Source: an uncultured Gammaproteobacteria bacterium
GTDB lineage: Bacteria > Patescibacteriota > Patescibacteriia > UBA9934 > CAZDDW01
Length of the DNA: 37,388 nt
Direction of reading: 5' to 3'
NCBI GenBank assembly: GCA_964480695.1
Contig: CAYZPO010000002.1
Coordinates: 1 to 37,388, forward strand
In this document: in pieces, positions 1 through 37,388 of the stretch
Position numbering within the stretch: the first letter of the stretch is position 1
How the letters are laid out: the number at the start of each line of letters is the position of its first letter
Program-made: the position numbers and the translations under genes
The notes under the pieces: model-generated
Seen by the model: the letters and a program-made list of their open reading frames with translations, nothing else
What the model was told of the DNA's origin: nothing
Databases searched by the model: none

Positions 1-3000
1 TCTTCTGGAGACATTAGCATTGCTCAGGGAACTGACTACAGTAGTGGAGATGATTTGACTTTAGGAGGTAGCGGAACCTGTACTCTTACCATGACCAATG
101 CTGCAACTTTAACCTCATTGACTATTTTAGCTAATGCTACAGTGAGTCATGCGGCCGAAGCTTCGGCTGGAGTGGACATTACTACTACAGGAGACTTAAC
201 GATCAACGCCGATGCTTCGATTAATACCAATGGTCTAGGTTGTGCTGCTGCCAGAGGTCCGGATGCGGATAATGTTTGTAGTGATGCTGGAACCGGGTCA
301 TCGGGTGGCGCAGGTTATAATGCTAGTGGTGGAGCTGGACACGGTGGTGCTGGCGGAGCTGGAACAGGAAGTGCTGGCGGAGCTGCTTACGATAGCGCTA
401 CAAATCCAGTTCGTTTTGGGGCTGGATCAGGTGGAACTGCTTGGGGTGCTGGTGAACCTGGTGGTGGCTTAATTAAGCTCGCTGTTTCCGGAAACATGTC
501 TCATTCCGGAACTATTACTGCAGATGGGGATGATGGGGCAAATCGAGGTAACCCTCCTGGTGGTGGAGCTGGCGGTTCAATTAACGTTGCAGTTACAGGA
601 ACCATGGCCGGATCCGGAACTTATTCGGCCAAAGGAGGAGATGGTGATGCTGATGGTGGTAAAGAAAGTGGTGGAGGTGGGGGTGGAATAATTGTCATCT
701 CTCACGCCGGCGGAACTGTCTCTTATAGCAGCTCTGATTTTGATGTTACTGGTGGTACTCGTCCGAATGATACTGTTCATGGAACATCAGGTTCTGTATA
801 TGTGAAAGACACCTCAGCATCCGCGGTTTCAATTTTTGGTGGCTTTACCTATGACGGCTCAGATTTTGATACAGGGCTTACTTCCTGGATTATGGACAGT
901 GGTGCCACTGCTCAGACCTGTTCTAGTGGGACTAGTCCAGTCTTTGATGATGTAACCAATTTGACTATTGGTGGAACTTTGGATTGTTCTGGGGCTGATG
1001 CTTTTACTTTTGGAGCAACAAATGTAACTTTCCTTGATAATGCGTCTGTCTCTGTTGGTGGAAACACAACTGTTACTGCAAGCACAGATTTAACCATGGG
1101 AACAGGGGTGAGTATAACGATCTCTGGTGTTGGTTCTGACCTTGATTTTACTATTGCGGATAGTGATGATCAGGTTTGGACAGATATGACTGTGACTGGG
1201 CCAGCAGAAGGGATATTTACCATGGACGATGAAATTGATCTTGAATTAGCTGGTACAACAGCGTTGGATACCAGTGTTCAATTTACTGCCTTAACTGGCT
1301 TTACAATTGGGGCCAGTGCTTCGATTAATGCTGATGAAAAAGGGTGTCGAGCGCCAGCAGCTGGGGCTCATGGGTGGGGCCCGAATGGTTCAAATGTTTG
1401 TAGTGAGAGCGGTTCAGGTCATTCTGATGGTGGTGGATATGTTGGAACTGGTGGTGGTGGGCATGGTGGAAACGGTGGAGATGGTTGGGGTGGTGGAATG
1501 ACTGGAGGTACTGGTGGTTATGATACAACAGCGGCTCCTGTTTTGTTTGGTGCTTCTGCTGGGGGAAGCATATCTTATGCAGGGCAATCAGGTGGTGGAG
1601 TTGTTCATCTAGATGTTACCGGAAACATGACTTGGAATGGGGCTATCTCTGCTGAAGGAGATGATGCACAGGCTAGAAATTCCAACCGAGCTCCGGGGGG
1701 CGGTGCTGGTGGATCAGTTTATATTACAGTTAACGGTACTGTTTCTGGAACTACTGGGTCTCTTTCTGTGGCCGGTGGTGACGGAGAAGATGGGAACGGG
1801 TCAATTGAGGGCGGAGGCGGAGGCGGAGGTCTTACTGCTGTTGAATATGAAATTGACTCCACTTCGTTTCTCAGTGGTCTAACTAGTGCTGGGGTGGCTC
1901 CTGGTGGAGACGGCGGTCCAAATGGAGAAACAGACACTGCTGATGATGGAGTTAATGGAACCTTGACTCTTACAGCACTGCTTGCTTTTTCCTCTGCACA
2001 ATATTTAGACACTAATTCAGACGGACAGGTCGATCGGGTTGATGTGACTTTTACAAAAAATATTACCTTAGATGAATGCGATGTTGCTGACTATACTTTT
2101 GGTGGAGCTGATGCTGGAACGATTGCTGTTGCTAGTTGTGCAACTTCCGGAGCTGATCTGCAATTAACAATTTCCAATGCCCCAGCCAGTGATACTAATC
2201 TAACCCTAACTTGGGCTTACACTGCAGCCAATGGCACAGCCAATTCAATTCACGATGGTGCTGGAACTAATTTGGGCGATGTTTCAGCCCAAACACTTGA
2301 TGATGCCGCAGCTCCGGTTTCTACAGCTTATGCCTATAAGGATACAGGTGGTGACGGTCAGGTTGACCGTTTTGATGTCACTTTTACTGAGAACATTGCC
2401 CAGGATGAGTGTGAGGCCGGGGATTTCACGATTGGCGGAGCGGATGCTGGTACGATCGCAGTTGCCTCGTGTGCGACTTCGACCACGGATTTGCAACTTA
2501 CAGTATCTAATGCCCCAGCAGGTGATACTAATTTGACCCTAACTTTAGCCTACACCGCCGCTAATGGCACAGCAGATTCACTTGATGACGCGGACGGAAA
2601 TGCAGTGGGCAACATCACGGCCCAGAGCTTGACTGATGCTGCGGCTCCGGTGTCAACTGCCTACGCTTACAAAGATACGGATGCGGATGGTCAGGTTGAT
2701 CGTTTTGATATTACTTTTTCTGAAGACATCGCTTACGATGAATGTGATGCTGCCGACTACACAGTCGGCGGAGCTGATGCCGGAACTATTGCCGTGGCTT
2801 CGTGTGGAAACTCAGGAGCCGATCTCCAGCTGACCGTATCTAACGCTCCAGCCGGGGACACGAATTTAACCTTGACTTTAGCCTACACCGCAGCCAACGG
2901 TACCGCTGACTCTTTGGATGATACTGCCGGTAACGCTGTCTCTGATATCTCTGCCCAAAGTTTGACCGACGCCGCCGCTCCAGTAATTACCACGTTTACT

Positions 3001-6000
3001 TATCAAGATAATGATGGTGATGGAAAAGTTGATGCTGTTACTGCAGGTTTTTCAGAAACGGTTACAGCAGCCTCAGTTCTTCGAGCAGCGGACCTGACCC
3101 TGACTAATGTCGGAGATTTCACCAGTGCTGCCTATGGCTCAGCTACTGATGACCTGATTACCGGATCAGTGTCTAGTGTTAAAGTCAATTTAGGAACTGA
3201 AGCTTCAGTGGTTGATACATTTGAAGATTCAGGTAATATCGCTATTTCCTCACAAAACAACTTTTCACTCACTGACGGAACAACCACCAACAATACTCTG
3301 GGAGCTCAGACCCAAGCCAGCTTTGCTGATGGAGTTGCTCCGGTTTCGACTGCGTATTCGTATAAAGATGTGAATGGTGATGGTCAAGTCGATCGATTCG
3401 ATATCACTTTCTCTGAAAACATTGCCCAAGATGAATGTGAGGCTGGCGACTACACAGTTGGTGGAGCTGATGCTGGTACGATCGCTGTGGCCTCGTGTGC
3501 TACCTCGACTACAGATCTGCGACTAACCGTGTCCAATGCCCCGGCCAGCGACACTAATCTAACCTTGACTTGGGCCTATACAGCCGATAATGGAACAGCA
3601 GATTCGCTTGATGACGCGGCTGGTAATGGTGTGACTGATATTACAGCTCAAAGTTTAACTGATGCTGCAGCACCTGTTTCTACCGCATATTCTTATTTAG
3701 ATACAGACGCAGATGGCCAAGTAGATCGGTTTGACGTAACCTTTACGGAAAATATTGCTTACGACGAGTGTGACTCAGCTGACTACACGGTCGGAGGTGC
3801 AGATGCTGGTTCGATTGCTGTTGCCTCATGTGCAGCGTCAACGACTGATCTACGACTAACTGTGTCCAATGCACCAGCAGGAGATACTAATCTCACTCTG
3901 ACCTTAGCTTACACGGCTGCCAACGGAACCGCAGATTCAGTTGACGATGCAGCCGGCAATGCGGTTTCAGATATCTCAGCCCAGAGTTTGACTGATGCAG
4001 CTGCTCCAGTAATTACCACGTTTACATATCAAGATGCAGATGCCGACGGTAAAGTGGATCAAATTCAAGCCACGTTCTCAGAGACTGTTACAGCCGCTTC
4101 GGTTCTGCGACCAAACGACCTTAACTTAACTGACGTTGGTGACTTTACCTCTGCCGCTTTTGGCTCAGATACCACTGACGCAATCTCAGGATCCGTAACC
4201 ACGGCAACACTTACTCTTGGAACTGAGGCTTCAGTGATTGATACTGTTGATGGGTCAGGCACATTAGCCATTTCAACTCAGAATGGTTTCTCGCTCACTG
4301 ACGGCACAACCACTAATACTACTCTTGGTGCCCAAACCCAAGTTTCTTTTGCTGACGGCGCTGCACCGATTATTACTGACTTTACTTACCAGGACAATGA
4401 CAGTGATGGAAAGATTGATCGTGTGGTCGCCACCTTTTCAGAAACTGTGACTGCAGCTTCTGTTCTTCGACCAAACGATTTGAACCTAACTAACGTCGGA
4501 GACTTCACTAGCGCAGCTTTTGGAGCTGACACCACTGACGCGATCAGCGGTTCAGTCAGCTCAGCCACGATTACATTAGGAACCGAGGCTTCAGTAGTGG
4601 ATACTAATGAGGGAAGTAGCAACATCGCCATCTCAACCCAGAACGGATTCTCACTCACTGATGGAACAAACACAAATACGACCCTGGGAGCACAAAGCGG
4701 AGCAACGTTTACAGATGGTGCTTCACCAGTATCAACCGCTTATTCATATCTGGACACTGGCGGTGACGGTCAGATAGATCGTTTTGATCTGACTTTTTCA
4801 GAAAATATTGCTTATGACGAATGTGACGCGGCTGACTACACTGTTGGCGGTGCTGATGCTGGATCAATCGCGGTTGCTTCATGTGCGGCCTCAACAACAG
4901 ACTTACAGCTGACCGTGTCCAATGCACCGGCGAGCGATACGAATTTGACTTTGACTTTGGCTTATACGGCTGCCAACGGAACTGCGGATTCGCTTGACGA
5001 CGCAGCTGGTAATGCGGTAGCTAACATTTCTGCTCAGAGTCTGACCGACGCAGCTGCCCCTGTACTTTCAGCTCAGACTTATGAAGACTCAGATAATAAC
5101 GGCACAGTTGACCGAGTGACATTAACCTTGACCGAGGCGGCTTCAACACAGACAGCTGTGATCGGAGATTTTACTTATGTTGCTCAGGATATCACTGATT
5201 CAGTACTTGCTTCAGGAACACTTTCATATCCAGACACGTCTACAGTACGTCTTGTTCTCGGAACTGCAGGTGATTCTGGTATCACTAGTCACACCACAGC
5301 TCCAACCATTGCTTACACTGACGGCGGAGCAACTGCCATCGCTGACGCTGCTGGTAATCAATTGGCAACTTTTGGAACTACCAACTTGTCTGACGGTGCA
5401 GCTCCAGTAATTACAGACTTTACTTACCAGGACAATGATGGAGATGGAAAAACAGACAGAGTGGTAGCCACGTTCTCGGAAACGGTGACTGCAGCTTCTG
5501 TTCTTCGACCTAATGATTTAAATCTAACCAACGTCGGAGACTTCACTAGCGCGGCTTTTGGCTCGGATACTACTGACGCTATTTCAGGTTCAGTTTCCAC
5601 AGCCACTCTTACTCTTGGAACCGAGGCTTCCGTGGTCGACACTGCTGAAGACTCAGGAAACATCGCTATCTCATCTCAAAACGGCTTCTCCTTGACGGAT
5701 GGGACAAACACTAATACTACCTTAGGCGCTCAAACTCAAGCTTCCTTTACAGATGGAGCAGCTCCTTTGTCTACAGCATATTCATATTTAGACACAGATA
5801 CAGATGGACAAGTAGACAGGTTTGACGTCACCTTTAGTGAAAATATAGCCTATGATGAATGTGATACTGCAGACTACACTGTTGGCGGTGCTGATGCTGG
5901 ATCAATCGCGGTTGCTTCATGCGCTAGTTCAACAACAGATCTCAGACTTACAGTGTCTAACGCCCCAGCTGAAGACACAAATTTAACCTTAACTTTGGCT

Positions 6001-9000
6001 TATACAGCAGCTAATGGAACAGCCAACTCTTTAGATGACGCTGCTGGTAACGCCGTGGCTGATATCTCAGCTCAGAGTTTGACTGATGCTGCTGCTCCTC
6101 AACTTATCTCTCAAACCTATGACGACTCAGATGCTAATGGCACAGTGGATCGTGTAACTTTGACTTTGTCTGAAGCTGCATCAACACAGACTGCCGTGAT
6201 CGGAGACTTCACTTACGTTGCTCAGGATATTACTGGTTCGGCTTTGGCTTCTGGGACTTTGTCGTATCCAACCACTTCGACCATACGACTGGTTCTTGGA
6301 ACAGCCGGCAACTCTGGAATCACTGGACATACTACTGCGCCAACCATTGCGTACACTGACGGTGGAGCCACTGCAGTCGCTGATGCTGCTGGTAACCAGC
6401 TAGCAACTTTTGGAACCACTAACTTGACTGATGGTGCTGCTCCGGTGATTACAGACTTCACTTATCAAGATAATGATGGAGATGGAAAGATTGATCGGAT
6501 GGTAACCACGTTCTCAGAGACCGTAACTGCAGCTTCTGTTCTTCGACCAAACGATCTGAACCTAACTAACGTCGGAGACTTCACTAGTGCAGCTTTCGGG
6601 TCTGATACGACTGACGCTATTTCCGGATCTGTGACTACAGCCACACTCACTCTTGGAACTGAGGCTTCGGTAGTAGATACTAATGAAGGATCTAGTAACA
6701 TTGCTATTTCCAGCCAAAATGGATTCTCGTTGACAGATGGAAATAATACCAACACCACTCTTGGAGCGCAGACACAAGCTTCATTTACAGATGGTGCGTC
6801 ACCGATTTCTACGGCTTACGCGTACAAAGACACTAACGGTGATGGTCAGGTGAATCGGGTTGATGTCACTTTTTCCGAGAACATTGCTCAGGATGAATGT
6901 GAAGCCGGGGACTATGCCTTTGGTGGAGGAGATGCTGGAAGTATTGCTGTGAGTTCTTGCGCAACTTCAACCACTGATCTTCAGCTTACGATTTCCGATG
7001 CTCCTGCTAATGATACTAATTTGACTCTAACTTGGGCGTACGACAAAGAGGGAACTACTGATGATTCGCTTGACGACGCGGCTGGTAACGCCGTGGCTGA
7101 TATCTCAGCTCAGAGTCTGACTGACGCAGCCGCTCCGATTGTTACAGCTCAGGAATACCAAGATTCAGATGCTAATGGAACAGTAGATCGTGTGGTGCTG
7201 ACTTTGTCCGAGGCGGCATCGACTCAAACGGCCGTGATTGGTGACTTTACTTATGCTGCCCAGGATATTACTGGATCTGCTTTGGCTTCAGGAACCTTGT
7301 CGTACCCAACAACTTCGACCGTGCGTCTTGTTTTGGGAACTGCAGGCAACTCTGGAATCACTGGACATACTACTGCGCCGACTATCGCCTACACCGACGG
7401 CGGGGCTACGGCAGTTGCTGATGCTGCTGGTAACCAGCTAGCAACTTTTGGGGCAACGAACTTGTCTGACGCTGCTACTCCAGTAATTACTGACTTTACG
7501 TATCAAGACAACGACGGTGATGGAAAGATTGATCGCGTGGTAACCACGTTCTCCGAGACTGTAACTGCAGCTTCCGTGCTCCGACCAAATGATTTGAACC
7601 TAACTAACGTCGGAGACTTCACTAGCGCAGCTTTTGGCTCGGATACTACTGACGCTATTTCCGGATCCGTGACTACAGCTACACTCACTCTTGGAACCGA
7701 GGCTTCCGTGGTCGACACTGCTGAAGACTCAGGCAACATCGCTATCTCATCCCAGAACGGATTCTCACTCACTGATGGAACAAACACGAACACTACTCTG
7801 GGAGCGCAGACACAGGCTAGTTTTACTGACGGCGCAGCTCCAATTTCCACAGCCTATGCCTATAAAGATCTGCTCGGTGATGGGCAGATTGAAACGGTGG
7901 AAGTGACCTTCTCAGAAAACATTGCTTATGACGAATGTGAAGCCGGGGACTATGCCTTTGGTGGAGGAGATGCTGGAAGTATCGCTGTTTCTGGATGTGC
8001 TACTTCAGGCACAGCTTTGCGTTACACTATTTCAAATGCTCCGGCTAGCGACACCAATCTAGCTCTGACTTGGGCATACGACACTGATGCCGGAACCTCT
8101 GGATCAGTTGATGACGCTGCTGGTAACGCTGTGGCTGACATTTCGGCTCAGAGTTTGACTGATGCAGCAGCTCCAATGTCTACTGCTTACAGTTACAAAG
8201 ATACTGATGCTGATGGTCAGGTTGATCGCTTTGATATCACTTTTACTGAAAACATTGGTCAGGACGAATGTGAAGCTGGTGACTTTACTATTGGCGGAGC
8301 TGATGCTGGTACAATTGCGGTTGCCTCATGTGCGACTTCAACTACAGATCTGCAGCTAACCGTGTCTAATGCTACAGCTGACGATACAAATTTGACCTTA
8401 ACTTGGGCTTATGACCAAAGTGCGGGTACAGCCGACTCATTAGACGATGCTGCTGGCAATGCTGTAGTAGATGTCTCAGCCCAGCCCATTTCAGATGGCG
8501 CTGCACCTCAGATTACGGATTTTACTTATCAAGATAATGATGGTGACGGAAAGATCGATCAGGTGGTTGCTACATTCTCAGAAACCGTAACCGCAGCTTC
8601 GGTTCTTCGTCCTGCAGATCTGAACTTAACCAACGTCGGAGACTTCACTAGCGCGGCCTTTGGTTCTGACACCACGGACGCTATTTCCGGATCTGTGACT
8701 ACAGCTACACTCACTCTTGGAACCGAGGCTAGTGTTGTAGACACCAATGAAGGTTCAAGTAACATCGCCATTTCTTCACAGAACAACTTCTCGCTGACTG
8801 ACGGCAACAACACCAACAATACGCTTGGAGCGCAGACCGTGGCTAGTTTCACTGACGGCGCAGCTCCAGTTTCGACCGCGTATTCATATCTAGACATTAA
8901 TGGTAACGGCCAGGTCGATCGTTTTGATATCACTTTCTCAGAGAATATCGCTCAAGATGAATGTGAAGCCGGAGATTTTGCTGTTGGTGGGGCTGACGCT

Positions 9001-12000
9001 GGTTCGATTGCTGTGGCTTCCTGTGCCACCTCAACTACTGATCTCAGACTTACCGTGTCCAACGCTCCGGCCAGTGACACTAATTTGACGTTAACCTGGG
9101 CTTACGACAAAGAAGGCAATGTTGATGATTCACTCGATGACGCTGCTGGCAACGCGGTAGCTGACATCTCAGCCCAGACTTTGGCTGATGCAGCTGCTCC
9201 AGTATCAATCGCATATTCTTACAAAGACACGAACACTGATGGACAGATTGACCGTTTTGATATCACGTTCACAGAAAATATCGCTTACGACGAATGTGAT
9301 GCTGCGGACTATACCGTTGGTGGAGCTGACGCTGGAAGTATTGCCGTTAGCTCTTGTGCAGCCTCAACAACTGATCTTCAACTAACAGTCACTGGTGCTA
9401 CGGCCGATGATACTAATTTAACTTTAACTTTGGCTTACACTGCAGCCAATGGTACGGCAGACTCGCTCGATGACGCTGCTGGCAATGCTGTGGTTGATAT
9501 CTCTGCTCAAAGTTTAGATGATGATGCAGCACCGTTCATGACCGCTGCGGTTACAGCTGACAATGATAGTGACGGACAGATCGATCGGGTTGTTGTAACC
9601 TTGTCCGAGGATTTGGATGAGAATAGTGTAGCCGGTGCTGACTTTACTGTGGGTAGCTTTACGGTTAGCTCAGCTTCAGAAACTTCTGCTGGCGTGGTTA
9701 CGATTGTTCTAACTGAATCCGGAGGTGCAGACACGGACGCAACTCCAACCGTAACCATTGCTGGTACGATTACTGATGCTGCTAATGATATTGATGCGAC
9801 CTCAGGAACTGAAGCCTCGACTGATGGGGCCGCACCTGTGTCGAGCACCTATGCTTACAAAGATACTGATGCTGACGGAACCGTGGATCGAGTAGATGTA
9901 ACTTTCTCAGAAAACATTGCTCAGGACGAGTGTGAAGCCGGGGACTACGCTTTTGGTGGTGGAGATGCCGGAAGTATCGCTGTAAGTTCTTGTACTGTGT
10001 CTGGGGATGATCTTCAACTCACTATCTCTGATGCTACAGCCTCGGATACCAATCTCACCCTGACTTGGGCCTATGACAAAGAGGGAACCACAGATGATTC
10101 GTTAGATGACGCAGCCGGTAACGCTGTAGCTGACATCTCGGCTCAGACTTTGGATGATGCAGCTGCTCCTTTAATCTCGGCTCAACAGTATGAGGATTCT
10201 GATAATAACGGAACTGTGGACCGAGTTACTCTGACGTTAACTGAGGCGGCTAGCACTCAGACCGCAGTGATCGGAGATTTCACTTATGTTGCTCAGGATA
10301 TTACTGGCTCAGCTCTGGCTTCAGGAACTTTGTCCTATCCAACCACCTCGACTGTGCGCCTTGTCCTGGGGACTGCAGGTAACTCTGGAATTACTAGCCA
10401 CACCACTGCACCGACAATTGCTTACACAGATGGTGGGGCCACGGCAGTAGCTGATGCAGCTGGTAATCAATTGGCTACCTTTGGAACTACTAACTTGACT
10501 GACGGTGCTGCTCCGGTGATCACTGACTTTACGTACCAAGATAATGATGGCGATGGAAAGATCGACCGTATCGTGGCCACATTCTCGGAAACAGTAACGG
10601 CAGACTCGGTCCTTCGCGCTGCTGATCTGACTTTAACTAACGTTGGAGATTTTACTAGCGCAGCTTTTGGATCTAACACCACTGATCTGATTACTGGTTC
10701 TGTGAGTTCAGTCACTGTCACACTTGGAACCGAGGCAACTGTGGTCGATACTAATGAAGGCTCAAGCAACATTGCCATTTCATCACAAAACAATTTTTCA
10801 CTGACTGAAGGAACTAACACGAATAACACTCTTGGTGCTCAGTCACAAGCCAGCTTTACTGATGCAGCTGCTCCAGTGTCTACGGCTTACGCTTACAAAG
10901 ATACGGACTCAGATGGAACCGTGGATCGAGTTGATGTTACTTTCTCAGAAAATATTGCTCAGGATGAATGTGAGGCAGGAGATTATGCTTTTGCTGGGGG
11001 TGATGCTGGCACGATTGCTGTTAGTACTTGTAATGCTGCAGGCGATGACCTTCAACTGACGATCTCTAACGCTACAGCTTCAGATACTAATCTCACTTTG
11101 ACCTGGGCTTACGATGCTAGTGCTGGAACCGCGAGCTCTCTCGACGACGCTACTGGTAATGCTGTGGCTGACATCTCAGCTCAGACACTCACAGACGCGG
11201 CAGCTCCAGTGTCTACGGCTTACGCTTATAAAGATACAGACGCTGATGGTCAAGTGGATCGTGTAGACGTGACCTTTACTGAGAATATCGCTTATGACGA
11301 GTGCGAGGCTGGAGACTACGCGTTTGCCGGGGATGACGCTGGTACGATTGCCGTCAGTTCTTGTGCTGTGTCTGGCGACGATCTTCGTCTCACGATTTCT
11401 AACGCTACTGCAGATGACACCAATCTCACCCTGACCTGGGCCTACGACAAAGAGGGAACCACAGATGATTCATTAGACGACGCAGCTGGTAACGCTGTAG
11501 CTGATATTTCGGCTCAGACCCTAACTGATAGTGCGGCACCGTTCATGACCGCTGCGGTTACAGCTGATAATGATGGTAACGGACAGATCGATCGAGTTGT
11601 TGTGACCTTGTCTGAAGATCTTACTGAAGGGACTGTAGCTGGGGCAGATTTCACTGTTGGTAGTTTCACAGTCAGTTCGGCTTCAGAAACTTCTGCTGGC
11701 GTGGTTACGATTGTTCTGACCGAGTCGGGAACAGCGGACACTGATGCAACCCCGACGGTCACGCTAGCTGGAAGCATCGATGATACTGGATCAAACTCAG
11801 CCACTTCTGGAACCGAGGCTCCAACAGATGGAGCGGCTCCGGTATCCAGCGCTTACAGTTATAAAGATACTAACTCAGACGGAACTGTGGATCGAGTTGA
11901 TGTGACCTTTTCAGAAAATATTGCTCAGGATGAATGTGAAGCAGCAGATTACGCTTTTGCTGGAGATGATGCTGGGTCAATTGCTGTAAGCTCTTGTGCT

Positions 12001-14193
12001 GTGTCTGGAGACGATCTTCAGTTGACTATATCTAATGCCACGGCTTCTGATACGAGTCTGACTTTAACCTGGGCTTATGACAAAGAAGGCGATGTTGATG
12101 ATTCACTTGATGACGCTGCGGGTAACGCAGTAGCTGACATTTCGGCCCAAACCCTGGTCGACGCCGCTGCTCCGGTGAAGGTTTCTCAGAGTTATAAAGA
12201 CACTGATGTTGATGGAGTGGTGGACCGAGTTGATATTACTTTCACAGAAAACATTGCTTACGATGAATGTGAAGCCGGAGACTTTACTTTTGCTGGAGAC
12301 GATGCTGGAAGTATTGCTGTAGCCTCTTGCGCCGCCTCAACTACAGACTTGCAACTCACTATCTCTGACGCTACTGCTGACGACACTAACCTAACCCTAA
12401 CCCTGGCTTACGCTGCAGCTAACGGCACGGCTAGTTCACTTGATGACGCGGCCGGAAATGCGGTGGCTGACATAACTGCTGCTTCGATTACTGATGCAGC
12501 TGCTCCATTCATGACCGCTGCGGCAACTGGAGACAACGATAGTGATGGTCAGATTGATCGGGTTGTTGTAACCTTGTCTGAGGATTTGGATGAAAGTACT
12601 GTGGCTGGAGCAGACTTTACAGTCGCTGGGTTTGTAGTCAGTTCGGCTTCAGAAACTTCTGCTGGCGTGGTCACGATTGTCTTAACTGAGTCTGGAAGTG
12701 CAGACACTGACGCAACTCCAACTGTAACTTTAGCTGGAAGCATCGATGATACCGGATCAAACTCAGCCACTTCTGGAACCGAGGCTCCAACAGATGGAGC
12801 GGCTCCGGTATCCAGCGCATACAGTTACAAAGATACAGACTCAGACGGAACTGTGGACCGAGTTGATGTTACTTTCTCTGAGAATATCGCTCAGGACGAG
12901 TGTGAAGCCGGAGATTATACTTTTGGAGGTGCAGACGCTGGCACGATTGCTGTCAGTTCCTGTGCGGTATCCGGAGACGATCTCAGGCTCACGATCTCTA
13001 ACGCCACCGCTAACGATACCAGTCTAACTCTAACTTGGGCTTACGACAAAGAGGGAACCACAGATGATTCGCTCGACGATGCTGCTGGCAATGCCGTGGC
13101 TGATATCTCAGCTCAAACCGTGACTGATAGTGCTGGACCTTTGATTACCAGCACTACTCCAGAATCTGGTGAAGACAATTACCAACGAACCGAGGATATC
13201 GTGATTAATTTTACAGAAGCGATTGACACTAGTTCGTTTACCGTGTCTTTCTCACCAGACCCTGATGGTGTTTCTACTTCTTGGAGCAACTCAAACGCTA
13301 CGGCAACTATCGCTCATAACATCTTCCAATCAACGACTAATTATACGATCACAGTGACCGCAGCTCCAGATACTTCAGCTAATAGTTTTGTCGGAGCTAT
13401 AAGTGGGGTGACTCATCCGATCCTTTTGACCTCAGCCGCTGCTGGGGGAGTAAAACCTCCTGTTGTTGTTTATGTTCCTTATGTTCCAGTAGATAATTCA
13501 GACGACGACGATGAGACTACAGGGCCTGATACTGATACAGATACGGAAACTACAGATTCAACTGAGGAAGAAACAGAAACCGAGGAAACTGAGGAGACCG
13601 TGACTGGTACCATGGATTATGAACTTGATCAAGATTCAAATAAATGGAATTCAGATCAAACTGGTTATCGACCAAATACAATTAATGAAGCCCCATCTCC
13701 AGTGACTGGTGAAGAAGAGGATGTGAATGAGGTTTGGTCAGGAATGTTTATTTCTAGTCCTTCGTTCTCAACTGTGTACTACATTGATGATAATTTGCTT
13801 CGTCGACCGTTCTTTAATGCTCAAATCTTCTTTACCTGGGCCAGTTCTTGGGATGTGGTGATTGAAGTTACAGATGCTACACTCTCGACGTTAATTATGG
13901 GCGCACCGATTCTGCCACAACCTGGCGTGGTCTTGGTTAAGATTCAATCTTTGCCACAAGTCTACGCTCTTGAATATAATCCTAGTGAACCACTTAAACC
14001 GATTCTACGTTGGATTACGGATGAGGAAACTGCCATTGTTCTTTACGGAGTCAATTGGGCTGACTACGTGATTGACATTGATCCAACTTTGTTTGCCCGA
14101 TTTGAAACTAGCGGAGAAATTATTGATGAAGCGAGTGACTATTCGATTGATCAAGATATAACTAGAACAAGATTAGAATTAGCCTCATATTAA
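1..14193 (+). CDS. Giant secreted/surface repeat protein; 5' end lies outside the window (more than 4,730 aa)
   Basis: Frame 1 is open from nt 1 (SSGDISIAQGTDYSSGDD precedes the TTG at 55 used by the ORF track). Stop TAA at 14191-14193. Contains duplicated Gly-rich modules, 33 tandem ~105-120 aa modules each opening with a DxDxDGxxD-type loop, a terminal SbsA/Big_5-like Ig module (GPLITSTTPESGEDN...FTVSFSPDPDG), an acidic D/E/T linker and a ~190 aa C-terminal domain. Confidence 0.9.
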   Translation, partial: SSGDISIAQGTDYSSGDDLTLGGSGTCTLTMTNAATLTSLTILANATVSHAAEASAGVDITTTGDLTINADASINTNGLGCAAARGPDADNVCSDAGTGSSGGAGYNASGGAGHGGAGGAGTGSAGGAAYDSATNPVRFGAGSGGTAWGAGEPGGGLIKLAVSGNMSHSGTITADGDDGANRGNPPGGGAGGSINVAVTGTMAGSGTYSAKGGDGDADGGKESGGGGGGIIVISHAGGTVSYSSSDFDVTGGTRPNDTVHGTSGSVYVKDTSASAVSIFGGFTYDGSDFDTGLTSWIMDSGATAQTCSSGTSPVFDDVTNLTIGGTLDCSGADAFTFGATNVTFLDNASVSVGGNTTVTASTDLTMGTGVSITISGVGSDLDFTIADSDDQVWTDMTVTGPAEGIFTMDDEIDLELAGTTALDTSVQFTALTGFTIGASASINADEKGCRAPAAGAHGWGPNGSNVCSESGSGHSDGGGYVGTGGGGHGGNGGDGWGGGMTGGTGGYDTTAAPVLFGASAGGSISYAGQSGGGVVHLDVTGNMTWNGAISAEGDDAQARNSNRAPGGGAGGSVYITVNGTVSGTTGSLSVAGGDGEDGNGSIEGGGGGGGLTAVEYEIDSTSFLSGLTSAGVAPGGDGGPNGETDTADDGVNGTLTLTALLAFSSAQYLDTNSDGQVDRVDVTFTKNITLDECDVADYTFGGADAGTIAVASCATSGADLQLTISNAPASDTNLTLTWAYTAANGTANSIHDGAGTNLGDVSAQTLDDAAAPVSTAYAYKDTGGDGQVDRFDVTFTENIAQDECEAGDFTIGGADAGTIAVASCATSTTDLQLTVSNAPAGDTNLTLTLAYTAANGTADSLDDADGNAVGNITAQSLTDAAAPVSTAYAYKDTDADGQVDRFDITFSEDIAYDECDAADYTVGGADAGTIAVASCGNSGADLQLTVSNAPAGDTNLTLTLAYTAANGTADSLDDTAGNAVSDISAQSLTDAAAPVITTFTYQDNDGDGKVDAVTAGFSETVTAASVLRAADLTLTNVGDFTSAAYGSATDDLITGSVSSVKVNLGTEASVVDTFEDSGNIAISSQNNFSLTDGTTTNNTLGAQTQASFADGVAPVSTAYSYKDVNGDGQVDRFDITFSENIAQDECEAGDYTVGGADAGTIAVASCATSTTDLRLTVSNAPASDTNLTLTWAYTADNGTADSLDDAAGNGVTDITAQSLTDAAAPVSTAYSYLDTDADGQVDRFDVTFTENIAYDECDSADYTVGGADAGSIAVASCAASTTDLRLTVSNAPAGDTNLTLTLAYTAANGTADSVDDAAGNAVSDISAQSLTDAAAPVITTFTYQDADADGKVDQIQATFSETVTAASVLRPNDLNLTDVGDFTSAAFGSDTTDAISGSVTTATLTLGTEASVIDTVDGSGTLAISTQNGFSLTDGTTTNTTLGAQTQVSFADGAAPIITDFTYQDNDSDGKIDRVVATFSETVTAASVLRPNDLNLTNVGDFTSAAFGADTTDAISGSVSSATITLGTEASVVDTNEGSSNIAISTQNGFSLTDGTNTNTTLGAQSGATFTDGASPVSTAYSYLDTGGDGQIDRFDLTFSENIAYDECDAADYTVGGADAGSIAVASCAASTTDLQLTVSNAPASDTNLTLTLAYTAANGTADSLDDAAGNAVANISAQSLTDAAAPVLSAQTYEDSDNNGTVDRVTLTLTEAASTQTAVIGDFTYVAQDITDSVLASGTLSYPDTSTVRLVLGTAGDSGITSHTTAPTIAYTDGGATAIADAAGNQLATFGTTNLSDGAAPVITDFTYQDNDGDGKTDRVVATFSETVTAASVLRPNDLNLTNVGDFTSAAFGSDTTDAISGSVSTATLTLGTEASVVDTAEDSGNIAISSQNGFSLTDGTNTNTTLGAQTQASFTDGAAPLSTAYSYLDTDTDGQVDRFDVTFSENIAYDECDTADYTVGGADAGSIAVASCASSTTDLRLTVSNAPAEDTNLTLTLAYTAANGTANSLDDAAGNAVADISAQSLTDAAAPQLISQTYDDSDANGTVDRVTLTLSEAASTQTAVIGDFTYVAQDITGSALASGTLSYPTTSTIRLVLGTAGNSGITGHTTAPTIAYTDGGATAVADAAGNQLATFGTTNLTDGAAPVITDFTYQDNDGDGKIDRMVTTFSETVTAASVLRPNDLNLTNVGDFTSAAFGSDTTDAISGSVTTATLTLGTEASVVDTNEGSSNIAISSQNGFSLTDGNNTNTTLGAQTQASFTDGASPISTAYAYKDTNGDGQVNRVDVTFSENIAQDECEAGDYAFGGGDAGSIAVSSCATSTTDLQLTISDAPANDTNLTLTWAYDKEGTTDDSLDDAAGNAVADISAQSLTDAAAPIVTAQEYQDSDANGTVDRVVLTLSEAASTQTAVIGDFTYAAQDITGSALASGTLSYPTTSTVRLVLGTAGNSGITGHTTAPTIAYTDGGATAVADAAGNQLATFGATNLSDAATPVITDFTYQDNDGDGKIDRVVTTFSETVTAASVLRPNDLNLTNVGDFTSAAFGSDTTDAISGSVTTATLTLGTEASVVDTAEDSGNIAISSQNGFSLTDGTNTNTTLGAQTQASFTDGAAPISTAYAYKDLLGDGQIETVEVTFSENIAYDECEAGDYAFGGGDAGSIAVSGCATSGTALRYTISNAPASDTNLALTWAYDTDAGTSGSVDDAAGNAVADISAQSLTDAAAPMSTAYSYKDTDADGQVDRFDITFTENIGQDECEAGDFTIGGADAGTIAVASCATSTTDLQLTVSNATADDTNLTLTWAYDQSAGTADSLDDAAGNAVVDVSAQPISDGAAPQITDFTYQDNDGDGKIDQVVATFSETVTAASVLRPADLNLTNVGDFTSAAFGSDTTDAISGSVTTATLTLGTEASVVDTNEGSSNIAISSQNNFSLTDGNNTNNTLGAQTVASFTDGAAPVSTAYSYLDINGNGQVDRFDITFSENIAQDECEAGDFAVGGADAGSIAVASCATSTTDLRLTVSNAPASDTNLTLTWAYDKEGNVDDSLDDAAGNAVADISAQTLADAAAPVSIAYSYKDTNTDGQIDRFDITFTENIAYDECDAADYTVGGADAGSIAVSSCAASTTDLQLTVTGATADDTNLTLTLAYTAANGTADSLDDAAGNAVVDISAQSLDDDAAPFMTAAVTADNDSDGQIDRVVVTLSEDLDENSVAGADFTVGSFTVSSASETSAGVVTIVLTESGGADTDATPTVTIAGTITDAANDIDATSGTEASTDGAAPVSSTYAYKDTDADGTVDRVDVTFSENIAQDECEAGDYAFGGGDAGSIAVSSCTVSGDDLQLTISDATASDTNLTLTWAYDKEGTTDDSLDDAAGNAVADISAQTLDDAAAPLISAQQYEDSDNNGTVDRVTLTLTEAASTQTAVIGDFTYVAQDITGSALASGTLSYPTTSTVRLVLGTAGNSGITSHTTAPTIAYTDGGATAVADAAGNQLATFGTTNLTDGAAPVITDFTYQDNDGDGKIDRIVATFSETVTADSVLRAADLTLTNVGDFTSAAFGSNTTDLITGSVSSVTVTLGTEATVVDTNEGSSNIAISSQNNFSLTEGTNTNNTLGAQSQASFTDAAAPVSTAYAYKDTDSDGTVDRVDVTFSENIAQDECEAGDYAFAGGDAGTIAVSTCNAAGDDLQLTISNATASDTNLTLTWAYDASAGTASSLDDATGNAVADISAQTLTDAAAPVSTAYAYKDTDADGQVDRVDVTFTENIAYDECEAGDYAFAGDDAGTIAVSSCAVSGDDLRLTISNATADDTNLTLTWAYDKEGTTDDSLDDAAGNAVADISAQTLTDSAAPFMTAAVTADNDGNGQIDRVVVTLSEDLTEGTVAGADFTVGSFTVSSASETSAGVVTIVLTESGTADTDATPTVTLAGSIDDTGSNSATSGTEAPTDGAAPVSSAYSYKDTNSDGTVDRVDVTFSENIAQDECEAADYAFAGDDAGSIAVSSCAVSGDDLQLTISNATASDTSLTLTWAYDKEGDVDDSLDDAAGNAVADISAQTLVDAAAPVKVSQSYKDTDVDGVVDRVDITFTENIAYDECEAGDFTFAGDDAGSIAVASCAASTTDLQLTISDATADDTNLTLTLAYAAANGTASSLDDAAGNAVADITAASITDAAAPFMTAAATGDNDSDGQIDRVVVTLSEDLDESTVAGADFTVAGFVVSSASETSAGVVTIVLTESGSADTDATPTVTLAGSIDDTGSNSATSGTEAPTDGAAPVSSAYSYKDTDSDGTVDRVDVTFSENIAQDECEAGDYTFGGADAGTIAVSSCAVSGDDLRLTISNATANDTSLTLTWAYDKEGTTDDSLDDAAGNAVADISAQTVTDSAGPLITSTTPESGEDNYQRTEDIVINFTEAIDTSSFTVSFSPDPDGVSTSWSNSNATATIAHNIFQSTTNYTITVTAAPDTSANSFVGAISGVTHPILLTSAAAGGVKPPVVVYVPYVPVDNSDDDDETTGPDTDTDTETTDSTEEETETEETEETVTGTMDYELDQDSNKWNSDQTGYRPNTINEAPSPVTGEEEDVNEVWSGMFISSPSFSTVYYIDDNLLRRPFFNAQIFFTWASSWDVVIEVTDATLSTLIMGAPILPQPGVVLVKIQSLPQVYALEYNPSEPLKPILRWITDEETAIVLYGVNWADYVIDIDPTLFARFETSGEIIDEASDYSIDQDITRTRLELASY
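203..1845 (+). repeat. Duplicated Gly-rich module inside the giant CDS (copy 1 ~203-705, copy 2 ~1324-1845)
   Basis: Copy 1: INADASINTNGLGCAAARGPDADNVCSDAG...GGGAGGSINVAVTGTMAGSG...GGGGGGIIVISH. Copy 2: INADEKGCRAPAAGAHGWGPNGSNVCSESG...GGGAGGSVYITVNGTVSGTTG...GGGGGGGLTAVEY. Motifs occur in the same order, and each copy has one Cys pair. Confidence 0.75.
1990..13140 (+). repeat. In-frame tandem array of 33 Ig-like modules: 18 type A, 8 type B, 4 type C, 3 type D
   Basis: Read from the translation. Type A: APVSTAY.YKDT..DGQVDR.DVTF.ENIA.DECE..D......DAG.IAV.SC...(~105 aa, two Cys). Type B: APVITDFTYQDNDGDGKIDRVV.TFSETVTAASVLRPNDLNLTNVGDF...(~121 aa). Type C: AP...AQ.YEDSD.NGTVDRVTLTL.EAASTQTAVIGDFTYVAQDITGS...(~117 aa). 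Type D: APFMTAAVTADNDSDGQIDRVVVTLSEDL...(~104 aa). Order: AAAB AABB ACB ACB ACB AAB AAD ACB AAD AAD A. Confidence 0.9.
4723..7836 (+). repeat. Higher-order tandem repeat: three consecutive A-C-B units of exactly 1,038 bp each
   Basis: The unit starts I located in the DNA are 4723, 5761, 6799 and 7837, spaced by 1,038 nt each time. Long identical nucleotide runs are shared between units, for example acgtcggagacttcactagcgc and cttggaaccgaggcttccgtggtcgacactgctgaagactcagg near 5531/7611 and 5618/7691. Confidence 0.85.
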
Positions 14194-14194
14194 T

Positions 14195-15688
14195 ATGGTC
14201 AGAAAAAGAAAGTTAGCGATCCTAATCGCTTTTATCGCCGTGATTTTAGTTGCGGCCGCTGTGATGGTTTATTTATTAATGACAGCTGAACCTGAGGCTG
14301 AGGTTCCGGATTGTGATATCAACGGTGACGGGGTAATTGATGAACGTGAGAATCGTTTGTGTTTTGAAGCTGACATTTTGGGGACCAATCAGACAGATGT
14401 GCAGGTTGAAGAAGAAGGTACGATTGACCTACGCTTACCATCCGAGGGAGCAGGTGGAGGAACCTTGGCTGTTCGTTTATACATTCCAGAAAACCCTCGC
14501 TATGATGAAGGAGCACCAGTTATTGTTTGGGTGCCAGGCGGATATGAAATGAAAGGGATTAATCATGATCTTCCATCGAACGTGGATGATGTAATTATAG
14601 CCACATTTATTTTTCCAGGAGTAACAGATGAGTGGTCAGGTTTTTATTCTGACGGCGAATATGATTGGCGTGGCGAGAACTGTATCCGTGCTTTGGCTGA
14701 CGTGATCTTGTTCGCTGCTGGTGAACTTGAGGATTCAGAAGGAAACACCATTGACGATTTGTCTCCGGTTCCTGTGATTCACGACAACATCGGTGTGATT
14801 GGTGTGTCAAATGGTGGAAACTTGCCAGTAGCTGCCGCAGCTTTGTATGGTGACGAACTTACTGATTACTTGCGTTATATCATCCAATGGGAAACCCCAG
14901 TGTCAAGTCAGGTGGCTAATCGTGACTTCGGTCGCGTCTGGGTTAAAGAAGGTGGTCCAAAAAACGACTACTTTAATCCACGCTACTCCGGATATGGAGA
15001 TTACGAGTTTGCTGTTAGCTATGATGATCTGGCTTATGATCCGACTCAGGAATGGCATCCAGTTTTTCATGACGGTAACGGGGACGGAGTTTATACCACC
15101 TCTAGTTATATGCAGCTCCCAATTCAAGGTCCTGACTATGATATGGATGGTGTAATGTCGCTGGATGAAGATTTTCCTTTGGACGGATATCAAGGCGGAC
15201 CTGATGGTGAGACTTGGTTTTTCTCACGTCCCGTAACTCATGCCATGCGTGATCAAAACATCTTTGTTGATTATGGTTGGCCAGACGATATTGCTAAACC
15301 TGGCGAGGCAGATTATTACTGGGATATCCGCGAGTCAGTTTATATGTACGATGAAGCCCTTGCTAATATTCCTGATCTTGAGGCCATGATTTTGGCCGGT
15401 CTAGTTGATCATGTTCAAACTAACTCTGAGAAACCACACATTCGTCAGGCTTTTGAGGGTTGGTTGGATAATGGTACGTCCTGGGTTCAGATTAATCCTA
15501 ATCCTGAGTATATGGTCGAAGCGTATCCTGGATATCGAAGGCAGGCTAACGACTTACCGGATAATATGCCGAACAAAGCCCCTCATGACTGGGCTGACGC
15601 TGAGGCTTATGCTTTTGCTGAAGAGATCGAAACCGCAGCTTATCAGCTTGCCGGGGTTTATCAAATGATGGACCGCGCCCAACAGTAG
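14195..15688 (+). CDS. Membrane-anchored alpha/beta-hydrolase-fold protein (putative esterase/peptidase), paralog 1
   Basis: ATG lies 1 nt after the giant gene's stop. N-terminal TM helix (LAILIAFIAVILVAAAVMVYLL), dockerin/EF-hand-like DINGDGVID, oxyanion-type VIVWVPGG, nucleophile elbow GVSNG in IGVIGVSNGGN, and Asp motif LAGLVDHV. Confidence 0.6.
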   Translation: MVRKRKLAILIAFIAVILVAAAVMVYLLMTAEPEAEVPDCDINGDGVIDERENRLCFEADILGTNQTDVQVEEEGTIDLRLPSEGAGGGTLAVRLYIPENPRYDEGAPVIVWVPGGYEMKGINHDLPSNVDDVIIATFIFPGVTDEWSGFYSDGEYDWRGENCIRALADVILFAAGELEDSEGNTIDDLSPVPVIHDNIGVIGVSNGGNLPVAAAALYGDELTDYLRYIIQWETPVSSQVANRDFGRVWVKEGGPKNDYFNPRYSGYGDYEFAVSYDDLAYDPTQEWHPVFHDGNGDGVYTTSSYMQLPIQGPDYDMDGVMSLDEDFPLDGYQGGPDGETWFFSRPVTHAMRDQNIFVDYGWPDDIAKPGEADYYWDIRESVYMYDEALANIPDLEAMILAGLVDHVQTNSEKPHIRQAFEGWLDNGTSWVQINPNPEYMVEAYPGYRRQANDLPDNMPNKAPHDWADAEAYAFAEEIETAAYQLAGVYQMMDRAQQ

Positions 15689-15718
15689 GGGGTCAGGTCT
15701 TGATATCTGATTTTAAGC
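15687..15718 (+). repeat. Copy 1 of a 32-bp perfect long-range inverted repeat (agggggtcaggtcttgatatctgattttaagc)
   Basis: This is the exact reverse complement of 31803-31834. It overlaps the TAG stop of the upstream gene and ends 8 nt before the next ATG. Its 3' end is part of a 16-bp palindrome, ATTTTAAGCTTAAAAT (15710-15725). Confidence 0.95.
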
Positions 15719-15725
15719 TTAAAAT

Positions 15726-17117
15726 ATGACAAACAGGACAAGAAATTTGGTTTTATTCGTGATCTTGCCGATCGTTATTATTGTGGTTGCAATTTTGGTG
15801 GCTTGGTTGTTGCGGGTTCCTGAGGTCGAGGTGGTTGAGGGCGACGAAGTGCGTCGTTACGGAGTTGGCGAGGAGTTTGTGACTTACGTTGAATCTGAGG
15901 GCATCGGACGGATTGCTGTTTTGATCGATATTCCGGAGAACCCTCGTTATCCTGAGGGGGCGCCGATTATTTTTGATGTCTCGACCTGGTTTGCTGGCTT
16001 GGTTGGTTTTCATGATAAGTTTGACGCCACAGCGATCGGGGCGATAAATGTTAATCATTTGTGGCCAGGGAACTGTGAATATCGGATGGACGTTTGCTCT
16101 GACGGAGAAAATGATTACGGTGGTCCTGATGCCATTGCTTCGCTACGCGACGCAATTCGTTTTGCTTCTGGAGTGATTCCGAACGCTGATGGTTATTACC
16201 TCGAAGAATTGCTCGAAGTCACACCTTTACTCGATAACGTTGGGCTGTACGCTTCCTCACACTCTGGAGTCGTGGCAACTAATGTCATGGCTTACTACGG
16301 CAGCGAATTTCCAACGGTGAGATATTTTATTGGTCGTGAGAATCCAACTCTCCCAGAGATGTATCCTTTAGAGATTGGGCACTGGGACAGTGAACGCTTG
16401 GATCAGCGTCAGCCGGTTTACAATCCATTTTATGACCCCAATGGCTACACTCGTAACTCGATCGAGGTCGACTATTCTACGGTCGGCTGGATTGAGAACG
16501 TTGAATATCCAGAGGGTCGTCCATATCATGAAGTACCTGGCGGAGACGACTACATCCTCGATGACAAAGGACCGAACATGTGGGGCAAGCGATATTTCTC
16601 TCATGAACTTACTCAGGCTTTGCTTGATAACGGAGCTCTGACTTTAGCCGACTGGCCTGATGATGTGGCTACCCCAGCTGAGACCGCTGAGGTTTGGCCG
16701 TATCGAACTGCCGCGACCAACTATCCGCTCTTGATCAACGAGCTTCCAGATGATTTTAAAGTCATGCTGGTCTTTGCAACTGATGATCATGTGCAAGTTG
16801 CACCAGATCGACCGCACATTCGTCAGGCGTATGACGGATTTAAAAAAACCGCTGGCGTGGACTGGGTGCGGTTGAATCCTGATTTGGTTTATGCTCAGCA
16901 GTTGATTTCTAATGCTCGGGCAGCAGGCTTTTCTGATAATGACGCTAACACTGAGCCTGTGGATTGGGGTGATTCGCGCGACATCGGGCATCCGTATAGC
17001 GGAACCACAATCGAACCAATGTCTCAAGCTGGTATGGCTGAGATGTGCGATCGAGTTTACTTTAATGAGTGGTCAGACAATTTAGATCAGGTGCTGTGGG
17101 ATTATGTGGTAAAATAA
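15726..17117 (+). CDS. Membrane-anchored alpha/beta-hydrolase-like protein, paralog 2 (divergent active-site motifs)
   Basis: N-terminal TM helix. Shares IPENPRYPEGAPII, DDHVQV and PHIRQAYDGF blocks with paralog 1. The elbow reads A-S-S-H-S (VGLYASSHSGVV) and the PGG oxyanion motif is replaced by DVSTWF. Confidence 0.55.
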   Translation: MTNRTRNLVLFVILPIVIIVVAILVAWLLRVPEVEVVEGDEVRRYGVGEEFVTYVESEGIGRIAVLIDIPENPRYPEGAPIIFDVSTWFAGLVGFHDKFDATAIGAINVNHLWPGNCEYRMDVCSDGENDYGGPDAIASLRDAIRFASGVIPNADGYYLEELLEVTPLLDNVGLYASSHSGVVATNVMAYYGSEFPTVRYFIGRENPTLPEMYPLEIGHWDSERLDQRQPVYNPFYDPNGYTRNSIEVDYSTVGWIENVEYPEGRPYHEVPGGDDYILDDKGPNMWGKRYFSHELTQALLDNGALTLADWPDDVATPAETAEVWPYRTAATNYPLLINELPDDFKVMLVFATDDHVQVAPDRPHIRQAYDGFKKTAGVDWVRLNPDLVYAQQLISNARAAGFSDNDANTEPVDWGDSRDIGHPYSGTTIEPMSQAGMAEMCDRVYFNEWSDNLDQVLWDYVVK

Positions 17118-17123
17118 AAACGT

Positions 17124-18467
17124 ATGCCAAAGATCAAACACAAAAACCATGAAGCTAAAGCATGGAACGTGACTGTGAACATGGGTTACGGGCACATGCG
17201 CGCCTCATATCCGCTGTTGGACATGTCCAATGGTGACGGATATTTGATTGCTAATGATTATCCAGGGATTCCTAAAGAAGATCGTCGCATCTGGAAGAAT
17301 TCGCGGAAAGCGTATGAGGCTTTGTCACGAATGAAACAGATTCCTGTGATCGGAGATGAGATTTTCGAACTTTTAGATCGTTGGCAAGAGATCCCATCAT
17401 TTTATCCTAAGCGTGATCTTTCAGCTTCGAACATTCAGGTTCGACAGACTTACAAACTTTTCAAAAAAGGATTTTGTAAGCATCTGGTCCGAATGTTGGA
17501 GGAAGAAAATTTGCCCATGGTTAACACCTTTTTTATCCCGGCCTTAGCTGCTGATTTTTTTGGTTATAAGAATGACATTTATGCCATCATCACAGACACG
17601 GATTTTTCTCGCAGCTGGGTTGCTCTAGAACCAAAGAAATCCAAGGTTAAGTATTTTGCTCCGTCTCGACGCGCTTACGAGCGTTTGAAATTGTACGGAG
17701 TTCCTGAGCGCAATATTTACATGACCGGATTTCCGCTACCACAAGAAAACGTGGGTCTAGAATATGAAAATATTAAACCAGCCCTAGGAGCGCGTTTAAT
17801 CAATCTCGACACTGAAGGTAATTATATGCGTCACCATGAAGAATCAGTTTGTGATCTGCTTGGTGGCTGTTTGCTAAAAAAATCAACGCATCCGTTTACG
17901 ATTATGTTTGCTGTGGGTGGAGCTGGAGCGCAACGTGAAATGGTTGGACAAATGTTAGGAGCGTTAAAAGTTCGTCTTCGACGCGGGCAAATGAAATTGA
18001 TCTTGGTTGCTGGGTCGCGCAAGGACGTGCTAACCCATTTTGAAAAAACGATCAAGCGTAACGGTTTGGATCGTCAAGTAGGGAAGTCGATTGAAATAAT
18101 TTACGCTGAAGACCGCAATGATTATTTCCGAGATTTCAATGTTGCTTTGAAGAAAACCGACGTGCTTTGGACTAAACCAAGTGAACTGTCCTTCTACGCT
18201 GGTCTAGGTGTGCCGATCATTATGGCTCCGCCGATCGGGTCGCAGGAAGAGTTTAATCAGAACTGGTTGCGTAACGTGGGGGCCGGTATTCCACAGCGTG
18301 ATCCGCGTTATTGTGATCAGTGGCTGGACGATTTGCTGCGTAGTGGATGGTTGGCTCGTGCAGCAGTTAATGGATTTACTAACGCGCCTAAACGCGGTGC
18401 CTACCGCATTAAAGAAATCGTGGCTCATCGTAAGCAGGTTATGCCTGAACCGGTTGAACCGGTCTAG
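17124..18467 (+). CDS. GT-B glycosyltransferase of the UgtP/MGDG-synthase (GT28) family; putative glycolipid synthase
   Basis: N-terminal GYGHMRA motif (cf. G-x-GH of UgtP). YMTGFPLPQEN matches ITGIPIRPQF, and TDVLWTKPSELSFYAGLGVPIIMAPPIGSQEEFNQNWL matches the UgtP C-terminal TKPGG...GVP...PGQE.eN block as I remember it. Confidence 0.7.
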   Translation: MPKIKHKNHEAKAWNVTVNMGYGHMRASYPLLDMSNGDGYLIANDYPGIPKEDRRIWKNSRKAYEALSRMKQIPVIGDEIFELLDRWQEIPSFYPKRDLSASNIQVRQTYKLFKKGFCKHLVRMLEEENLPMVNTFFIPALAADFFGYKNDIYAIITDTDFSRSWVALEPKKSKVKYFAPSRRAYERLKLYGVPERNIYMTGFPLPQENVGLEYENIKPALGARLINLDTEGNYMRHHEESVCDLLGGCLLKKSTHPFTIMFAVGGAGAQREMVGQMLGALKVRLRRGQMKLILVAGSRKDVLTHFEKTIKRNGLDRQVGKSIEIIYAEDRNDYFRDFNVALKKTDVLWTKPSELSFYAGLGVPIIMAPPIGSQEEFNQNWLRNVGAGIPQRDPRYCDQWLDDLLRSGWLARAAVNGFTNAPKRGAYRIKEIVAHRKQVMPEPVEPV

Positions 18468-18485
18468 CCTTGCTTGACAGAAGGA

Positions 18486-18514
18486 GTGACAGCCTTTAGG
18501 CTGTTACCTAGATA
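18486..18514 (+). promoter_or_regulatory. Possible sigma70-type promoter (GTGACA-17-TAGATA) ahead of the riboflavin genes
   Basis: Hexamers read at 18486-18491 and 18509-18514. A second TTGACA sits at 18474-18479. A palindrome ACAAGCTaaAGCTTGT lies in the short leader. Confidence 0.3.
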
Positions 18515-18539
18515 ACAAGCTAAAGCTTGTCATTCCGAT

Positions 18540-18887
18540 ATGATAGTTAAAGGTACAGTAATTAAGGGAGCCGGTAGGAGCCGGCTCTTTGGATATCCTA
18601 CAGCTAATGTGGGATATAAACAGGAGCCAGATTTGGCATCCGGAGTTTATGTTGGACAAGCGACTGTGGACGATCAGACCTATCCATGCGTGATCTGTTT
18701 TACAGACACCAAACTGTTTGAGGTCCACTTGTTCGGCCATGATCAGGATTTGTATGACCAAGAGCTTCAGGTCGAAGTTGGACAAAAGGTGAGTGATTTG
18801 AAAAAGTGTGATAGTCTTGAGGAGCTGAAAGAAAAGATCGAGCAGGACATTGCTCAAGCCAAAAAAATCCTATGTTTACCGGAATAA
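18540..18887 (+). CDS. Monofunctional riboflavin kinase (RFK domain only)
   Basis: GTVIKGAGRSRLFGYPTANV...SGVYVGQATVD...FEVHLFGHDQDLYDQELQVEV matches the C-terminal kinase domain of RibF. No FAD-synthetase domain is present upstream. Confidence 0.8.
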   Translation: MIVKGTVIKGAGRSRLFGYPTANVGYKQEPDLASGVYVGQATVDDQTYPCVICFTDTKLFEVHLFGHDQDLYDQELQVEVGQKVSDLKKCDSLEELKEKIEQDIAQAKKILCLPE

Positions 18888-19447
18888 TTAAATATTTTGG
18901 CCAGGCCTCAGTTCAGGAGAGCCAGATCAAGATCAAGTGTCCTAAGATCGTATCTAAGATTGAGATCGGGAGTTCAGTTTGTGTCAGCGGGGTTTGTTTA
19001 ACTGCAACGCAGATTGATCGTGATGGTTTTGTGGCCGAAGTTATGCCACAGACGCTGAGACTGACTACATTTGATGATCTTGAACCAAGCACTCGAGTTA
19101 ATCTCGAGCCCTCGCTGCGACTCGGAGATGAGATCGGCGGACATTTTATTTATGGACATGTTGATGGGGTAGGCGAGGTCGTCCGAGTTTACTCTGAAGG
19201 CGACGCTCGTATCCTGTCGATTCAAGTGCCTGAGTCCTTGTCAAAATATTTAGTTCCGCAAGGATCGATTGCGATCGATGGAGTTAGTTTGACCATGGCT
19301 AACGTGTCAGACAATACCCTTGAGGTATCTTTGATTCAAGAGACATTAGAGCGGACCACCTTGTCGGATTTGAAAGCAGGTGATAGGGTGAATCTGGAAG
19401 CAGACATGATGATCAAATATTTTTCAAAAATGCATGAACAAAAATAG
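18872..19447 (+). CDS. ribE: Riboflavin synthase
   Basis: Canonical MFTGII start, duplicated lumazine-binding halves (GSSVCVSGVCLT / GSIAIDGVSLT), and the expected ~190 aa length. Confidence 0.9.
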   Translation: MFTGIIKYFGQASVQESQIKIKCPKIVSKIEIGSSVCVSGVCLTATQIDRDGFVAEVMPQTLRLTTFDDLEPSTRVNLEPSLRLGDEIGGHFIYGHVDGVGEVVRVYSEGDARILSIQVPESLSKYLVPQGSIAIDGVSLTMANVSDNTLEVSLIQETLERTTLSDLKAGDRVNLEADMMIKYFSKMHEQK

Positions 19448-19886
19448 GTATCAACAATTTTCTGGAGCAGGCCGGAAGTTCGCTATTGTGCGAGCGCGTT
19501 TTAATGAAGAAATAACAGGCGGCCTTCTCGAAGGTTGTCGAGCAACTTTGCTCAAAGCCAGTGTGTCTGAGAACGATATCACAGCGGTCGAAGTACCAGG
19601 CTCGTTTGAGATTTGCTACACAGTAGAGAAACTAGCTCAGAGCAAGAAGTTCGATGCAATAATTTGTCTTGGGGCGATTATCAAGGGCGAGACAACTCAT
19701 GATGAGCATTTAGCAGCTGCTGTTTACGAGGCAATGCAGTCCGTGACTCGTAAGTATTTGATTCCAGTTTCAGCTGGAGTGATTACAACAAAAAATCTCG
19801 AACAGGCACAACGCCGTTCGAGCGGGGAACTGAATCGGGGAATAGAAGCCGCCAAGGTGGCTCTTGAGATGGTGAATCTAGACTAG
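19434..19886 (+). CDS. ribH: 6,7-dimethyl-8-ribityllumazine synthase
   Basis: FAIVRARFNEEITGGLLEGC...VEVPGSFEI...DAIICLGAIIKGETTHDE...GVITT is the classic RibH pattern. The start overlaps the end of ribE by 14 nt. Confidence 0.9.
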   Translation: MNKNRYQQFSGAGRKFAIVRARFNEEITGGLLEGCRATLLKASVSENDITAVEVPGSFEICYTVEKLAQSKKFDAIICLGAIIKGETTHDEHLAAAVYEAMQSVTRKYLIPVSAGVITTKNLEQAQRRSSGELNRGIEAAKVALEMVNLD

Positions 19887-20888
19887 CGATTCCAAATACT
19901 CGATAATGTGAGAAGCGACATCAATTTTGGTCGCTTTTTCTAATTCTTCAAATCCTGGGTTGGAGTTCACCTCAAGCACGAGCGGTCCACGATCTGAACG
20001 AATGATATCAACTCCGGCAACGTCCAAGTCGAACGCCTGGGCTGCCTTCAGAGAGATCGCACGCTCTTCATCTGTTAACTCAACCGGTCGTCCTGAACCG
20101 TTCAGGTGTGCGTTAGCGCGAAAGTCTGTTTCAGAGGCTACACGCTCCATGGCTGCTACAATTTTGTCTCCGACGACAAAAATGCGTAAATCAGACCGGA
20201 TCAAAGATCCGTTAGAATATTTTTCTAAGCCATCTCTGATGGCGTTTGGTTTAATAAACTCTTGTAAGATAACCGGATTACGATCACGCACGTTCAGATA
20301 ATCAACGATCGGTTGCATGGTCTCCTGATCCTTAGCTAGAAATACTCCACGACCGTGCGTACCAAAAGCGATTTTGATAATTACTGGATACCCGAGTTGC
20401 TCAGCCGCAGCTCGAGCGTTCTTGGGATGTCGAACAATGATCGAGCGAGGCTGAGGAATCTGCTTCTGATCTAACAACATGGTCATGGCTAGTTTGTTCT
20501 TTGAGACCGAGAACGTGGGCATGCCATTAACAACACAATAGCCAGCGTTTTTTAATATCTCCGCCGTCACCGTGTGTAAACTCGGTTCACCGGTAATCGC
20601 TGCCCGTGCCAGAATCAGATCAAACTCACCCAGTGTTTCGCCATCATACTGGATACTCCCTCTCTTTTTCCCGCCGCTGGCGGGACCCCGCCCTGTTTTG
20701 TCTGGCGGGGCGAAGGAGGGGGTTGGGGGGAGGTTCTGGGTAAAATCAAAAGTAAACAAAGGCTCATACAACATCTGCACGGCGTGTCCTTTTTTTTGAG
20801 CGGCTTCAAAAATCCGCCGCGATCCATAAGACGTAGGAAATCCATGTTCAGGAATTTTTCTGGTAAAAACGAGAATACCAATTTTCAT
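19878..20888 (-). CDS. rimK: RimK-type ATP-grasp ligase carrying an in-frame ~25-aa insertion
   Basis: MKIGIL..., DLRIFVVGDKIVAAMER...DFRANAHLNGSG...LDVAGVDIIRSDRGPLVLEVNSNPGFE follows E. coli RimK closely. The 3' end overlaps ribH by 9 nt (convergent). Confidence 0.8.
   Translation of the reverse strand: MKIGILVFTRKIPEHGFPTSYGSRRIFEAAQKKGHAVQMLYEPLFTFDFTQNLPPTPSFAPPDKTGRGPASGGKKRGSIQYDGETLGEFDLILARAAITGEPSLHTVTAEILKNAGYCVVNGMPTFSVSKNKLAMTMLLDQKQIPQPRSIIVRHPKNARAAAEQLGYPVIIKIAFGTHGRGVFLAKDQETMQPIVDYLNVRDRNPVILQEFIKPNAIRDGLEKYSNGSLIRSDLRIFVVGDKIVAAMERVASETDFRANAHLNGSGRPVELTDEERAISLKAAQAFDLDVAGVDIIRSDRGPLVLEVNSNPGFEELEKATKIDVASHIIEYLESLV
20658..20740. other. GC-rich palindromic, G-tract insertion inside rimK (encodes NLPPTPSFAPPDKTGRGPASGGKKRG)
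   Basis: Hairpins CCCGCC-gct-GGCGGG (20670-20684) and CCCCGCC-N11-GGCGGGG (20686-20710). Plus-strand G4-type motif GGGG-N7-GGGGG-N2-GGGGGG-N7-GGG (20707-20740). Confidence 0.7.
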
Positions 20889-20897
20889 ACGCTTTCT

Positions 20898-20926
20898 ATC
20901 CTACGTTAAAGCCAAATGATTGACAA
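20898..20926 (-). promoter_or_regulatory. Predicted rimK promoter (TTGTCA-17-TAGGAT); the -10 ends 9 nt before the ATG
   Basis: Read on the minus strand. The -35 overlaps the -35 of the divergent plus-strand promoter. There is no SD before the rimK ATG. Confidence 0.4.
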
Positions 20927-20948
20927 GTAGCCTGGAGCGTGGTTAAAT
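20920..20948 (+). promoter_or_regulatory. Predicted promoter TTGACA-17-(TGg)TTAAAT for the small-peptide/lipoprotein operon
   Basis: Perfect -35 at 20920-20925, a 17-nt spacer, and an extended -10 (TG at 20940-20941, TTAAAT at 20943-20948). Confidence 0.5.
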
Positions 20949-20979
20949 TTTCTCGAATCTGTTCAAAGGGGATGATTCG

Positions 20980-21096
20980 ATGAAAAAAAGAGGACCTTTC
21001 TTCTGTATCCTGGTCTCCGTGGCGATCGTGCTTGCTGTGACTGGTCTGATCCTGAGCATCTTCGGTCCCATGGCTGCCCTGTCCATCGTCAAGTAG
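20980..21096 (+). CDS. Small (38 aa) single-pass membrane peptide
   Basis: ATG at 20980 preceded by aaGGGGAtgattcg. Translation is MKKRGPFFCILVSVAIVLAVTGLILSIFGPMAALSIVK. The stop is 11 nt before the lipoprotein ATG. It is below the ORF-track size cut-off. Confidence 0.45.
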   Translation: MKKRGPFFCILVSVAIVLAVTGLILSIFGPMAALSIVK

Positions 21097-21107
21097 GAGG
21101 AAAGAAC

Positions 21108-21710
21108 ATGAAGAACGCTATCGGGATGATCGCCGGGGGCCTGCTCGGTCTGGCCTTCCTGGCCTCGTCGTGTGCTGGTGGTGACCAGATCGCAGACGAG
21201 GAGACGTCGGTCAATCCGGAGTCGATCAAGGGTGATCAACTCATCATCGAGACCAATGAAGGTGAGAAGATCGAGGTCGACCGGATCATGCAGGTGGTTT
21301 TCCCCATGAACTTTCTGGACCCAGGACAGAACAAGCTTCTGGTTTTCCAGGATCTGGGAATCGAGCATCCGGATCCAGAGAAGCAGATCGTGCCGTGTCC
21401 CGAAACCGAGGGTCGGGTGGAAGTCCAGTTTCTGGAGCCGAGTCAATCGTCTCCGGTCCAGTTCTATCACCTCCCAGGTCAGCGACCCGGTCTGGTGGTC
21501 AGCTACAAATACTGGTCCATTGACAACACCTTCTATCTTCCGGAAGGTTCGTACCTCGAGGACCTTACGGTCGATGAGACCCAGGTCAAGATCGTCTACC
21601 AGTACCAGGCAACTGAAGAGACTGATGAGGTCGCCAAACCCTTCGATGGCCTTGCACCACCGTTCTACGAGACCGAAGACAGTGCTGGCAAGCAGGTCGT
21701 CGTGGACTGA
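21108..21710 (+). CDS. Putative secreted lipoprotein of unknown function
   Basis: Strong SD AGGAGG 7-8 nt upstream. Signal peptide MKNAIGMIAGGLLGLAFLASSC has a lipobox-like LASSC. A terminator hairpin follows downstream. Confidence 0.65.
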   Translation: MKNAIGMIAGGLLGLAFLASSCAGGDQIADEETSVNPESIKGDQLIIETNEGEKIEVDRIMQVVFPMNFLDPGQNKLLVFQDLGIEHPDPEKQIVPCPETEGRVEVQFLEPSQSSPVQFYHLPGQRPGLVVSYKYWSIDNTFYLPEGSYLEDLTVDETQVKIVYQYQATEETDEVAKPFDGLAPPFYETEDSAGKQVVVD

Positions 21711-21752
21711 GTTCCTTCCTTCGGGCAAGTCCGCCCAACTCCCTCAAACGCA

Positions 21753-21791
21753 ACGCCCTAGTGGTCCGACCCACCAGGGCGTTTGTAGTTT
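21753..21791 (+). terminator. Rho-independent terminator after the lipoprotein gene
   Basis: ACGCCCTAGTGG-tccgac-CCACCAGGGCGT (11 of 12 positions paired) followed by TTGTAGTTT. Confidence 0.6.
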
Positions 21792-21909
21792 AAGAGGGGA
21801 GGAGAAGGGCTAGATGAGCTAGAAGAGAAAGAAGGGAAGAGGGGATTTCAGAGATGATAACAATGGATAACCGGCCGGTGAGCTACTGTCGAAACTTACG
21901 CTCGGGTGT

Positions 21910-21952
21910 ACACAAAGAACATCCGGTCGGCTATTCTTTGTGTGCGTGTTTT
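21910..21952 (+). terminator. Second plus-strand terminator-like hairpin
   Basis: Perfect 10-bp stem ACACAAAGAA/TTCTTTGTGT with a 14-nt loop, then GCGTGTTTT. It lies back to back with the minus-strand terminator at 21961-21994. Confidence 0.4.
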
Positions 21953-21960
21953 GGTCTAAT

Positions 21961-21994
21961 AAAAAAGTGAACGACGCTGTCGAAGACAGCGTCG
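21961..21994 (-). terminator. Minus-strand rho-independent terminator
   Basis: On the minus strand: CGACGCUGUC-uuc-GACAGCGUCG (perfect 10-bp stem) followed by UUCACUUUUUUAUU. Confidence 0.6.
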
Positions 21995-22508
21995 GAGTTG
22001 AAGGGGTAGGGCCGGCCCCTGTAGTGCATCAGAAGGGGCTTCCCCCCCGACCGCTTTGATCCCAAAGGATCTTGCTTTCGCTTCAGCGGCCGGCCCATAA
22101 GTTAATTTAACTATAGCACACCTTGTTTAAGTTGTTAATTTCAATACCCGGACACGTGAAGTCCGGGCATTCGACGCGAGTAGGTTAGATTAGACCTTGC
22201 TCTGCAAGCGGTTTCCGTTAGGATTAACCAAGTAGCTCTGATATGGGCTAATGCGATGAGTCTATTCGCTCACCGATCATTGCTACTAACCGCTCTTATA
22301 CCACTTCAGTTCCGATTTTGGGTTAGGACCCTCACGGCGTTACCACCCACTGAAGAAGGGCTCCGGCTACACAGATCGTTGTCCAGGAGTTTGGCGACAA
22401 CTTAAATCTGCGTAGGTGACGGACACTCATGTGCTTCCTTCAAGTATTTTGGTCACACATGGGGTCTACTTGCGGAAAAACGCAAGCGCTCTGGGTAACA
22501 TGACTTGG
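21961..22508 (-). ncRNA. Candidate ~550-nt structured non-coding RNA of unassigned class
   Basis: No ORF of 60 aa or more in any frame across 21813-22700. Bounded by a minus-strand promoter (22515-22543) and terminator (21961-21994). Many nested helices are readable, for example CUUCAGU/ACUGAAG (22355-22349 / 22310-22304) enclosing a GGUG-GUAA-CGCC GNRA hairpin, AGCGGUU/AACCGCU, and the long-range GGGCCGGCC/GGCCGGCCC helix (22096-22088 / 22017-22009). Confidence 0.45.
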
Positions 22509-22514
22509 CAGCAT

Positions 22515-22543
22515 AAGATAACACAGATTTAAGGATCTGTCAA
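22515..22543 (-). promoter_or_regulatory. Predicted minus-strand promoter TTGACA-17-TATCTT driving the candidate RNA
   Basis: -35 at 22543-22538 and -10 at 22520-22515, with an exact 17-nt spacer. Confidence 0.5.
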
Positions 22544-22562
22544 CCCAATAGCTATTGGGTTG
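22541..22562. promoter_or_regulatory. 22-bp perfect palindrome (CAACCCAATAG|CTATTGGGTTG); candidate operator between divergent promoters
   Basis: Perfect dyad symmetry. It overlaps the -35 of the minus-strand promoter and ends 16 nt upstream of the plus-strand -35. Confidence 0.5.
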
Positions 22563-22578
22563 ATCCCATCAGACAGGA

Positions 22579-22607
22579 TTGACATAGGCGGGGTTTTGTG
22601 GTAGTCT
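22579..22607 (+). promoter_or_regulatory. Predicted promoter TTGACA-17-(TGg)TAGTCT for the 69-aa gene
   Basis: Perfect -35 at 22579-22584, a 17-nt spacer, and TG at 22599-22600 preceding TAGTCT at 22602-22607. Confidence 0.45.
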
Positions 22608-22700
22608 GGTTCCTCGCCGTGGAATTCGTACTCTAGGCAGTCAAGCCAAAGGAAGGAGTTCGGATAATCTGGACTCACAACACCCGACTCGGGAGTTAAC

Positions 22701-22910
22701 ATGAGTACGAACGGTGATAGCGATAGTCCTTCCGCAACTACTTCAACCTTGGGTCACGTTTCCACGTGGGATACTCCTTGGACTGAAGAACATTGGAGAG
22801 CCCTTGAGGAAGACATCGAGTCTATGCGTGAGCGTCTCGAAGAGGCGGATCGTATTTTCTTCGGTGATTGTCTCGAGGATGCTTTCGGGATCAAACCCGA
22901 AGAGTCCTGA
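22701..22910 (+). CDS. Small acidic protein (69 aa) of unknown function
   Basis: ATG preceded by GGGAG 6 nt upstream. Predicted helical acidic C-terminal half (EEHWRALEEDIESMRERLEEADRIFF). A terminator-like hairpin follows. Confidence 0.5.
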   Translation: MSTNGDSDSPSATTSTLGHVSTWDTPWTEEHWRALEEDIESMRERLEEADRIFFGDCLEDAFGIKPEES

Positions 22911-22921
22911 CCCATTTTCCA

Positions 22922-22963
22922 AACCGCGCCCGGCGAGCCTGCCTGGCGCGGTTGCCCCTTTTT
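22922..22963 (+). terminator. Terminator-like hairpin after the 69-aa gene
   Basis: AACCGCGCC-N14-GGCGCGGTT followed by GCCCCTTTTT. Confidence 0.5.
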
Positions 22964-22992
22964 ATAAGACACACTAAAGTGTGTCATTCCCA

Positions 22993-23021
22993 TTTACAAA
23001 TCAGGTCAAATAAGGTATCTT
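22993..23021 (+). promoter_or_regulatory. Predicted promoter TTTACA-17-TATCTT; the -10 ends 11 nt before the ATG
   Basis: Hexamers at 22993-22998 and 23016-23021. There is no SD before the ATG at 23033. Confidence 0.4.
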
Positions 23022-23032
23022 AGTTTGTACTT

Positions 23033-23515
23033 ATGGCAAAGAAAAATGCATCAAGTTATCTTTTTCTCCTAGCAGTGGTTGTTGTAGTTATCCTGTCTGG
23101 CTACGCTATTTTTACGCGCGAGAATACAGCTACTCCTGATCCAGTCGATAATGTTGTTGTAACCACTGCGAGCGAGATTGATGCGGATAAATTGGCTCAG
23201 GCCCTGACTGATCAAGGGGTTAAGTTTTACTACGCTTGGTGGTGTCCGCACTGCGAAGATCAAATCGCTCTATTTGGTAACGCTTTTGAAACTTTGGATT
23301 CCACAGATTGTGCTGAAGGAGTTGGCTCAGGTCAATTTAATCAATTCTGCACTGACCTTGGGGTTACTACCGTACCAGCCTGGGTTTGGCCTGATGGAAC
23401 TGTTTTGACCGGTGCTCGACCGTTTGAAAATTTGGCCGAGCAAGCAGGGTTAGTTCTGACTGAGATTCAGATCGAAACTGATGGTCCAACAGTTGAAGTG
23501 ATTGAAACTGAATAA
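23033..23515 (+). CDS. Membrane-anchored thioredoxin-like protein, partner of VKOR
   Basis: N-terminal TM helix. KFYYAWWCPHCEDQIALFG...TTVPAWVWPDGT closely parallels the Trx-like domain fused to cyanobacterial VKOR (YGAYWCPHCQDQKELFG...YPTWII). Confidence 0.85.
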   Translation: MAKKNASSYLFLLAVVVVVILSGYAIFTRENTATPDPVDNVVVTTASEIDADKLAQALTDQGVKFYYAWWCPHCEDQIALFGNAFETLDSTDCAEGVGSGQFNQFCTDLGVTTVPAWVWPDGTVLTGARPFENLAEQAGLVLTEIQIETDGPTVEVIETE

Positions 23516-23517
23516 AT

Positions 23518-23967
23518 ATGCGCAAAGGTTTGGCAATAGCAATTATGATCCTGGCTCTGATCGGAGTCGGGATTTCTGTTTATTTGTTCTCAATGCACGG
23601 AACCGACATGAGCGACAAGGCCTGTGAGGTTAACGCAACGTTTAGCTGTCAGACCGTTGATCAGAGCGAGTACTCAGAAATTTTTGGAATCCCTGTGTCA
23701 TTACTAGGAATTATTGGTTACGGACTATTAGCTCTGGGAGCTTTGATGAAAGCACTGGACAAGGCCGGAGATCGAGGACTAGACTGGTTCTTGCTCCTGA
23801 CCAGTGTTGGTGGCATGGCCTTTGCCTTGTATCTGACAGCGATTGAAGCTTTTGTTTTGCACGCTTGGTGTCTGTATTGTGTTGCCCAACAGATCGACAT
23901 CCTGCTAATTTTGATCTTAGTTCTAATTTTGTTCTTCAAACAACCACGTGCTATAATTGAGTCATGA
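23518..23967 (+). CDS. Vitamin K epoxide reductase (VKOR) family disulfide-bond-forming membrane protein
   Basis: Four TM segments, loop cysteines CEVNATFSC followed by SEYSEIFGIPVSLLGIIGY, and active-site CLYC in the last helix. Confidence 0.85.
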   Translation: MRKGLAIAIMILALIGVGISVYLFSMHGTDMSDKACEVNATFSCQTVDQSEYSEIFGIPVSLLGIIGYGLLALGALMKALDKAGDRGLDWFLLLTSVGGMAFALYLTAIEAFVLHAWCLYCVAQQIDILLILILVLILFFKQPRAIIES

Positions 23968-25319
23968 AGTTATCTTTTCATGGCGCAGCAAGAGGAGTAA
24001 CAGGATCCTGTTTCCTGCTTGAAACCGACTCTGGTCGGTTGCTTTTTGATTGTGGGATGTTTCAGGGGCGTAAATTTGCTGAAGAGCGTAACGCTGAGAA
24101 TTTTGGTTTTGATCCAAGTCAGGTCGACGCGGTTTTTATTTCTCACGCCCACACTGATCATACTGGTCGACTTCCGAAGTTAGTTCATGATGGATTCCAC
24201 GGACCGATCTACATGACTCCACCAACACGGCCGCTGACACGTTTGATCCTTGAGGATTCGTATCACATCATGAAAGAGAACTACAAGCGCGAGAAAGAAA
24301 AGATGCTATACGATGAGGAAGACGTGGACACGGTAATGAAACTGACCAATCCTGTGAACTATCATCATGTGATCGAGCCGATTCCTGGAGTGACTGTGAT
24401 GTTTCATGATGCTGGACACATTCTTGGATCCGCTTATATCACGGTCGATGTGGAAGGGAAGCGACTCTTATTCTCAGGTGACTTGGGTAACAGCGAGACC
24501 CCAATTCTGCCAGATCCAGAAGGGATTTCTAGTTGCGACATTTTGGTCACAGAAACGACTTATGGGAACCGGATTCATGAGGCCCCTGAAGAAAGACAGA
24601 TAAAACTTAAGGAAGCGCTAGAGCGCACGATTCGACGTAAGGGTGTATTGATGATTCCGTCATTTTCTGTTGAGAGAACGCAGGAGCTATTGTTCGAACT
24701 AGACCAGATTTTACTCAAAGACATCAAGACCAACATTCCGATCTTTTTAGACAGTCCATTGTCGATCAAGGCCACGGCAGTGTATCGACACTATCAGAAT
24801 TATCTGCGCTTTAACGCTTCGATTTTGGAAGAGCCGGATCGAGATTTCTTTACTTTTCCAAATTTGCGCGAGACTTTAACTCGTGAAGAATCAATGCAGA
24901 TCAACGATGTCCCTGGACCAAAGATCGTTATTGCTGGTTCTGGAATGATGCACGGTGGTCGGATCATGCACCATCTGATTCGTTATTTACCAAGTGCGGA
25001 CAGCCATTTGTTGATTATTGGATACCAGGTCGAAGGGACGCTGGGGCGTCGATTGTTTGATGGGAAGAAGCAAGTTCGAATTTATGGTCATGATCTTTTT
25101 GTACAGGCCCATGTATCAGCCATCGGAGCGTTTTCGGCTCATGCTGATCAACAACAGCTGACTCACTGGCTTAAGAATCAGGAAGAAGGTGGTTTACCGA
25201 AAAAAATATTCCTGGTCCATGGGGACGAGGAAGTGAAACAGGAGTTTGCTGGATTTCTTAAGCACGAAGTTGACACTGAGATCATAATCCCAGAATTCGG
25301 TTCAGTCCATGAACTCTAA
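23964..25319 (+). CDS. MBL-fold beta-CASP family RNA-metabolising nuclease
   Basis: GAARGVTGSCFLLE, HAHTDHTG (HxHxDH), and C-terminal beta-CASP motifs (SGDLG..., VETTYG, AFSAHAD). ATGA overlap with the VKOR gene. Confidence 0.8.
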   Translation: MKLSFHGAARGVTGSCFLLETDSGRLLFDCGMFQGRKFAEERNAENFGFDPSQVDAVFISHAHTDHTGRLPKLVHDGFHGPIYMTPPTRPLTRLILEDSYHIMKENYKREKEKMLYDEEDVDTVMKLTNPVNYHHVIEPIPGVTVMFHDAGHILGSAYITVDVEGKRLLFSGDLGNSETPILPDPEGISSCDILVTETTYGNRIHEAPEERQIKLKEALERTIRRKGVLMIPSFSVERTQELLFELDQILLKDIKTNIPIFLDSPLSIKATAVYRHYQNYLRFNASILEEPDRDFFTFPNLRETLTREESMQINDVPGPKIVIAGSGMMHGGRIMHHLIRYLPSADSHLLIIGYQVEGTLGRRLFDGKKQVRIYGHDLFVQAHVSAIGAFSAHADQQQLTHWLKNQEEGGLPKKIFLVHGDEEVKQEFAGFLKHEVDTEIIIPEFGSVHEL

Positions 25320-25895
25320 ATAAAATTCTTCTGCAGCGCTGCCAGGGATGGCAAAGTCAAAATATTCTAAGGTGTACGGTTCGATTTCGAGTACATCGAT
25401 CGGGTTACTAGTGACCCGGTCTTTTTCGTTGACACTAAATTCGACCTCAGTGTTGTTAAACGGGATGATCGACAACGTATCACGGAAGTCATAGTAGACA
25501 AAGGAGACTTGTCCGCGTTCAAGTAGTTCGGTTCGGACCATTTTAGAGCGGACTTTGATTGTCAGGTCGCTCGCTGCTGTGCTGTCGAGATGTAGTCGAC
25601 CGCGATGTAGAAAAAGTTCAAGCTCCTCGTTGTTAGTACGAATAATTTCCAGATCCGTGTTTTCGTCCAGAGCCAATTGCACGTTGCTTACCGAAGCTTT
25701 AAGTCGCTCAGACGTTGCGGTTGAGATCGTTTCGCCACGACGTATCAGCTCGCCAGTTTCTTCGATCACGATATCTATGCTCGGTTGATAACCATCGCCT
25801 CCAGCCCAGGTAAAACCAAAGCGCTGGCCGATGAGCAAAGTCACAGCTAAAACAGTACAGACCAGAATGAGAGTTAAGAGTAAATAAAACCGCAT
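25302..25895 (-). CDS. Membrane-anchored protein, possibly FecR-like
   Basis: I prefer the ATG at 25895 (MRFYLLLTLILVCTVLAV..., 1 nt after the era stop) over the track start at 25928, which would overlap era. The beta-rich body resembles FecR-type domains only loosely. Confidence 0.5.
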   Translation of the reverse strand: MRFYLLLTLILVCTVLAVTLLIGQRFGFTWAGGDGYQPSIDIVIEETGELIRRGETISTATSERLKASVSNVQLALDENTDLEIIRTNNEELELFLHRGRLHLDSTAASDLTIKVRSKMVRTELLERGQVSFVYYDFRDTLSIIPFNNTEVEFSVNEKDRVTSNPIDVLEIEPYTLEYFDFAIPGSAAEEFYLEFMD

Positions 25896-25896
25896 A

Positions 25897-26739
25897 TTAT
25901 TCAAAACGTTCAAGCCAATGTTTGTCAACTTCGACTTGGAGGTCCAAGAATATTTTTTTGCCCATCACTGCCTCCAGTTCTTTGCGAGCTGACTGGCCAA
26001 CTTCTTTTACTCCGCGAGCACCCTTACCGATGATCATTCGTTTGTGGCGTTCGTCCAAAGTAAGAATTCGAGCTGTGATATGAATCATATCTTCACGATC
26101 CTCGATCTCGTCAACCTCAACGTGAGTCTGGTAAGGAAGTTCTTGACGCAAGCGCAGGAACAACTTTTCGCGAATTAGTTCAGCAATCCAAAAGTCGTTA
26201 GGTAAATTAGTGAGCTGACCTTCTGGGTAATACAGTTCTCCCTCGGATAGCCGTTCAAAAATTTGGTTCTTAAGTTCACCCATGTGGGTTCCATTAAGTG
26301 CTGACACTTCAAGCGTCTCATCAAACTGATCAGTTAAGTCACGATAGTGCTCGTGATATGGCCGACGTTTTTTATCAATTTTGTTTATCACTAAGATCTT
26401 CGGGATTTCAAGGTCTGCGACTAAGCGTAACGTTTGCTTTTCTTCATCACCAATCGAACGGGTCGGGTCAACAACGTAAAGAATAACATCAATATCTTTG
26501 AGTGACTCTTTGACTTTATTGATCAGTTTTTTTGTTAGCTTGTCTTTTTTTTGAAGGACTCCTGGGGTGTCAACAAAAACGATCTGACCCCGCTCTTCAG
26601 TCAGAACGCCATGAATGTTATGTCGAGTTGTTTGCGCCTTAGGAGTGGTAATAGCAATCTTGGAACCAACCAAAGCATTAAGCAAGGTTGACTTGCCAAC
26701 ATTTGATCGTCCAATTAAAACTGCAAATCCTGATTTCAT
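25897..26739 (-). CDS. era: GTPase Era
   Basis: G1 GRSNVGKST, G3 DTPG, G4 NKID, and a C-terminal KH domain (MIIGKGARGVKEVG). Confidence 0.92.
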   Translation of the reverse strand: MKSGFAVLIGRSNVGKSTLLNALVGSKIAITTPKAQTTRHNIHGVLTEERGQIVFVDTPGVLQKKDKLTKKLINKVKESLKDIDVILYVVDPTRSIGDEEKQTLRLVADLEIPKILVINKIDKKRRPYHEHYRDLTDQFDETLEVSALNGTHMGELKNQIFERLSEGELYYPEGQLTNLPNDFWIAELIREKLFLRLRQELPYQTHVEVDEIEDREDMIHITARILTLDERHKRMIIGKGARGVKEVGQSARKELEAVMGKKIFLDLQVEVDKHWLERFE

Positions 26740-27848
26740 AATTTTTCTAAAAGAGTTACTAATTCAACGTGAGGAGTGTGAGGAAACAGATCCAGGGCTT
26801 TGGCTCGAGTGACTTTGTAATGTCGCGACAGGGCCGGGAGTTCTTTGATAAAGCGTTCGTGGTTGCACGAGACATAAACAATGCGTTCTGGTAGAGCTTC
26901 TCGTAGCGTGTCCAAGACCTTATAGTTCATGCCTGCTCGCGGAGGATCCAAGATGACCACATCCGGTTTCTCTCCAGTCCAATCGAATTTTTCAGCCTCA
27001 GATACATGATACTCTACATTATCGATCTTGTTGAGTTCTGCGTTTTGTCGAGCTCCTTTGATAGCAGCTGGCTCGAGTTCAATCCCGATCGCTTTTTTAC
27101 AATCTTGAGCCAGGGCGATTGAAAAGAAACCAGCCCCGCAGTACAGATCCAGAAGCGTTTTGTCTGAGAGATCACCACAAAATTCTTGGATCGTGTCCTG
27201 TAACTTCGCGGCCATGACTGAGTTAGTTTGGAAAAACGAATTTGGATGAATGCGATAAGAAAAGCCATTAATCGTTTCCGTAATCCAGGGATCGCCTTTG
27301 ACCGGAATAATCGTTCCGGCCCGTGACACGTCAGTCGGTTGATCGTTGATTCCGATTACGATCGAGGTTGCTAGATCAGTTAGGTCAGTTTTCAGTTTGT
27401 CAGTTTTCAGTTCTCCGTTGTTCTCGCTCACTAGCACCATCACCATTCGCTCGTCCGTATTCTTTCCTTCGCGGATCACGCAGTATCGGAACACTCCCTG
27501 TTTCTTTTTCTGATCCCAAAACGGTAGGCCAGTGGTTCGGGCCCACTCACGGACGCGACGTAATACCTCGACTCCATCTTTTGAGAGCAGATAGCATTCA
27601 TCAAGATCCACAACCTGATCCCAAGAACCAACTGCTTTCAGTCCCAGCATATCAGGTTGACCAAAGGCGTAATCCATGCGATTGCGGTAATGTAGAGGTT
27701 CAGAACATGGTTCGACACGGTCGATCGGAATGACACCCTTTAGGGTGTTATTTATGGCTTCAAGTTTCTGCTTCAACTGCACCTTATATTCCAAATCAAA
27801 CCAAGGACAGCCGCCACATTTACCCCCATTTGGACAATCTAGTTTCAT
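26736..27848 (-). CDS. TrmA/RlmD-family RNA (uracil-5)-methyltransferase, no TRAM domain
   Basis: N-terminal Cys cluster CPNGGKCGGCPW, SAM motif DLYCGAGFFS, and DPPRAG plus VYVSCN catalytic motifs. Confidence 0.8.
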   Translation of the reverse strand: MKLDCPNGGKCGGCPWFDLEYKVQLKQKLEAINNTLKGVIPIDRVEPCSEPLHYRNRMDYAFGQPDMLGLKAVGSWDQVVDLDECYLLSKDGVEVLRRVREWARTTGLPFWDQKKKQGVFRYCVIREGKNTDERMVMVLVSENNGELKTDKLKTDLTDLATSIVIGINDQPTDVSRAGTIIPVKGDPWITETINGFSYRIHPNSFFQTNSVMAAKLQDTIQEFCGDLSDKTLLDLYCGAGFFSIALAQDCKKAIGIELEPAAIKGARQNAELNKIDNVEYHVSEAEKFDWTGEKPDVVILDPPRAGMNYKVLDTLREALPERIVYVSCNHERFIKELPALSRHYKVTRAKALDLFPHTPHVELVTLLEKL

Positions 27849-27877
27849 AACGGAGCTTATGGTACCATAAGAGGCGT

Positions 27878-28588
27878 ATGCTTTCCATTGTTATTATTAC
27901 CAAAAATGAGGAGGAGAATTTGCCTAAATTATTAGCCTCGATCAAGGGGCAGACGGTTCAGCCCAAGGAAATCATTGTGGCTGACGCTAAGTCCGAGGAC
28001 AAGACGCGCGAGATTGCTCGTAAACATGGGTGCAAGGTTGTCGAAGGTGGACTACCAAGTGTTGGACGCAATATGGGAGCTAAGGTAGCGACTCAGGAAT
28101 ATGTTTTGTTCTTTGACGCTGATGTGCAGTTGTTTGAAACTGATTTGTTAGATAAGAGTTTGCGTGAGATGAAGAAACGTAAACTCGATTTTGGAACATT
28201 TGATGTTAAGCCACTTGACGGAGGCATTGTTGATGAGATTCTTCATTGGTTATACAACAAGTATGTGCGTTTGATCGCACCGTTACACCAGCACGCAGCT
28301 GGTTTTTGTATTTTGGTGCGTCGGGATTTTCATGAACGGGTTGGTGGGTTTGATCAGAAGATTACTTTTTGTGAGGATCATGAGTATGCTGTGCGTGCCA
28401 ACAAAGCTGGTCGGTATGGCATCTTGTCACCAGCGGTTCACACTTCAGTTCGCCGCTTTGATCGCGATGGACGATTGAACATTGCTATCAAGTATATTAT
28501 GGCTGAGCTCCACTTTTGGTTCAAAGGCCCGATTTATGGTGATAAGTTTAATTACACCTTTGAACATGAAAAGAAGAAAAAGAAGTAA
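27878..28588 (+). CDS. Family 2 glycosyltransferase
   Basis: SIVIITKNEEENLPKLLASI, the FFDADV (DxD) motif, and the expected ~236 aa length. Confidence 0.75.
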   Translation: MLSIVIITKNEEENLPKLLASIKGQTVQPKEIIVADAKSEDKTREIARKHGCKVVEGGLPSVGRNMGAKVATQEYVLFFDADVQLFETDLLDKSLREMKKRKLDFGTFDVKPLDGGIVDEILHWLYNKYVRLIAPLHQHAAGFCILVRRDFHERVGGFDQKITFCEDHEYAVRANKAGRYGILSPAVHTSVRRFDRDGRLNIAIKYIMAELHFWFKGPIYGDKFNYTFEHEKKKKK

Positions 28589-28590
28589 CT

Positions 28591-29685
28591 ATGAGTGACC
28601 AGGATGAAAAGATAAAAGACCTATATTTAAAACAGATTTCTCTTTCTGAATGGTTTGAAGATATTGATCACCCAGAACTCGAAAAACTACGTGTTGAAGA
28701 TAATGAAAAAAGAGAACGTTTACGCAGGCTGAATGAAATTATTGGCCTGCCTTTTGATCGACCAGTTAAGTTTTCATCAGACGATGTGGTTAGTCGCTCG
28801 CCTGAGTTTGAAAAGCACCTTCAAGAACACGGTGGTGAGTTGTGCGCGATGCGATTGATCCCGATCACCCCAGGGGTACCAAAGCTCCGCATGCGTGGTT
28901 ACTCAGTTGAAAGGGTGGTTCGAGAATGGTTTCCAGAACAAAAGATCAACTCGCCAGATTATCGAGTTGAGTTTATTCCGCATTCAGCGAATAATGATTG
29001 GTCAACTATTTTCGTGATTAATCAGCATGGAACTTTTGGTGAAATTATTTCCGGCGGACACTATAATTTGACCCAGGGTCTATATAAAGAGAACCAGCCG
29101 ATAATTTTTGAAAGTGATTTTGAATCACTGACACTTTCGGAAAATAATCCAGCGGCAAAACAGCACCTCAACGAATTAATTGAAAAATTAAAAGTGTCTG
29201 ATCAACAAGTTCAGCAAAAGTTGAATCAAGAGCTCGGGGCAGAGTTTGCTAATGATTATTTGTGTGGTTATTTTGAATCCGTCCATTCCGAATATGGGAT
29301 TTGGTACGTTGATTACAATCGGATTCTCGGTCAGATGTATTCTGATTTTAAAGTTACCACTGCTTCAGGTACGGGTTTATCAGGTAGTGTCGGAGCACCA
29401 GGTGTTTTTAAAGGACGAGTGCGAATTGTGGCCGATCCGAAGGGAGTGGAGCTAACTAGCGATGAGATCCTGGTATGTGACATGACCACGCCAGATTATG
29501 TACCGTTGATGAAGCAGGCCGGAGCGATTGTAACTGACCGAGGTGGTATTCTGTGTCACGCCGCGATCATTGCTCGAGAGCTTGGCAAACCATGTTTGAT
29601 CGGGACAGGTTCAGCAACGGAAGAGCTGAATGATAGTGATCTAGTAACAGTTGACGCTGATAATGGAGAGATTAGATATGAGTAA
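28591..29685 (+). CDS. PEP-utilising-enzyme mobile (swivelling His) domain protein with an uncharacterised ~260-aa N-terminal region
   Basis: The C-terminal GAPGVFKGRVRIV...EILVCDMTTPDYVPLMKQAGAIVTDRGGILCHAAIIARELGKPCLIG matches the PEP_mobile pattern, including the phospho-His position. Confidence 0.7.
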   Translation: MSDQDEKIKDLYLKQISLSEWFEDIDHPELEKLRVEDNEKRERLRRLNEIIGLPFDRPVKFSSDDVVSRSPEFEKHLQEHGGELCAMRLIPITPGVPKLRMRGYSVERVVREWFPEQKINSPDYRVEFIPHSANNDWSTIFVINQHGTFGEIISGGHYNLTQGLYKENQPIIFESDFESLTLSENNPAAKQHLNELIEKLKVSDQQVQQKLNQELGAEFANDYLCGYFESVHSEYGIWYVDYNRILGQMYSDFKVTTASGTGLSGSVGAPGVFKGRVRIVADPKGVELTSDEILVCDMTTPDYVPLMKQAGAIVTDRGGILCHAAIIARELGKPCLIGTGSATEELNDSDLVTVDADNGEIRYE

Positions 29686-30208
29686 GATTGAAGTCGAAGT
29701 GCAAAGTTTTATTTCCCAGGAGCGGTATGAAGAGCTGGTGGCTTGGTTTCGGGATAACGCTGAATTGATTAAACAAGACTCGCAAGAGACTTATTATTTT
29801 GATAGTAAAGCTGACTTGCGAATTCAACGTTATGGTTCAGGAGCAAAGTTATGGCTTAAGAGTGGTGGACCTCACGATCAGATCCGTGAAGAAATAGAAT
29901 TTCATTTTGAACGAGATCAGTTTGGTGATCTACAGAAATTTTGTCAGGCTCTTGGACACCAGGTTGAAATCAAATGGTCCCGCGACCGGCAGCAGTTTGA
30001 TTGGGAAGGAATCAAGGTATGCCTCGACCACACTCGCGGGTATGGGTATATTATTGAGATGGAAAAGGTGTGTTCTGAGGAAGACAAGGAACAGGTGCTG
30101 GAGATGCTGCTGAATAAATTCGACGAGCTAGGTATCACAGTCACTCCACAAGAGGAGTTTGAAGAAAAATTTAAAGAATATAAAAATAACTGGCAGGAGT
30201 TGGTATGA
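29678..30208 (+). CDS. CYTH (CyaB/ThTPase-like triphosphate tunnel) domain protein
   Basis: I prefer the ATG at 29678 (8-nt overlap with the upstream gene, GGAGAG upstream). N-terminal IEVEVQ stands in for ExExK. LDHTRGYGYIIEMEKV matches the LD..G.G.F.EIE motif. Confidence 0.75.
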   Translation: MSKIEVEVQSFISQERYEELVAWFRDNAELIKQDSQETYYFDSKADLRIQRYGSGAKLWLKSGGPHDQIREEIEFHFERDQFGDLQKFCQALGHQVEIKWSRDRQQFDWEGIKVCLDHTRGYGYIIEMEKVCSEEDKEQVLEMLLNKFDELGITVTPQEEFEEKFKEYKNNWQELV

Positions 30209-30627
30209 AGCTTTGGATTGCGTATAAGATGCGGGGGACTGATTTTGATCAGGTCAAAAAAGATCTTCGAGAACTACTAAAGCTGATCGAAGCCAAGGGT
30301 CATGAAACCAGGATCATGATTCGTGATATTCAGGACTGGGATCCGGACAGCATGCCCATGGATCAACTGGTGCACCGGGCGCACGAGGAAATGGAGCAAT
30401 GTGATGCTTGTTTGTGTATTTATCCAACCGATGAGCCGAGCGAGGGACGCGGTTGGGAAGGTGGATATTTTCGTGGGTGCGGCAAACCGACGATTATGGC
30501 GATCCATAAATCAATTACCAACGGTTATAACGAGGCTCTGTACTGCAAGAACCCAGCTTGTGCTGATTGTCCGGTTACCCCTGTGATCCGTTATGAAACT
30601 TTCCAAGATATCGCTGATGCTTTTTAG
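30205..30627 (+). CDS. Small Rossmann-like protein, possibly nucleoside 2-deoxyribosyltransferase-like
   Basis: ATGA overlap with the CYTH gene, with AGGAG upstream. PSEGRGWEGGYFRGCGKP loosely resembles the D.GT.fE.Gya...gkP block of the NDT/YtoQ-like family. Confidence 0.35.
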   Translation: MKLWIAYKMRGTDFDQVKKDLRELLKLIEAKGHETRIMIRDIQDWDPDSMPMDQLVHRAHEEMEQCDACLCIYPTDEPSEGRGWEGGYFRGCGKPTIMAIHKSITNGYNEALYCKNPACADCPVTPVIRYETFQDIADAF

Positions 30628-30653
30628 ACCCAAAGATAAATTTGTGTTAAAAT
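30625..30653 (+). promoter_or_regulatory. Predicted promoter TAGACC-17-(TGt)TAAAAT; the -10 ends 9 nt before the ATG
   Basis: Hexamers at 30625-30630 and 30648-30653, with TG at 30645-30646. There is no SD before the ATG at 30663. Confidence 0.4.
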
Positions 30654-30662
30654 AAGCTTAGT

Positions 30663-31808
30663 ATGAGGTGGATTTTATCCACAATTTTCGTGCTAGTATT
30701 AGCTCCGCTGTCCGTACAAGCTGCCACAGCGGATCTTTCAATTACAGCATCAGACATCACTTTTTCTAAGGACACGCTTATTGTAGGTGACAGCATCCGA
30801 ATTTATGCACAGGTGCGCAATGTTGGTGATACGGACGTAACCGGCTATGTTTCTTTTTTCCAAAGCGATGTACCGATCGGAGATTCTCAAGTTGTTTCGG
30901 TTCGTGCTGGCGGTCATGCGGACGAGGTTTATGTTGATTTCGTAGTTCCGTCAGGTGATTTTAATGTCCTGGCACAGATTCGGGGAACAGATCCGCAGGA
31001 CACAAATTCCGCTAACGACGAAGCTTTGAGTACGATGTATCATCCAATCTATGATGATGACAATGATGGAATTGAAAATGATGAAGACAACTGTCCAAAT
31101 GTAGCTAACGCATCACAAACCGATTCTGATGGCGATGGGTCTGGGGACGCTTGTGACAACGATGATGATAATGATCAGTTAACTGATGATCAGGAAGAAG
31201 ATTTGGGAACCGACCCAACCGATTCAGATACCGATGATGACGGGACAAATGACGCTGACGATGCGTATCCAACTGACCCTGAACAACAGACGATTGTGGT
31301 TCCGGCTACAGAGCCAGAGACAACAACCGTGGTCGAGAGTGAAACTCAGGAATCGACTTCAGAAACAACTTCTGAAGCAGAAGTATCAGAAAACCAGACA
31401 ACCAGTCAACTAGACAACCTAGAAAACTCCTCTTCCGAATCCCCAACACGCCGTTCACTTCACGTTTCACCAAACGCGGCCTTTACTTATGAACAAACGA
31501 ATTGGAACACTTATCTTTTCCGTGCCCAGGTTCCAGTTGATGCTGGTTACGAAATCGAATGGGATTTCGGTGACGGAGTTACTTCGACTCGGTACGAAGT
31601 CGAGCATGTTTATCATGGTTACACAGATTACCTGGTCACCTTGCGTGTGACTGATCCAACCGCTCGTGTCTCGCATGACGCTGCCACAGTCGGAGTATCT
31701 TTCTTCAATCTACATAATCGCCTGATCCAGACTTTAATTGCCATTTTAGTGATTGTTCTGATATCGTCGATCTCAGTTTTCGTTCGCTCGCGGTCTTCTC
31801 GGGCTTAA
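30663..31808 (+). CDS. Surface protein with CARDB-like domain, thrombospondin type-3-like Ca-binding repeats, PKD domain and a C-terminal TM anchor
   Basis: Signal peptide ending VQAATA. ADLSITASDITFS...VRNVGDTDVTGYV (CARDB-like). DDDNDGIENDEDNCPNVANASQTDSDGDGSGDACDND (TSP3). WDFGDGVTS...VTLRVTD (PKD). C-terminal LIAILVIVLISSISVFVRSR. Confidence 0.75.
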   Translation: MRWILSTIFVLVLAPLSVQAATADLSITASDITFSKDTLIVGDSIRIYAQVRNVGDTDVTGYVSFFQSDVPIGDSQVVSVRAGGHADEVYVDFVVPSGDFNVLAQIRGTDPQDTNSANDEALSTMYHPIYDDDNDGIENDEDNCPNVANASQTDSDGDGSGDACDNDDDNDQLTDDQEEDLGTDPTDSDTDDDGTNDADDAYPTDPEQQTIVVPATEPETTTVVESETQESTSETTSEAEVSENQTTSQLDNLENSSSESPTRRSLHVSPNAAFTYEQTNWNTYLFRAQVPVDAGYEIEWDFGDGVTSTRYEVEHVYHGYTDYLVTLRVTDPTARVSHDAATVGVSFFNLHNRLIQTLIAILVIVLISSISVFVRSRSSRA

Positions 31809-31834
31809 AATCAGATATCAAGACCTGACCCCCT
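31803..31834 (-). repeat. Copy 2 of the 32-bp perfect inverted repeat
   Basis: gcttaaaatcagatatcaagacctgaccccct is the exact reverse complement of 15687-15718. It overlaps the TAA stop at 31806-31808 and ends 2 nt before the murJ ATG. Confidence 0.95.
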
Positions 31835-31836
31835 CC

Positions 31837-33456
31837 ATGATTTTAAAACTCCTTAACGGCAAATCAAAAACTATTGCCAGCGCTGCCGCGCTGGTTGCCT
31901 TTATGTCTTTTGTGTCGCGTTTAGTCGGGTTATTGCGAGATCGCATTCTGGCTGGTGAGTTTGGGGCAGGGGATACTCTCGACATTTATTATGCTGCTTT
32001 TAAGGTCCCAGACCTTATTTTTACTTTGCTCGTAACCGGCGTGCTCTCTGCCAGTTTTATCCCATTGTTTACCAAACGTCTCTTGGCCGGAAACGCTCGT
32101 CGTGCTGCTTGGCAGTTAACCAATAATGTGATCAATATTATTGGGATCAGCTTTATTGTTATTGCTATCCTGGGAATGATTTTTGCTCACCCGATTAGTA
32201 CCTGGATCGCTCCTGGATTTGAAGCAGACAAACAAGAGATGGTGGCTCAGTTCACGCGAGTCATGTTTATCTCTAACTTCTTGCTTGCGCTCTCAACCGT
32301 ATTCGGTAGCGCCCTTCAGGGCTTGAAACGTTTCTTGATTTTCTCGCTTGCGCCAGTGCTGTATAACGTGGGAATTATTGTTGGTGTTCTGCTCTTTGTT
32401 GATTGGTTTGGTCTGATCGGTTTGGCCTGGGGTGTTGTCTTTGGAGCCCTTTTGCATCTTCTTACCCAACTTGTTGGGGTTATAAAAACCGGATATCGCT
32501 ATCACTGGACCTGGAACACTAAGGATCCGGACACGCGCGAAGTCGGTCGTTTAATGATTCCGCGGGCACTTGGACTTGGTATCTGGCAGATTAATTTTAT
32601 TATCATGACCATTATTGCCTCGACTTTAGCAGTGGGCTCGGTTACAGTTTTCCAATTTGCGTTCAACCTTGAGTATTTTGCCATTGGCATCTTTGGTGTT
32701 TCATTTGCTATCGCTGCTTTTCCAACGTTGTCTGAGTTTGCTGAAGCAGGGAAGACTGAGAAGTTTATTGCTGCTTTTTCTAACACGGCCCGACAGATTT
32801 TGTTTTTTATTGTCCCAGCCTCGCTTTTGTTCTTGATCTTGCGCGCTCAGATCGTGCGTGTTGTGCTTGGGTCCGGAGTGTTTAGTTGGGAGGACACGGT
32901 TCTAACGGCTGACGTCTTAGCTTTCTTTGCTCTTAGCTTCTTTGCCCAGGCTTTAATTTTCTTACTCGTGCGCGGCTACTTTGCTTATCGCGACACAATC
33001 ACACCGCTCTACACTGGAATAGTGTCCGCAATTGTTAACGTCTTTGCAGCTCTGTACTTTACGAAGCAGTTTGGAGTTGCTGGTCTTGGTCTGGCCTACT
33101 CACTTTGGGCTGTAGTTAACATGGCTTTGCTTTGGATTCCGCTAAGAACTCGCGTTGGCCACCTTGATGAGGTCAACATCTTACGCTCGTTATTTAAAAT
33201 CACGACCGCAGGGATCGTGGCTGGGATCGTGATGCAGATTATGAAGTCTGTCGTGGTCCAGTTCATCACTCTCGACACCTTCTGGGCTGTACTTGCTCAG
33301 GGACTAATTGCTGGTGGACTCGGACTTATGACCTACGTTTTGATCGCGTACCTGCTGCGAAGTCCCGAACTCGAGGATGTGGTCACCGGCATCAAGATCC
33401 GTTTCTTAAAGAAGGCCAAACCAGAAGAAACCATTTCCGAAGCCACCGGAGTATAA
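31837..33456 (+). CDS. murJ: Lipid II flippase MurJ (MviN family)
   Basis: SRLVGLLRDRILAGEFGAGDTLDIYYAAFKVPD is the signature N-terminus. About 14 hydrophobic segments; 539 aa. Confidence 0.88.
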   Translation: MILKLLNGKSKTIASAAALVAFMSFVSRLVGLLRDRILAGEFGAGDTLDIYYAAFKVPDLIFTLLVTGVLSASFIPLFTKRLLAGNARRAAWQLTNNVINIIGISFIVIAILGMIFAHPISTWIAPGFEADKQEMVAQFTRVMFISNFLLALSTVFGSALQGLKRFLIFSLAPVLYNVGIIVGVLLFVDWFGLIGLAWGVVFGALLHLLTQLVGVIKTGYRYHWTWNTKDPDTREVGRLMIPRALGLGIWQINFIIMTIIASTLAVGSVTVFQFAFNLEYFAIGIFGVSFAIAAFPTLSEFAEAGKTEKFIAAFSNTARQILFFIVPASLLFLILRAQIVRVVLGSGVFSWEDTVLTADVLAFFALSFFAQALIFLLVRGYFAYRDTITPLYTGIVSAIVNVFAALYFTKQFGVAGLGLAYSLWAVVNMALLWIPLRTRVGHLDEVNILRSLFKITTAGIVAGIVMQIMKSVVVQFITLDTFWAVLAQGLIAGGLGLMTYVLIAYLLRSPELEDVVTGIKIRFLKKAKPEETISEATGV

Positions 33457-33478
33457 AAATAGTTTATAAAAAGTTTTT

Positions 33479-33513
33479 CGCCGCACCCGAGGAGCCAGGT
33501 GCGGCGTTGTTGT
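33479..33513. terminator. Hairpin shared by the convergent murJ and HD genes
   Basis: CGCCGCACC-N10-GGTGCGGCG followed by TTGTTGT on the plus strand, and by an A/T-rich stretch on the minus strand. Confidence 0.5.
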
Positions 33514-33523
33514 TGACGAAAGA

Positions 33524-34303
33524 TCAGTCCTGTTCCTGGGCCACTGTCTCGCCAGGCTGCTCGATCCATTGACCTTCATGTTGGTCCAGTAGGGCTTGGA
33601 ACCAGGCTCGAACATCCTCGGTCCAGACCTCATCCCCGAAGCCAGGAAGATCTCGCGCCAGACGATCCAGGTGTTGTACCTGGTGGCGCAGAGTCTGAAT
33701 CAGGATCACTTTGTTGCCTCGCTCTTGGAATTGCTCCAGAGCGTAGATGACATAGTCCCAGCGCTCTACCGCTTCGAAGAACAAGGCCTCGGTGCGATGT
33801 TGTTCTGCTAGTTCTTTGAGGGCCGAACGTGTCTCTCTTGGGAAGTGTCCCCACTCCTTCAGGCAGAACTGGAGCAGGAAGGCACGCTGGAACAGAACGA
33901 ACTCGTCGTCAGGGAGCTGAGAGAAGCGCCTGGCGAACACTTCGTACTCTCGAAGGTCCAGCGCAGCATCCTTATCGATGTAGAGTACATCCAGTTCTGT
34001 CTCACCCTCACCGTGGTCATGCACGTGAACTGCCGTGAAGATCAGTTCAGTATCCAAACTCGTGTAGCGACGAAGGCGCTTGGACAGGACGATAGCCAGG
34101 AAAGTGATCGCGTGTGTGTGCTGGAGAGAGTTCTGTGGCCGAGCACCACGCCCACTCTTGATGAATTTCTTCCATCGAGTCGCCTCAGGAAGTCCGGTTT
34201 GTCCAGCACGCCAGACGTCTAGCGTGTCGAGCCAGAGTTGGCTGGGAAAACCCATGCTGTATCCCTTCAGTTCAGGATTGTATCGACGAATAAGTCTTAC
34301 CAT
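33524..34303 (-). CDS. HD-domain phosphohydrolase, YfbR-like (5'-deoxynucleotidase-type HD_3)
   Basis: QNSLQHTHAITFLAIVL ... FTAVHVHDHGEGETELD ... ERWDYVIYALEQ gives the H...HD..E...D pattern. The start is uncertain: there is no SD at 34303, and an alternative ATG at 34255 is preceded by AAGGGA. Confidence 0.6.
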   Translation of the reverse strand: MVRLIRRYNPELKGYSMGFPSQLWLDTLDVWRAGQTGLPEATRWKKFIKSGRGARPQNSLQHTHAITFLAIVLSKRLRRYTSLDTELIFTAVHVHDHGEGETELDVLYIDKDAALDLREYEVFARRFSQLPDDEFVLFQRAFLLQFCLKEWGHFPRETRSALKELAEQHRTEALFFEAVERWDYVIYALEQFQERGNKVILIQTLRHQVQHLDRLARDLPGFGDEVWTEDVRAWFQALLDQHEGQWIEQPGETVAQEQD

Positions 34304-34311
34304 GTTTTAGA

Positions 34312-34360
34312 ATTTTAAACAAAAAGAAGAACTCGGCCTGTCCGCAAGGGGACGGCCGAG
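34312..34360 (-). terminator. Minus-strand rho-independent terminator between the 149-aa gene and the HD gene
   Basis: On the minus strand: CUCGGCCGUCC-ccuugc-GGACAGGCCGAG (11 bp with one bulge) followed by UUCUUCUUUUUGUUU. Confidence 0.55.
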
Positions 34361-34392
34361 CCGTGGAGAGAAGTGCCCGTGCGGTGCTTGTT

Positions 34393-34842
34393 TTAGTCTC
34401 GAACGAGATAGATCACCCGTTCGGGTGGAATCGATTTTCCAGCTCGAAGGATGATGTAAGAAAGTTCTTTGTGCCCGCGTTCGTTAGGAGCTTCGTAGAA
34501 AGCAGCAACCAGCACTTGCCGGCGCAGTTTATACATCCTGTGTGAATATCTGGCCAGACCCGGTCTGGGCTTTCGTGGAAATCGTTGTCGAGCCCTTTTC
34601 ACCACCTCATCGTATAAAGGACGGAAACGCATGGAACACGGTCCAGCATTGATTCCGGCTCCTTCGAACAAGATCGGCCTACCGTACCCTCGCTGTTCCG
34701 CGTCTTCCAGGACCTCCAAGATGAGCTTGTCCAACTCGCTAGTCTTGATGCGAATCAGCGCCCGAAAGGTCAGCCCCAGGACCAAACTAGTCAGGTAGAT
34801 CGCAGCTATGGTGGCAGGTCCTAGGACTATTTCAGTCAACAC
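34393..34842 (-). CDS. Hypothetical membrane-anchored basic protein (149 aa)
   Basis: GTG start 5 nt after the upstream stop. N-terminal TM segment (GPATIAAIYLTSLVLGLTF) and an Arg/Lys-rich body. I recognise no family. Confidence 0.45.
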   Translation of the reverse strand: MLTEIVLGPATIAAIYLTSLVLGLTFRALIRIKTSELDKLILEVLEDAEQRGYGRPILFEGAGINAGPCSMRFRPLYDEVVKRARQRFPRKPRPGLARYSHRMYKLRRQVLVAAFYEAPNERGHKELSYIILRAGKSIPPERVIYLVRD

Positions 34843-34847
34843 AATCT

Positions 34848-35207
34848 TCAGAGGTCATCGGACGGTCGGATTTCGAACGAAGTCGCGACGTATCCGACTG
34901 CGGTGTAGTCATTGCCGGGGCGAACTGTGATCTCTGCTTTTTGCTTGAGTAGGTGAATCTGCACATTGATCCACTGTCCACTAAACGGGAGAGAGCCTTC
35001 TGTAACCTCGACTAAAAGGTACAGATCGCCATTCAGTCCCGTTGTTCTGGTGTCATGGACAGTGCCGCTGATAGTCTCTCGTTCACAAACAACAGTCACG
35101 TACTGGCCGATAGGTTCTCTAGCCATGTTTGTGATTGATCGGGTGAGCTGGGCGAATTTGGCATCGAGCCTCACGGTCTGCATGCTGACAGGCATATTTC
35201 TGCTCAT
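34848..35207 (-). CDS. Hypothetical protein (119 aa), probably beta-rich
   Basis: ATG at 35207 preceded by a strong SD (ccaGGAGGAcaccctt). I recognise no family. Confidence 0.5.
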   Translation of the reverse strand: MSRNMPVSMQTVRLDAKFAQLTRSITNMAREPIGQYVTVVCERETISGTVHDTRTTGLNGDLYLLVEVTEGSLPFSGQWINVQIHLLKQKAEITVRPGNDYTAVGYVATSFEIRPSDDL

Positions 35208-35273
35208 AAGGGTGTCCTCCTGGCTGATAAGTTACGTTAGCTTAGATTTTTGGGCCTGTCAAACTAGAGGAGC

Positions 35274-35302
35274 TTTACCTTTTGAGCTCGTTTCTTTATA
35301 CT
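35274..35302 (+). promoter_or_regulatory. Predicted alaS promoter TTTACC-17-TATACT; the -10 ends 6 nt before the ATG
   Basis: Hexamers at 35274-35279 and 35297-35302. There is no SD before the ATG at 35309. Confidence 0.35.
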
Positions 35303-35308
35303 ATCTGC

Positions 35309-37120
35309 ATGACTGTTGATAAATTAAGGCAGGAATATTTAAAATTTTTTAAGCAGAAGGGACACAAGATCATCCCTTCGGCTTCTTTGGTTCCAGAGAA
35401 TGATCCTACGTCTTTGTTCATTAGCTCAGGCATGCAACCGATCATGCCTTACTTATTAGGCGAGTCACATCCAGAAGGGAAGCGTCTAGCTAATTCGCAG
35501 AAATGCTTCCGTATGGAGGATATTGATGAGGTTGGGGATAATCGTCACACCACGTTTTTTGAAATGCTTGGTAACTGGTCTCTTGGAGACTACTTCAAGG
35601 CTGAACAGATTCCTTGGGTGTTTGAGTTTTTGACCAAGGAGATCGGACTTGATCCGAACCGCCTCTATGTCACTTGTTATGAAGGAAATGACAAGATCGG
35701 AATCCTTAAGGACGAGGAAGCAGCTAAACTCTGGGTCGAGCAATTCGAAGCTGCTGGAGTTGATGCAAGTGACCGAGTTTCATATTATGGAGACGATAAG
35801 AACTGGTGGTCGCGTGCTGGAGCTCCAAGTGAAATGCCAGAAGGTGAGCCAGGCGGACCTGACTCTGAAATTTTTTGGGACTTTGATCCTGATGCCAAAT
35901 TGGGAATTCATAAGAGCTCGGTGTTTGCGAAGCAGAAGTGTCATACTAACTGTGACTGTGGTCGTTATTCCGAAATCGGCAACAGCGTGTTCATGGAATA
36001 CGTGAAAACAAAGAAAGGGTTTGAGCCGTTGCCAAATAAGAACATCGACTTTGGGGGCGGTCTTGAACGTATGGTTGCAGCTGTTAATGATGATCCAGAT
36101 ATTTTTAAAATCAATGTTTTCGAACAAGCGCGAACTAAGCTCGAGGAAATTTCTGGTCTAAAATACGATCAGGATGAAGAAACAACCAAGGCTTTTCGGG
36201 TTATTCTTGACCATTTACGAGCGGTGATGTTCCTGATCGCTAACTGGCTAGAGCCTTCAAACAAGGATCAAGGCTACTTTATACGACGTTTGATTCGTCG
36301 TGCTGTGCGTTACGGACACCAGCTTGGGATCGAACAGAATTTTTGTGAACAAGTTGCAGAAAAGTATAACGAACCATATTGTGGATATTACAAAGAAATG
36401 AATTATGATATTACGGTTACGAATCAAATTCACAAAGAAGAAGTGAAATTTAGGTCAACGTTAGTTCAAGGGTTAAAAGAAATGAAAAAGTTTGGAAACA
36501 AGATGACAGTTACAGATGCGTTCTATTTGTACCAGTCATTTGGTTTTCCTTTAGAAATGATAAATGAAGAGTTGGGAGGAGATGTGATTTCTGAAAAAGA
36601 GTTTAAAAAAGAGTTTGAGAAACATCAGAAGTTGTCGCGAGCAGGCGCAGAACAGAAATTCAAAGGTGGGTTGGCTGATCGGAGTGAAATAACAACTAAG
36701 TATCACACGGCGACGCACCTGTTACACCAGGCGTTGCGACAAGTTTTAGGAGATCATGTTAAACAGCGCGGTAGTAACATCACAGACAAGCGTTTGCGAT
36801 TCGATTTTTCACATTCAGAAAAAATGACTGATGAGCAAAAACAGGAGGTCGAGCGAATAGTCAACGAAGCAATCGAAGCGGATCTGCCAGTCAGTGTCGA
36901 AGAAATGACTGTTGAAGAGGCTAAAAAAGCAGGCGCAATCGGGCTGTTCGAAGCCAAATATGGAGATAAAGTTAAGGTTTATTCGATTGGGGATAACTCT
37001 AAAGAAATCTGCGGAGGACCACATGTTGAGCGTACTGGCAAGCTCGGACATTTCCACATAAAAAAGGAACAAGCCTCATCTGCTGGAATTCGGCGGATCA
37101 AGGCTGTACTTGATAAATAA
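35309..37120 (+). CDS. alaS: Alanine--tRNA ligase, short form lacking the C-terminal coiled-coil/C-Ala region
   Basis: I prefer the ATG at 35309 (MTVDKLRQEYLKFFKQKGHKIIPSASLVPENDPTSLF...). Editing-domain motifs HTATHLLHQAL and CGGPHV are present. The protein ends ~20 aa after the editing core (603 aa). Confidence 0.9.
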   Translation: MTVDKLRQEYLKFFKQKGHKIIPSASLVPENDPTSLFISSGMQPIMPYLLGESHPEGKRLANSQKCFRMEDIDEVGDNRHTTFFEMLGNWSLGDYFKAEQIPWVFEFLTKEIGLDPNRLYVTCYEGNDKIGILKDEEAAKLWVEQFEAAGVDASDRVSYYGDDKNWWSRAGAPSEMPEGEPGGPDSEIFWDFDPDAKLGIHKSSVFAKQKCHTNCDCGRYSEIGNSVFMEYVKTKKGFEPLPNKNIDFGGGLERMVAAVNDDPDIFKINVFEQARTKLEEISGLKYDQDEETTKAFRVILDHLRAVMFLIANWLEPSNKDQGYFIRRLIRRAVRYGHQLGIEQNFCEQVAEKYNEPYCGYYKEMNYDITVTNQIHKEEVKFRSTLVQGLKEMKKFGNKMTVTDAFYLYQSFGFPLEMINEELGGDVISEKEFKKEFEKHQKLSRAGAEQKFKGGLADRSEITTKYHTATHLLHQALRQVLGDHVKQRGSNITDKRLRFDFSHSEKMTDEQKQEVERIVNEAIEADLPVSVEEMTVEEAKKAGAIGLFEAKYGDKVKVYSIGDNSKEICGGPHVERTGKLGHFHIKKEQASSAGIRRIKAVLDK

Positions 37121-37158
37121 GCTAAAATAAGCTTAAAAAATTTACGAGAATAAAAAAC

Positions 37159-37187
37159 TTGACAGAAATCTGAAATAAGCATAAAAT
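37159..37187 (+). promoter_or_regulatory. Predicted promoter TTGACA-17-TAAAAT upstream of infA
   Basis: Perfect -35 at 37159-37164, a 17-nt spacer, and -10 at 37182-37187. Confidence 0.5.
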
Positions 37188-37258
37188 AGGCGCGCTCTGC
37201 ATTATCCACATAGGGCTTGCCAATTTTTAGCTTATTTGATAGAATTCTGGCACAAATT

Positions 37259-37388
37259 ATGGCTGCAAAAAGCACTAAGGAATTTATTGAAGCGCGGGGC
37301 ACAGTGGAAGAATTGCTTCCATCAACCACCTTCAAAGTAAGACTTGAAAACGACCAAGTAGTTACAGCTCATCTTTCAGGGAGGATGC
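37259..37388 (+). CDS. infA: Translation initiation factor IF-1, 3' end outside the window
   Basis: [43 protein letters not shown] matches the IF-1 S1-fold N-terminus (GTV.E.LPN..F.V.LENG..V.AH.SGKM). Confidence 0.9.

Follow-up and report, generated by a model that had tools for sequence, protein, structure and literature searches.

What does the giant gene at the start of this contig encode, and does its repetitive architecture mark it as a surface adhesin? The window analyzed here is the whole stretch of 37,388 nucleotides, and its first part is filled by one reading frame on the forward strand. The original prediction of a single giant ORF that is still open at nt 1 was confirmed: frame 1 contains no stop before the one at 14191-14193, and interrupting stops, which had been named as grounds for abandoning the idea, are absent from all 4,730 codons. 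The product encoded within the window is 4,730 aa long, with a mass of 474 kDa and a pI of 4.05 as computed from the translation. The protein's own N-terminus lies outside the window. Homologues of the giant protein carry signal peptides at their N-termini; one of them, P0264 (L001:9815-13531), begins with a Sec-type signal peptide, and its residue 63 aligns with residue 28 of the product encoded in the window. Probably only ~35 aa, essentially the signal peptide, are absent upstream of nt 1, and the complete gene would contain about 4,770 codons. Pfam matches of the giant protein to SICA_C (39.9 bits, 0 stretches passing) and to a Rad26-like model were rejected as artefacts of composition or of summed repeats.

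The protein is built, in order, from two Gly-rich modules, 33 modules, a Big_5 Ig domain, an acidic linker, and a C-terminal domain. The features are as follows, all on the + strand.

1..14193: giant ORF, open at nt 1 (stop 14191-14193; 4,730 stop-free codons, frame 1)
1..1974 (aa 1-658): N-terminal Gly-rich region, predicted β-solenoid, module cores aa 4-244 and 382-625; presumed distal tip
1975..13131 (aa 659-4377): array of 33 predicted Ig-like modules in the order AAABAABBACBACBACBAABAADACBAADAADA (regular expression and MAFFT), each with a DxDxDGxxD-type loop
A module starts, first nine (nt): 1975, 2308, 2641, 3334, 3667, 4720, 5758, 6796, 7834
A module starts, last nine (nt): 8167, 8860, 9193, 9829, 10867, 11200, 11833, 12166, 12799
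2308..2640: representative A module (module 2, 111 aa), loop DTGGDGQVD, Cys pair DEC...SC
B module starts (nt): 2974, 4000, 4360, 5398, 6436, 7474, 8500, 10507
4360..4719: representative B module (module 8, 120 aa), from the alignment of 8 B modules
C module starts (nt): 5053, 6091, 7129, 10162
5053..5397: representative C module (module 10, 115 aa), from the alignment of 4 C modules
D module starts (nt): 9526, 11533, 12499
9526..9828: representative D module (module 23, 101 aa), from the alignment of 3 D modules
13126..13386 (aa 4376-4462): 34th Ig-like domain, Big_5 PF13205 (E 2.7e-7, 31.7 bits against a cut-off of 23.6), without a DxDxDG loop
13408..13695: Pro-rich, then strongly acidic low-complexity linker, read from the translation (VKPPVVVYVPYVPVDNSDDDDETTGPDTDTDTETTDSTEEETETEETEE...)
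13696..13710 (aa 4566-4570): SPVTG motif, just upstream of the C-terminal domain
13726..14190: conserved C-terminal domain, ~155-165 aa, candidate envelope anchor or sorting domain

The regular expression and the MAFFT alignment reproduced the division of 33 consecutive modules into 18 A (111 aa), 8 B (120 aa), 4 C (115 aa), and 3 D (100-101 aa) copies that had been made by eye. The 33 + 1 Ig-like domains abut directly, without spacers. The last module had been likened to SbsA/Big_5 domains; a Big_5 domain does pass the Pfam cut-off, but it is a 34th domain that lies outside the 33. The 18 A modules share 34 invariant alignment columns, both Cys among them, and have mean identities of 74% at the amino-acid and 68.5% at the nucleotide level. 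The claim that the Cys pair is confined to this family also holds, since all 36 cysteines of the array (18 x 2) are in A modules; in homologous modules elsewhere, two Cys are present in 114 and one in 37.

An AF2 model of modules 22-26 consists of tandem all-β domains, with pLDDT values above 90 in three of the five (A24, C25, and B26, the last spanning 85-97) and of 60-79 in the all-β module D23. Foldseek matched the stalk model to FMG-1B (E 3e-12), GhpA fragments, N-cadherin, desmoglein, and SbsC (E 1.5e-4). These matches are tandem Ig-like rods, and structure prediction, which had been proposed as a check of the β-sandwich idea, thus agrees with it: the modules are predicted to be β-sandwich, Ig-like domains arranged as a rod. 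The likeness to cadherins is generic to Ig-like domains (E about 1e-4, TM below 0.2); cadherin has no Pfam match in the giant protein, and the linker between modules reads (T)D(A/G)AAPV, not DxNDN, LDRE, or DxD.

Profile comparisons with hhalign aligned C with A over the full length (probability 96.8%), D with A over 85 columns (96.7%), and B with A over the first 34 residues only (95.6%). Deeper profiles aligned the modules with Big_5 over 33 columns (94%), a match that was not found between the A family and the Big_5-like domain with shallow profiles. A, C, and D are homologous over their full length, and for B and Big_5 the match is confined to the segment from strand A through the loop to strand B. 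The sorting into A, B, C, and D holds, but the four families have merely diverged from one another within one domain class, a single unnamed superfamily that shares its N-terminal third with Big_5. That the families could not be named is borne out by the database searches: one module per family gave no Pfam match at E <= 10, leaving the Big_5 cut-off of 23.6 bits unreached, and PDB sequence searches with the A profile and with an 85-row stalk profile returned nothing significant.

The C-terminal domain has 27 homologues at 37-52% identity, with no Pfam match on the domain. In its carriers, which include secreted subtilisins (PF00082) and PF10342 proteins, it is always located at the extreme C-terminus; the named carriers are nearly all Patescibacteria. 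An [SPAG]PxTG motif occurs in 32 of 59 carriers and is SPVTG in 21 of the 32. Neither Pfam and NCBIfam nor PDB, searched by sequence and profile, matched the domain, which lacks a TM segment, an LPXTG tail, SLH, LysM, and any other known anchor. The ending of sortase-anchored proteins, in which an LPXTG-type motif precedes a hydrophobic segment and a basic tail within the last ~50 residues, was not found: SPVTG is situated 165 aa from the C-terminus, with a globular domain after it and neither a TM segment nor a tail. No sortase gene was found within the window. We regard the C-terminal domain as a candidate lineage-specific, anchor-like domain.

What, then, would such a protein do? The most likely function is that of a reach-out-and-bind adhesin, an interesting design with precedent, and on balance we favor a monomeric, Sec-exported surface fiber of the fibrillar-adhesin type, encoded by a probably patescibacterial genome. 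The N-terminus is taken to be distal because homologues carry signal peptides and the C-terminal domain is always terminal and is common to other exported proteins. The ~160-aa C-terminal domain, which is also found on subtilisins of the same lineage, would keep the protein on the envelope. The stalk would comprise 34 Ig-like domains by fold prediction, 33 of them from one unnamed superfamily, and would reach ~160 nm if each domain contributed as much as an MpAFP RII repeat, for which 4.75 nm was measured. Each loop, a self-contained DxDxDGxxD hairpin, may bind one Ca2+, and Ig topology alone suggests that it lies at the pole of the module facing the next one; about 33 Ca2+ would then stiffen and stabilize a very acidic rod. 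The Cys pair of the A modules probably forms a disulfide; the window also contains a DsbA-like/VKOR gene pair, in which an ORF encoding a CPHC thioredoxin-like protein adjoins the VKOR gene. At the far end, the double Gly-rich solenoid, its fold predicted, would serve as the binding head, with a polysaccharide or a cell surface as its most likely target. Of the calcium-rigidified giant adhesin that had been envisaged, the layout of tip, stalk, and anchor-like domain stands, but the calcium motif lies within one module, and the sequence does not point to bridging between domains. The label "attachment organelle" overstates a single Sec-type surface protein.

The protein could instead be structural, an S-layer-associated protein, sheath, or biofilm scaffold of the envelope or matrix in which the array spaces a layer and the solenoid self-associates. 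S-layer proteins contain Ig domains of the Big_5/SbsC type, SbsC is one of the stalk's Foldseek matches, and a weak Foldseek similarity to RsaA was also noted; the self-associating β-helix of Ag43 is among the weak matches of the tip, and strong acidity together with Ca loops would also fit Ca-mediated lattice formation. However, 34 serial domains with two distinct end domains have the layout of a fiber and not of a lattice subunit, and no SLH or other S-layer anchoring domain is present. Relatives with the same end domains contain 1 (P0264), 2 (L004, a split gene), 14 (P0245), and 23 (P0246) modules, and a range of 1 to 33 is tolerable for a spacer but not for a lattice. We therefore consider a structural role unlikely and retain the surface fiber as the preferred reading.

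The identity of the head bears on a second alternative. The two Gly-rich modules that had been noticed ahead of the array are a homologous pair, 41% identical over 254 aligned positions (E 3e-54, internal BLASTP), with a conserved Cys pair in each copy. An AF2 model of the tip (mean pLDDT 90.1, pTM 0.90) has short strands in a solenoid pattern. Foldseek searches of PDB gave a best E of 0.045, and all of the weak matches are parallel β-helices, among them β-helix adhesins, lyases, and tailspikes. The tip has no significant sequence match in PDB and none in Pfam even at E <= 10, and it matched no known adhesive domain or adhesin significantly in structure or sequence (best E 0.045). The only named model to touch a Gly-rich module is the N-terminal domain of Myxococcus AgmC (AgmC_N, NCBIfam NF047640), which aligns weakly with aa 419-617 (E 1.9e-5, 23.8 bits against a cut-off of 275). 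Viral Foldseek matches to Gly-rich "collagen-like" giant-virus models (E 2e-5) were discarded as composition-driven and uninformative. The model points to a confidently predicted β-solenoid without a solved relative.

A solenoid of this kind could also be the polysaccharide lyase, hydrolase, or wall-degrading head of a tethered enzyme used for attacking or feeding on a host. The weak Foldseek matches do include PL6 alginate lyases, polygalacturonases, inulin lyases, and phage tailspikes; subtilisins of the relatives carry the same C-terminal domain, so that the lineage displays enzymes in this way, and in other ultra-small bacteria a link has been drawn between giant proteins and cell-wall degradation (bioRxiv 10.1101/2023.11.21.568195). 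All such matches nevertheless have E >= 0.045 and probability <= 0.14 and hence indicate a parallel β-helix only. No catalytic family was detected in Pfam or NCBIfam, even at E <= 10, and the most conserved positions of the tip are glycines, not an acidic/basic catalytic set. An enzymatic head is in our view distinctly unlikely.

The stiffening proposed for the stalk depends on the loops. Every module had been described as opening with a DxDxDGxxD-type loop; a loop of this type is present in all 33, but it starts at module residue 12, after the first β-strand, and not at the module start. Conservation is high at D1 (33/33), [DN]3 (30/33), [DN]5 (33/33), G6 (33/33), [VI]8 (32/33), D9 (31/33), and R10 (29/33). 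There are 29 occurrences of Dx[DN]x[DN]GxxD, whereas 500 shuffles gave 0.16 on average and 2 at most, an excess of about 180-fold over chance. The strict form Dx[DN]xDG is present in 24 of 33 modules, and 29 of 33 conform when N is accepted at position 5 and D is required at position 9. DSSP analysis of the AF2 model identifies the loop as a hairpin between strands A and B, with a strand on either side. The likeness to dockerin, EF-hand, and TSP3 sites that had been suggested is therefore not upheld: the loop is unlike an EF-hand or dockerin because it is a hairpin between two β-strands and not a helix-loop-helix. EF-hand, dockerin, and TSP_3 have no Pfam match in the giant protein, and the sole PDB sequence match is to a dockerin loop at E 0.2. 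In the model the setting is integrin-like or Sdr-B-like. The Dx[DN]xDG motif binds Ca near-identically in at least twelve unrelated folds (PMC3123361), and from the agreement with this motif we infer that the loops bind calcium. All candidate ligands are contained in one 9-residue loop, and consequently the sequence does not suggest a two-domain site of the cadherin or MpAFP style.

Could the loops be metal-free? They would then be conserved tight hairpins, and any rigidity would come from short linkers and domain packing. Nine of the 33 loops depart from the strict motif, with Gly at position 3 in two and Leu in one, and position 12, where EF-hands usually have their bidentate ligand, is acidic in A modules only (D in 17, E in 1). 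Against this, D1, [DN]5, G6, and D9 persist in 31-33 of the 33 copies despite saturated synonymous sites, and the loop is retained in about three quarters (74-83%) of 888 homologous modules from other organisms. Known Ca hairpins space their ligands in the same 1-3-5-(7)-9 pattern (PMC3123361), and the protein is extremely acidic, with 15.2% D+E versus 2.1% K+R in the array. We consider metal-free loops very improbable.

The history of the array can be read from the divergence of its copies, which are 60-83% identical in nucleotide sequence. Synonymous sites are near saturation (pS 0.63-0.74) and dN/dS is 0.05-0.11; each module copy is kept under purifying selection. We propose that single modules and whole blocks (ACB, AAD) were duplicated long ago to give the array. 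Two other sequencing runs contain the 3' end of the gene, on short Logan contigs, at 99.95% identity. Tandem Repeats Finder reported short Gly-codon repeats only and missed the module array, which we attribute to the DNA divergence of the copies. An artefactual array length, produced by repeat collapse, expansion, or chimeric joining during assembly, can virtually be dismissed: the gene is repetitive at the protein level, the related contigs L006 and L007 end within their own arrays, and the other runs cover only the 3' end, by short contigs, but the longest exact repeat is 65 nt in copies that are 17-40% different in DNA, Tandem Repeats Finder recognizes no module-level repeat, the frame is open across 14.2 kb, every copy is under purifying selection, and module boundaries fall at exact codon multiples with the same "AAPV" start.

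Homology searches were performed with the stalk, the C-terminus, and the N-terminus as separate queries. The closest homologues are named Uhrbacteria, Falkowbacteria, Parcubacteria, and "Patescibacteria group", and the closest relative in a genome collection (one tblastn scan with the N-terminal 400 aa) is labeled Gammaproteobacteria. Judging by the homologue names, the genome is probably patescibacterial and Uhrbacteria/Parcubacteria-like. No gene neighborhood that is conserved and hints at a function was found: two downstream paralogous membrane-anchored proteins and a DUF6938 protein do not accompany the relatives in L001 and L004-L007. Scanning the window for Rfam families and tRNA genes gave no match, and a literature search found no paper on the giant-protein family, AgmC, or a patescibacterial C-terminal anchor domain.

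GhpA, the grappling-hook protein of Aureispira, catches prey cells. The structures most similar to the predicted stalk (E 3e-12 to 3e-4) are those of GhpA (9flu/9flp/9flw) and Chlamydomonas FMG-1B (9gos). Both are very long extracellular fibers of tandem Ig-like domains; at 10-14% identity, however, and with different ends, secretion routes, and oligomeric states, the likeness is one of fold class only. The class to which we assign the giant protein, the fibrillar adhesins, is defined in PMC8286594 and PMC9210967, with S. aureus SdrC/D/E as an example. Like its members, the protein has a stalk of tandem repeated domains (here 33 + 1; PMC8286594), which are predicted β-sandwich repeats of ~100-120 aa. 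The rest of the layout would correspond as well, with a signal peptide, seen in homologues, a putative N-terminal head, and a candidate anchoring element at the C-terminus. In Sdr proteins every 110-113-aa B repeat has its own EF-hand-type consensus loop for Ca2+ and is believed to serve as a spacer (PMC3775735); no known system comes closer to a stalk with one Ca loop in each module. Sdr proteins differ in having 2-5 repeats instead of 33, a DEv-IgG A domain as head instead of a Gly-rich β-solenoid, and an LPXTG motif with TM segment and basic tail, which the giant protein lacks; in Pfam its modules match neither CnaB nor SdrD_B.

RTX adhesins (MpAFP/MpIBP region II; LapA and SiiE type) likewise owe their giant size to Ig-like repeats of ~104-120 aa, and for MpAFP acidic residues and Ca2+ have been proposed to make a rod that projects the binding domain from the cell (PMC4083281). 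The MpAFP repeats are identical and Ca2+ bridges neighbors, whereas the modules described here have 60-83% DNA identity and a motif within one loop. The polarity is also opposite, with a presumed N-terminal tip in the giant protein. RTX nonapeptide repeats (GGxGxD), a T1SS signal, and an N-terminal retention module were not found, HemolysinCabind has no Pfam match on the whole protein, and the C-terminus is occupied by a globular domain of another kind. The 34th domain is a true member of Big_5 (PF13205), the SbsA-SbsC type, and the start of the modules, "D-x-A-A-P-V...strand A - loop - strand B (v-TFSE)", is shared with it; SbsC is also among the stalk matches. The 33 modules differ from Big_5 in falling below every Pfam threshold, in a likeness that is undetectable past the first third, and in the DxDxDGxxD loop that replaces the strand A-B segment. 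The "calcium blade" of integrin/FG-GAP proteins (PMC3123361) has the same strand-flanked 9-residue hairpin, D-x-[DN]-x-[DN]-G-x-x-D, once per unit, but in a propeller blade instead of an Ig-like sandwich, and homology is not claimed.

Cultivated Patescibacteria live attached to hosts, and one genetically tractable species needs several adhesins for such growth (PMC10633639). For uncultivated members, the giant gene provides a concrete, nearly complete candidate for a first-contact molecule, and a fiber of ~160 nm, if the MpAFP analogy holds, would be comparable in size to the cell. None of the protein's three kinds of domain is represented in Pfam or NCBIfam, and none has a relative by sequence in PDB. 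The stalk module would add an Ig-like context to the folds that bear the Dx[DN]xDG calcium loop. Nearly half of the fibrillar-adhesin-like proteins have no recognizable anchor (PMC8286594), and the C-terminal domain, as a candidate anchor, fits that deficit; common to secreted proteases of the lineage, it could supply the "missing" anchor of surface proteins in Patescibacteria. A bolder extension, to which we give only a small chance, is a surface-fiber system, mainly of Patescibacteria, with three undescribed building blocks: the Ig stalk with its integrin-type Ca hairpin, the double-solenoid head, and an SPxTG-preceded sorting domain of ~160 aa that replaces LPXTG + TM for fibers, proteases, and other exoproteins, possibly with sortase-like cleavage at SPxTG. 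The 33-module form would then be the long-range host-capture fiber of an ultra-small episymbiont. The repeats of MpAFP are identical; by contrast, the copies in this array are old and individually conserved, and the protein illustrates this mode of long-repeat evolution cleanly. Its stalk module is rare, occurring in 384 representative proteins among 1.84 billion.

A single reading frame (frame 1, + strand) runs without an internal stop from nt 1 to the stop codon at 14191-14193, a length of 4,730 codons. The portion of the giant protein encoded in the window has a mass of 474 kDa and a pI of 4.05, is rich in Ala (14.8%), Thr (14.5%), Asp (11.6%), and Gly (10.1%), and contains 43 cysteines. 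Approximately 35 residues are absent at its N-terminus, as judged from alignment of window residue 28 with residue 63 of P0264, a miniature homologue.

Layout of the giant protein (nt 1-14193, + strand)
N-terminal to the array: two Gly-rich modules (41% identity between copies, E 3e-54)
aa 659-4377, nt 1975-13131, +: array of 33 modules (regular-expression loop search and MAFFT)
aa 4376-4462: Big_5 domain (Pfam, 31.7 bits versus a cut-off of 23.6)
Between Big_5 and the C-terminal domain: linker, Pro-rich and then acidic
After the linker, at the extreme C-terminus: conserved C-terminal domain of ∼155-165 aa

The regular-expression search and MAFFT alignment recovered the array of the original prediction in full, with 33 consecutive modules in the order AAABAABBACBACBACBAABAADACBAADAADA and the same four family counts. 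The Big_5-like unit that had been taken for the last module is a real Big_5 match, but it constitutes a 34th domain outside the 33. Each module is built from an 'AAPV' start, a 7-residue strand, the loop, and a strand 'R-V-x-V-T-F-S-E'; a loop is thus present in every module, as had been claimed, but it is preceded by the first strand and does not begin the module.

Module families
Family A: 18 copies, 111 aa
Family B: 8 copies, 120 aa
Family C: 4 copies, 115 aa
Family D: 3 copies, 100-101 aa

Residues conserved in the loop
Position 1: D, 33/33 copies
Position 3: D or N, 30/33 copies
Position 5: D or N, 33/33 copies
Position 6: G, 33/33 copies
Position 8: V or I, 32/33 copies
Position 9: D, 31/33 copies
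Position 10: R, 29/33 copies

The pattern Dx[DN]x[DN]GxxD occurs 29 times, as compared with a mean of 0.16 and a maximum of 2 in 500 shuffles, and the strict form Dx[DN]xDG is found in 24 of the 33 loops. Position 12 is acidic in the A modules only (Asp in 17, Glu in one). Acidic residues (D+E) make up 15.2% of the array versus 2.1% for K+R. All 36 array cysteines belong to 18 'DEC...SC' pairs, every one in an A module, in agreement with the predicted restriction of the pair to this family.

Comparison of the within-protein alignments by hhalign matched family A to C over the full length (probability 96.8%), to D over 85 columns (96.7%), and to B over the first 34 residues only (95.6%). None of the four families matched Pfam, even at E <= 10, and searching PDB sequences with the module profiles gave a dockerin calcium loop (E 0.2) as the sole match. 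A 283-module profile that included homologues aligned with a Big_5-like profile over 33 columns (probability 94%), the common stretch being 'D-x-A-A-P-V-I - strand A - loop - v-TFSE'. From these profiles we read the modules as a probable unnamed offshoot of Big_5-type Ig domains in which the A-B segment would have been turned into a DxDxDGxxD loop, the homology with Big_5 being demonstrated for the N-terminal third only. The AlphaFold2 model of aa 3065-3622 (A22-D23-A24-C25-B26), based on 85 aligned rows drawn from window modules and their homologues, has a mean pLDDT of 79.6 and a pTM of 0.66; A24, C25, and B26 were mostly above 90, D23 was at 60-79, and A22 was at ∼55-60. The model is all-beta with 7-9 strands per module, and in each module the loop links the first two strands (E217-223, loop 224-232, E233-238; E443-449, loop, E459-468). 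A Foldseek search of the PDB returned tandem Ig-like rods, namely Chlamydomonas FMG-1B (E 3e-12), GhpA, the grappling-hook protein of Aureispira (four fragments, E 1e-5 to 3e-4), NCAM2, N-cadherin, desmoglein, the S-layer protein SbsC, and the Ig domains of LdtMt2. TM-scores were low, as is expected for a comparison of five flexibly linked domains as a single body. For the predicted model these matches establish the fold class, not kinship, and the beta-sandwich expected by the original prediction is supported.

An explanation that joins these features is a fibrillar adhesin with a calcium-loop stalk, which as a whole we consider rather probable. The protein would be exported via Sec, as suggested by the signal peptides of homologues, and may be held on the envelope by its C-terminal domain, which is terminal and occurs in other exoproteins. 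If spaced like the RII repeats of MpAFP, which extend 190 Å per four repeats (PMC4083281), the stalk of 34 Ig-like domains would be a rod ∼160 nm long, putatively stabilized by ∼33 Ca2+ ions and, in the A modules, by a disulfide, with the Gly-rich beta-solenoid displayed at the tip as a candidate binding head. The disulfide is proposed on three grounds. The Cys pair is invariant in 18/18 A modules; two cysteines are three times commoner than one in homologous modules; and the window itself encodes what looks from its sequence like an extracytoplasmic DsbA-like/VKOR disulfide-forming pair (23033-23967, +), in which a VKOR-family gene (E 2e-29) is immediately preceded by a 160-aa ORF that has a TM segment at its N-terminus, a thioredoxin-type CxxC motif ('WWCPHCEDQ'), and weak Pfam Thioredoxin matches (E ∼0.02).

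So pictured, the giant protein would agree with how fibrillar adhesins of monoderm bacteria are defined and with the polarity they usually have (PMC8286594). The proposed mechanism comes closest to the Sdr proteins, in which B repeats of 110-113 aa serve as spacers and each carry an EF-hand-type calcium loop (PMC3775735). Giant fibrillar surface proteins with a stalk of calcium-loop Ig-like domains are already known; what is new is a non-Pfam stalk module with an integrin-like hairpin, a Gly-rich solenoid head for which no relative has been solved, and a C-terminal domain associated with Patescibacteria. A literature search found no published description of these three elements. Adhesins are needed for epibiotic growth of a cultivated saccharibacterium (PMC10633639), and attachment of an episymbiont by the giant protein is a reasonable hypothesis. 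A structural role in the envelope or matrix is a doubtful alternative for the same all-beta, highly acidic rod.

The tip bears on a second alternative, an enzyme tethered by the stalk. AlphaFold2 modeled aa 1-658 (60-row alignment) with a pLDDT of 90.1 and a pTM of 0.90 in a short-strand beta-solenoid pattern, for which no PDB match was better than E 0.045. The weak matches are all parallel beta-helices and include SepA, EspC, Ag43, pertactin, EtpA, and PfbA as well as PL6 lyases, polygalacturonases, and tailspikes. A tethered enzyme is judged unlikely, slightly more so than a structural role. Sequence relatives of the Gly-rich modules come first from Patescibacteria, Parcubacteria included (40% identity, 85% query coverage), and then from Verrucomicrobiota, Elusimicrobiota, Lentisphaerota, Armatimonadota, and Bdellovibrio, where they are exported proteins; AgmC_N is the sole named model touching the module, with a score far under its cut-off. 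Giant viruses (Bathycoccus, Ostreococcus, Orpheovirus, Pandoravirus) also have Gly-rich 'collagen-like' or PA14 proteins whose predicted structures resemble the N-terminal model (E 2e-5 to 9e-3, ∼20% identity), possibly through a common Gly-rich solenoid fold or a mere composition effect.

Calcium binding by the module loops of the proposed adhesin is a well-founded inference from the motif pattern, its strand flanks, the acidic chain, and retention in homologous modules. The motif Dx[DN]xDG binds Ca2+ in a near-identical manner in at least twelve unrelated families, including strand-flanked motifs at the tips of beta-propeller blades such as those of integrins (PMC3123361), which the module loop resembles in its 1-3-5-6-9 pattern and flanking strands. 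Of 888 homologous modules in other organisms, 74% keep the loop in its strict form and 83% in a relaxed form. Because a single loop supplies every candidate ligand, the putative site would be self-contained, as in integrin blades and Sdr B repeats and unlike the sites of cadherins and MpAFP RII, which bridge two domains. Loops that bind no metal, a reading compatible with the other explanations, are given a low probability, below that of a tethered enzyme. In Ig-like domains strand A starts at the N-terminal pole and ends at the other; on this topology the A-B loop should be located at the pole that faces the next module, near the conserved linker '(T)D(A/G)-AAPV'.

That the array length is an assembly artefact is scarcely credible. 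Module copies within a family share 60-83% nucleotide identity (family means: A, 68.5%; B, 73.9%; C, 77.1%), below their protein identity of 74-89%. By Nei-Gojobori counts, pS is 0.63-0.74, near saturation, and the family medians of dN/dS are 0.11 (A), 0.07 (B), and 0.05 (C). The modules thus duplicated long ago, and each copy has been under purifying selection. Exact direct repeats in the giant gene reach at most 65 nt, Tandem Repeats Finder reported no module-level repeat, and mis-assembly of near-identical repeats is a very unlikely source of the array. A-C-B blocks (modules 9-11, 12-14, 15-17, and 24-26) and A-A-D blocks (modules 21-23, 27-29, and 30-32) share 67-77% DNA identity between copies, indicating that duplication was also block-wise. 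Window 13678-15716 is present at 99.95% identity in short contigs of two other sequencing runs, SRR24302411 and SRR8146443, which cover the 3' end of the gene only, short of the array, and show that the organism recurs. Both contigs stop exactly at 15716, just before the second downstream paralogue, which suggests strain variation or a repeat boundary.

The A-family HMM matched 384 of 1.84 billion representative proteins at E <= 1e-3 and 129 at E <= 1e-10. Two relatives, P0245 (2,623 aa, 14 modules) and P0246 (3,855 aa, 23 modules), possess all three end domains of the giant protein; in other matches, giant proteins 5,000-7,700 aa long and belonging to different lineages, the module is the only shared part. 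Two JGI contigs carry at least 10 modules each and are broken within the array. Module order is not colinear among relatives, implying that arrays expand and shuffle independently, and the 33-module array is the largest complete-looking one of this architecture among the relatives found. A scan of the genome collection located P0264 (L001:9815-13531, 1,238 aa), which reproduces the design in miniature: a signal peptide, two Gly-rich modules (61% identity to those in the window), one A-type module with the Cys pair, Big_5, another Ig domain, an acidic linker, and a C-terminal domain of the same kind. Its 186-kb contig, CAZIDX010000002.1, is in a MAG labelled 'uncultured Gammaproteobacteria' although the C-terminal domain is of Patescibacteria type; the contig could be mis-binned or mislabelled, or the gene laterally transferred. 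A two-module version occurs in Candidatus Uhrbacteria GCA_018673485.1 (L004:6680-10712). This ortholog-like gene is called as two ORFs of 455 and 903 aa with a 47-nt overlap, and the split is repeated in a second, 368-kb assembly; it could represent a frameshift, a sequencing error common to both assemblies, or programmed recoding.

The C-terminal domain has 27 relatives (37-52% identity), at the extreme C-terminus in all; those with a taxon-specific name are all Patescibacteria, one is labelled only 'bacterium', and the rest are unnamed. It follows a subtilisin (PF00082) in several relatives and a PF10342 domain in one. Neither in the giant protein nor in the 27 relatives did the C-terminal domain itself match Pfam, NCBIfam, or the PDB, and the domain contains no TM segment or LPXTG tail. 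An SP[VLI]TG motif lies 10-20 residues upstream of the domain in 32 of 59 carriers in an alignment of these proteins, and in the giant gene is located as follows.

13696-13710, +: SP[VLI]TG motif

The motif looks like a sortase motif of the C. difficile SrtB type, yet it is followed by a globular domain instead of a TM segment and tail. No sortase gene is present within the window; there is one at a distance of 8 kb from a relative (L005:1-323). We regard as speculative and improbable the idea that domain and motif form a new Patescibacteria envelope-sorting device, with the giant protein as their long-range host-capture fibre.

The window is part of a contig of 39,220 nt. The nearest named relatives of the stalk, the N-terminus, and the C-terminal domain are Patescibacteria in all three cases, and a patescibacterial origin is probable. 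No gene neighbourhood conserved with relatives of the giant gene was found. Directly downstream are two paralogous proteins (29% identity).

14195-15688, +: first downstream paralogue
15726-17117, +: second downstream paralogue

Both have an N-terminal TM anchor and the motif 'IPENPRY.EGAP(V/I)I', and the first also carries a DCDINGDGVID loop; they lack Pfam or NCBIfam matches and are absent beside relatives of the giant gene. Other genes in the window include riboflavin genes, RimK, the DsbA-like/VKOR pair, RNase J, Era, a tRNA methyltransferase, GT2, MurJ, and AlaRS; tRNA and Rfam scans of the window gave no matches. A stretch of ∼1.3 kb (∼21730-23030) contains no ORF >97 aa and no Rfam or tRNA match, and falls within the most GC-rich zone of the window (∼0.51-0.52 in 2-kb bins at 20-23 kb versus ∼0.45-0.47 in neighbouring bins). 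The 381-aa product of 30663-31808 (+) combines thrombospondin type 3 repeats (another DxDxDG-type calcium motif) with a PKD domain and is, from its sequence, likely a second calcium-binding exported protein.

What the first reader, a model, noticed from the sequence alone, without database searches (positions are those of the whole stretch)
15687..31834. Perfect 32-bp inverted repeat pair 16.1 kb apart, each copy wedged between a stop codon and the next start codon
agggggtcaggtcttgatatctgattttaagc (15687-15718) is the exact reverse complement of 31803-31834. A 32-nt perfect match cannot plausibly arise by chance within 37 kb. Both copies occupy the same micro-context. Each overlaps the stop codon of the upstream gene (TAG 15686-88, TAA 31806-08) and ends 8 or 2 nt before the next ATG (hydrolase paralog 2, murJ). 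Possible explanations:
- recombination sites that allow inversion of the 16-kb segment between them (which contains both strands' operons)
- members of a dispersed intergenic repeat family
- a shared protein-binding site co-regulating two envelope operons
The element contains TCAG-N10-CTGA symmetry around an EcoRV-like GATATC core.
Basis: seen in the sequence. Interest (0 to 1): 0.62.

Follow-up and report, generated by a model that had tools for sequence, protein, structure and literature searches.

The report
Solo transposase-end repeats at gene junctions
The two perfect 32-base inverted copies are separate recent insertions of a small mobile repeat, the same sequence that brackets a tyrosine (HUH) transposase gene in this group of tiny marine Uhrbacteria, so they are an ordinary genomic parasite and not a switch that flips the 16 kb between them.

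Summary
AGGGGGTCAGGTCTTGATATCTGATTTTAAGC lies at 15687-15718 (+) and 31803-31834 (-), and such a match is never seen in shuffles.

It is not a private pair. Contigs from the same marine metagenomes, at the same depth, carry further copies as singles and hairpin doublets. A related Candidatus Uhrbacteria MAG carries six near-identical copies.

In that MAG, in a contig from the window's own sample, and at all eight homologous loci examined, GGGGTCAGGTC... flanks a ~285-aa Y1/HUH transposase gene as terminal inverted repeats. This protein resembles the REP-associated tyrosine transposases (RAYT), and the motif fits the published GGGGWSAS signature of TIRYT/"TIRtron" repeats.

Both window sites are empty in the two closest relatives. 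Deleting exactly the 32-mer restores an ATGA stop/start overlap at both junctions.

Gene order and orientation across and inside the 16 kb match the nearest relative. Contigs that span the repeat show only the window arrangement, and no recombinase gene lies in the segment.

Verdict: these are two independent solo TIR-type repeat insertions, a new member of a known kind. The inversion-switch and co-regulation readings are not supported. Mobilisation by the transposase is inferred, not shown.

The parts
15687..15718 (+). Copy 1 of the 32-nt solo TIR-type unit (A-GGGGGTCAGGTCTTGATATCTGATTTTAAGC). It is inserted 7 nt upstream of the ATG of ORF 15726-17117. Its first bases turn the upstream gene's end into TAG.
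   Evidence: The site is empty in relatives L094 and L095. Deleting 15687-15718 gives ...AAAATATGACA, a TGA stop overlapping the next ATG. The unit is aligned with the family in A1.
31803..31834 (-). Copy 2 of the same unit, in the opposite orientation. It is inserted 2 nt upstream of the murJ ATG. It supplies the last codon and the stop (GCT TAA) of the PKD/TSP3 gene.
   Evidence: The site is empty in relatives L014 (...CAATAAcATG) and L015 (...ACATGATTTTC). Deleting 31803-31834 gives ...CGGCCATGATTTT, the same ATGA overlap as in L015. Spanning contigs from runs X6 and X13 confirm the junction.
14195..15688 (+). Upstream gene at site 1 (497 aa, no family hit). Its C-terminus was altered by the insertion.
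   Evidence: Orthologs are 76-78% identical in L094 and L095 and end in TAA 1-3 nt before the next ATG.
15726..17117 (+). Downstream gene at site 1 (463 aa, a paralog of the upstream gene). It is now separated from that gene by 37 nt.
30663..31808 (+). Upstream gene at site 2 (381 aa, with PKD and thrombospondin-type-3 repeats). Its final Ala codon and stop codon are encoded by the inserted unit.
31837..33456 (+). murJ (lipid II flippase), the downstream gene at site 2.
   Evidence: Pfam MurJ, E = 8.2e-90. Orthologs are 77-79% identical in L014 and L015.

Best explanation
Each 32-mer is a solo copy of a short, non-autonomous repeat. The repeat derives from the terminal inverted repeat (left end) of a 'TIRtron', a single-copy gene for a RAYT-like Y1/HUH tyrosine transposase (TIRYT) bracketed by inverted GGGGTCAGGTC... 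ends.

The unit spread to a handful of places in this ~1-Mb Uhrbacteria (CPR/Patescibacteria) genome, as singles and as hairpin-forming doublets. The two window copies are independent insertions made after this lineage split from its closest sequenced relatives. Each landed in a junction where one gene's stop overlapped the next gene's start (ATGA). Insertions are probably tolerated there in a very gene-dense genome. Their inverted, G-run-outward orientation is a coincidence (1 chance in 4).

Shown here: the repeat family, its identity with the transposase-gene ends, the empty sites, the precise 32-nt footprint with no target duplication, and the unchanged orientation of the 16-kb segment.

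Inferred: that the TIRYT enzyme moves the unit. By analogy with TnpA of IS200/IS605 and TnpA-REP, it would cut and rejoin single-stranded DNA at the GGGG end during replication. It is also inferred that the copies have no dedicated host function.
For: 1. More than two copies exist. Logan contigs (k = 31) of runs X1-X5 break at the repeat. The 32-mer unitig has about twice the flank depth (17.8 against 7.2/5.8 in X2). Foreign flanks appear, including a doublet, GGGGTCAGGTCTTGATATCTGATTTTAAGCTTAATATCAAGTATCAAGACCTGACCCC. At 80% likeness, at least four further diverged singles or doublets appear at the same depth.

2. Ca. Uhrbacteria MAG JBDRNK01 (~76% aa identity to the window's proteins) has 6 copies of GGGGTCAGGTCTTGATATTTGAT. 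Four of them are solos that end at the same ...TTTTAAGC boundary.

3. In that MAG two inverted copies bracket a 291-aa gene (L005 983-1858). It hits Pfam Y1_Tnp (3.4e-11) and NCBIfam REP_Tyr_transpos (81.9 bits, cut-off 80).

4. The ortholog P0004 (71% identity) lies on a contig of the same run that carries the window's PKD gene (SRR24302412). Its depth is similar (6.6 against 7.2), it sits in the same nadD-like/mraZ synteny, and it is bracketed by inverted GGGGTCAGGTCTTTATATTTTA.

5. GGGGTCAGGTC starts the upstream repeat at 8 of 8 homolog loci. An inverted partner lies at the 3' end in all 8. It is exact at six loci and reads GGGGTCAAGTC at two (L115, L117).

6. Both sites are empty in both nearest relatives. 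Removing exactly 32 nt restores ATGA overlaps, and no target duplication is seen.

7. P0004 has an invariant HUH motif and Tyr. It aligns to E. coli TnpA-REP 4ER8. Its AlphaFold model (pLDDT 86.9) best matches 4ER8 (E = 2.9e-07, TM 0.78), followed by the ISDra2 and IS608 TnpA structures.

8. Literature: TIRs flanking TIRYT genes share GGGGWSAS and form moderately abundant single, dimer or grouped families (PMC3733652; PMC6006769). GGGGTCAG fits that motif.
Against: 1. The TIRs of the one transposase gene recovered from the window's sample match the 32-mer continuously only over the first 13 nt (GGGGTCAGGTCTT) and at scattered positions beyond. The exact master copy or cognate enzyme in this genome is therefore not identified.

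2. Contigs were assigned to the window's genome only by same run, similar depth and synteny.

3. No biochemical or population evidence of movement exists for any TIRYT.

4. The solo unit is not a hairpin, so the IS200/REP recognition model does not transfer directly.

5. Copy number is low (roughly 5-10), and the whole genome could not be scanned.

6. A secondary host role, such as uncoupling translation of adjacent genes, is not excluded.
Confidence: 0.78

Rival explanations
1. The pair are crossover sites for a programmed inversion of the 16.1-kb segment, either by a site-specific recombinase or by regulated homologous recombination.
For: There is a perfect 32-bp inverted pair. 32 bp is about the minimum length for RecA-dependent exchange (general knowledge). 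The k = 31 contigs of the high-coverage runs cannot distinguish the two orientations.
Against: Both sites are empty in the two nearest relatives, so the pair is recent and was not inherited as a switch. Gene order and strand inside and outside the segment match relative CAZDDW01. Contigs that span a repeat give only parental junctions: X9 at site 1, and X6 and X13 at site 2. No recombinase or invertase gene lies in the segment, which carries riboflavin genes, RimK, VKOR, a beta-CASP nuclease, Era, a GT2 glycosyltransferase and a PEP-utilising enzyme. The same unit occurs elsewhere as unpaired singles.
Confidence: 0.04
2. The copies have been adopted as cis-acting sites, for example a shared protein-binding operator or an RNA element that co-regulates, terminates or uncouples the two operons.
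For: Both copies lie exactly between a stop and the next start. They replace an ancestral ATGA translational-coupling overlap with a 28- or 37-nt spacer. The unit contains a TTGATA hexamer resembling a -35 box (seen in the sequence).
Against: The two copies have opposite orientations relative to transcription at the two sites. The unit has no stable structure as a single strand. It is absent from the orthologous junctions of relatives that have the same operons. Family members also lie between convergent genes and in frame inside recJ. The Rfam search found no match in the window.
Confidence: 0.08
3. The two outward-facing ends define a 16-kb composite element that the TIRYT enzyme can move as one piece.
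For: The geometry is the same as in a TIRtron, with G-runs facing outward on both sides.
Against: The 16 kb sits in its ancestral, collinear position in relatives that lack both ends, so it did not arrive as a unit. The outward orientation has a 1 in 4 chance. Y1 enzymes act on short single-stranded stretches (established for IS608 and ISDra2). No excision joint was seen. The one 'skip 16086' joint is the doublet locus aligning to both sites, as the full 414-nt contig shows.
Confidence: 0.03
4. The repeat is an assembly artefact or chimera.
For: The window comes from a metagenome assembly, and the repeat length (32) is close to common k-mer sizes.
Against: Both junctions are reproduced without differences in independent runs from four studies. 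The unit is also found in an unrelated assembly of a sister species.
Confidence: 0.01

Closest known systems
TIR repeat families of TIRtrons / TIRYT genes (Di Nocera, De Gregorio & Rocco 2013, PMC3733652; subclass 2.1 of TnpA-Y1 in Quentin et al. 2018, PMC6006769)
   Same: A RAYT-like Y1 gene is bracketed by terminal inverted repeats that start with GGGGWSAS (here GGGGTCAG). The 3' repeat can overlap the gene end. The protein has a C-terminal HTH extension. The same TIR occurs elsewhere in the genome as singles and dimers at moderate or low copy number.
   Different: The host is a CPR/Patescibacteria lineage, which is not covered by either paper or by any paper found. The dispersed unit is a sharply bounded 32-mer that looks like the left end minus ~11-13 nt. 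Empty-site evidence for recent, footprint-precise insertion is given here, which those surveys did not report.
REP / REPIN elements with RAYT (TnpA-REP, E. coli YafM, PDB 4ER8; Pseudomonas REPINs)
   Same: A domesticated, single-copy, vertically inherited Y1 transposase gene is flanked by the repeat it presumably disperses. Repeats are extragenic, and doublets form long hairpins (dG -20.3 kcal/mol). The catalytic domain's best fold match is 4ER8.
   Different: The single unit is not a palindrome and has no GTAG/GTGG-tagged hairpin. Copy number is about ten, not hundreds. The protein is ~120 aa longer and carries an HTH tail.
IS200/IS605 (IS608, ISDra2) and their miniature derivatives
   Same: Same HUH/Y1 fold. 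No target-site duplication. Presumably single-strand 'peel and paste' chemistry.
   Different: IS200/IS605 ends are different left and right subterminal hairpins, not inverted repeats. The transposase gene is multi-copy. The specific tetra- or pentanucleotide target typical of that family was not found here.
Invertible DNA switches (Hin/Gin segments, fimS, shufflons)
   Same: Short inverted repeats bracket a DNA segment.
   Different: There is no recombinase, no conservation of the repeats at these positions, a 16-kb cargo of housekeeping genes, only one orientation seen, and family members scattered elsewhere.
Tn3-family 38-bp terminal inverted repeats (GGGG...TAAG)
   Same: The unit has a GGGG start and a TAAG near the inner end, which made this an early lead.
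   Different: The length is 32 nt, not 38. There is no DDE Tn3 transposase, no 5-bp duplication, and the TAAG is not conserved in other TIRYT ends. This reading was rejected.

Membership tests
TIR-type repeats of TIRtrons (TIRYT-associated) | The repeat starts with the GGGGWSAS motif | tested here: met
   The unit reads (A)GGGGGTCAG.... The motif is quoted from PMC3733652 and PMC6006769.
TIR-type repeats of TIRtrons (TIRYT-associated) | The same sequence brackets a RAYT-like Y1 gene as inverted repeats | tested here: met
   In L005 (sister MAG) both ends are identical to that MAG's solo copies over 26 nt, and one base (T for C) from the window 32-mer. L013 (same run as the window) has inverted ends that match the 32-mer continuously only over the first 13 nt. 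GGGGTCAGGTC starts the upstream repeat at 8/8 TIRYT loci.
TIR-type repeats of TIRtrons (TIRYT-associated) | Additional dispersed copies (single, dimer, grouped) in the same genome | tested here: met
   Extra flanks, a doublet locus and diverged copies appear at window-like depth in runs X1-X6. Caveat: they are assigned to this genome by depth and co-occurrence only.
TIRYT / TnpA-Y1 subclass 2.1 protein (the presumed mobiliser) | HUH motif and catalytic Tyr in a TnpA-REP-like fold | tested here: met
   H60/H62 and Y119 are invariant in 59 homologs. They align with the 4ER8 HMH and Tyr. The fold search puts 4ER8 first (E = 2.9e-07, TM 0.78). P0001 exceeds the NCBIfam REP_Tyr_transpos cut-off.
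TIRYT / TnpA-Y1 subclass 2.1 protein (the presumed mobiliser) | C-terminal HTH / Bac_DnaA_C-like DNA-binding extension | tested here: inconclusive
   A profile of the last ~70 aa hits generic HTH domains (DeoR 0.008, Tn3 resolvase 0.055). Pfam gives HTH_38 at 0.083. No DnaA hit was found. The single-sequence model was unusable (pLDDT 45).
TIRYT / TnpA-Y1 subclass 2.1 protein (the presumed mobiliser) | The enzyme binds, cleaves or moves the repeat | not testable with these tools
   This needs biochemistry or mobilome sequencing.
REP / REPIN | The single unit is an imperfect palindrome (hairpin) with a 5' GTAG/GTGG tag | tested here: not met
   ssDNA fold: dG -1.0 kcal/mol, z -0.69, with 41 of 200 shuffles folding as well. 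There is no GTAG/GTGG tag.
REP / REPIN | Inverted doublets form a long hairpin | tested here: met
   Doublet locus: dG -20.3 kcal/mol, z -9.55. The full locus is in a 414-nt X6 contig.
Invertible segment / recombinase switch | A recombinase gene in or beside the segment | tested here: not met
   Pfam scans of ORFs between 15.7 and 31.8 kb and of most flanking ORFs show no recombinase. ORF 26736-27848 and three ORFs right of murJ went unscanned because one search failed.
Invertible segment / recombinase switch | Both orientations present in the population | tested here: inconclusive
   Only parental junctions appear in the three spanning contigs. High-coverage runs are k = 31 contigs that break at the repeat. 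No raw-read runs were offered.
Invertible segment / recombinase switch | Repeats conserved at the same positions in relatives | tested here: not met
   Both sites are empty in CAZDDW01 and JBDRNK01.
Tn3-family terminal repeats | 38-bp IR, Tn3 DDE transposase, 5-bp target duplication | tested here: not met
   The unit is 32 nt. No ORF approaching 1000 aa lies between the repeats. There is no duplication at either site.

The most novel reading that the evidence does not exclude
The sharply bounded, non-palindromic 32-nt unit is itself an active mobile element rather than a decayed half of a doublet. That would make it among the smallest mobile elements known. It would be moved in trans by a TIRYT enzyme in ultra-small CPR genomes. 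It would insert without a footprint, preferentially into ATGA stop/start overlaps and occasionally in frame into genes such as recJ. This would give the first population-level handle on how TIRYT enzymes, whose activity has never been shown, recognise and move their ends.
Probability: 0.3. Interest if true: 0.55.

Novelty: new member of a known kind. Interest (0 to 1): 0.3.

Why it matters
The finding explains a striking sequence feature as ordinary mobile DNA and removes a tempting but wrong 'genome switch' reading.

It also shows that streamlined CPR/Patescibacteria genomes host TIRYT-type transposase/repeat systems. More than 8000 homologs were found, many of them from Patescibacteria.

It provides clean before-and-after sites: empty junctions in two relatives and an exact 32-nt footprint. 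Such evidence of recent movement was missing from the surveys that defined these repeats.

For annotation, such units create or shift stop codons and break translational coupling. For assembly, a 32-nt repeat fragments k = 31 graphs.

Tried and rejected
- **Exact 32-mer in 185,579 species genomes:** 0 hits. The window variant in JGI metagenome contigs also gave 0 hits, and the degenerate core gave only 2 loci.
- **Tn3-type IR idea (GGGG...TAAG):** rejected on length, on the absence of a transposase and a duplication, and because TAAG is not conserved at other TIRYT ends.
- **Classical REP:** rejected, because the single unit does not fold.
- **Looking up window proteins to find alternative assemblies:** MurJ and the 463-aa protein are not on record. 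The PKD protein is found only on one Logan contig.
- **Direct inversion test:** not possible in the high-depth runs, because k = 31 is shorter than the repeat. Low-depth runs gave three spanning contigs, all parental. The 'skips 16086' joint is the doublet locus, not an excision.
- **RNA runs:** none listed.
- **Rfam:** nothing in the window, nothing in 20.8-23.1 kb at E <= 1, and nothing in the three TIRYT loci scanned (L013, L005, L117).
- **Target-site motif or duplication:** none found.
- **DnaA-domain similarity of the TIRYT tail:** not demonstrated.
- **A single-protein search for TIRYT loci in genomes:** reached only one distant extra locus.
- **One Pfam call:** failed on a bad frame.

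Full report
**Observation.** The sequence AGGGGGTCAGGTCTTGATATCTGATTTTAAGC is at 15687-15718 on the + strand, and its exact reverse complement is at 31803-31834. Allowing three mismatches there are only these two copies in the window, and none is expected in 100 dinucleotide-preserving shuffles. Copy 1 overlaps the TAG of ORF 14195-15688 and ends 7 nt before the ATG at 15726. Copy 2 contains the last codon and TAA of ORF 30663-31808 and ends 2 nt before the murJ ATG at 31837.

**The pair is not private.** The window is held by marine and seawater metagenome runs from four studies.
- In the k = 31 Logan contigs of runs X1-X5, every contig stops at the repeat.
- The 32-mer unitig has about twice the depth of the flanks (17.8 against 7.2/5.8 in X2).
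- Flanks appear that do not come from the window.
- One of these loci is a doublet: GGGGTCAGGTCTTGATATCTGATTTTAAGC-TTAA-TATCAAGTATCAAGACCTGACCCC. It was recovered whole on a 414-nt contig in X6.
- At 80% likeness, at least four more diverged singles and doublets appear at the same depth as the window.

The unit is therefore a low-copy dispersed family, probably 5-10 loci. Assignment of these contigs to one genome rests on depth and co-occurrence only.

**Relatives and the associated gene.** The exact 32-mer is absent from 185,579 species genomes. The core GGGGTCAGGTCTTGATAYYTGAT occurs six times on five contigs of a Candidatus Uhrbacteria MAG, JBDRNK01. Four of those copies are solos with the same outer and inner boundaries as the window unit and differ from it by one base (T for C).

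On contig L005, two inverted copies bracket a 291-aa gene. The 3' copy encodes its last residues and stop (...KSNIKT*). The protein hits Pfam Y1_Tnp (3.4e-11) and NCBIfam REP-associated tyrosine transposase (81.9 bits, cut-off 80).

Laying the sample contigs on this gene showed a homolog at window-like depth. It is P0004 (284 aa, 71% identity), on a 3457-nt contig of SRR24302412. This is the same run that carries the window's PKD gene. It sits in the same position as in the MAG and in a third species, between a nadD-like gene and mraZ. It is bracketed by inverted GGGGTCAGGTCTTTATATTTTA.

A second paralog in the MAG, and homologs in five other lineages, are all flanked in the same way. GGGGTCAGGTC starts the upstream repeat at eight of eight loci. 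It is followed by 10-20 lineage-specific bases, and an inverted partner lies at or just past the stop codon. That partner reads GGGGTCAAGTC at two of the loci (L115, L117). The alignment shows that the solo unit equals the gene's left end with about 11-13 nt removed, the stretch that holds a TATAAT.

**The copies are insertions.** The two closest genomes are CAZDDW01 and JBDRNK01, with 76-79% aa identity for the flanking proteins. Both have these junctions, and both lack the unit.
- Site 1 in the relatives reads ...CAAAATTAAtATG and ...AAATAAaatATG.
- Site 2 in the relatives reads ...CAATAAcATG and ...ACATGATTTTC.

Removing exactly the 32 nt from the window gives ...AAAATATGACA at site 1 and ...CGGCCATGATTTT at site 2. 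In both cases a TGA stop then overlaps the next ATG, the same architecture as in JBDRNK01 at site 2. Removing 31 nt at site 2 fuses the two genes. The perfect repeat is therefore the whole inserted unit, and there is no target-site duplication. The insertions changed the C-termini by a few residues and replaced translational-coupling overlaps with spacers of 37 and 28 nt.

**Inversion test.** Orthologs of the window's genes in CAZDDW01 contig 5 have the same order and strand before, inside and after the 16-kb segment. The segment is therefore in its ancestral orientation.

In low-coverage runs the graph does not branch, and some contigs span a whole repeat. X9 covers 15584-15806, X6 covers 31493-31969, and X13 covers 31485-31846. 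All three are identical to the window. No inverted junction was seen.

The segment encodes riboflavin-pathway genes, a RimK-type ligase, VKOR, a beta-CASP nuclease, Era, a glycosyltransferase and a PEP-utilising enzyme, but no recombinase. High-coverage runs cannot decide, because k = 31 is shorter than the repeat, and no raw-read or RNA runs were available. Rare RecA-mediated flipping cannot be excluded, but nothing points to a switch.

**Structure.** The single unit has no meaningful fold as a single strand (dG -1 kcal/mol, z -0.7). The GATATC 'core' is GATATT in the sister family. The doublet is a strong hairpin (dG -20.3 kcal/mol, z -9.6).

**The protein.** In 59 homologs the HUH histidines and the tyrosine are invariant. 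P0004 aligns to E. coli TnpA-REP (4ER8), with HUH and Tyr matched. Its model (pLDDT 86.9) best matches 4ER8 (E = 2.9e-07, TM 0.78), then the ISDra2 and IS608 transposases. The last ~70 residues resemble generic helix-turn-helix domains.

**Comparison with what is known.** Di Nocera et al. (PMC3733652) described RAYT-like genes flanked not by REP hairpins but by terminal inverted repeats sharing GGGGWSAS. They named these TIRtrons and TIRYTs, and found that some TIRs form moderately abundant families of singles, dimers and groups. Quentin et al. (PMC6006769) placed most TIRYTs in TnpA-Y1 subclass 2.1, which has HTH or DnaA_C-like tails.

The window unit (GGGGTCAG...) and its gene meet the features that could be tested here. 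It fails the REP definition because the single unit forms no hairpin. No paper in the searched library treats TIRYTs in Patescibacteria. I therefore file it as a new member of a known kind.

**Mechanism.**
- Shown: the family exists, it matches the transposase-gene ends, insertion was recent and precise, there is no duplication, and either orientation occurs.
- Inferred: the TIRYT enzyme cuts single-stranded DNA at or next to the GGGG end and re-ligates the unit into new sites, by analogy with IS608, ISDra2 and TnpA-REP. Survivors accumulate where a gene-dense genome tolerates 32 extra bases, namely stop/start junctions, gaps between convergent genes and domain linkers.
- Weak points: the recovered TIRYT's own ends match the 32-mer continuously only over 13 nt, so the cognate enzyme or master copy in this genome is unidentified. 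How a non-hairpin unit would be recognised is also unknown.

**Rivals.** I considered a programmed inversion switch (0.04), an adopted regulatory site (0.08), a composite 16-kb element (0.03) and an assembly artefact (0.01). These are set out in the rival explanations with their evidence.

**Verdict.** The feature is of modest interest (0.3). The most novel reading still open is that this 32-nt unit is itself an actively transposing mini-element of CPR bacteria (probability about 0.3).

Noticed in passing
L013 1754 and 2705; L005 921 and 1885; L117 2948; L118 2090 and 2128; L119 1015 and 1053; L002 4948: Perfect DnaA-box 9-mers (TTATCCACA) lie 2-30 nt outside the TIRs of the mraZ-linked TIRYT gene in three species and next to one solo copy. 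In L118 and L119 the box plus TIR is tandemly duplicated with a 38-nt period. 11 of the 24 boxes in 1.1 Mb of fetched loci are within 30 nt of a TIR. None lie at the five other TIRYT loci. The protein tail is an HTH, but similarity to DnaA was not shown.
   Followed up: partly
window 18509-18539 (+), 22969-22993 (+), 27724-27754 (-); also L094 42-57 (-): A second small repeat consists of a 6-bp hairpin with conserved ends (ACA...TGT), three covarying inner stem pairs (AGC/GCT, CAC/GTG, CCC/GGG), the loop TAAA, and CATTCC[GC]AT. Two copies lie just upstream of gene starts. The third lies within the longest-ORF call for 26736-27848. There are 3 matches against 0.01 expected. Its function is unknown.
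   Followed up: partly
window 20943-23030: About 2 kb is present here but absent between the orthologous RimK-like and 23033-ORF genes of relative L094. It holds a 261-aa ORF with no family hit and about 1 kb of GC-rich, structured-looking non-coding DNA. There is no Rfam match even at E <= 1.
   Followed up: partly
L006 1472-1501 (JBDRNK01): One family member sits in frame inside recJ. It adds LKIKYQDLTP in the linker between the DHHA1 and RecJ_OB domains. No insert-free RecJ was compared.
   Followed up: partly
L001 1686, L003 6148, L008 6471, L009 1506, L010 1027/1098: The same 23-nt core occurs once each in an Endozoicomonas isolate, an Actinomycetota MAG, a 'Klebsiella' MAG and a metagenome contig, and as a doublet on a second metagenome contig. 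No TIRYT homolog was found by tblastn anywhere on these up-to-8-kb loci. This could reflect horizontal spread, strong constraint on the end sequence, or bin contamination.
   Followed up: partly
window 55-14193: A giant 4712-aa ORF is built from tandem units with 333-nt and 1038-nt periods and 60-86% nucleotide identity. It is probably a surface protein. Its domains were not identified.
   Followed up: no
L014, L016, L017, L094 and other loci (record titles): Several of the closest relatives, including a complete 1.0-Mb chromosome (OZ246408.1), are deposited as 'uncultured Gammaproteobacteria'. Their genes are most similar to Uhrbacteria/Patescibacteria, so the taxonomic labels are probably wrong.
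   Followed up: no
L002 5762-6679 (JBDRNK01): A second TIRYT paralog (283 aa, 52% identical to the first) has its own end variant, GGGGTCAGGTCTTTACTTTTAGAC. One genome can therefore hold several gene/end pairs.
   Followed up: yes

Follow-up and report, generated by a model that had tools for sequence, protein, structure and literature searches.

A structured RNA candidate of about 550 nt, bounded by promoter and terminator signals, on a lineage-specific islet of a Patescibacteria-like bacterium

The window analyzed here (the whole stretch of DNA, 37,388 nt) carries, between RimK and a Trx-VKOR-betaCASP operon, an islet of 2.1 kb. Along with the RNA candidate described in this work, this islet includes an orphan lipoprotein gene and two short ORFs, of 38 and 69 aa (Table 1). 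In more than 10 syntenic relatives (L001, L002, L012-L022 and L035), which are probably Patescibacteria, RimK-Dus is followed by Trx-VKOR-betaCASP, and the islet stands here in place of dus. This context was missed by the first-pass annotation of the locus; judged from synteny and composition, it is that of lineage-specific DNA replacing dus, with a GC content of 50-57% versus 42-47% in the flanks, and with strong SD sites on the islet genes and none on most native genes. No remnant of dus was found in 20889-23032 by tblastn with two Dus proteins from relatives, and the idea of an inverted segment was rejected by the same means. A 12-nt inverted repeat (21713-21724/22646-22657), considered as the ends of a mobile element, was rejected as being of chance size. 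The RNA is missing from the syntenic site in the relatives examined and is thus dispensable for the lineage. The lipoprotein gene is convergent with the RNA, and the 261-aa minus-strand ORF opposite to it (20943-21728) was judged spurious. A protein word-index search with the lipoprotein and the Trx-like neighbor returned self matches only, and the label "orphan" is a weak one, because the same search also missed the 43%-identical Trx homologues in L001 and L002. Each of the flanking plus-strand genes has promoter or terminator signals of its own; the plus-strand hairpin at 21910-21943 probably terminates the convergent lipoprotein operon and stands back to back with the terminator of the RNA. 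An alternative genetic code was rejected, TGA being the stop codon of 8 of the 27 genes and absent in frame from a 4712-aa ORF.

Table 1. Features of the islet and of the RNA candidate (positions in the window)
Feature	Position	Strand	Description or basis
Lineage-specific islet, flanked by RimK and the Trx-VKOR-betaCASP operon	20889-23032		Synteny, GC content, SD usage
Orphan lipoprotein gene	21108-21710	+	Signal peptide and lipobox LASSC; convergent with the RNA
Hairpin followed by GUGUUUUGG	21910-21943	+	Inverted-repeat list and sequence inspection
Predicted transcript	21961-22508	-	548 nt (also given as about 545 nt); about 64% of bases paired in the MFE fold
Intrinsic terminator	21961-21994	-	Perfect 10-bp stem CGACGCUGUC/GACAGCGUCG, 3-nt UUC loop, then UUCACUUUUUU
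3' four-way-junction domain	22009-22096	-	Closed by GGGCCGGCC/GGCCGGCCC; GAAA, UUUG and AAGC hairpins
Internal promoter-like site	22110-22138	-	TTAACA-17-TATAGT with TG, in the AU-rich linker; would start a 143-nt RNA at about 22103
Hairpin D	22141-22174	-	11-13 bp, AAUGCCCGGAC/GUCCGGGUAUU; no U-tract after it; fold
Hairpin C	22176-22205	-	GC-GAG-AGGU/ACCU-CUC-GC; fold
Domain B	22207-22294	-	AGCGGUU/AACCGCU around AGUAGC/GCUACU, UGAU/AUCA and CGGUGAG/CUCAUCG; P 0.63-0.97
Alternative three-way junction	22304-22355	-	CUUCAGU/ACUGAAG closing GGUG-GUAA-CGCC and GGGU-CCUA-ACCC; -16.4 kcal/mol alone
Domain A	22327-22466	-	Closed by GACCC/GGGUC; holds the 17-bp hairpin 22415-22367; MFE fold
32-aa ORF	22332-22430	-	MSVRHLRRFKLSPNSWTTICVAGALLQWVVTP; SD-like GAAGGAAG 3-5 nt ahead of the AUG
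5' hairpin	22468-22487	-	GCUUGCG/CGCAAGU; P 0.97
Sigma-70-like promoter	22515-22543	-	TTGACA-17-TATCTT, TG extended -10; 10/12 consensus matches
Perfect 24-bp palindrome over the -35 box	22540-22563		Halves TCAACCCAATAG and CTATTGGGTTGA; pair probability 0.97 if transcribed
69-aa acidic ORF	22701-22910	+	GGGAG SD; divergent from the RNA promoter; gene call in a Logan contig

With stop-to-stop ORFs of at least 80 aa as the criterion, 21811-22667 is the sole uncovered gap of at least 350 nt in the window. The first-pass annotation had reported that 21813-22700 lacks ORFs of 60 aa or more, and this is correct (the largest are 55, 49 and 57 aa); the sequence features that it listed were all found where it had placed them. 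No ORF was called in the RNA region by gene callers over 22046-22508, the stretch covered by an independent Logan assembly. The sequence is 100% identical in two independent sequencing runs, and two Logan contigs obtained by exact-protein look-up match the window at 100% identity, which leaves no strain variation to exploit. The minus-strand promoter proposed at 22543-22515 is confirmed as a consensus match, with the TG of an extended -10 element in addition, and would start transcription at about 22508; only three sites in the window score at least 10/12 and also have the TG. Its -10 hexamer, TATCTT, recurs in a promoter-like site directly upstream of the native Trx gene (22993-23021). The terminator proposed downstream, a 10-bp hairpin with a U-tract, tops the terminator listing of the window, and the seven G-C pairs of its stem are exceeded by no terminator-like site listed there. 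Each of the two signals is one of the strongest of its type in the window; they share a strand and stand 550 nt apart. The palindrome that covers the -35 box looks like an operator; it is flanked on one side by the RNA promoter and on the other by a TTGACA (about 22583-22588) on the plus strand, pointing toward the 69-aa ORF. Folding of the plus strand is poorer (z -4.25 versus -7.65 for the minus strand) and the G-U counts are alike on both strands (15 versus 13), with no clear strand preference; because of the similar counts, the strand assignment rests mainly on the promoter and the terminator.

Two of the readings first offered for the interval, a long structured mRNA leader and a decayed gene, find no support. 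Both neighboring genes, the lipoprotein gene and the 69-aa ORF, lie on the opposite strand, and the RNA unit is therefore not a leader; the next minus-strand gene past the terminator is RimK, 1.07 kb further on and beyond the plus-strand operon, and no riboswitch model in Rfam matched. As for a decayed gene, tblastn with Dus and searches of phage and plasmid collections at the DNA level gave no match, and the seven longest six-frame fragments of 21940-22700 produced, in Pfam at E<=1, a single weak match of E 0.17, far short of the cut-off. There are no tandem repeats within the RNA of the kind found in CRISPR, TIGR or ToxI-type guide/repeat arrays. The sole repeat match, a purine repeat of 9 nt at 21803-21827, falls outside the RNA.

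The interval is predicted to fold with extreme stability. The MFE of the 548 nt is -210.6 kcal/mol, against -163.0 +/- 6.2 for shuffled sequences (z -7.65; 0 of 100 shuffles as good), and this z is about 4.5 sd beyond the distribution for fifty 548-nt tiles of the window (mean -0.64, sd 1.54, minimum -4.6); an ORF-free gap of comparable length in the relative L033 has a z of about -2. Thermodynamic z-scores on their own are known to yield false positives. The two halves are structured separately, with z -4.1 for the 5' 368 nt and -5.8 for the 143-nt 3' module, whose MFE structure accounts for 26% of the ensemble. Most of the helices that had been drawn by eye are found in the MFE fold, namely CAGAU..GUUGUC (22415-22367), the AGCGGUU/AACCGCU set and the GGGCCGGCC/GGCCGGCCC closure of the 3' domain, all with mean pair probabilities of 0.92-1.00; CGGUGAG/CUCAUCG is weaker than the other helices (0.63). 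The three-way junction closed by CUUCAGU/ACUGAAG fared less well: it is absent from the MFE fold and appears as an alternative, 6.2 kcal/mol worse, into which the 3' half of domain A refolds. Directly 3' of the four-way-junction domain, and before the terminator, lies a single-stranded C/U-rich segment, UACCCCUUCAACUC.

The first-pass annotation had assigned the RNA to no known class, setting it apart from RNase P, tmRNA, SRP and group II RNAs, and covariance models and ARAGORN bear this out. Searched with Rfam 15 at gathering score over the whole window, the RNA candidate matches no family, and relaxing the cut-off to E<=10 for stretches of 1101 and 251 nt (all 4227 families) brought up only microRNA-type noise; E. 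coli rnpB, the positive control, scored 318.6 bits. None of the models for SRP RNA, 6S RNA, OLE, ROOL, GOLLD, raiA and HEARO (IscB omega RNA) matched, and no IscB/TnpB-type or OLE-associated protein is found among the neighbors. Neither group I nor group II introns were matched in Rfam, and no RT or homing endonuclease domain is present in the neighbors or in the six-frame fragments. For tmRNA, Rfam gave nothing and ARAGORN reported 0 genes at default and at -ps, with noise only at -ps70 and -ps50. The RNase P models (bacterial class A/B, archaeal and nuclear; CL00002) stayed below gathering, with none at E<=10 on 1101 or 251 nt. A very divergent member of one of the known large families (RNase P, tmRNA, SRP, OLE/ROOL/GOLLD or a group I/II intron) that the models have missed is, in our view, highly improbable. 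What speaks for it is a set of collinear words, GGUAACGCC, UAAGAGCG and GAGCAAGG, common to the candidate and E. coli M1 RNA, together with long-range helices (AGCACAU/GUGUGCU and UUGAAGG/CCUUCAA) in an alternative fold, and GAAGGAAGCACAUGAGUG in the candidate resembles what we take to be the CR-I region of RNase P RNAs. However, the models return no such family even at E<=10 on 251 or 1101 nt, ARAGORN sees a tmRNA only at thresholds that admit noise, and the shared words are of chance size (7-9 nt, blastn E 0.66-10 versus E. coli M1 RNA). RNase P was also rejected by hand: threading on the class A consensus fails at P5/P7, with no P5 partner for GAGC, the candidate P4 (AGCACAU/GUGUGCU) lacks the bulged U, and the P7-like helix closes two hairpins only. 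The candidate is like RNase P RNA (RF00010/RF00011) in size class, in some short words that occur in the same order and in possible long-range helices, but differs from it in having no covariance match, in its topology and in missing the conserved P4 features.

The short ORF in domain A raises the question of whether the transcript is instead a highly structured mRNA for a 32-aa protein (22430-22332). Such an mRNA might have a 3' UTR that is long and structured; in one version it would be a type I toxin-like message whose ribosome-binding site stays sequestered by intramolecular pairing until processing or refolding. An SD-like GAAGGAAG stands 3-5 nt ahead of the AUG, as other genes of the islet also use SD sites, and in the MFE fold it is paired with UCUUC (P 0.64); the peptide is basic at its N-terminus and moderately hydrophobic over its C-terminal half. 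Lineage-restricted orphan status and an islet location are typical of hok/sok-type loci, and the candidate, an orphan restricted to its lineage and borne on an islet, conforms. Yet the peptide is only weakly hydrophobic (mean Kyte-Doolittle value of 0.9 over its best 19-aa window, below the usual transmembrane thresholds), the plus strand has no promoter-like site for an antisense RNA within 21961-22508, and the ORF accounts for only 99 of the 548 nt. Moreover, chance is estimated to place a purine run resembling an SD ahead of one of several short ORFs in about 1 of 10 cases, and the exact word GAAGGAAGCACATGAGTG also occurs at the start of an unrelated phage gene. The resemblance to a type I toxin-antitoxin (hok/sok-like) locus, that is, a folded transcript of several hundred nt with its own promoter and terminator and a short ORF with a predicted sequestered SD on an islet orphan, is thus set against a weakly hydrophobic peptide, the lack of an antisense promoter and more than 300 nt of structured RNA 3' of the ORF that it leaves unexplained. 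We consider a small-protein mRNA unlikely.

A somewhat better case, although still a doubtful one, can be made for nested transcripts, a long one from the promoter at 22515-22543 and a 143-nt sRNA from the site at 22138-22110, sharing a terminator, with the short RNA as the main functional product. MicL and DapZ are 3'-end-derived sRNAs with their own promoter. Here the internal site scores 10/12, equal to the upstream promoter, and lies in the AU-rich unstructured linker, and the 143-nt module, which has the z of -5.8 and the single fold at 26% of the ensemble noted above, shows the classic sRNA layout of a structured body, a single-stranded C/U-rich stretch and a terminator. However, the promoter-like sites are consensus matches only, with seven found in 3.5 kb versus 2.7 expected, the 5' 368 nt, which lack a terminator of their own, are significantly structured as well, and the duplex of the module with the 5' part is no better than for shuffled sequences. 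The candidate would therefore resemble MicL/DapZ-type sRNAs in its internal promoter-like site, in the 143-nt RNA with its structured body and C/U-rich stretch and in the shared terminator, but unlike those sRNAs its parent is not a conventional protein-coding mRNA, and no target pairing stands out.

Homologues of the RNA were sought widely. Over 0.92 Mb of related loci, nhmmer at E<=100 found none and two single-sequence covariance models found nothing; blastn versus phage and plasmid collections gave no match, and exact-word and protein scans of IMG/VR gave one random match and no homologue. A GTDB scan with RimK returned only relatives at <=43% identity, two of which proved syntenic, and a JGI metagenome scan with betaCASP returned 80 loci, the best at 56-60% identity. 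No matching RNA class is described in the literature found. The lack of homologues, the lack of a counterpart at the site in relatives and a composition unlike that of the host are also what would be seen if the interval were non-functional DNA, imported or rearranged when the islet replaced dus, with hairpins that are leftover terminators or palindromic elements and a transcript that is incidental. Several GC-rich palindromes (GGCCGGCC, present twice, and CCGGCCGG) are, moreover, more like restriction-site or REP-like sequence than typical RNA helices. Nevertheless, an inert stretch of 0.85 kb would be unexpected here, because intergenic spacers elsewhere in the window are short; promoter and terminator bracket precisely a region of extreme predicted stability; no repeat copies are found elsewhere in the window; and two independent samples yielded identical sequence. 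On balance, inert DNA seems to us an improbable explanation.

The reading that we favor, at roughly 45%, is that the locus is a stand-alone, horizontally acquired RNA gene. It has the generic features of an independent bacterial ncRNA gene, on consensus and thermodynamic evidence: promoter and terminator, no coding capacity and a stable predicted structure. We infer transcription with these ends, a real fold and a function as RNA; that the product is one functional ncRNA of 550 nt is plausible but unproven. The extended -10 sigma-70-type promoter, with the operator-like 24-bp palindrome over its -35 box, would give a transcript of about 545 nt that would stop at the strong intrinsic terminator. 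Going from the 5' end, the predicted RNA would begin with a hairpin and a large domain, followed by a branched middle domain and two long hairpins; an AU-rich linker would then lead to a sharply defined 3' four-way junction. It would be non-coding and trans-acting, with a structural or regulatory role, and would belong to the islet, not to the core genome of the host. As a low-confidence guess, the exposed CCCCUUC before the terminator could pair, in the manner of an sRNA, with ribosome-binding regions of islet genes that are rich in purines (GAAGG/AAGGGG), and the large 5' part would then be a scaffold.

A bolder and more tentative possibility, which we would not put above a nested sRNA in likelihood, is that a new class of multi-domain structured RNAs of about 0.55 kb exists, carried on small mobile islets in Patescibacteria-like bacteria and expressed from an operator-controlled promoter, and that the RNA is its first member to be seen. 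The very sparse sampling of the lineage would explain why such a class went unnoticed. ROOL, GOLLD and OLE RNAs self-associate, and self-association of the candidate is possible in principle, because the self-complementary octamer GGCCGGCC makes up the arms of its stems. The candidate is like these RNAs in its size of about 550 nt, in its multi-domain, heavily paired predicted architecture with GNRA-type loops and in being a stand-alone unit, and it shares with ROOL and GOLLD a location on variable or imported DNA, outside the core genome. ROOL, GOLLD and OLE are large ornate bacterial RNAs of about 580-800 nt, the first two on variable or imported DNA (PMC12286853). In contrast to them, the candidate has no covariance-model match and is a singleton, not a family with covariation support; it has no prophage genes or tRNAs nearby, and its host is probably Patescibacteria-like and not one of the Bacillota.

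Because its sequence is short and its promoter and terminator signals are of the E. coli type, the candidate can be synthesized, expressed and probed directly. If it proves not to be real, the locus is a useful warning that, on freshly imported DNA, a strong promoter, terminator and z-score do not suffice to call an RNA gene. If real, it is a large structured RNA without relatives that joins the very few bacterial RNAs of more than 500 nt and of unknown function, its source being an ultra-small, probably episymbiotic lineage in which non-coding RNA is almost unstudied, and it indicates that such RNAs can move on tiny islets alongside genes for surface proteins.

Reading both strands, we found no frame that carries an ORF of at least 60 aa between 21813 and 22700, and when stop-to-stop ORFs of at least 80 aa are used as the criterion, 21811-22667 is the sole uncovered gap of at least 350 nt in the 37-kb window. 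Consensus scans recovered both signals that the first-pass annotation had read on the minus strand of this gap: a promoter, TTGACA-17-TATCTT, which in addition carries a TG extended -10, and a terminator made of a perfect 10-bp hairpin and a T-tract. Sites that match at 10 of 12 positions and have the TG number only three in the whole window. Among the matches listed for the half of the window in which it lies, the terminator ranks first, and its G-C pairs are unsurpassed among the terminator-like matches in both lists. Judging by its place between two divergent promoters, that of the RNA candidate and that of the 69-aa ORF, the 24-bp palindrome found there (see the table) looks like a shared operator; the genes nearby include none for a candidate DNA-binding protein. 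The two copies of GGCCGGCC and the octamer CCGGCCGG, all self-complementary, cluster within 230 nt, in a genome of about 46% GC.

The 548-nt RNA candidate has a predicted minimum free energy (MFE) of -210.6 kcal/mol, as compared with -163.0 +/- 6.2 for dinucleotide shuffles (z -7.65). Fifty 548-nt tiles from both strands of the window have a mean z of -0.64 (sd 1.54, minimum -4.6), and a similarly long ORF-free gap in one related contig a z of about -2. The helices first drawn by eye were all found; the three-way junction proposed with them, however, lies outside the MFE structure and appears in an alternative fold, 6.2 kcal/mol worse, which also forms the long-range helices UUGAAGG/CCUUCAA and AGCACAU/GUGUGCU. 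The plus strand of the interval folds worse (z -4.25). Counts of G-U pairs are alike on both strands, so that the assignment to the minus strand depends mainly on the promoter and terminator. Taken as a whole, the observation is confirmed, far past chance expectation. No tandem repeats were found in the candidate. An internal promoter-like site could give rise to a 143-nt RNA (z -5.8, a single fold making up 26% of its ensemble) with an exposed C/U-rich stretch ahead of the terminator, an sRNA-like layout; the 5' 368 nt are structured too (z -4.1) and lack a terminator of their own. These features make nested transcripts, a long RNA plus the 143-nt RNA, possible, if rather unlikely. We find it improbable that the candidate is instead the mRNA of its 32-aa ORF: GAAGGAAG precedes this ORF at the right distance for a Shine-Dalgarno (SD) sequence and is paired in the MFE fold, and the layout resembles that of structured mRNAs for small proteins or type I toxins, but the peptide is weakly hydrophobic and a search for an antisense promoter found none.

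Further out from the candidate, the genes are those of an ordinary bacterial chromosome and encode riboflavin kinase, RibE, RibH, RimK, a thioredoxin-like protein (Trx), VKOR, a beta-CASP nuclease, Era, TrmA, MurJ and AlaRS. Scanning GTDB with RimK gave distant relatives only (at most 43% identity), two of which, one labelled Patescibacteria, carry VKOR-Trx, a segment X and RimK, in that order, plus a beta-CASP gene; a metagenome scan with beta-CASP added about 12 syntenic contigs (56-60% identity), one of them from a 0.2-um groundwater filtrate. From these relatives we infer a Patescibacteria-like host. In the relatives examined X is dus (tRNA-dihydrouridine synthase), in the same direction as RimK. 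The site looks variable, since some loci have an additional unrelated lipoprotein gene (L015, L022) or a different ORF (L016); an ORF-free gap at this position was found in none of the relatives examined. In the window the place of X is taken by an islet, in which the RNA candidate is accompanied by a 38-aa ORF, an orphan lipoprotein gene and the 69-aa ORF. The islet is richer in GC (50-57%) than its surroundings (42-47%), and its three protein genes have clear SD sites, which most native genes lack. The decayed-gene reading of the first-pass annotation was not borne out: six-frame fragments had no Pfam match and tblastn detected no dus remnant within the islet. GC contrast, SD usage and the missing dus remnant mark the segment as foreign, placing the candidate on a small islet in the stead of dus, and the islet was probably acquired horizontally, replacing that gene. 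An independent assembly has the 200-aa lipoprotein ORF as its gene call, not the 261-aa antisense ORF, so that the candidate's two genuine neighbours both lie on the plus strand. No gene follows the candidate on its own strand, and it is therefore no mRNA leader. The islet proteins had no meaningful match in PHROGs or PADLOC. A word-indexed protein search with the Trx-like protein returned only the query, although homologues of 43-44% identity exist in GTDB MAGs and have the word AWWCPHC in common with it; "no homologue" in that search cannot, therefore, mean orphan status.

Features of the islet and of the rest of the window
Feature	Position	Strand	Remark
Giant ORF, 4712 aa	55-14193		hardly any recognisable domain: only one Big_5 domain and a weak SICA_C match; then three ORFs of ~450-500 aa, one matching DUF6938, two without Pfam match
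Tile with second most negative folding z (-4.6)	18300-18847	+	DUF6938 gene end, 72-nt spacer, riboflavin kinase gene; matches neither the FMN riboswitch nor any other Rfam family
Islet	20889-23032		
261-aa ORF	20943-21728	-	antisense to lipoprotein ORF
Lipoprotein gene, 200 aa	21108-21710	+	signal peptide and lipobox; convergent with RNA candidate
Octamer CCGGCCGG	21871-21878		
Hairpin with T-run	21910-21955	+	back to back with RNA terminator
RNA candidate	21961-22508	-	
Terminator	21994-21961	-	
Octamer GGCCGGCC, two copies	22088-22095, 22010-22017		both arms of 3' domain stem
3' domain	22009-22096	-	predicted four-way junction
CCCUUC, three copies	22360, 22037, 22005	-	about 0.15 expected in 548 nt; one within exposed stretch preceding terminator
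Internal promoter-like site with TG	22138-22110	-	in AU-rich linker that directly precedes 3' domain
Domain B	22207-22294	-	
UCCUAAC-NNN-AAA, two copies	22328-22317, 22223-22212	-	
32-aa ORF	22430-22332	-	
Promoter	22543-22515	-	
Perfect 24-bp palindrome	22540-22563		overlaps -35 box of RNA promoter; repeat scan
TTGACA	~22583-22588	+	points toward 69-aa ORF; sequence reading
69-aa ORF	22701-22910	+	divergent from RNA candidate
Trx promoter-like site	22993-23021		ends ~12 nt before start codon (ATG 23033)
Divergent spacer, 29 nt	27849-27877		TrmA-like methyltransferase/GT2 glycosyltransferase; almost wholly one 16-bp perfect palindrome, CTTATGGTACCATAAG
Second higher-GC segment, 52-56%	33500-35207	-	ORFs of 259, 149 and 119 aa
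p119	34848-35207		
AlaRS ORF, 612 aa	35282-37120		TTG start
Two promoter-like sites	37159-37245	+	directly after AlaRS; strongest on this strand near window's end

Among the start regions of 26 genes, the SD motif is absent from most native genes and present, besides the islet genes, in p119 and the NDT gene. This scarcity and the spacing between the Trx promoter-like site and its start codon suggest leaderless or SD-independent initiation in native genes. The second higher-GC segment is possibly another imported islet; its 259- and 149-aa ORFs, the two scanned, had no Pfam match. Bacterial AlaRS usually has roughly 870 aa, more than the 612 aa of the ORF here.

The view that the RNA is of unknown class held up. 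No match in the window reached the gathering score of any of the 4227 models of Rfam 15; at E<=10, 1101 nt gave microRNA-type noise only and 251 nt gave nothing, and ARAGORN found no tRNA or tmRNA. The words GGUAACGCC, UAAGAGCG and GAGCAAGG occur in the same order in the candidate and in E. coli M1 RNA, and RNase P was taken up as a lead for this reason. It was rejected: the common words have just 7-9 nt (E 0.66-10), the class A model is blind to the candidate while scoring E. coli rnpB at 318.6 bits, and threading on the class A consensus structure breaks at P5/P7 and P4. An alternative genetic code was likewise discarded, as the standard code applies. By these sequence comparisons the candidate is a member of no known family, and we regard a divergent member of one as highly improbable. 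Searches for homologues of the candidate with nhmmer (E<=100, 0.99 Mb of related loci), with single-sequence covariance models of domain B and the 3' domain (0.92 Mb) and with blastn against phage and plasmid collections gave no match; exact-word and protein scans of IMG/VR gave one random match only, at a phage gene start. The collection-wide scans used protein queries (RimK in GTDB, beta-CASP in metagenomes) rather than a sensitive search with the RNA sequence, so that the absence of homologues holds within a limited search. Two contigs in Logan, assembled from separate sequencing runs, match the window with 100% identity; the sequence is thus real and recurrent, yet without variation. That it is inert imported DNA seems to us doubtful. 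The likeliest reading, with a probability of about 0.45, is that the candidate would be a highly structured, stand-alone RNA gene of imported origin that acts as RNA. ROOL, GOLLD and OLE, a set of large ornate RNAs, come closest in kind, in size and complexity and, for ROOL and GOLLD, in accessory-genome location; past these traits they have nothing in common with it. The signals of the candidate are unusually clean and the lineage of its host is poorly explored; the candidate is a singleton.
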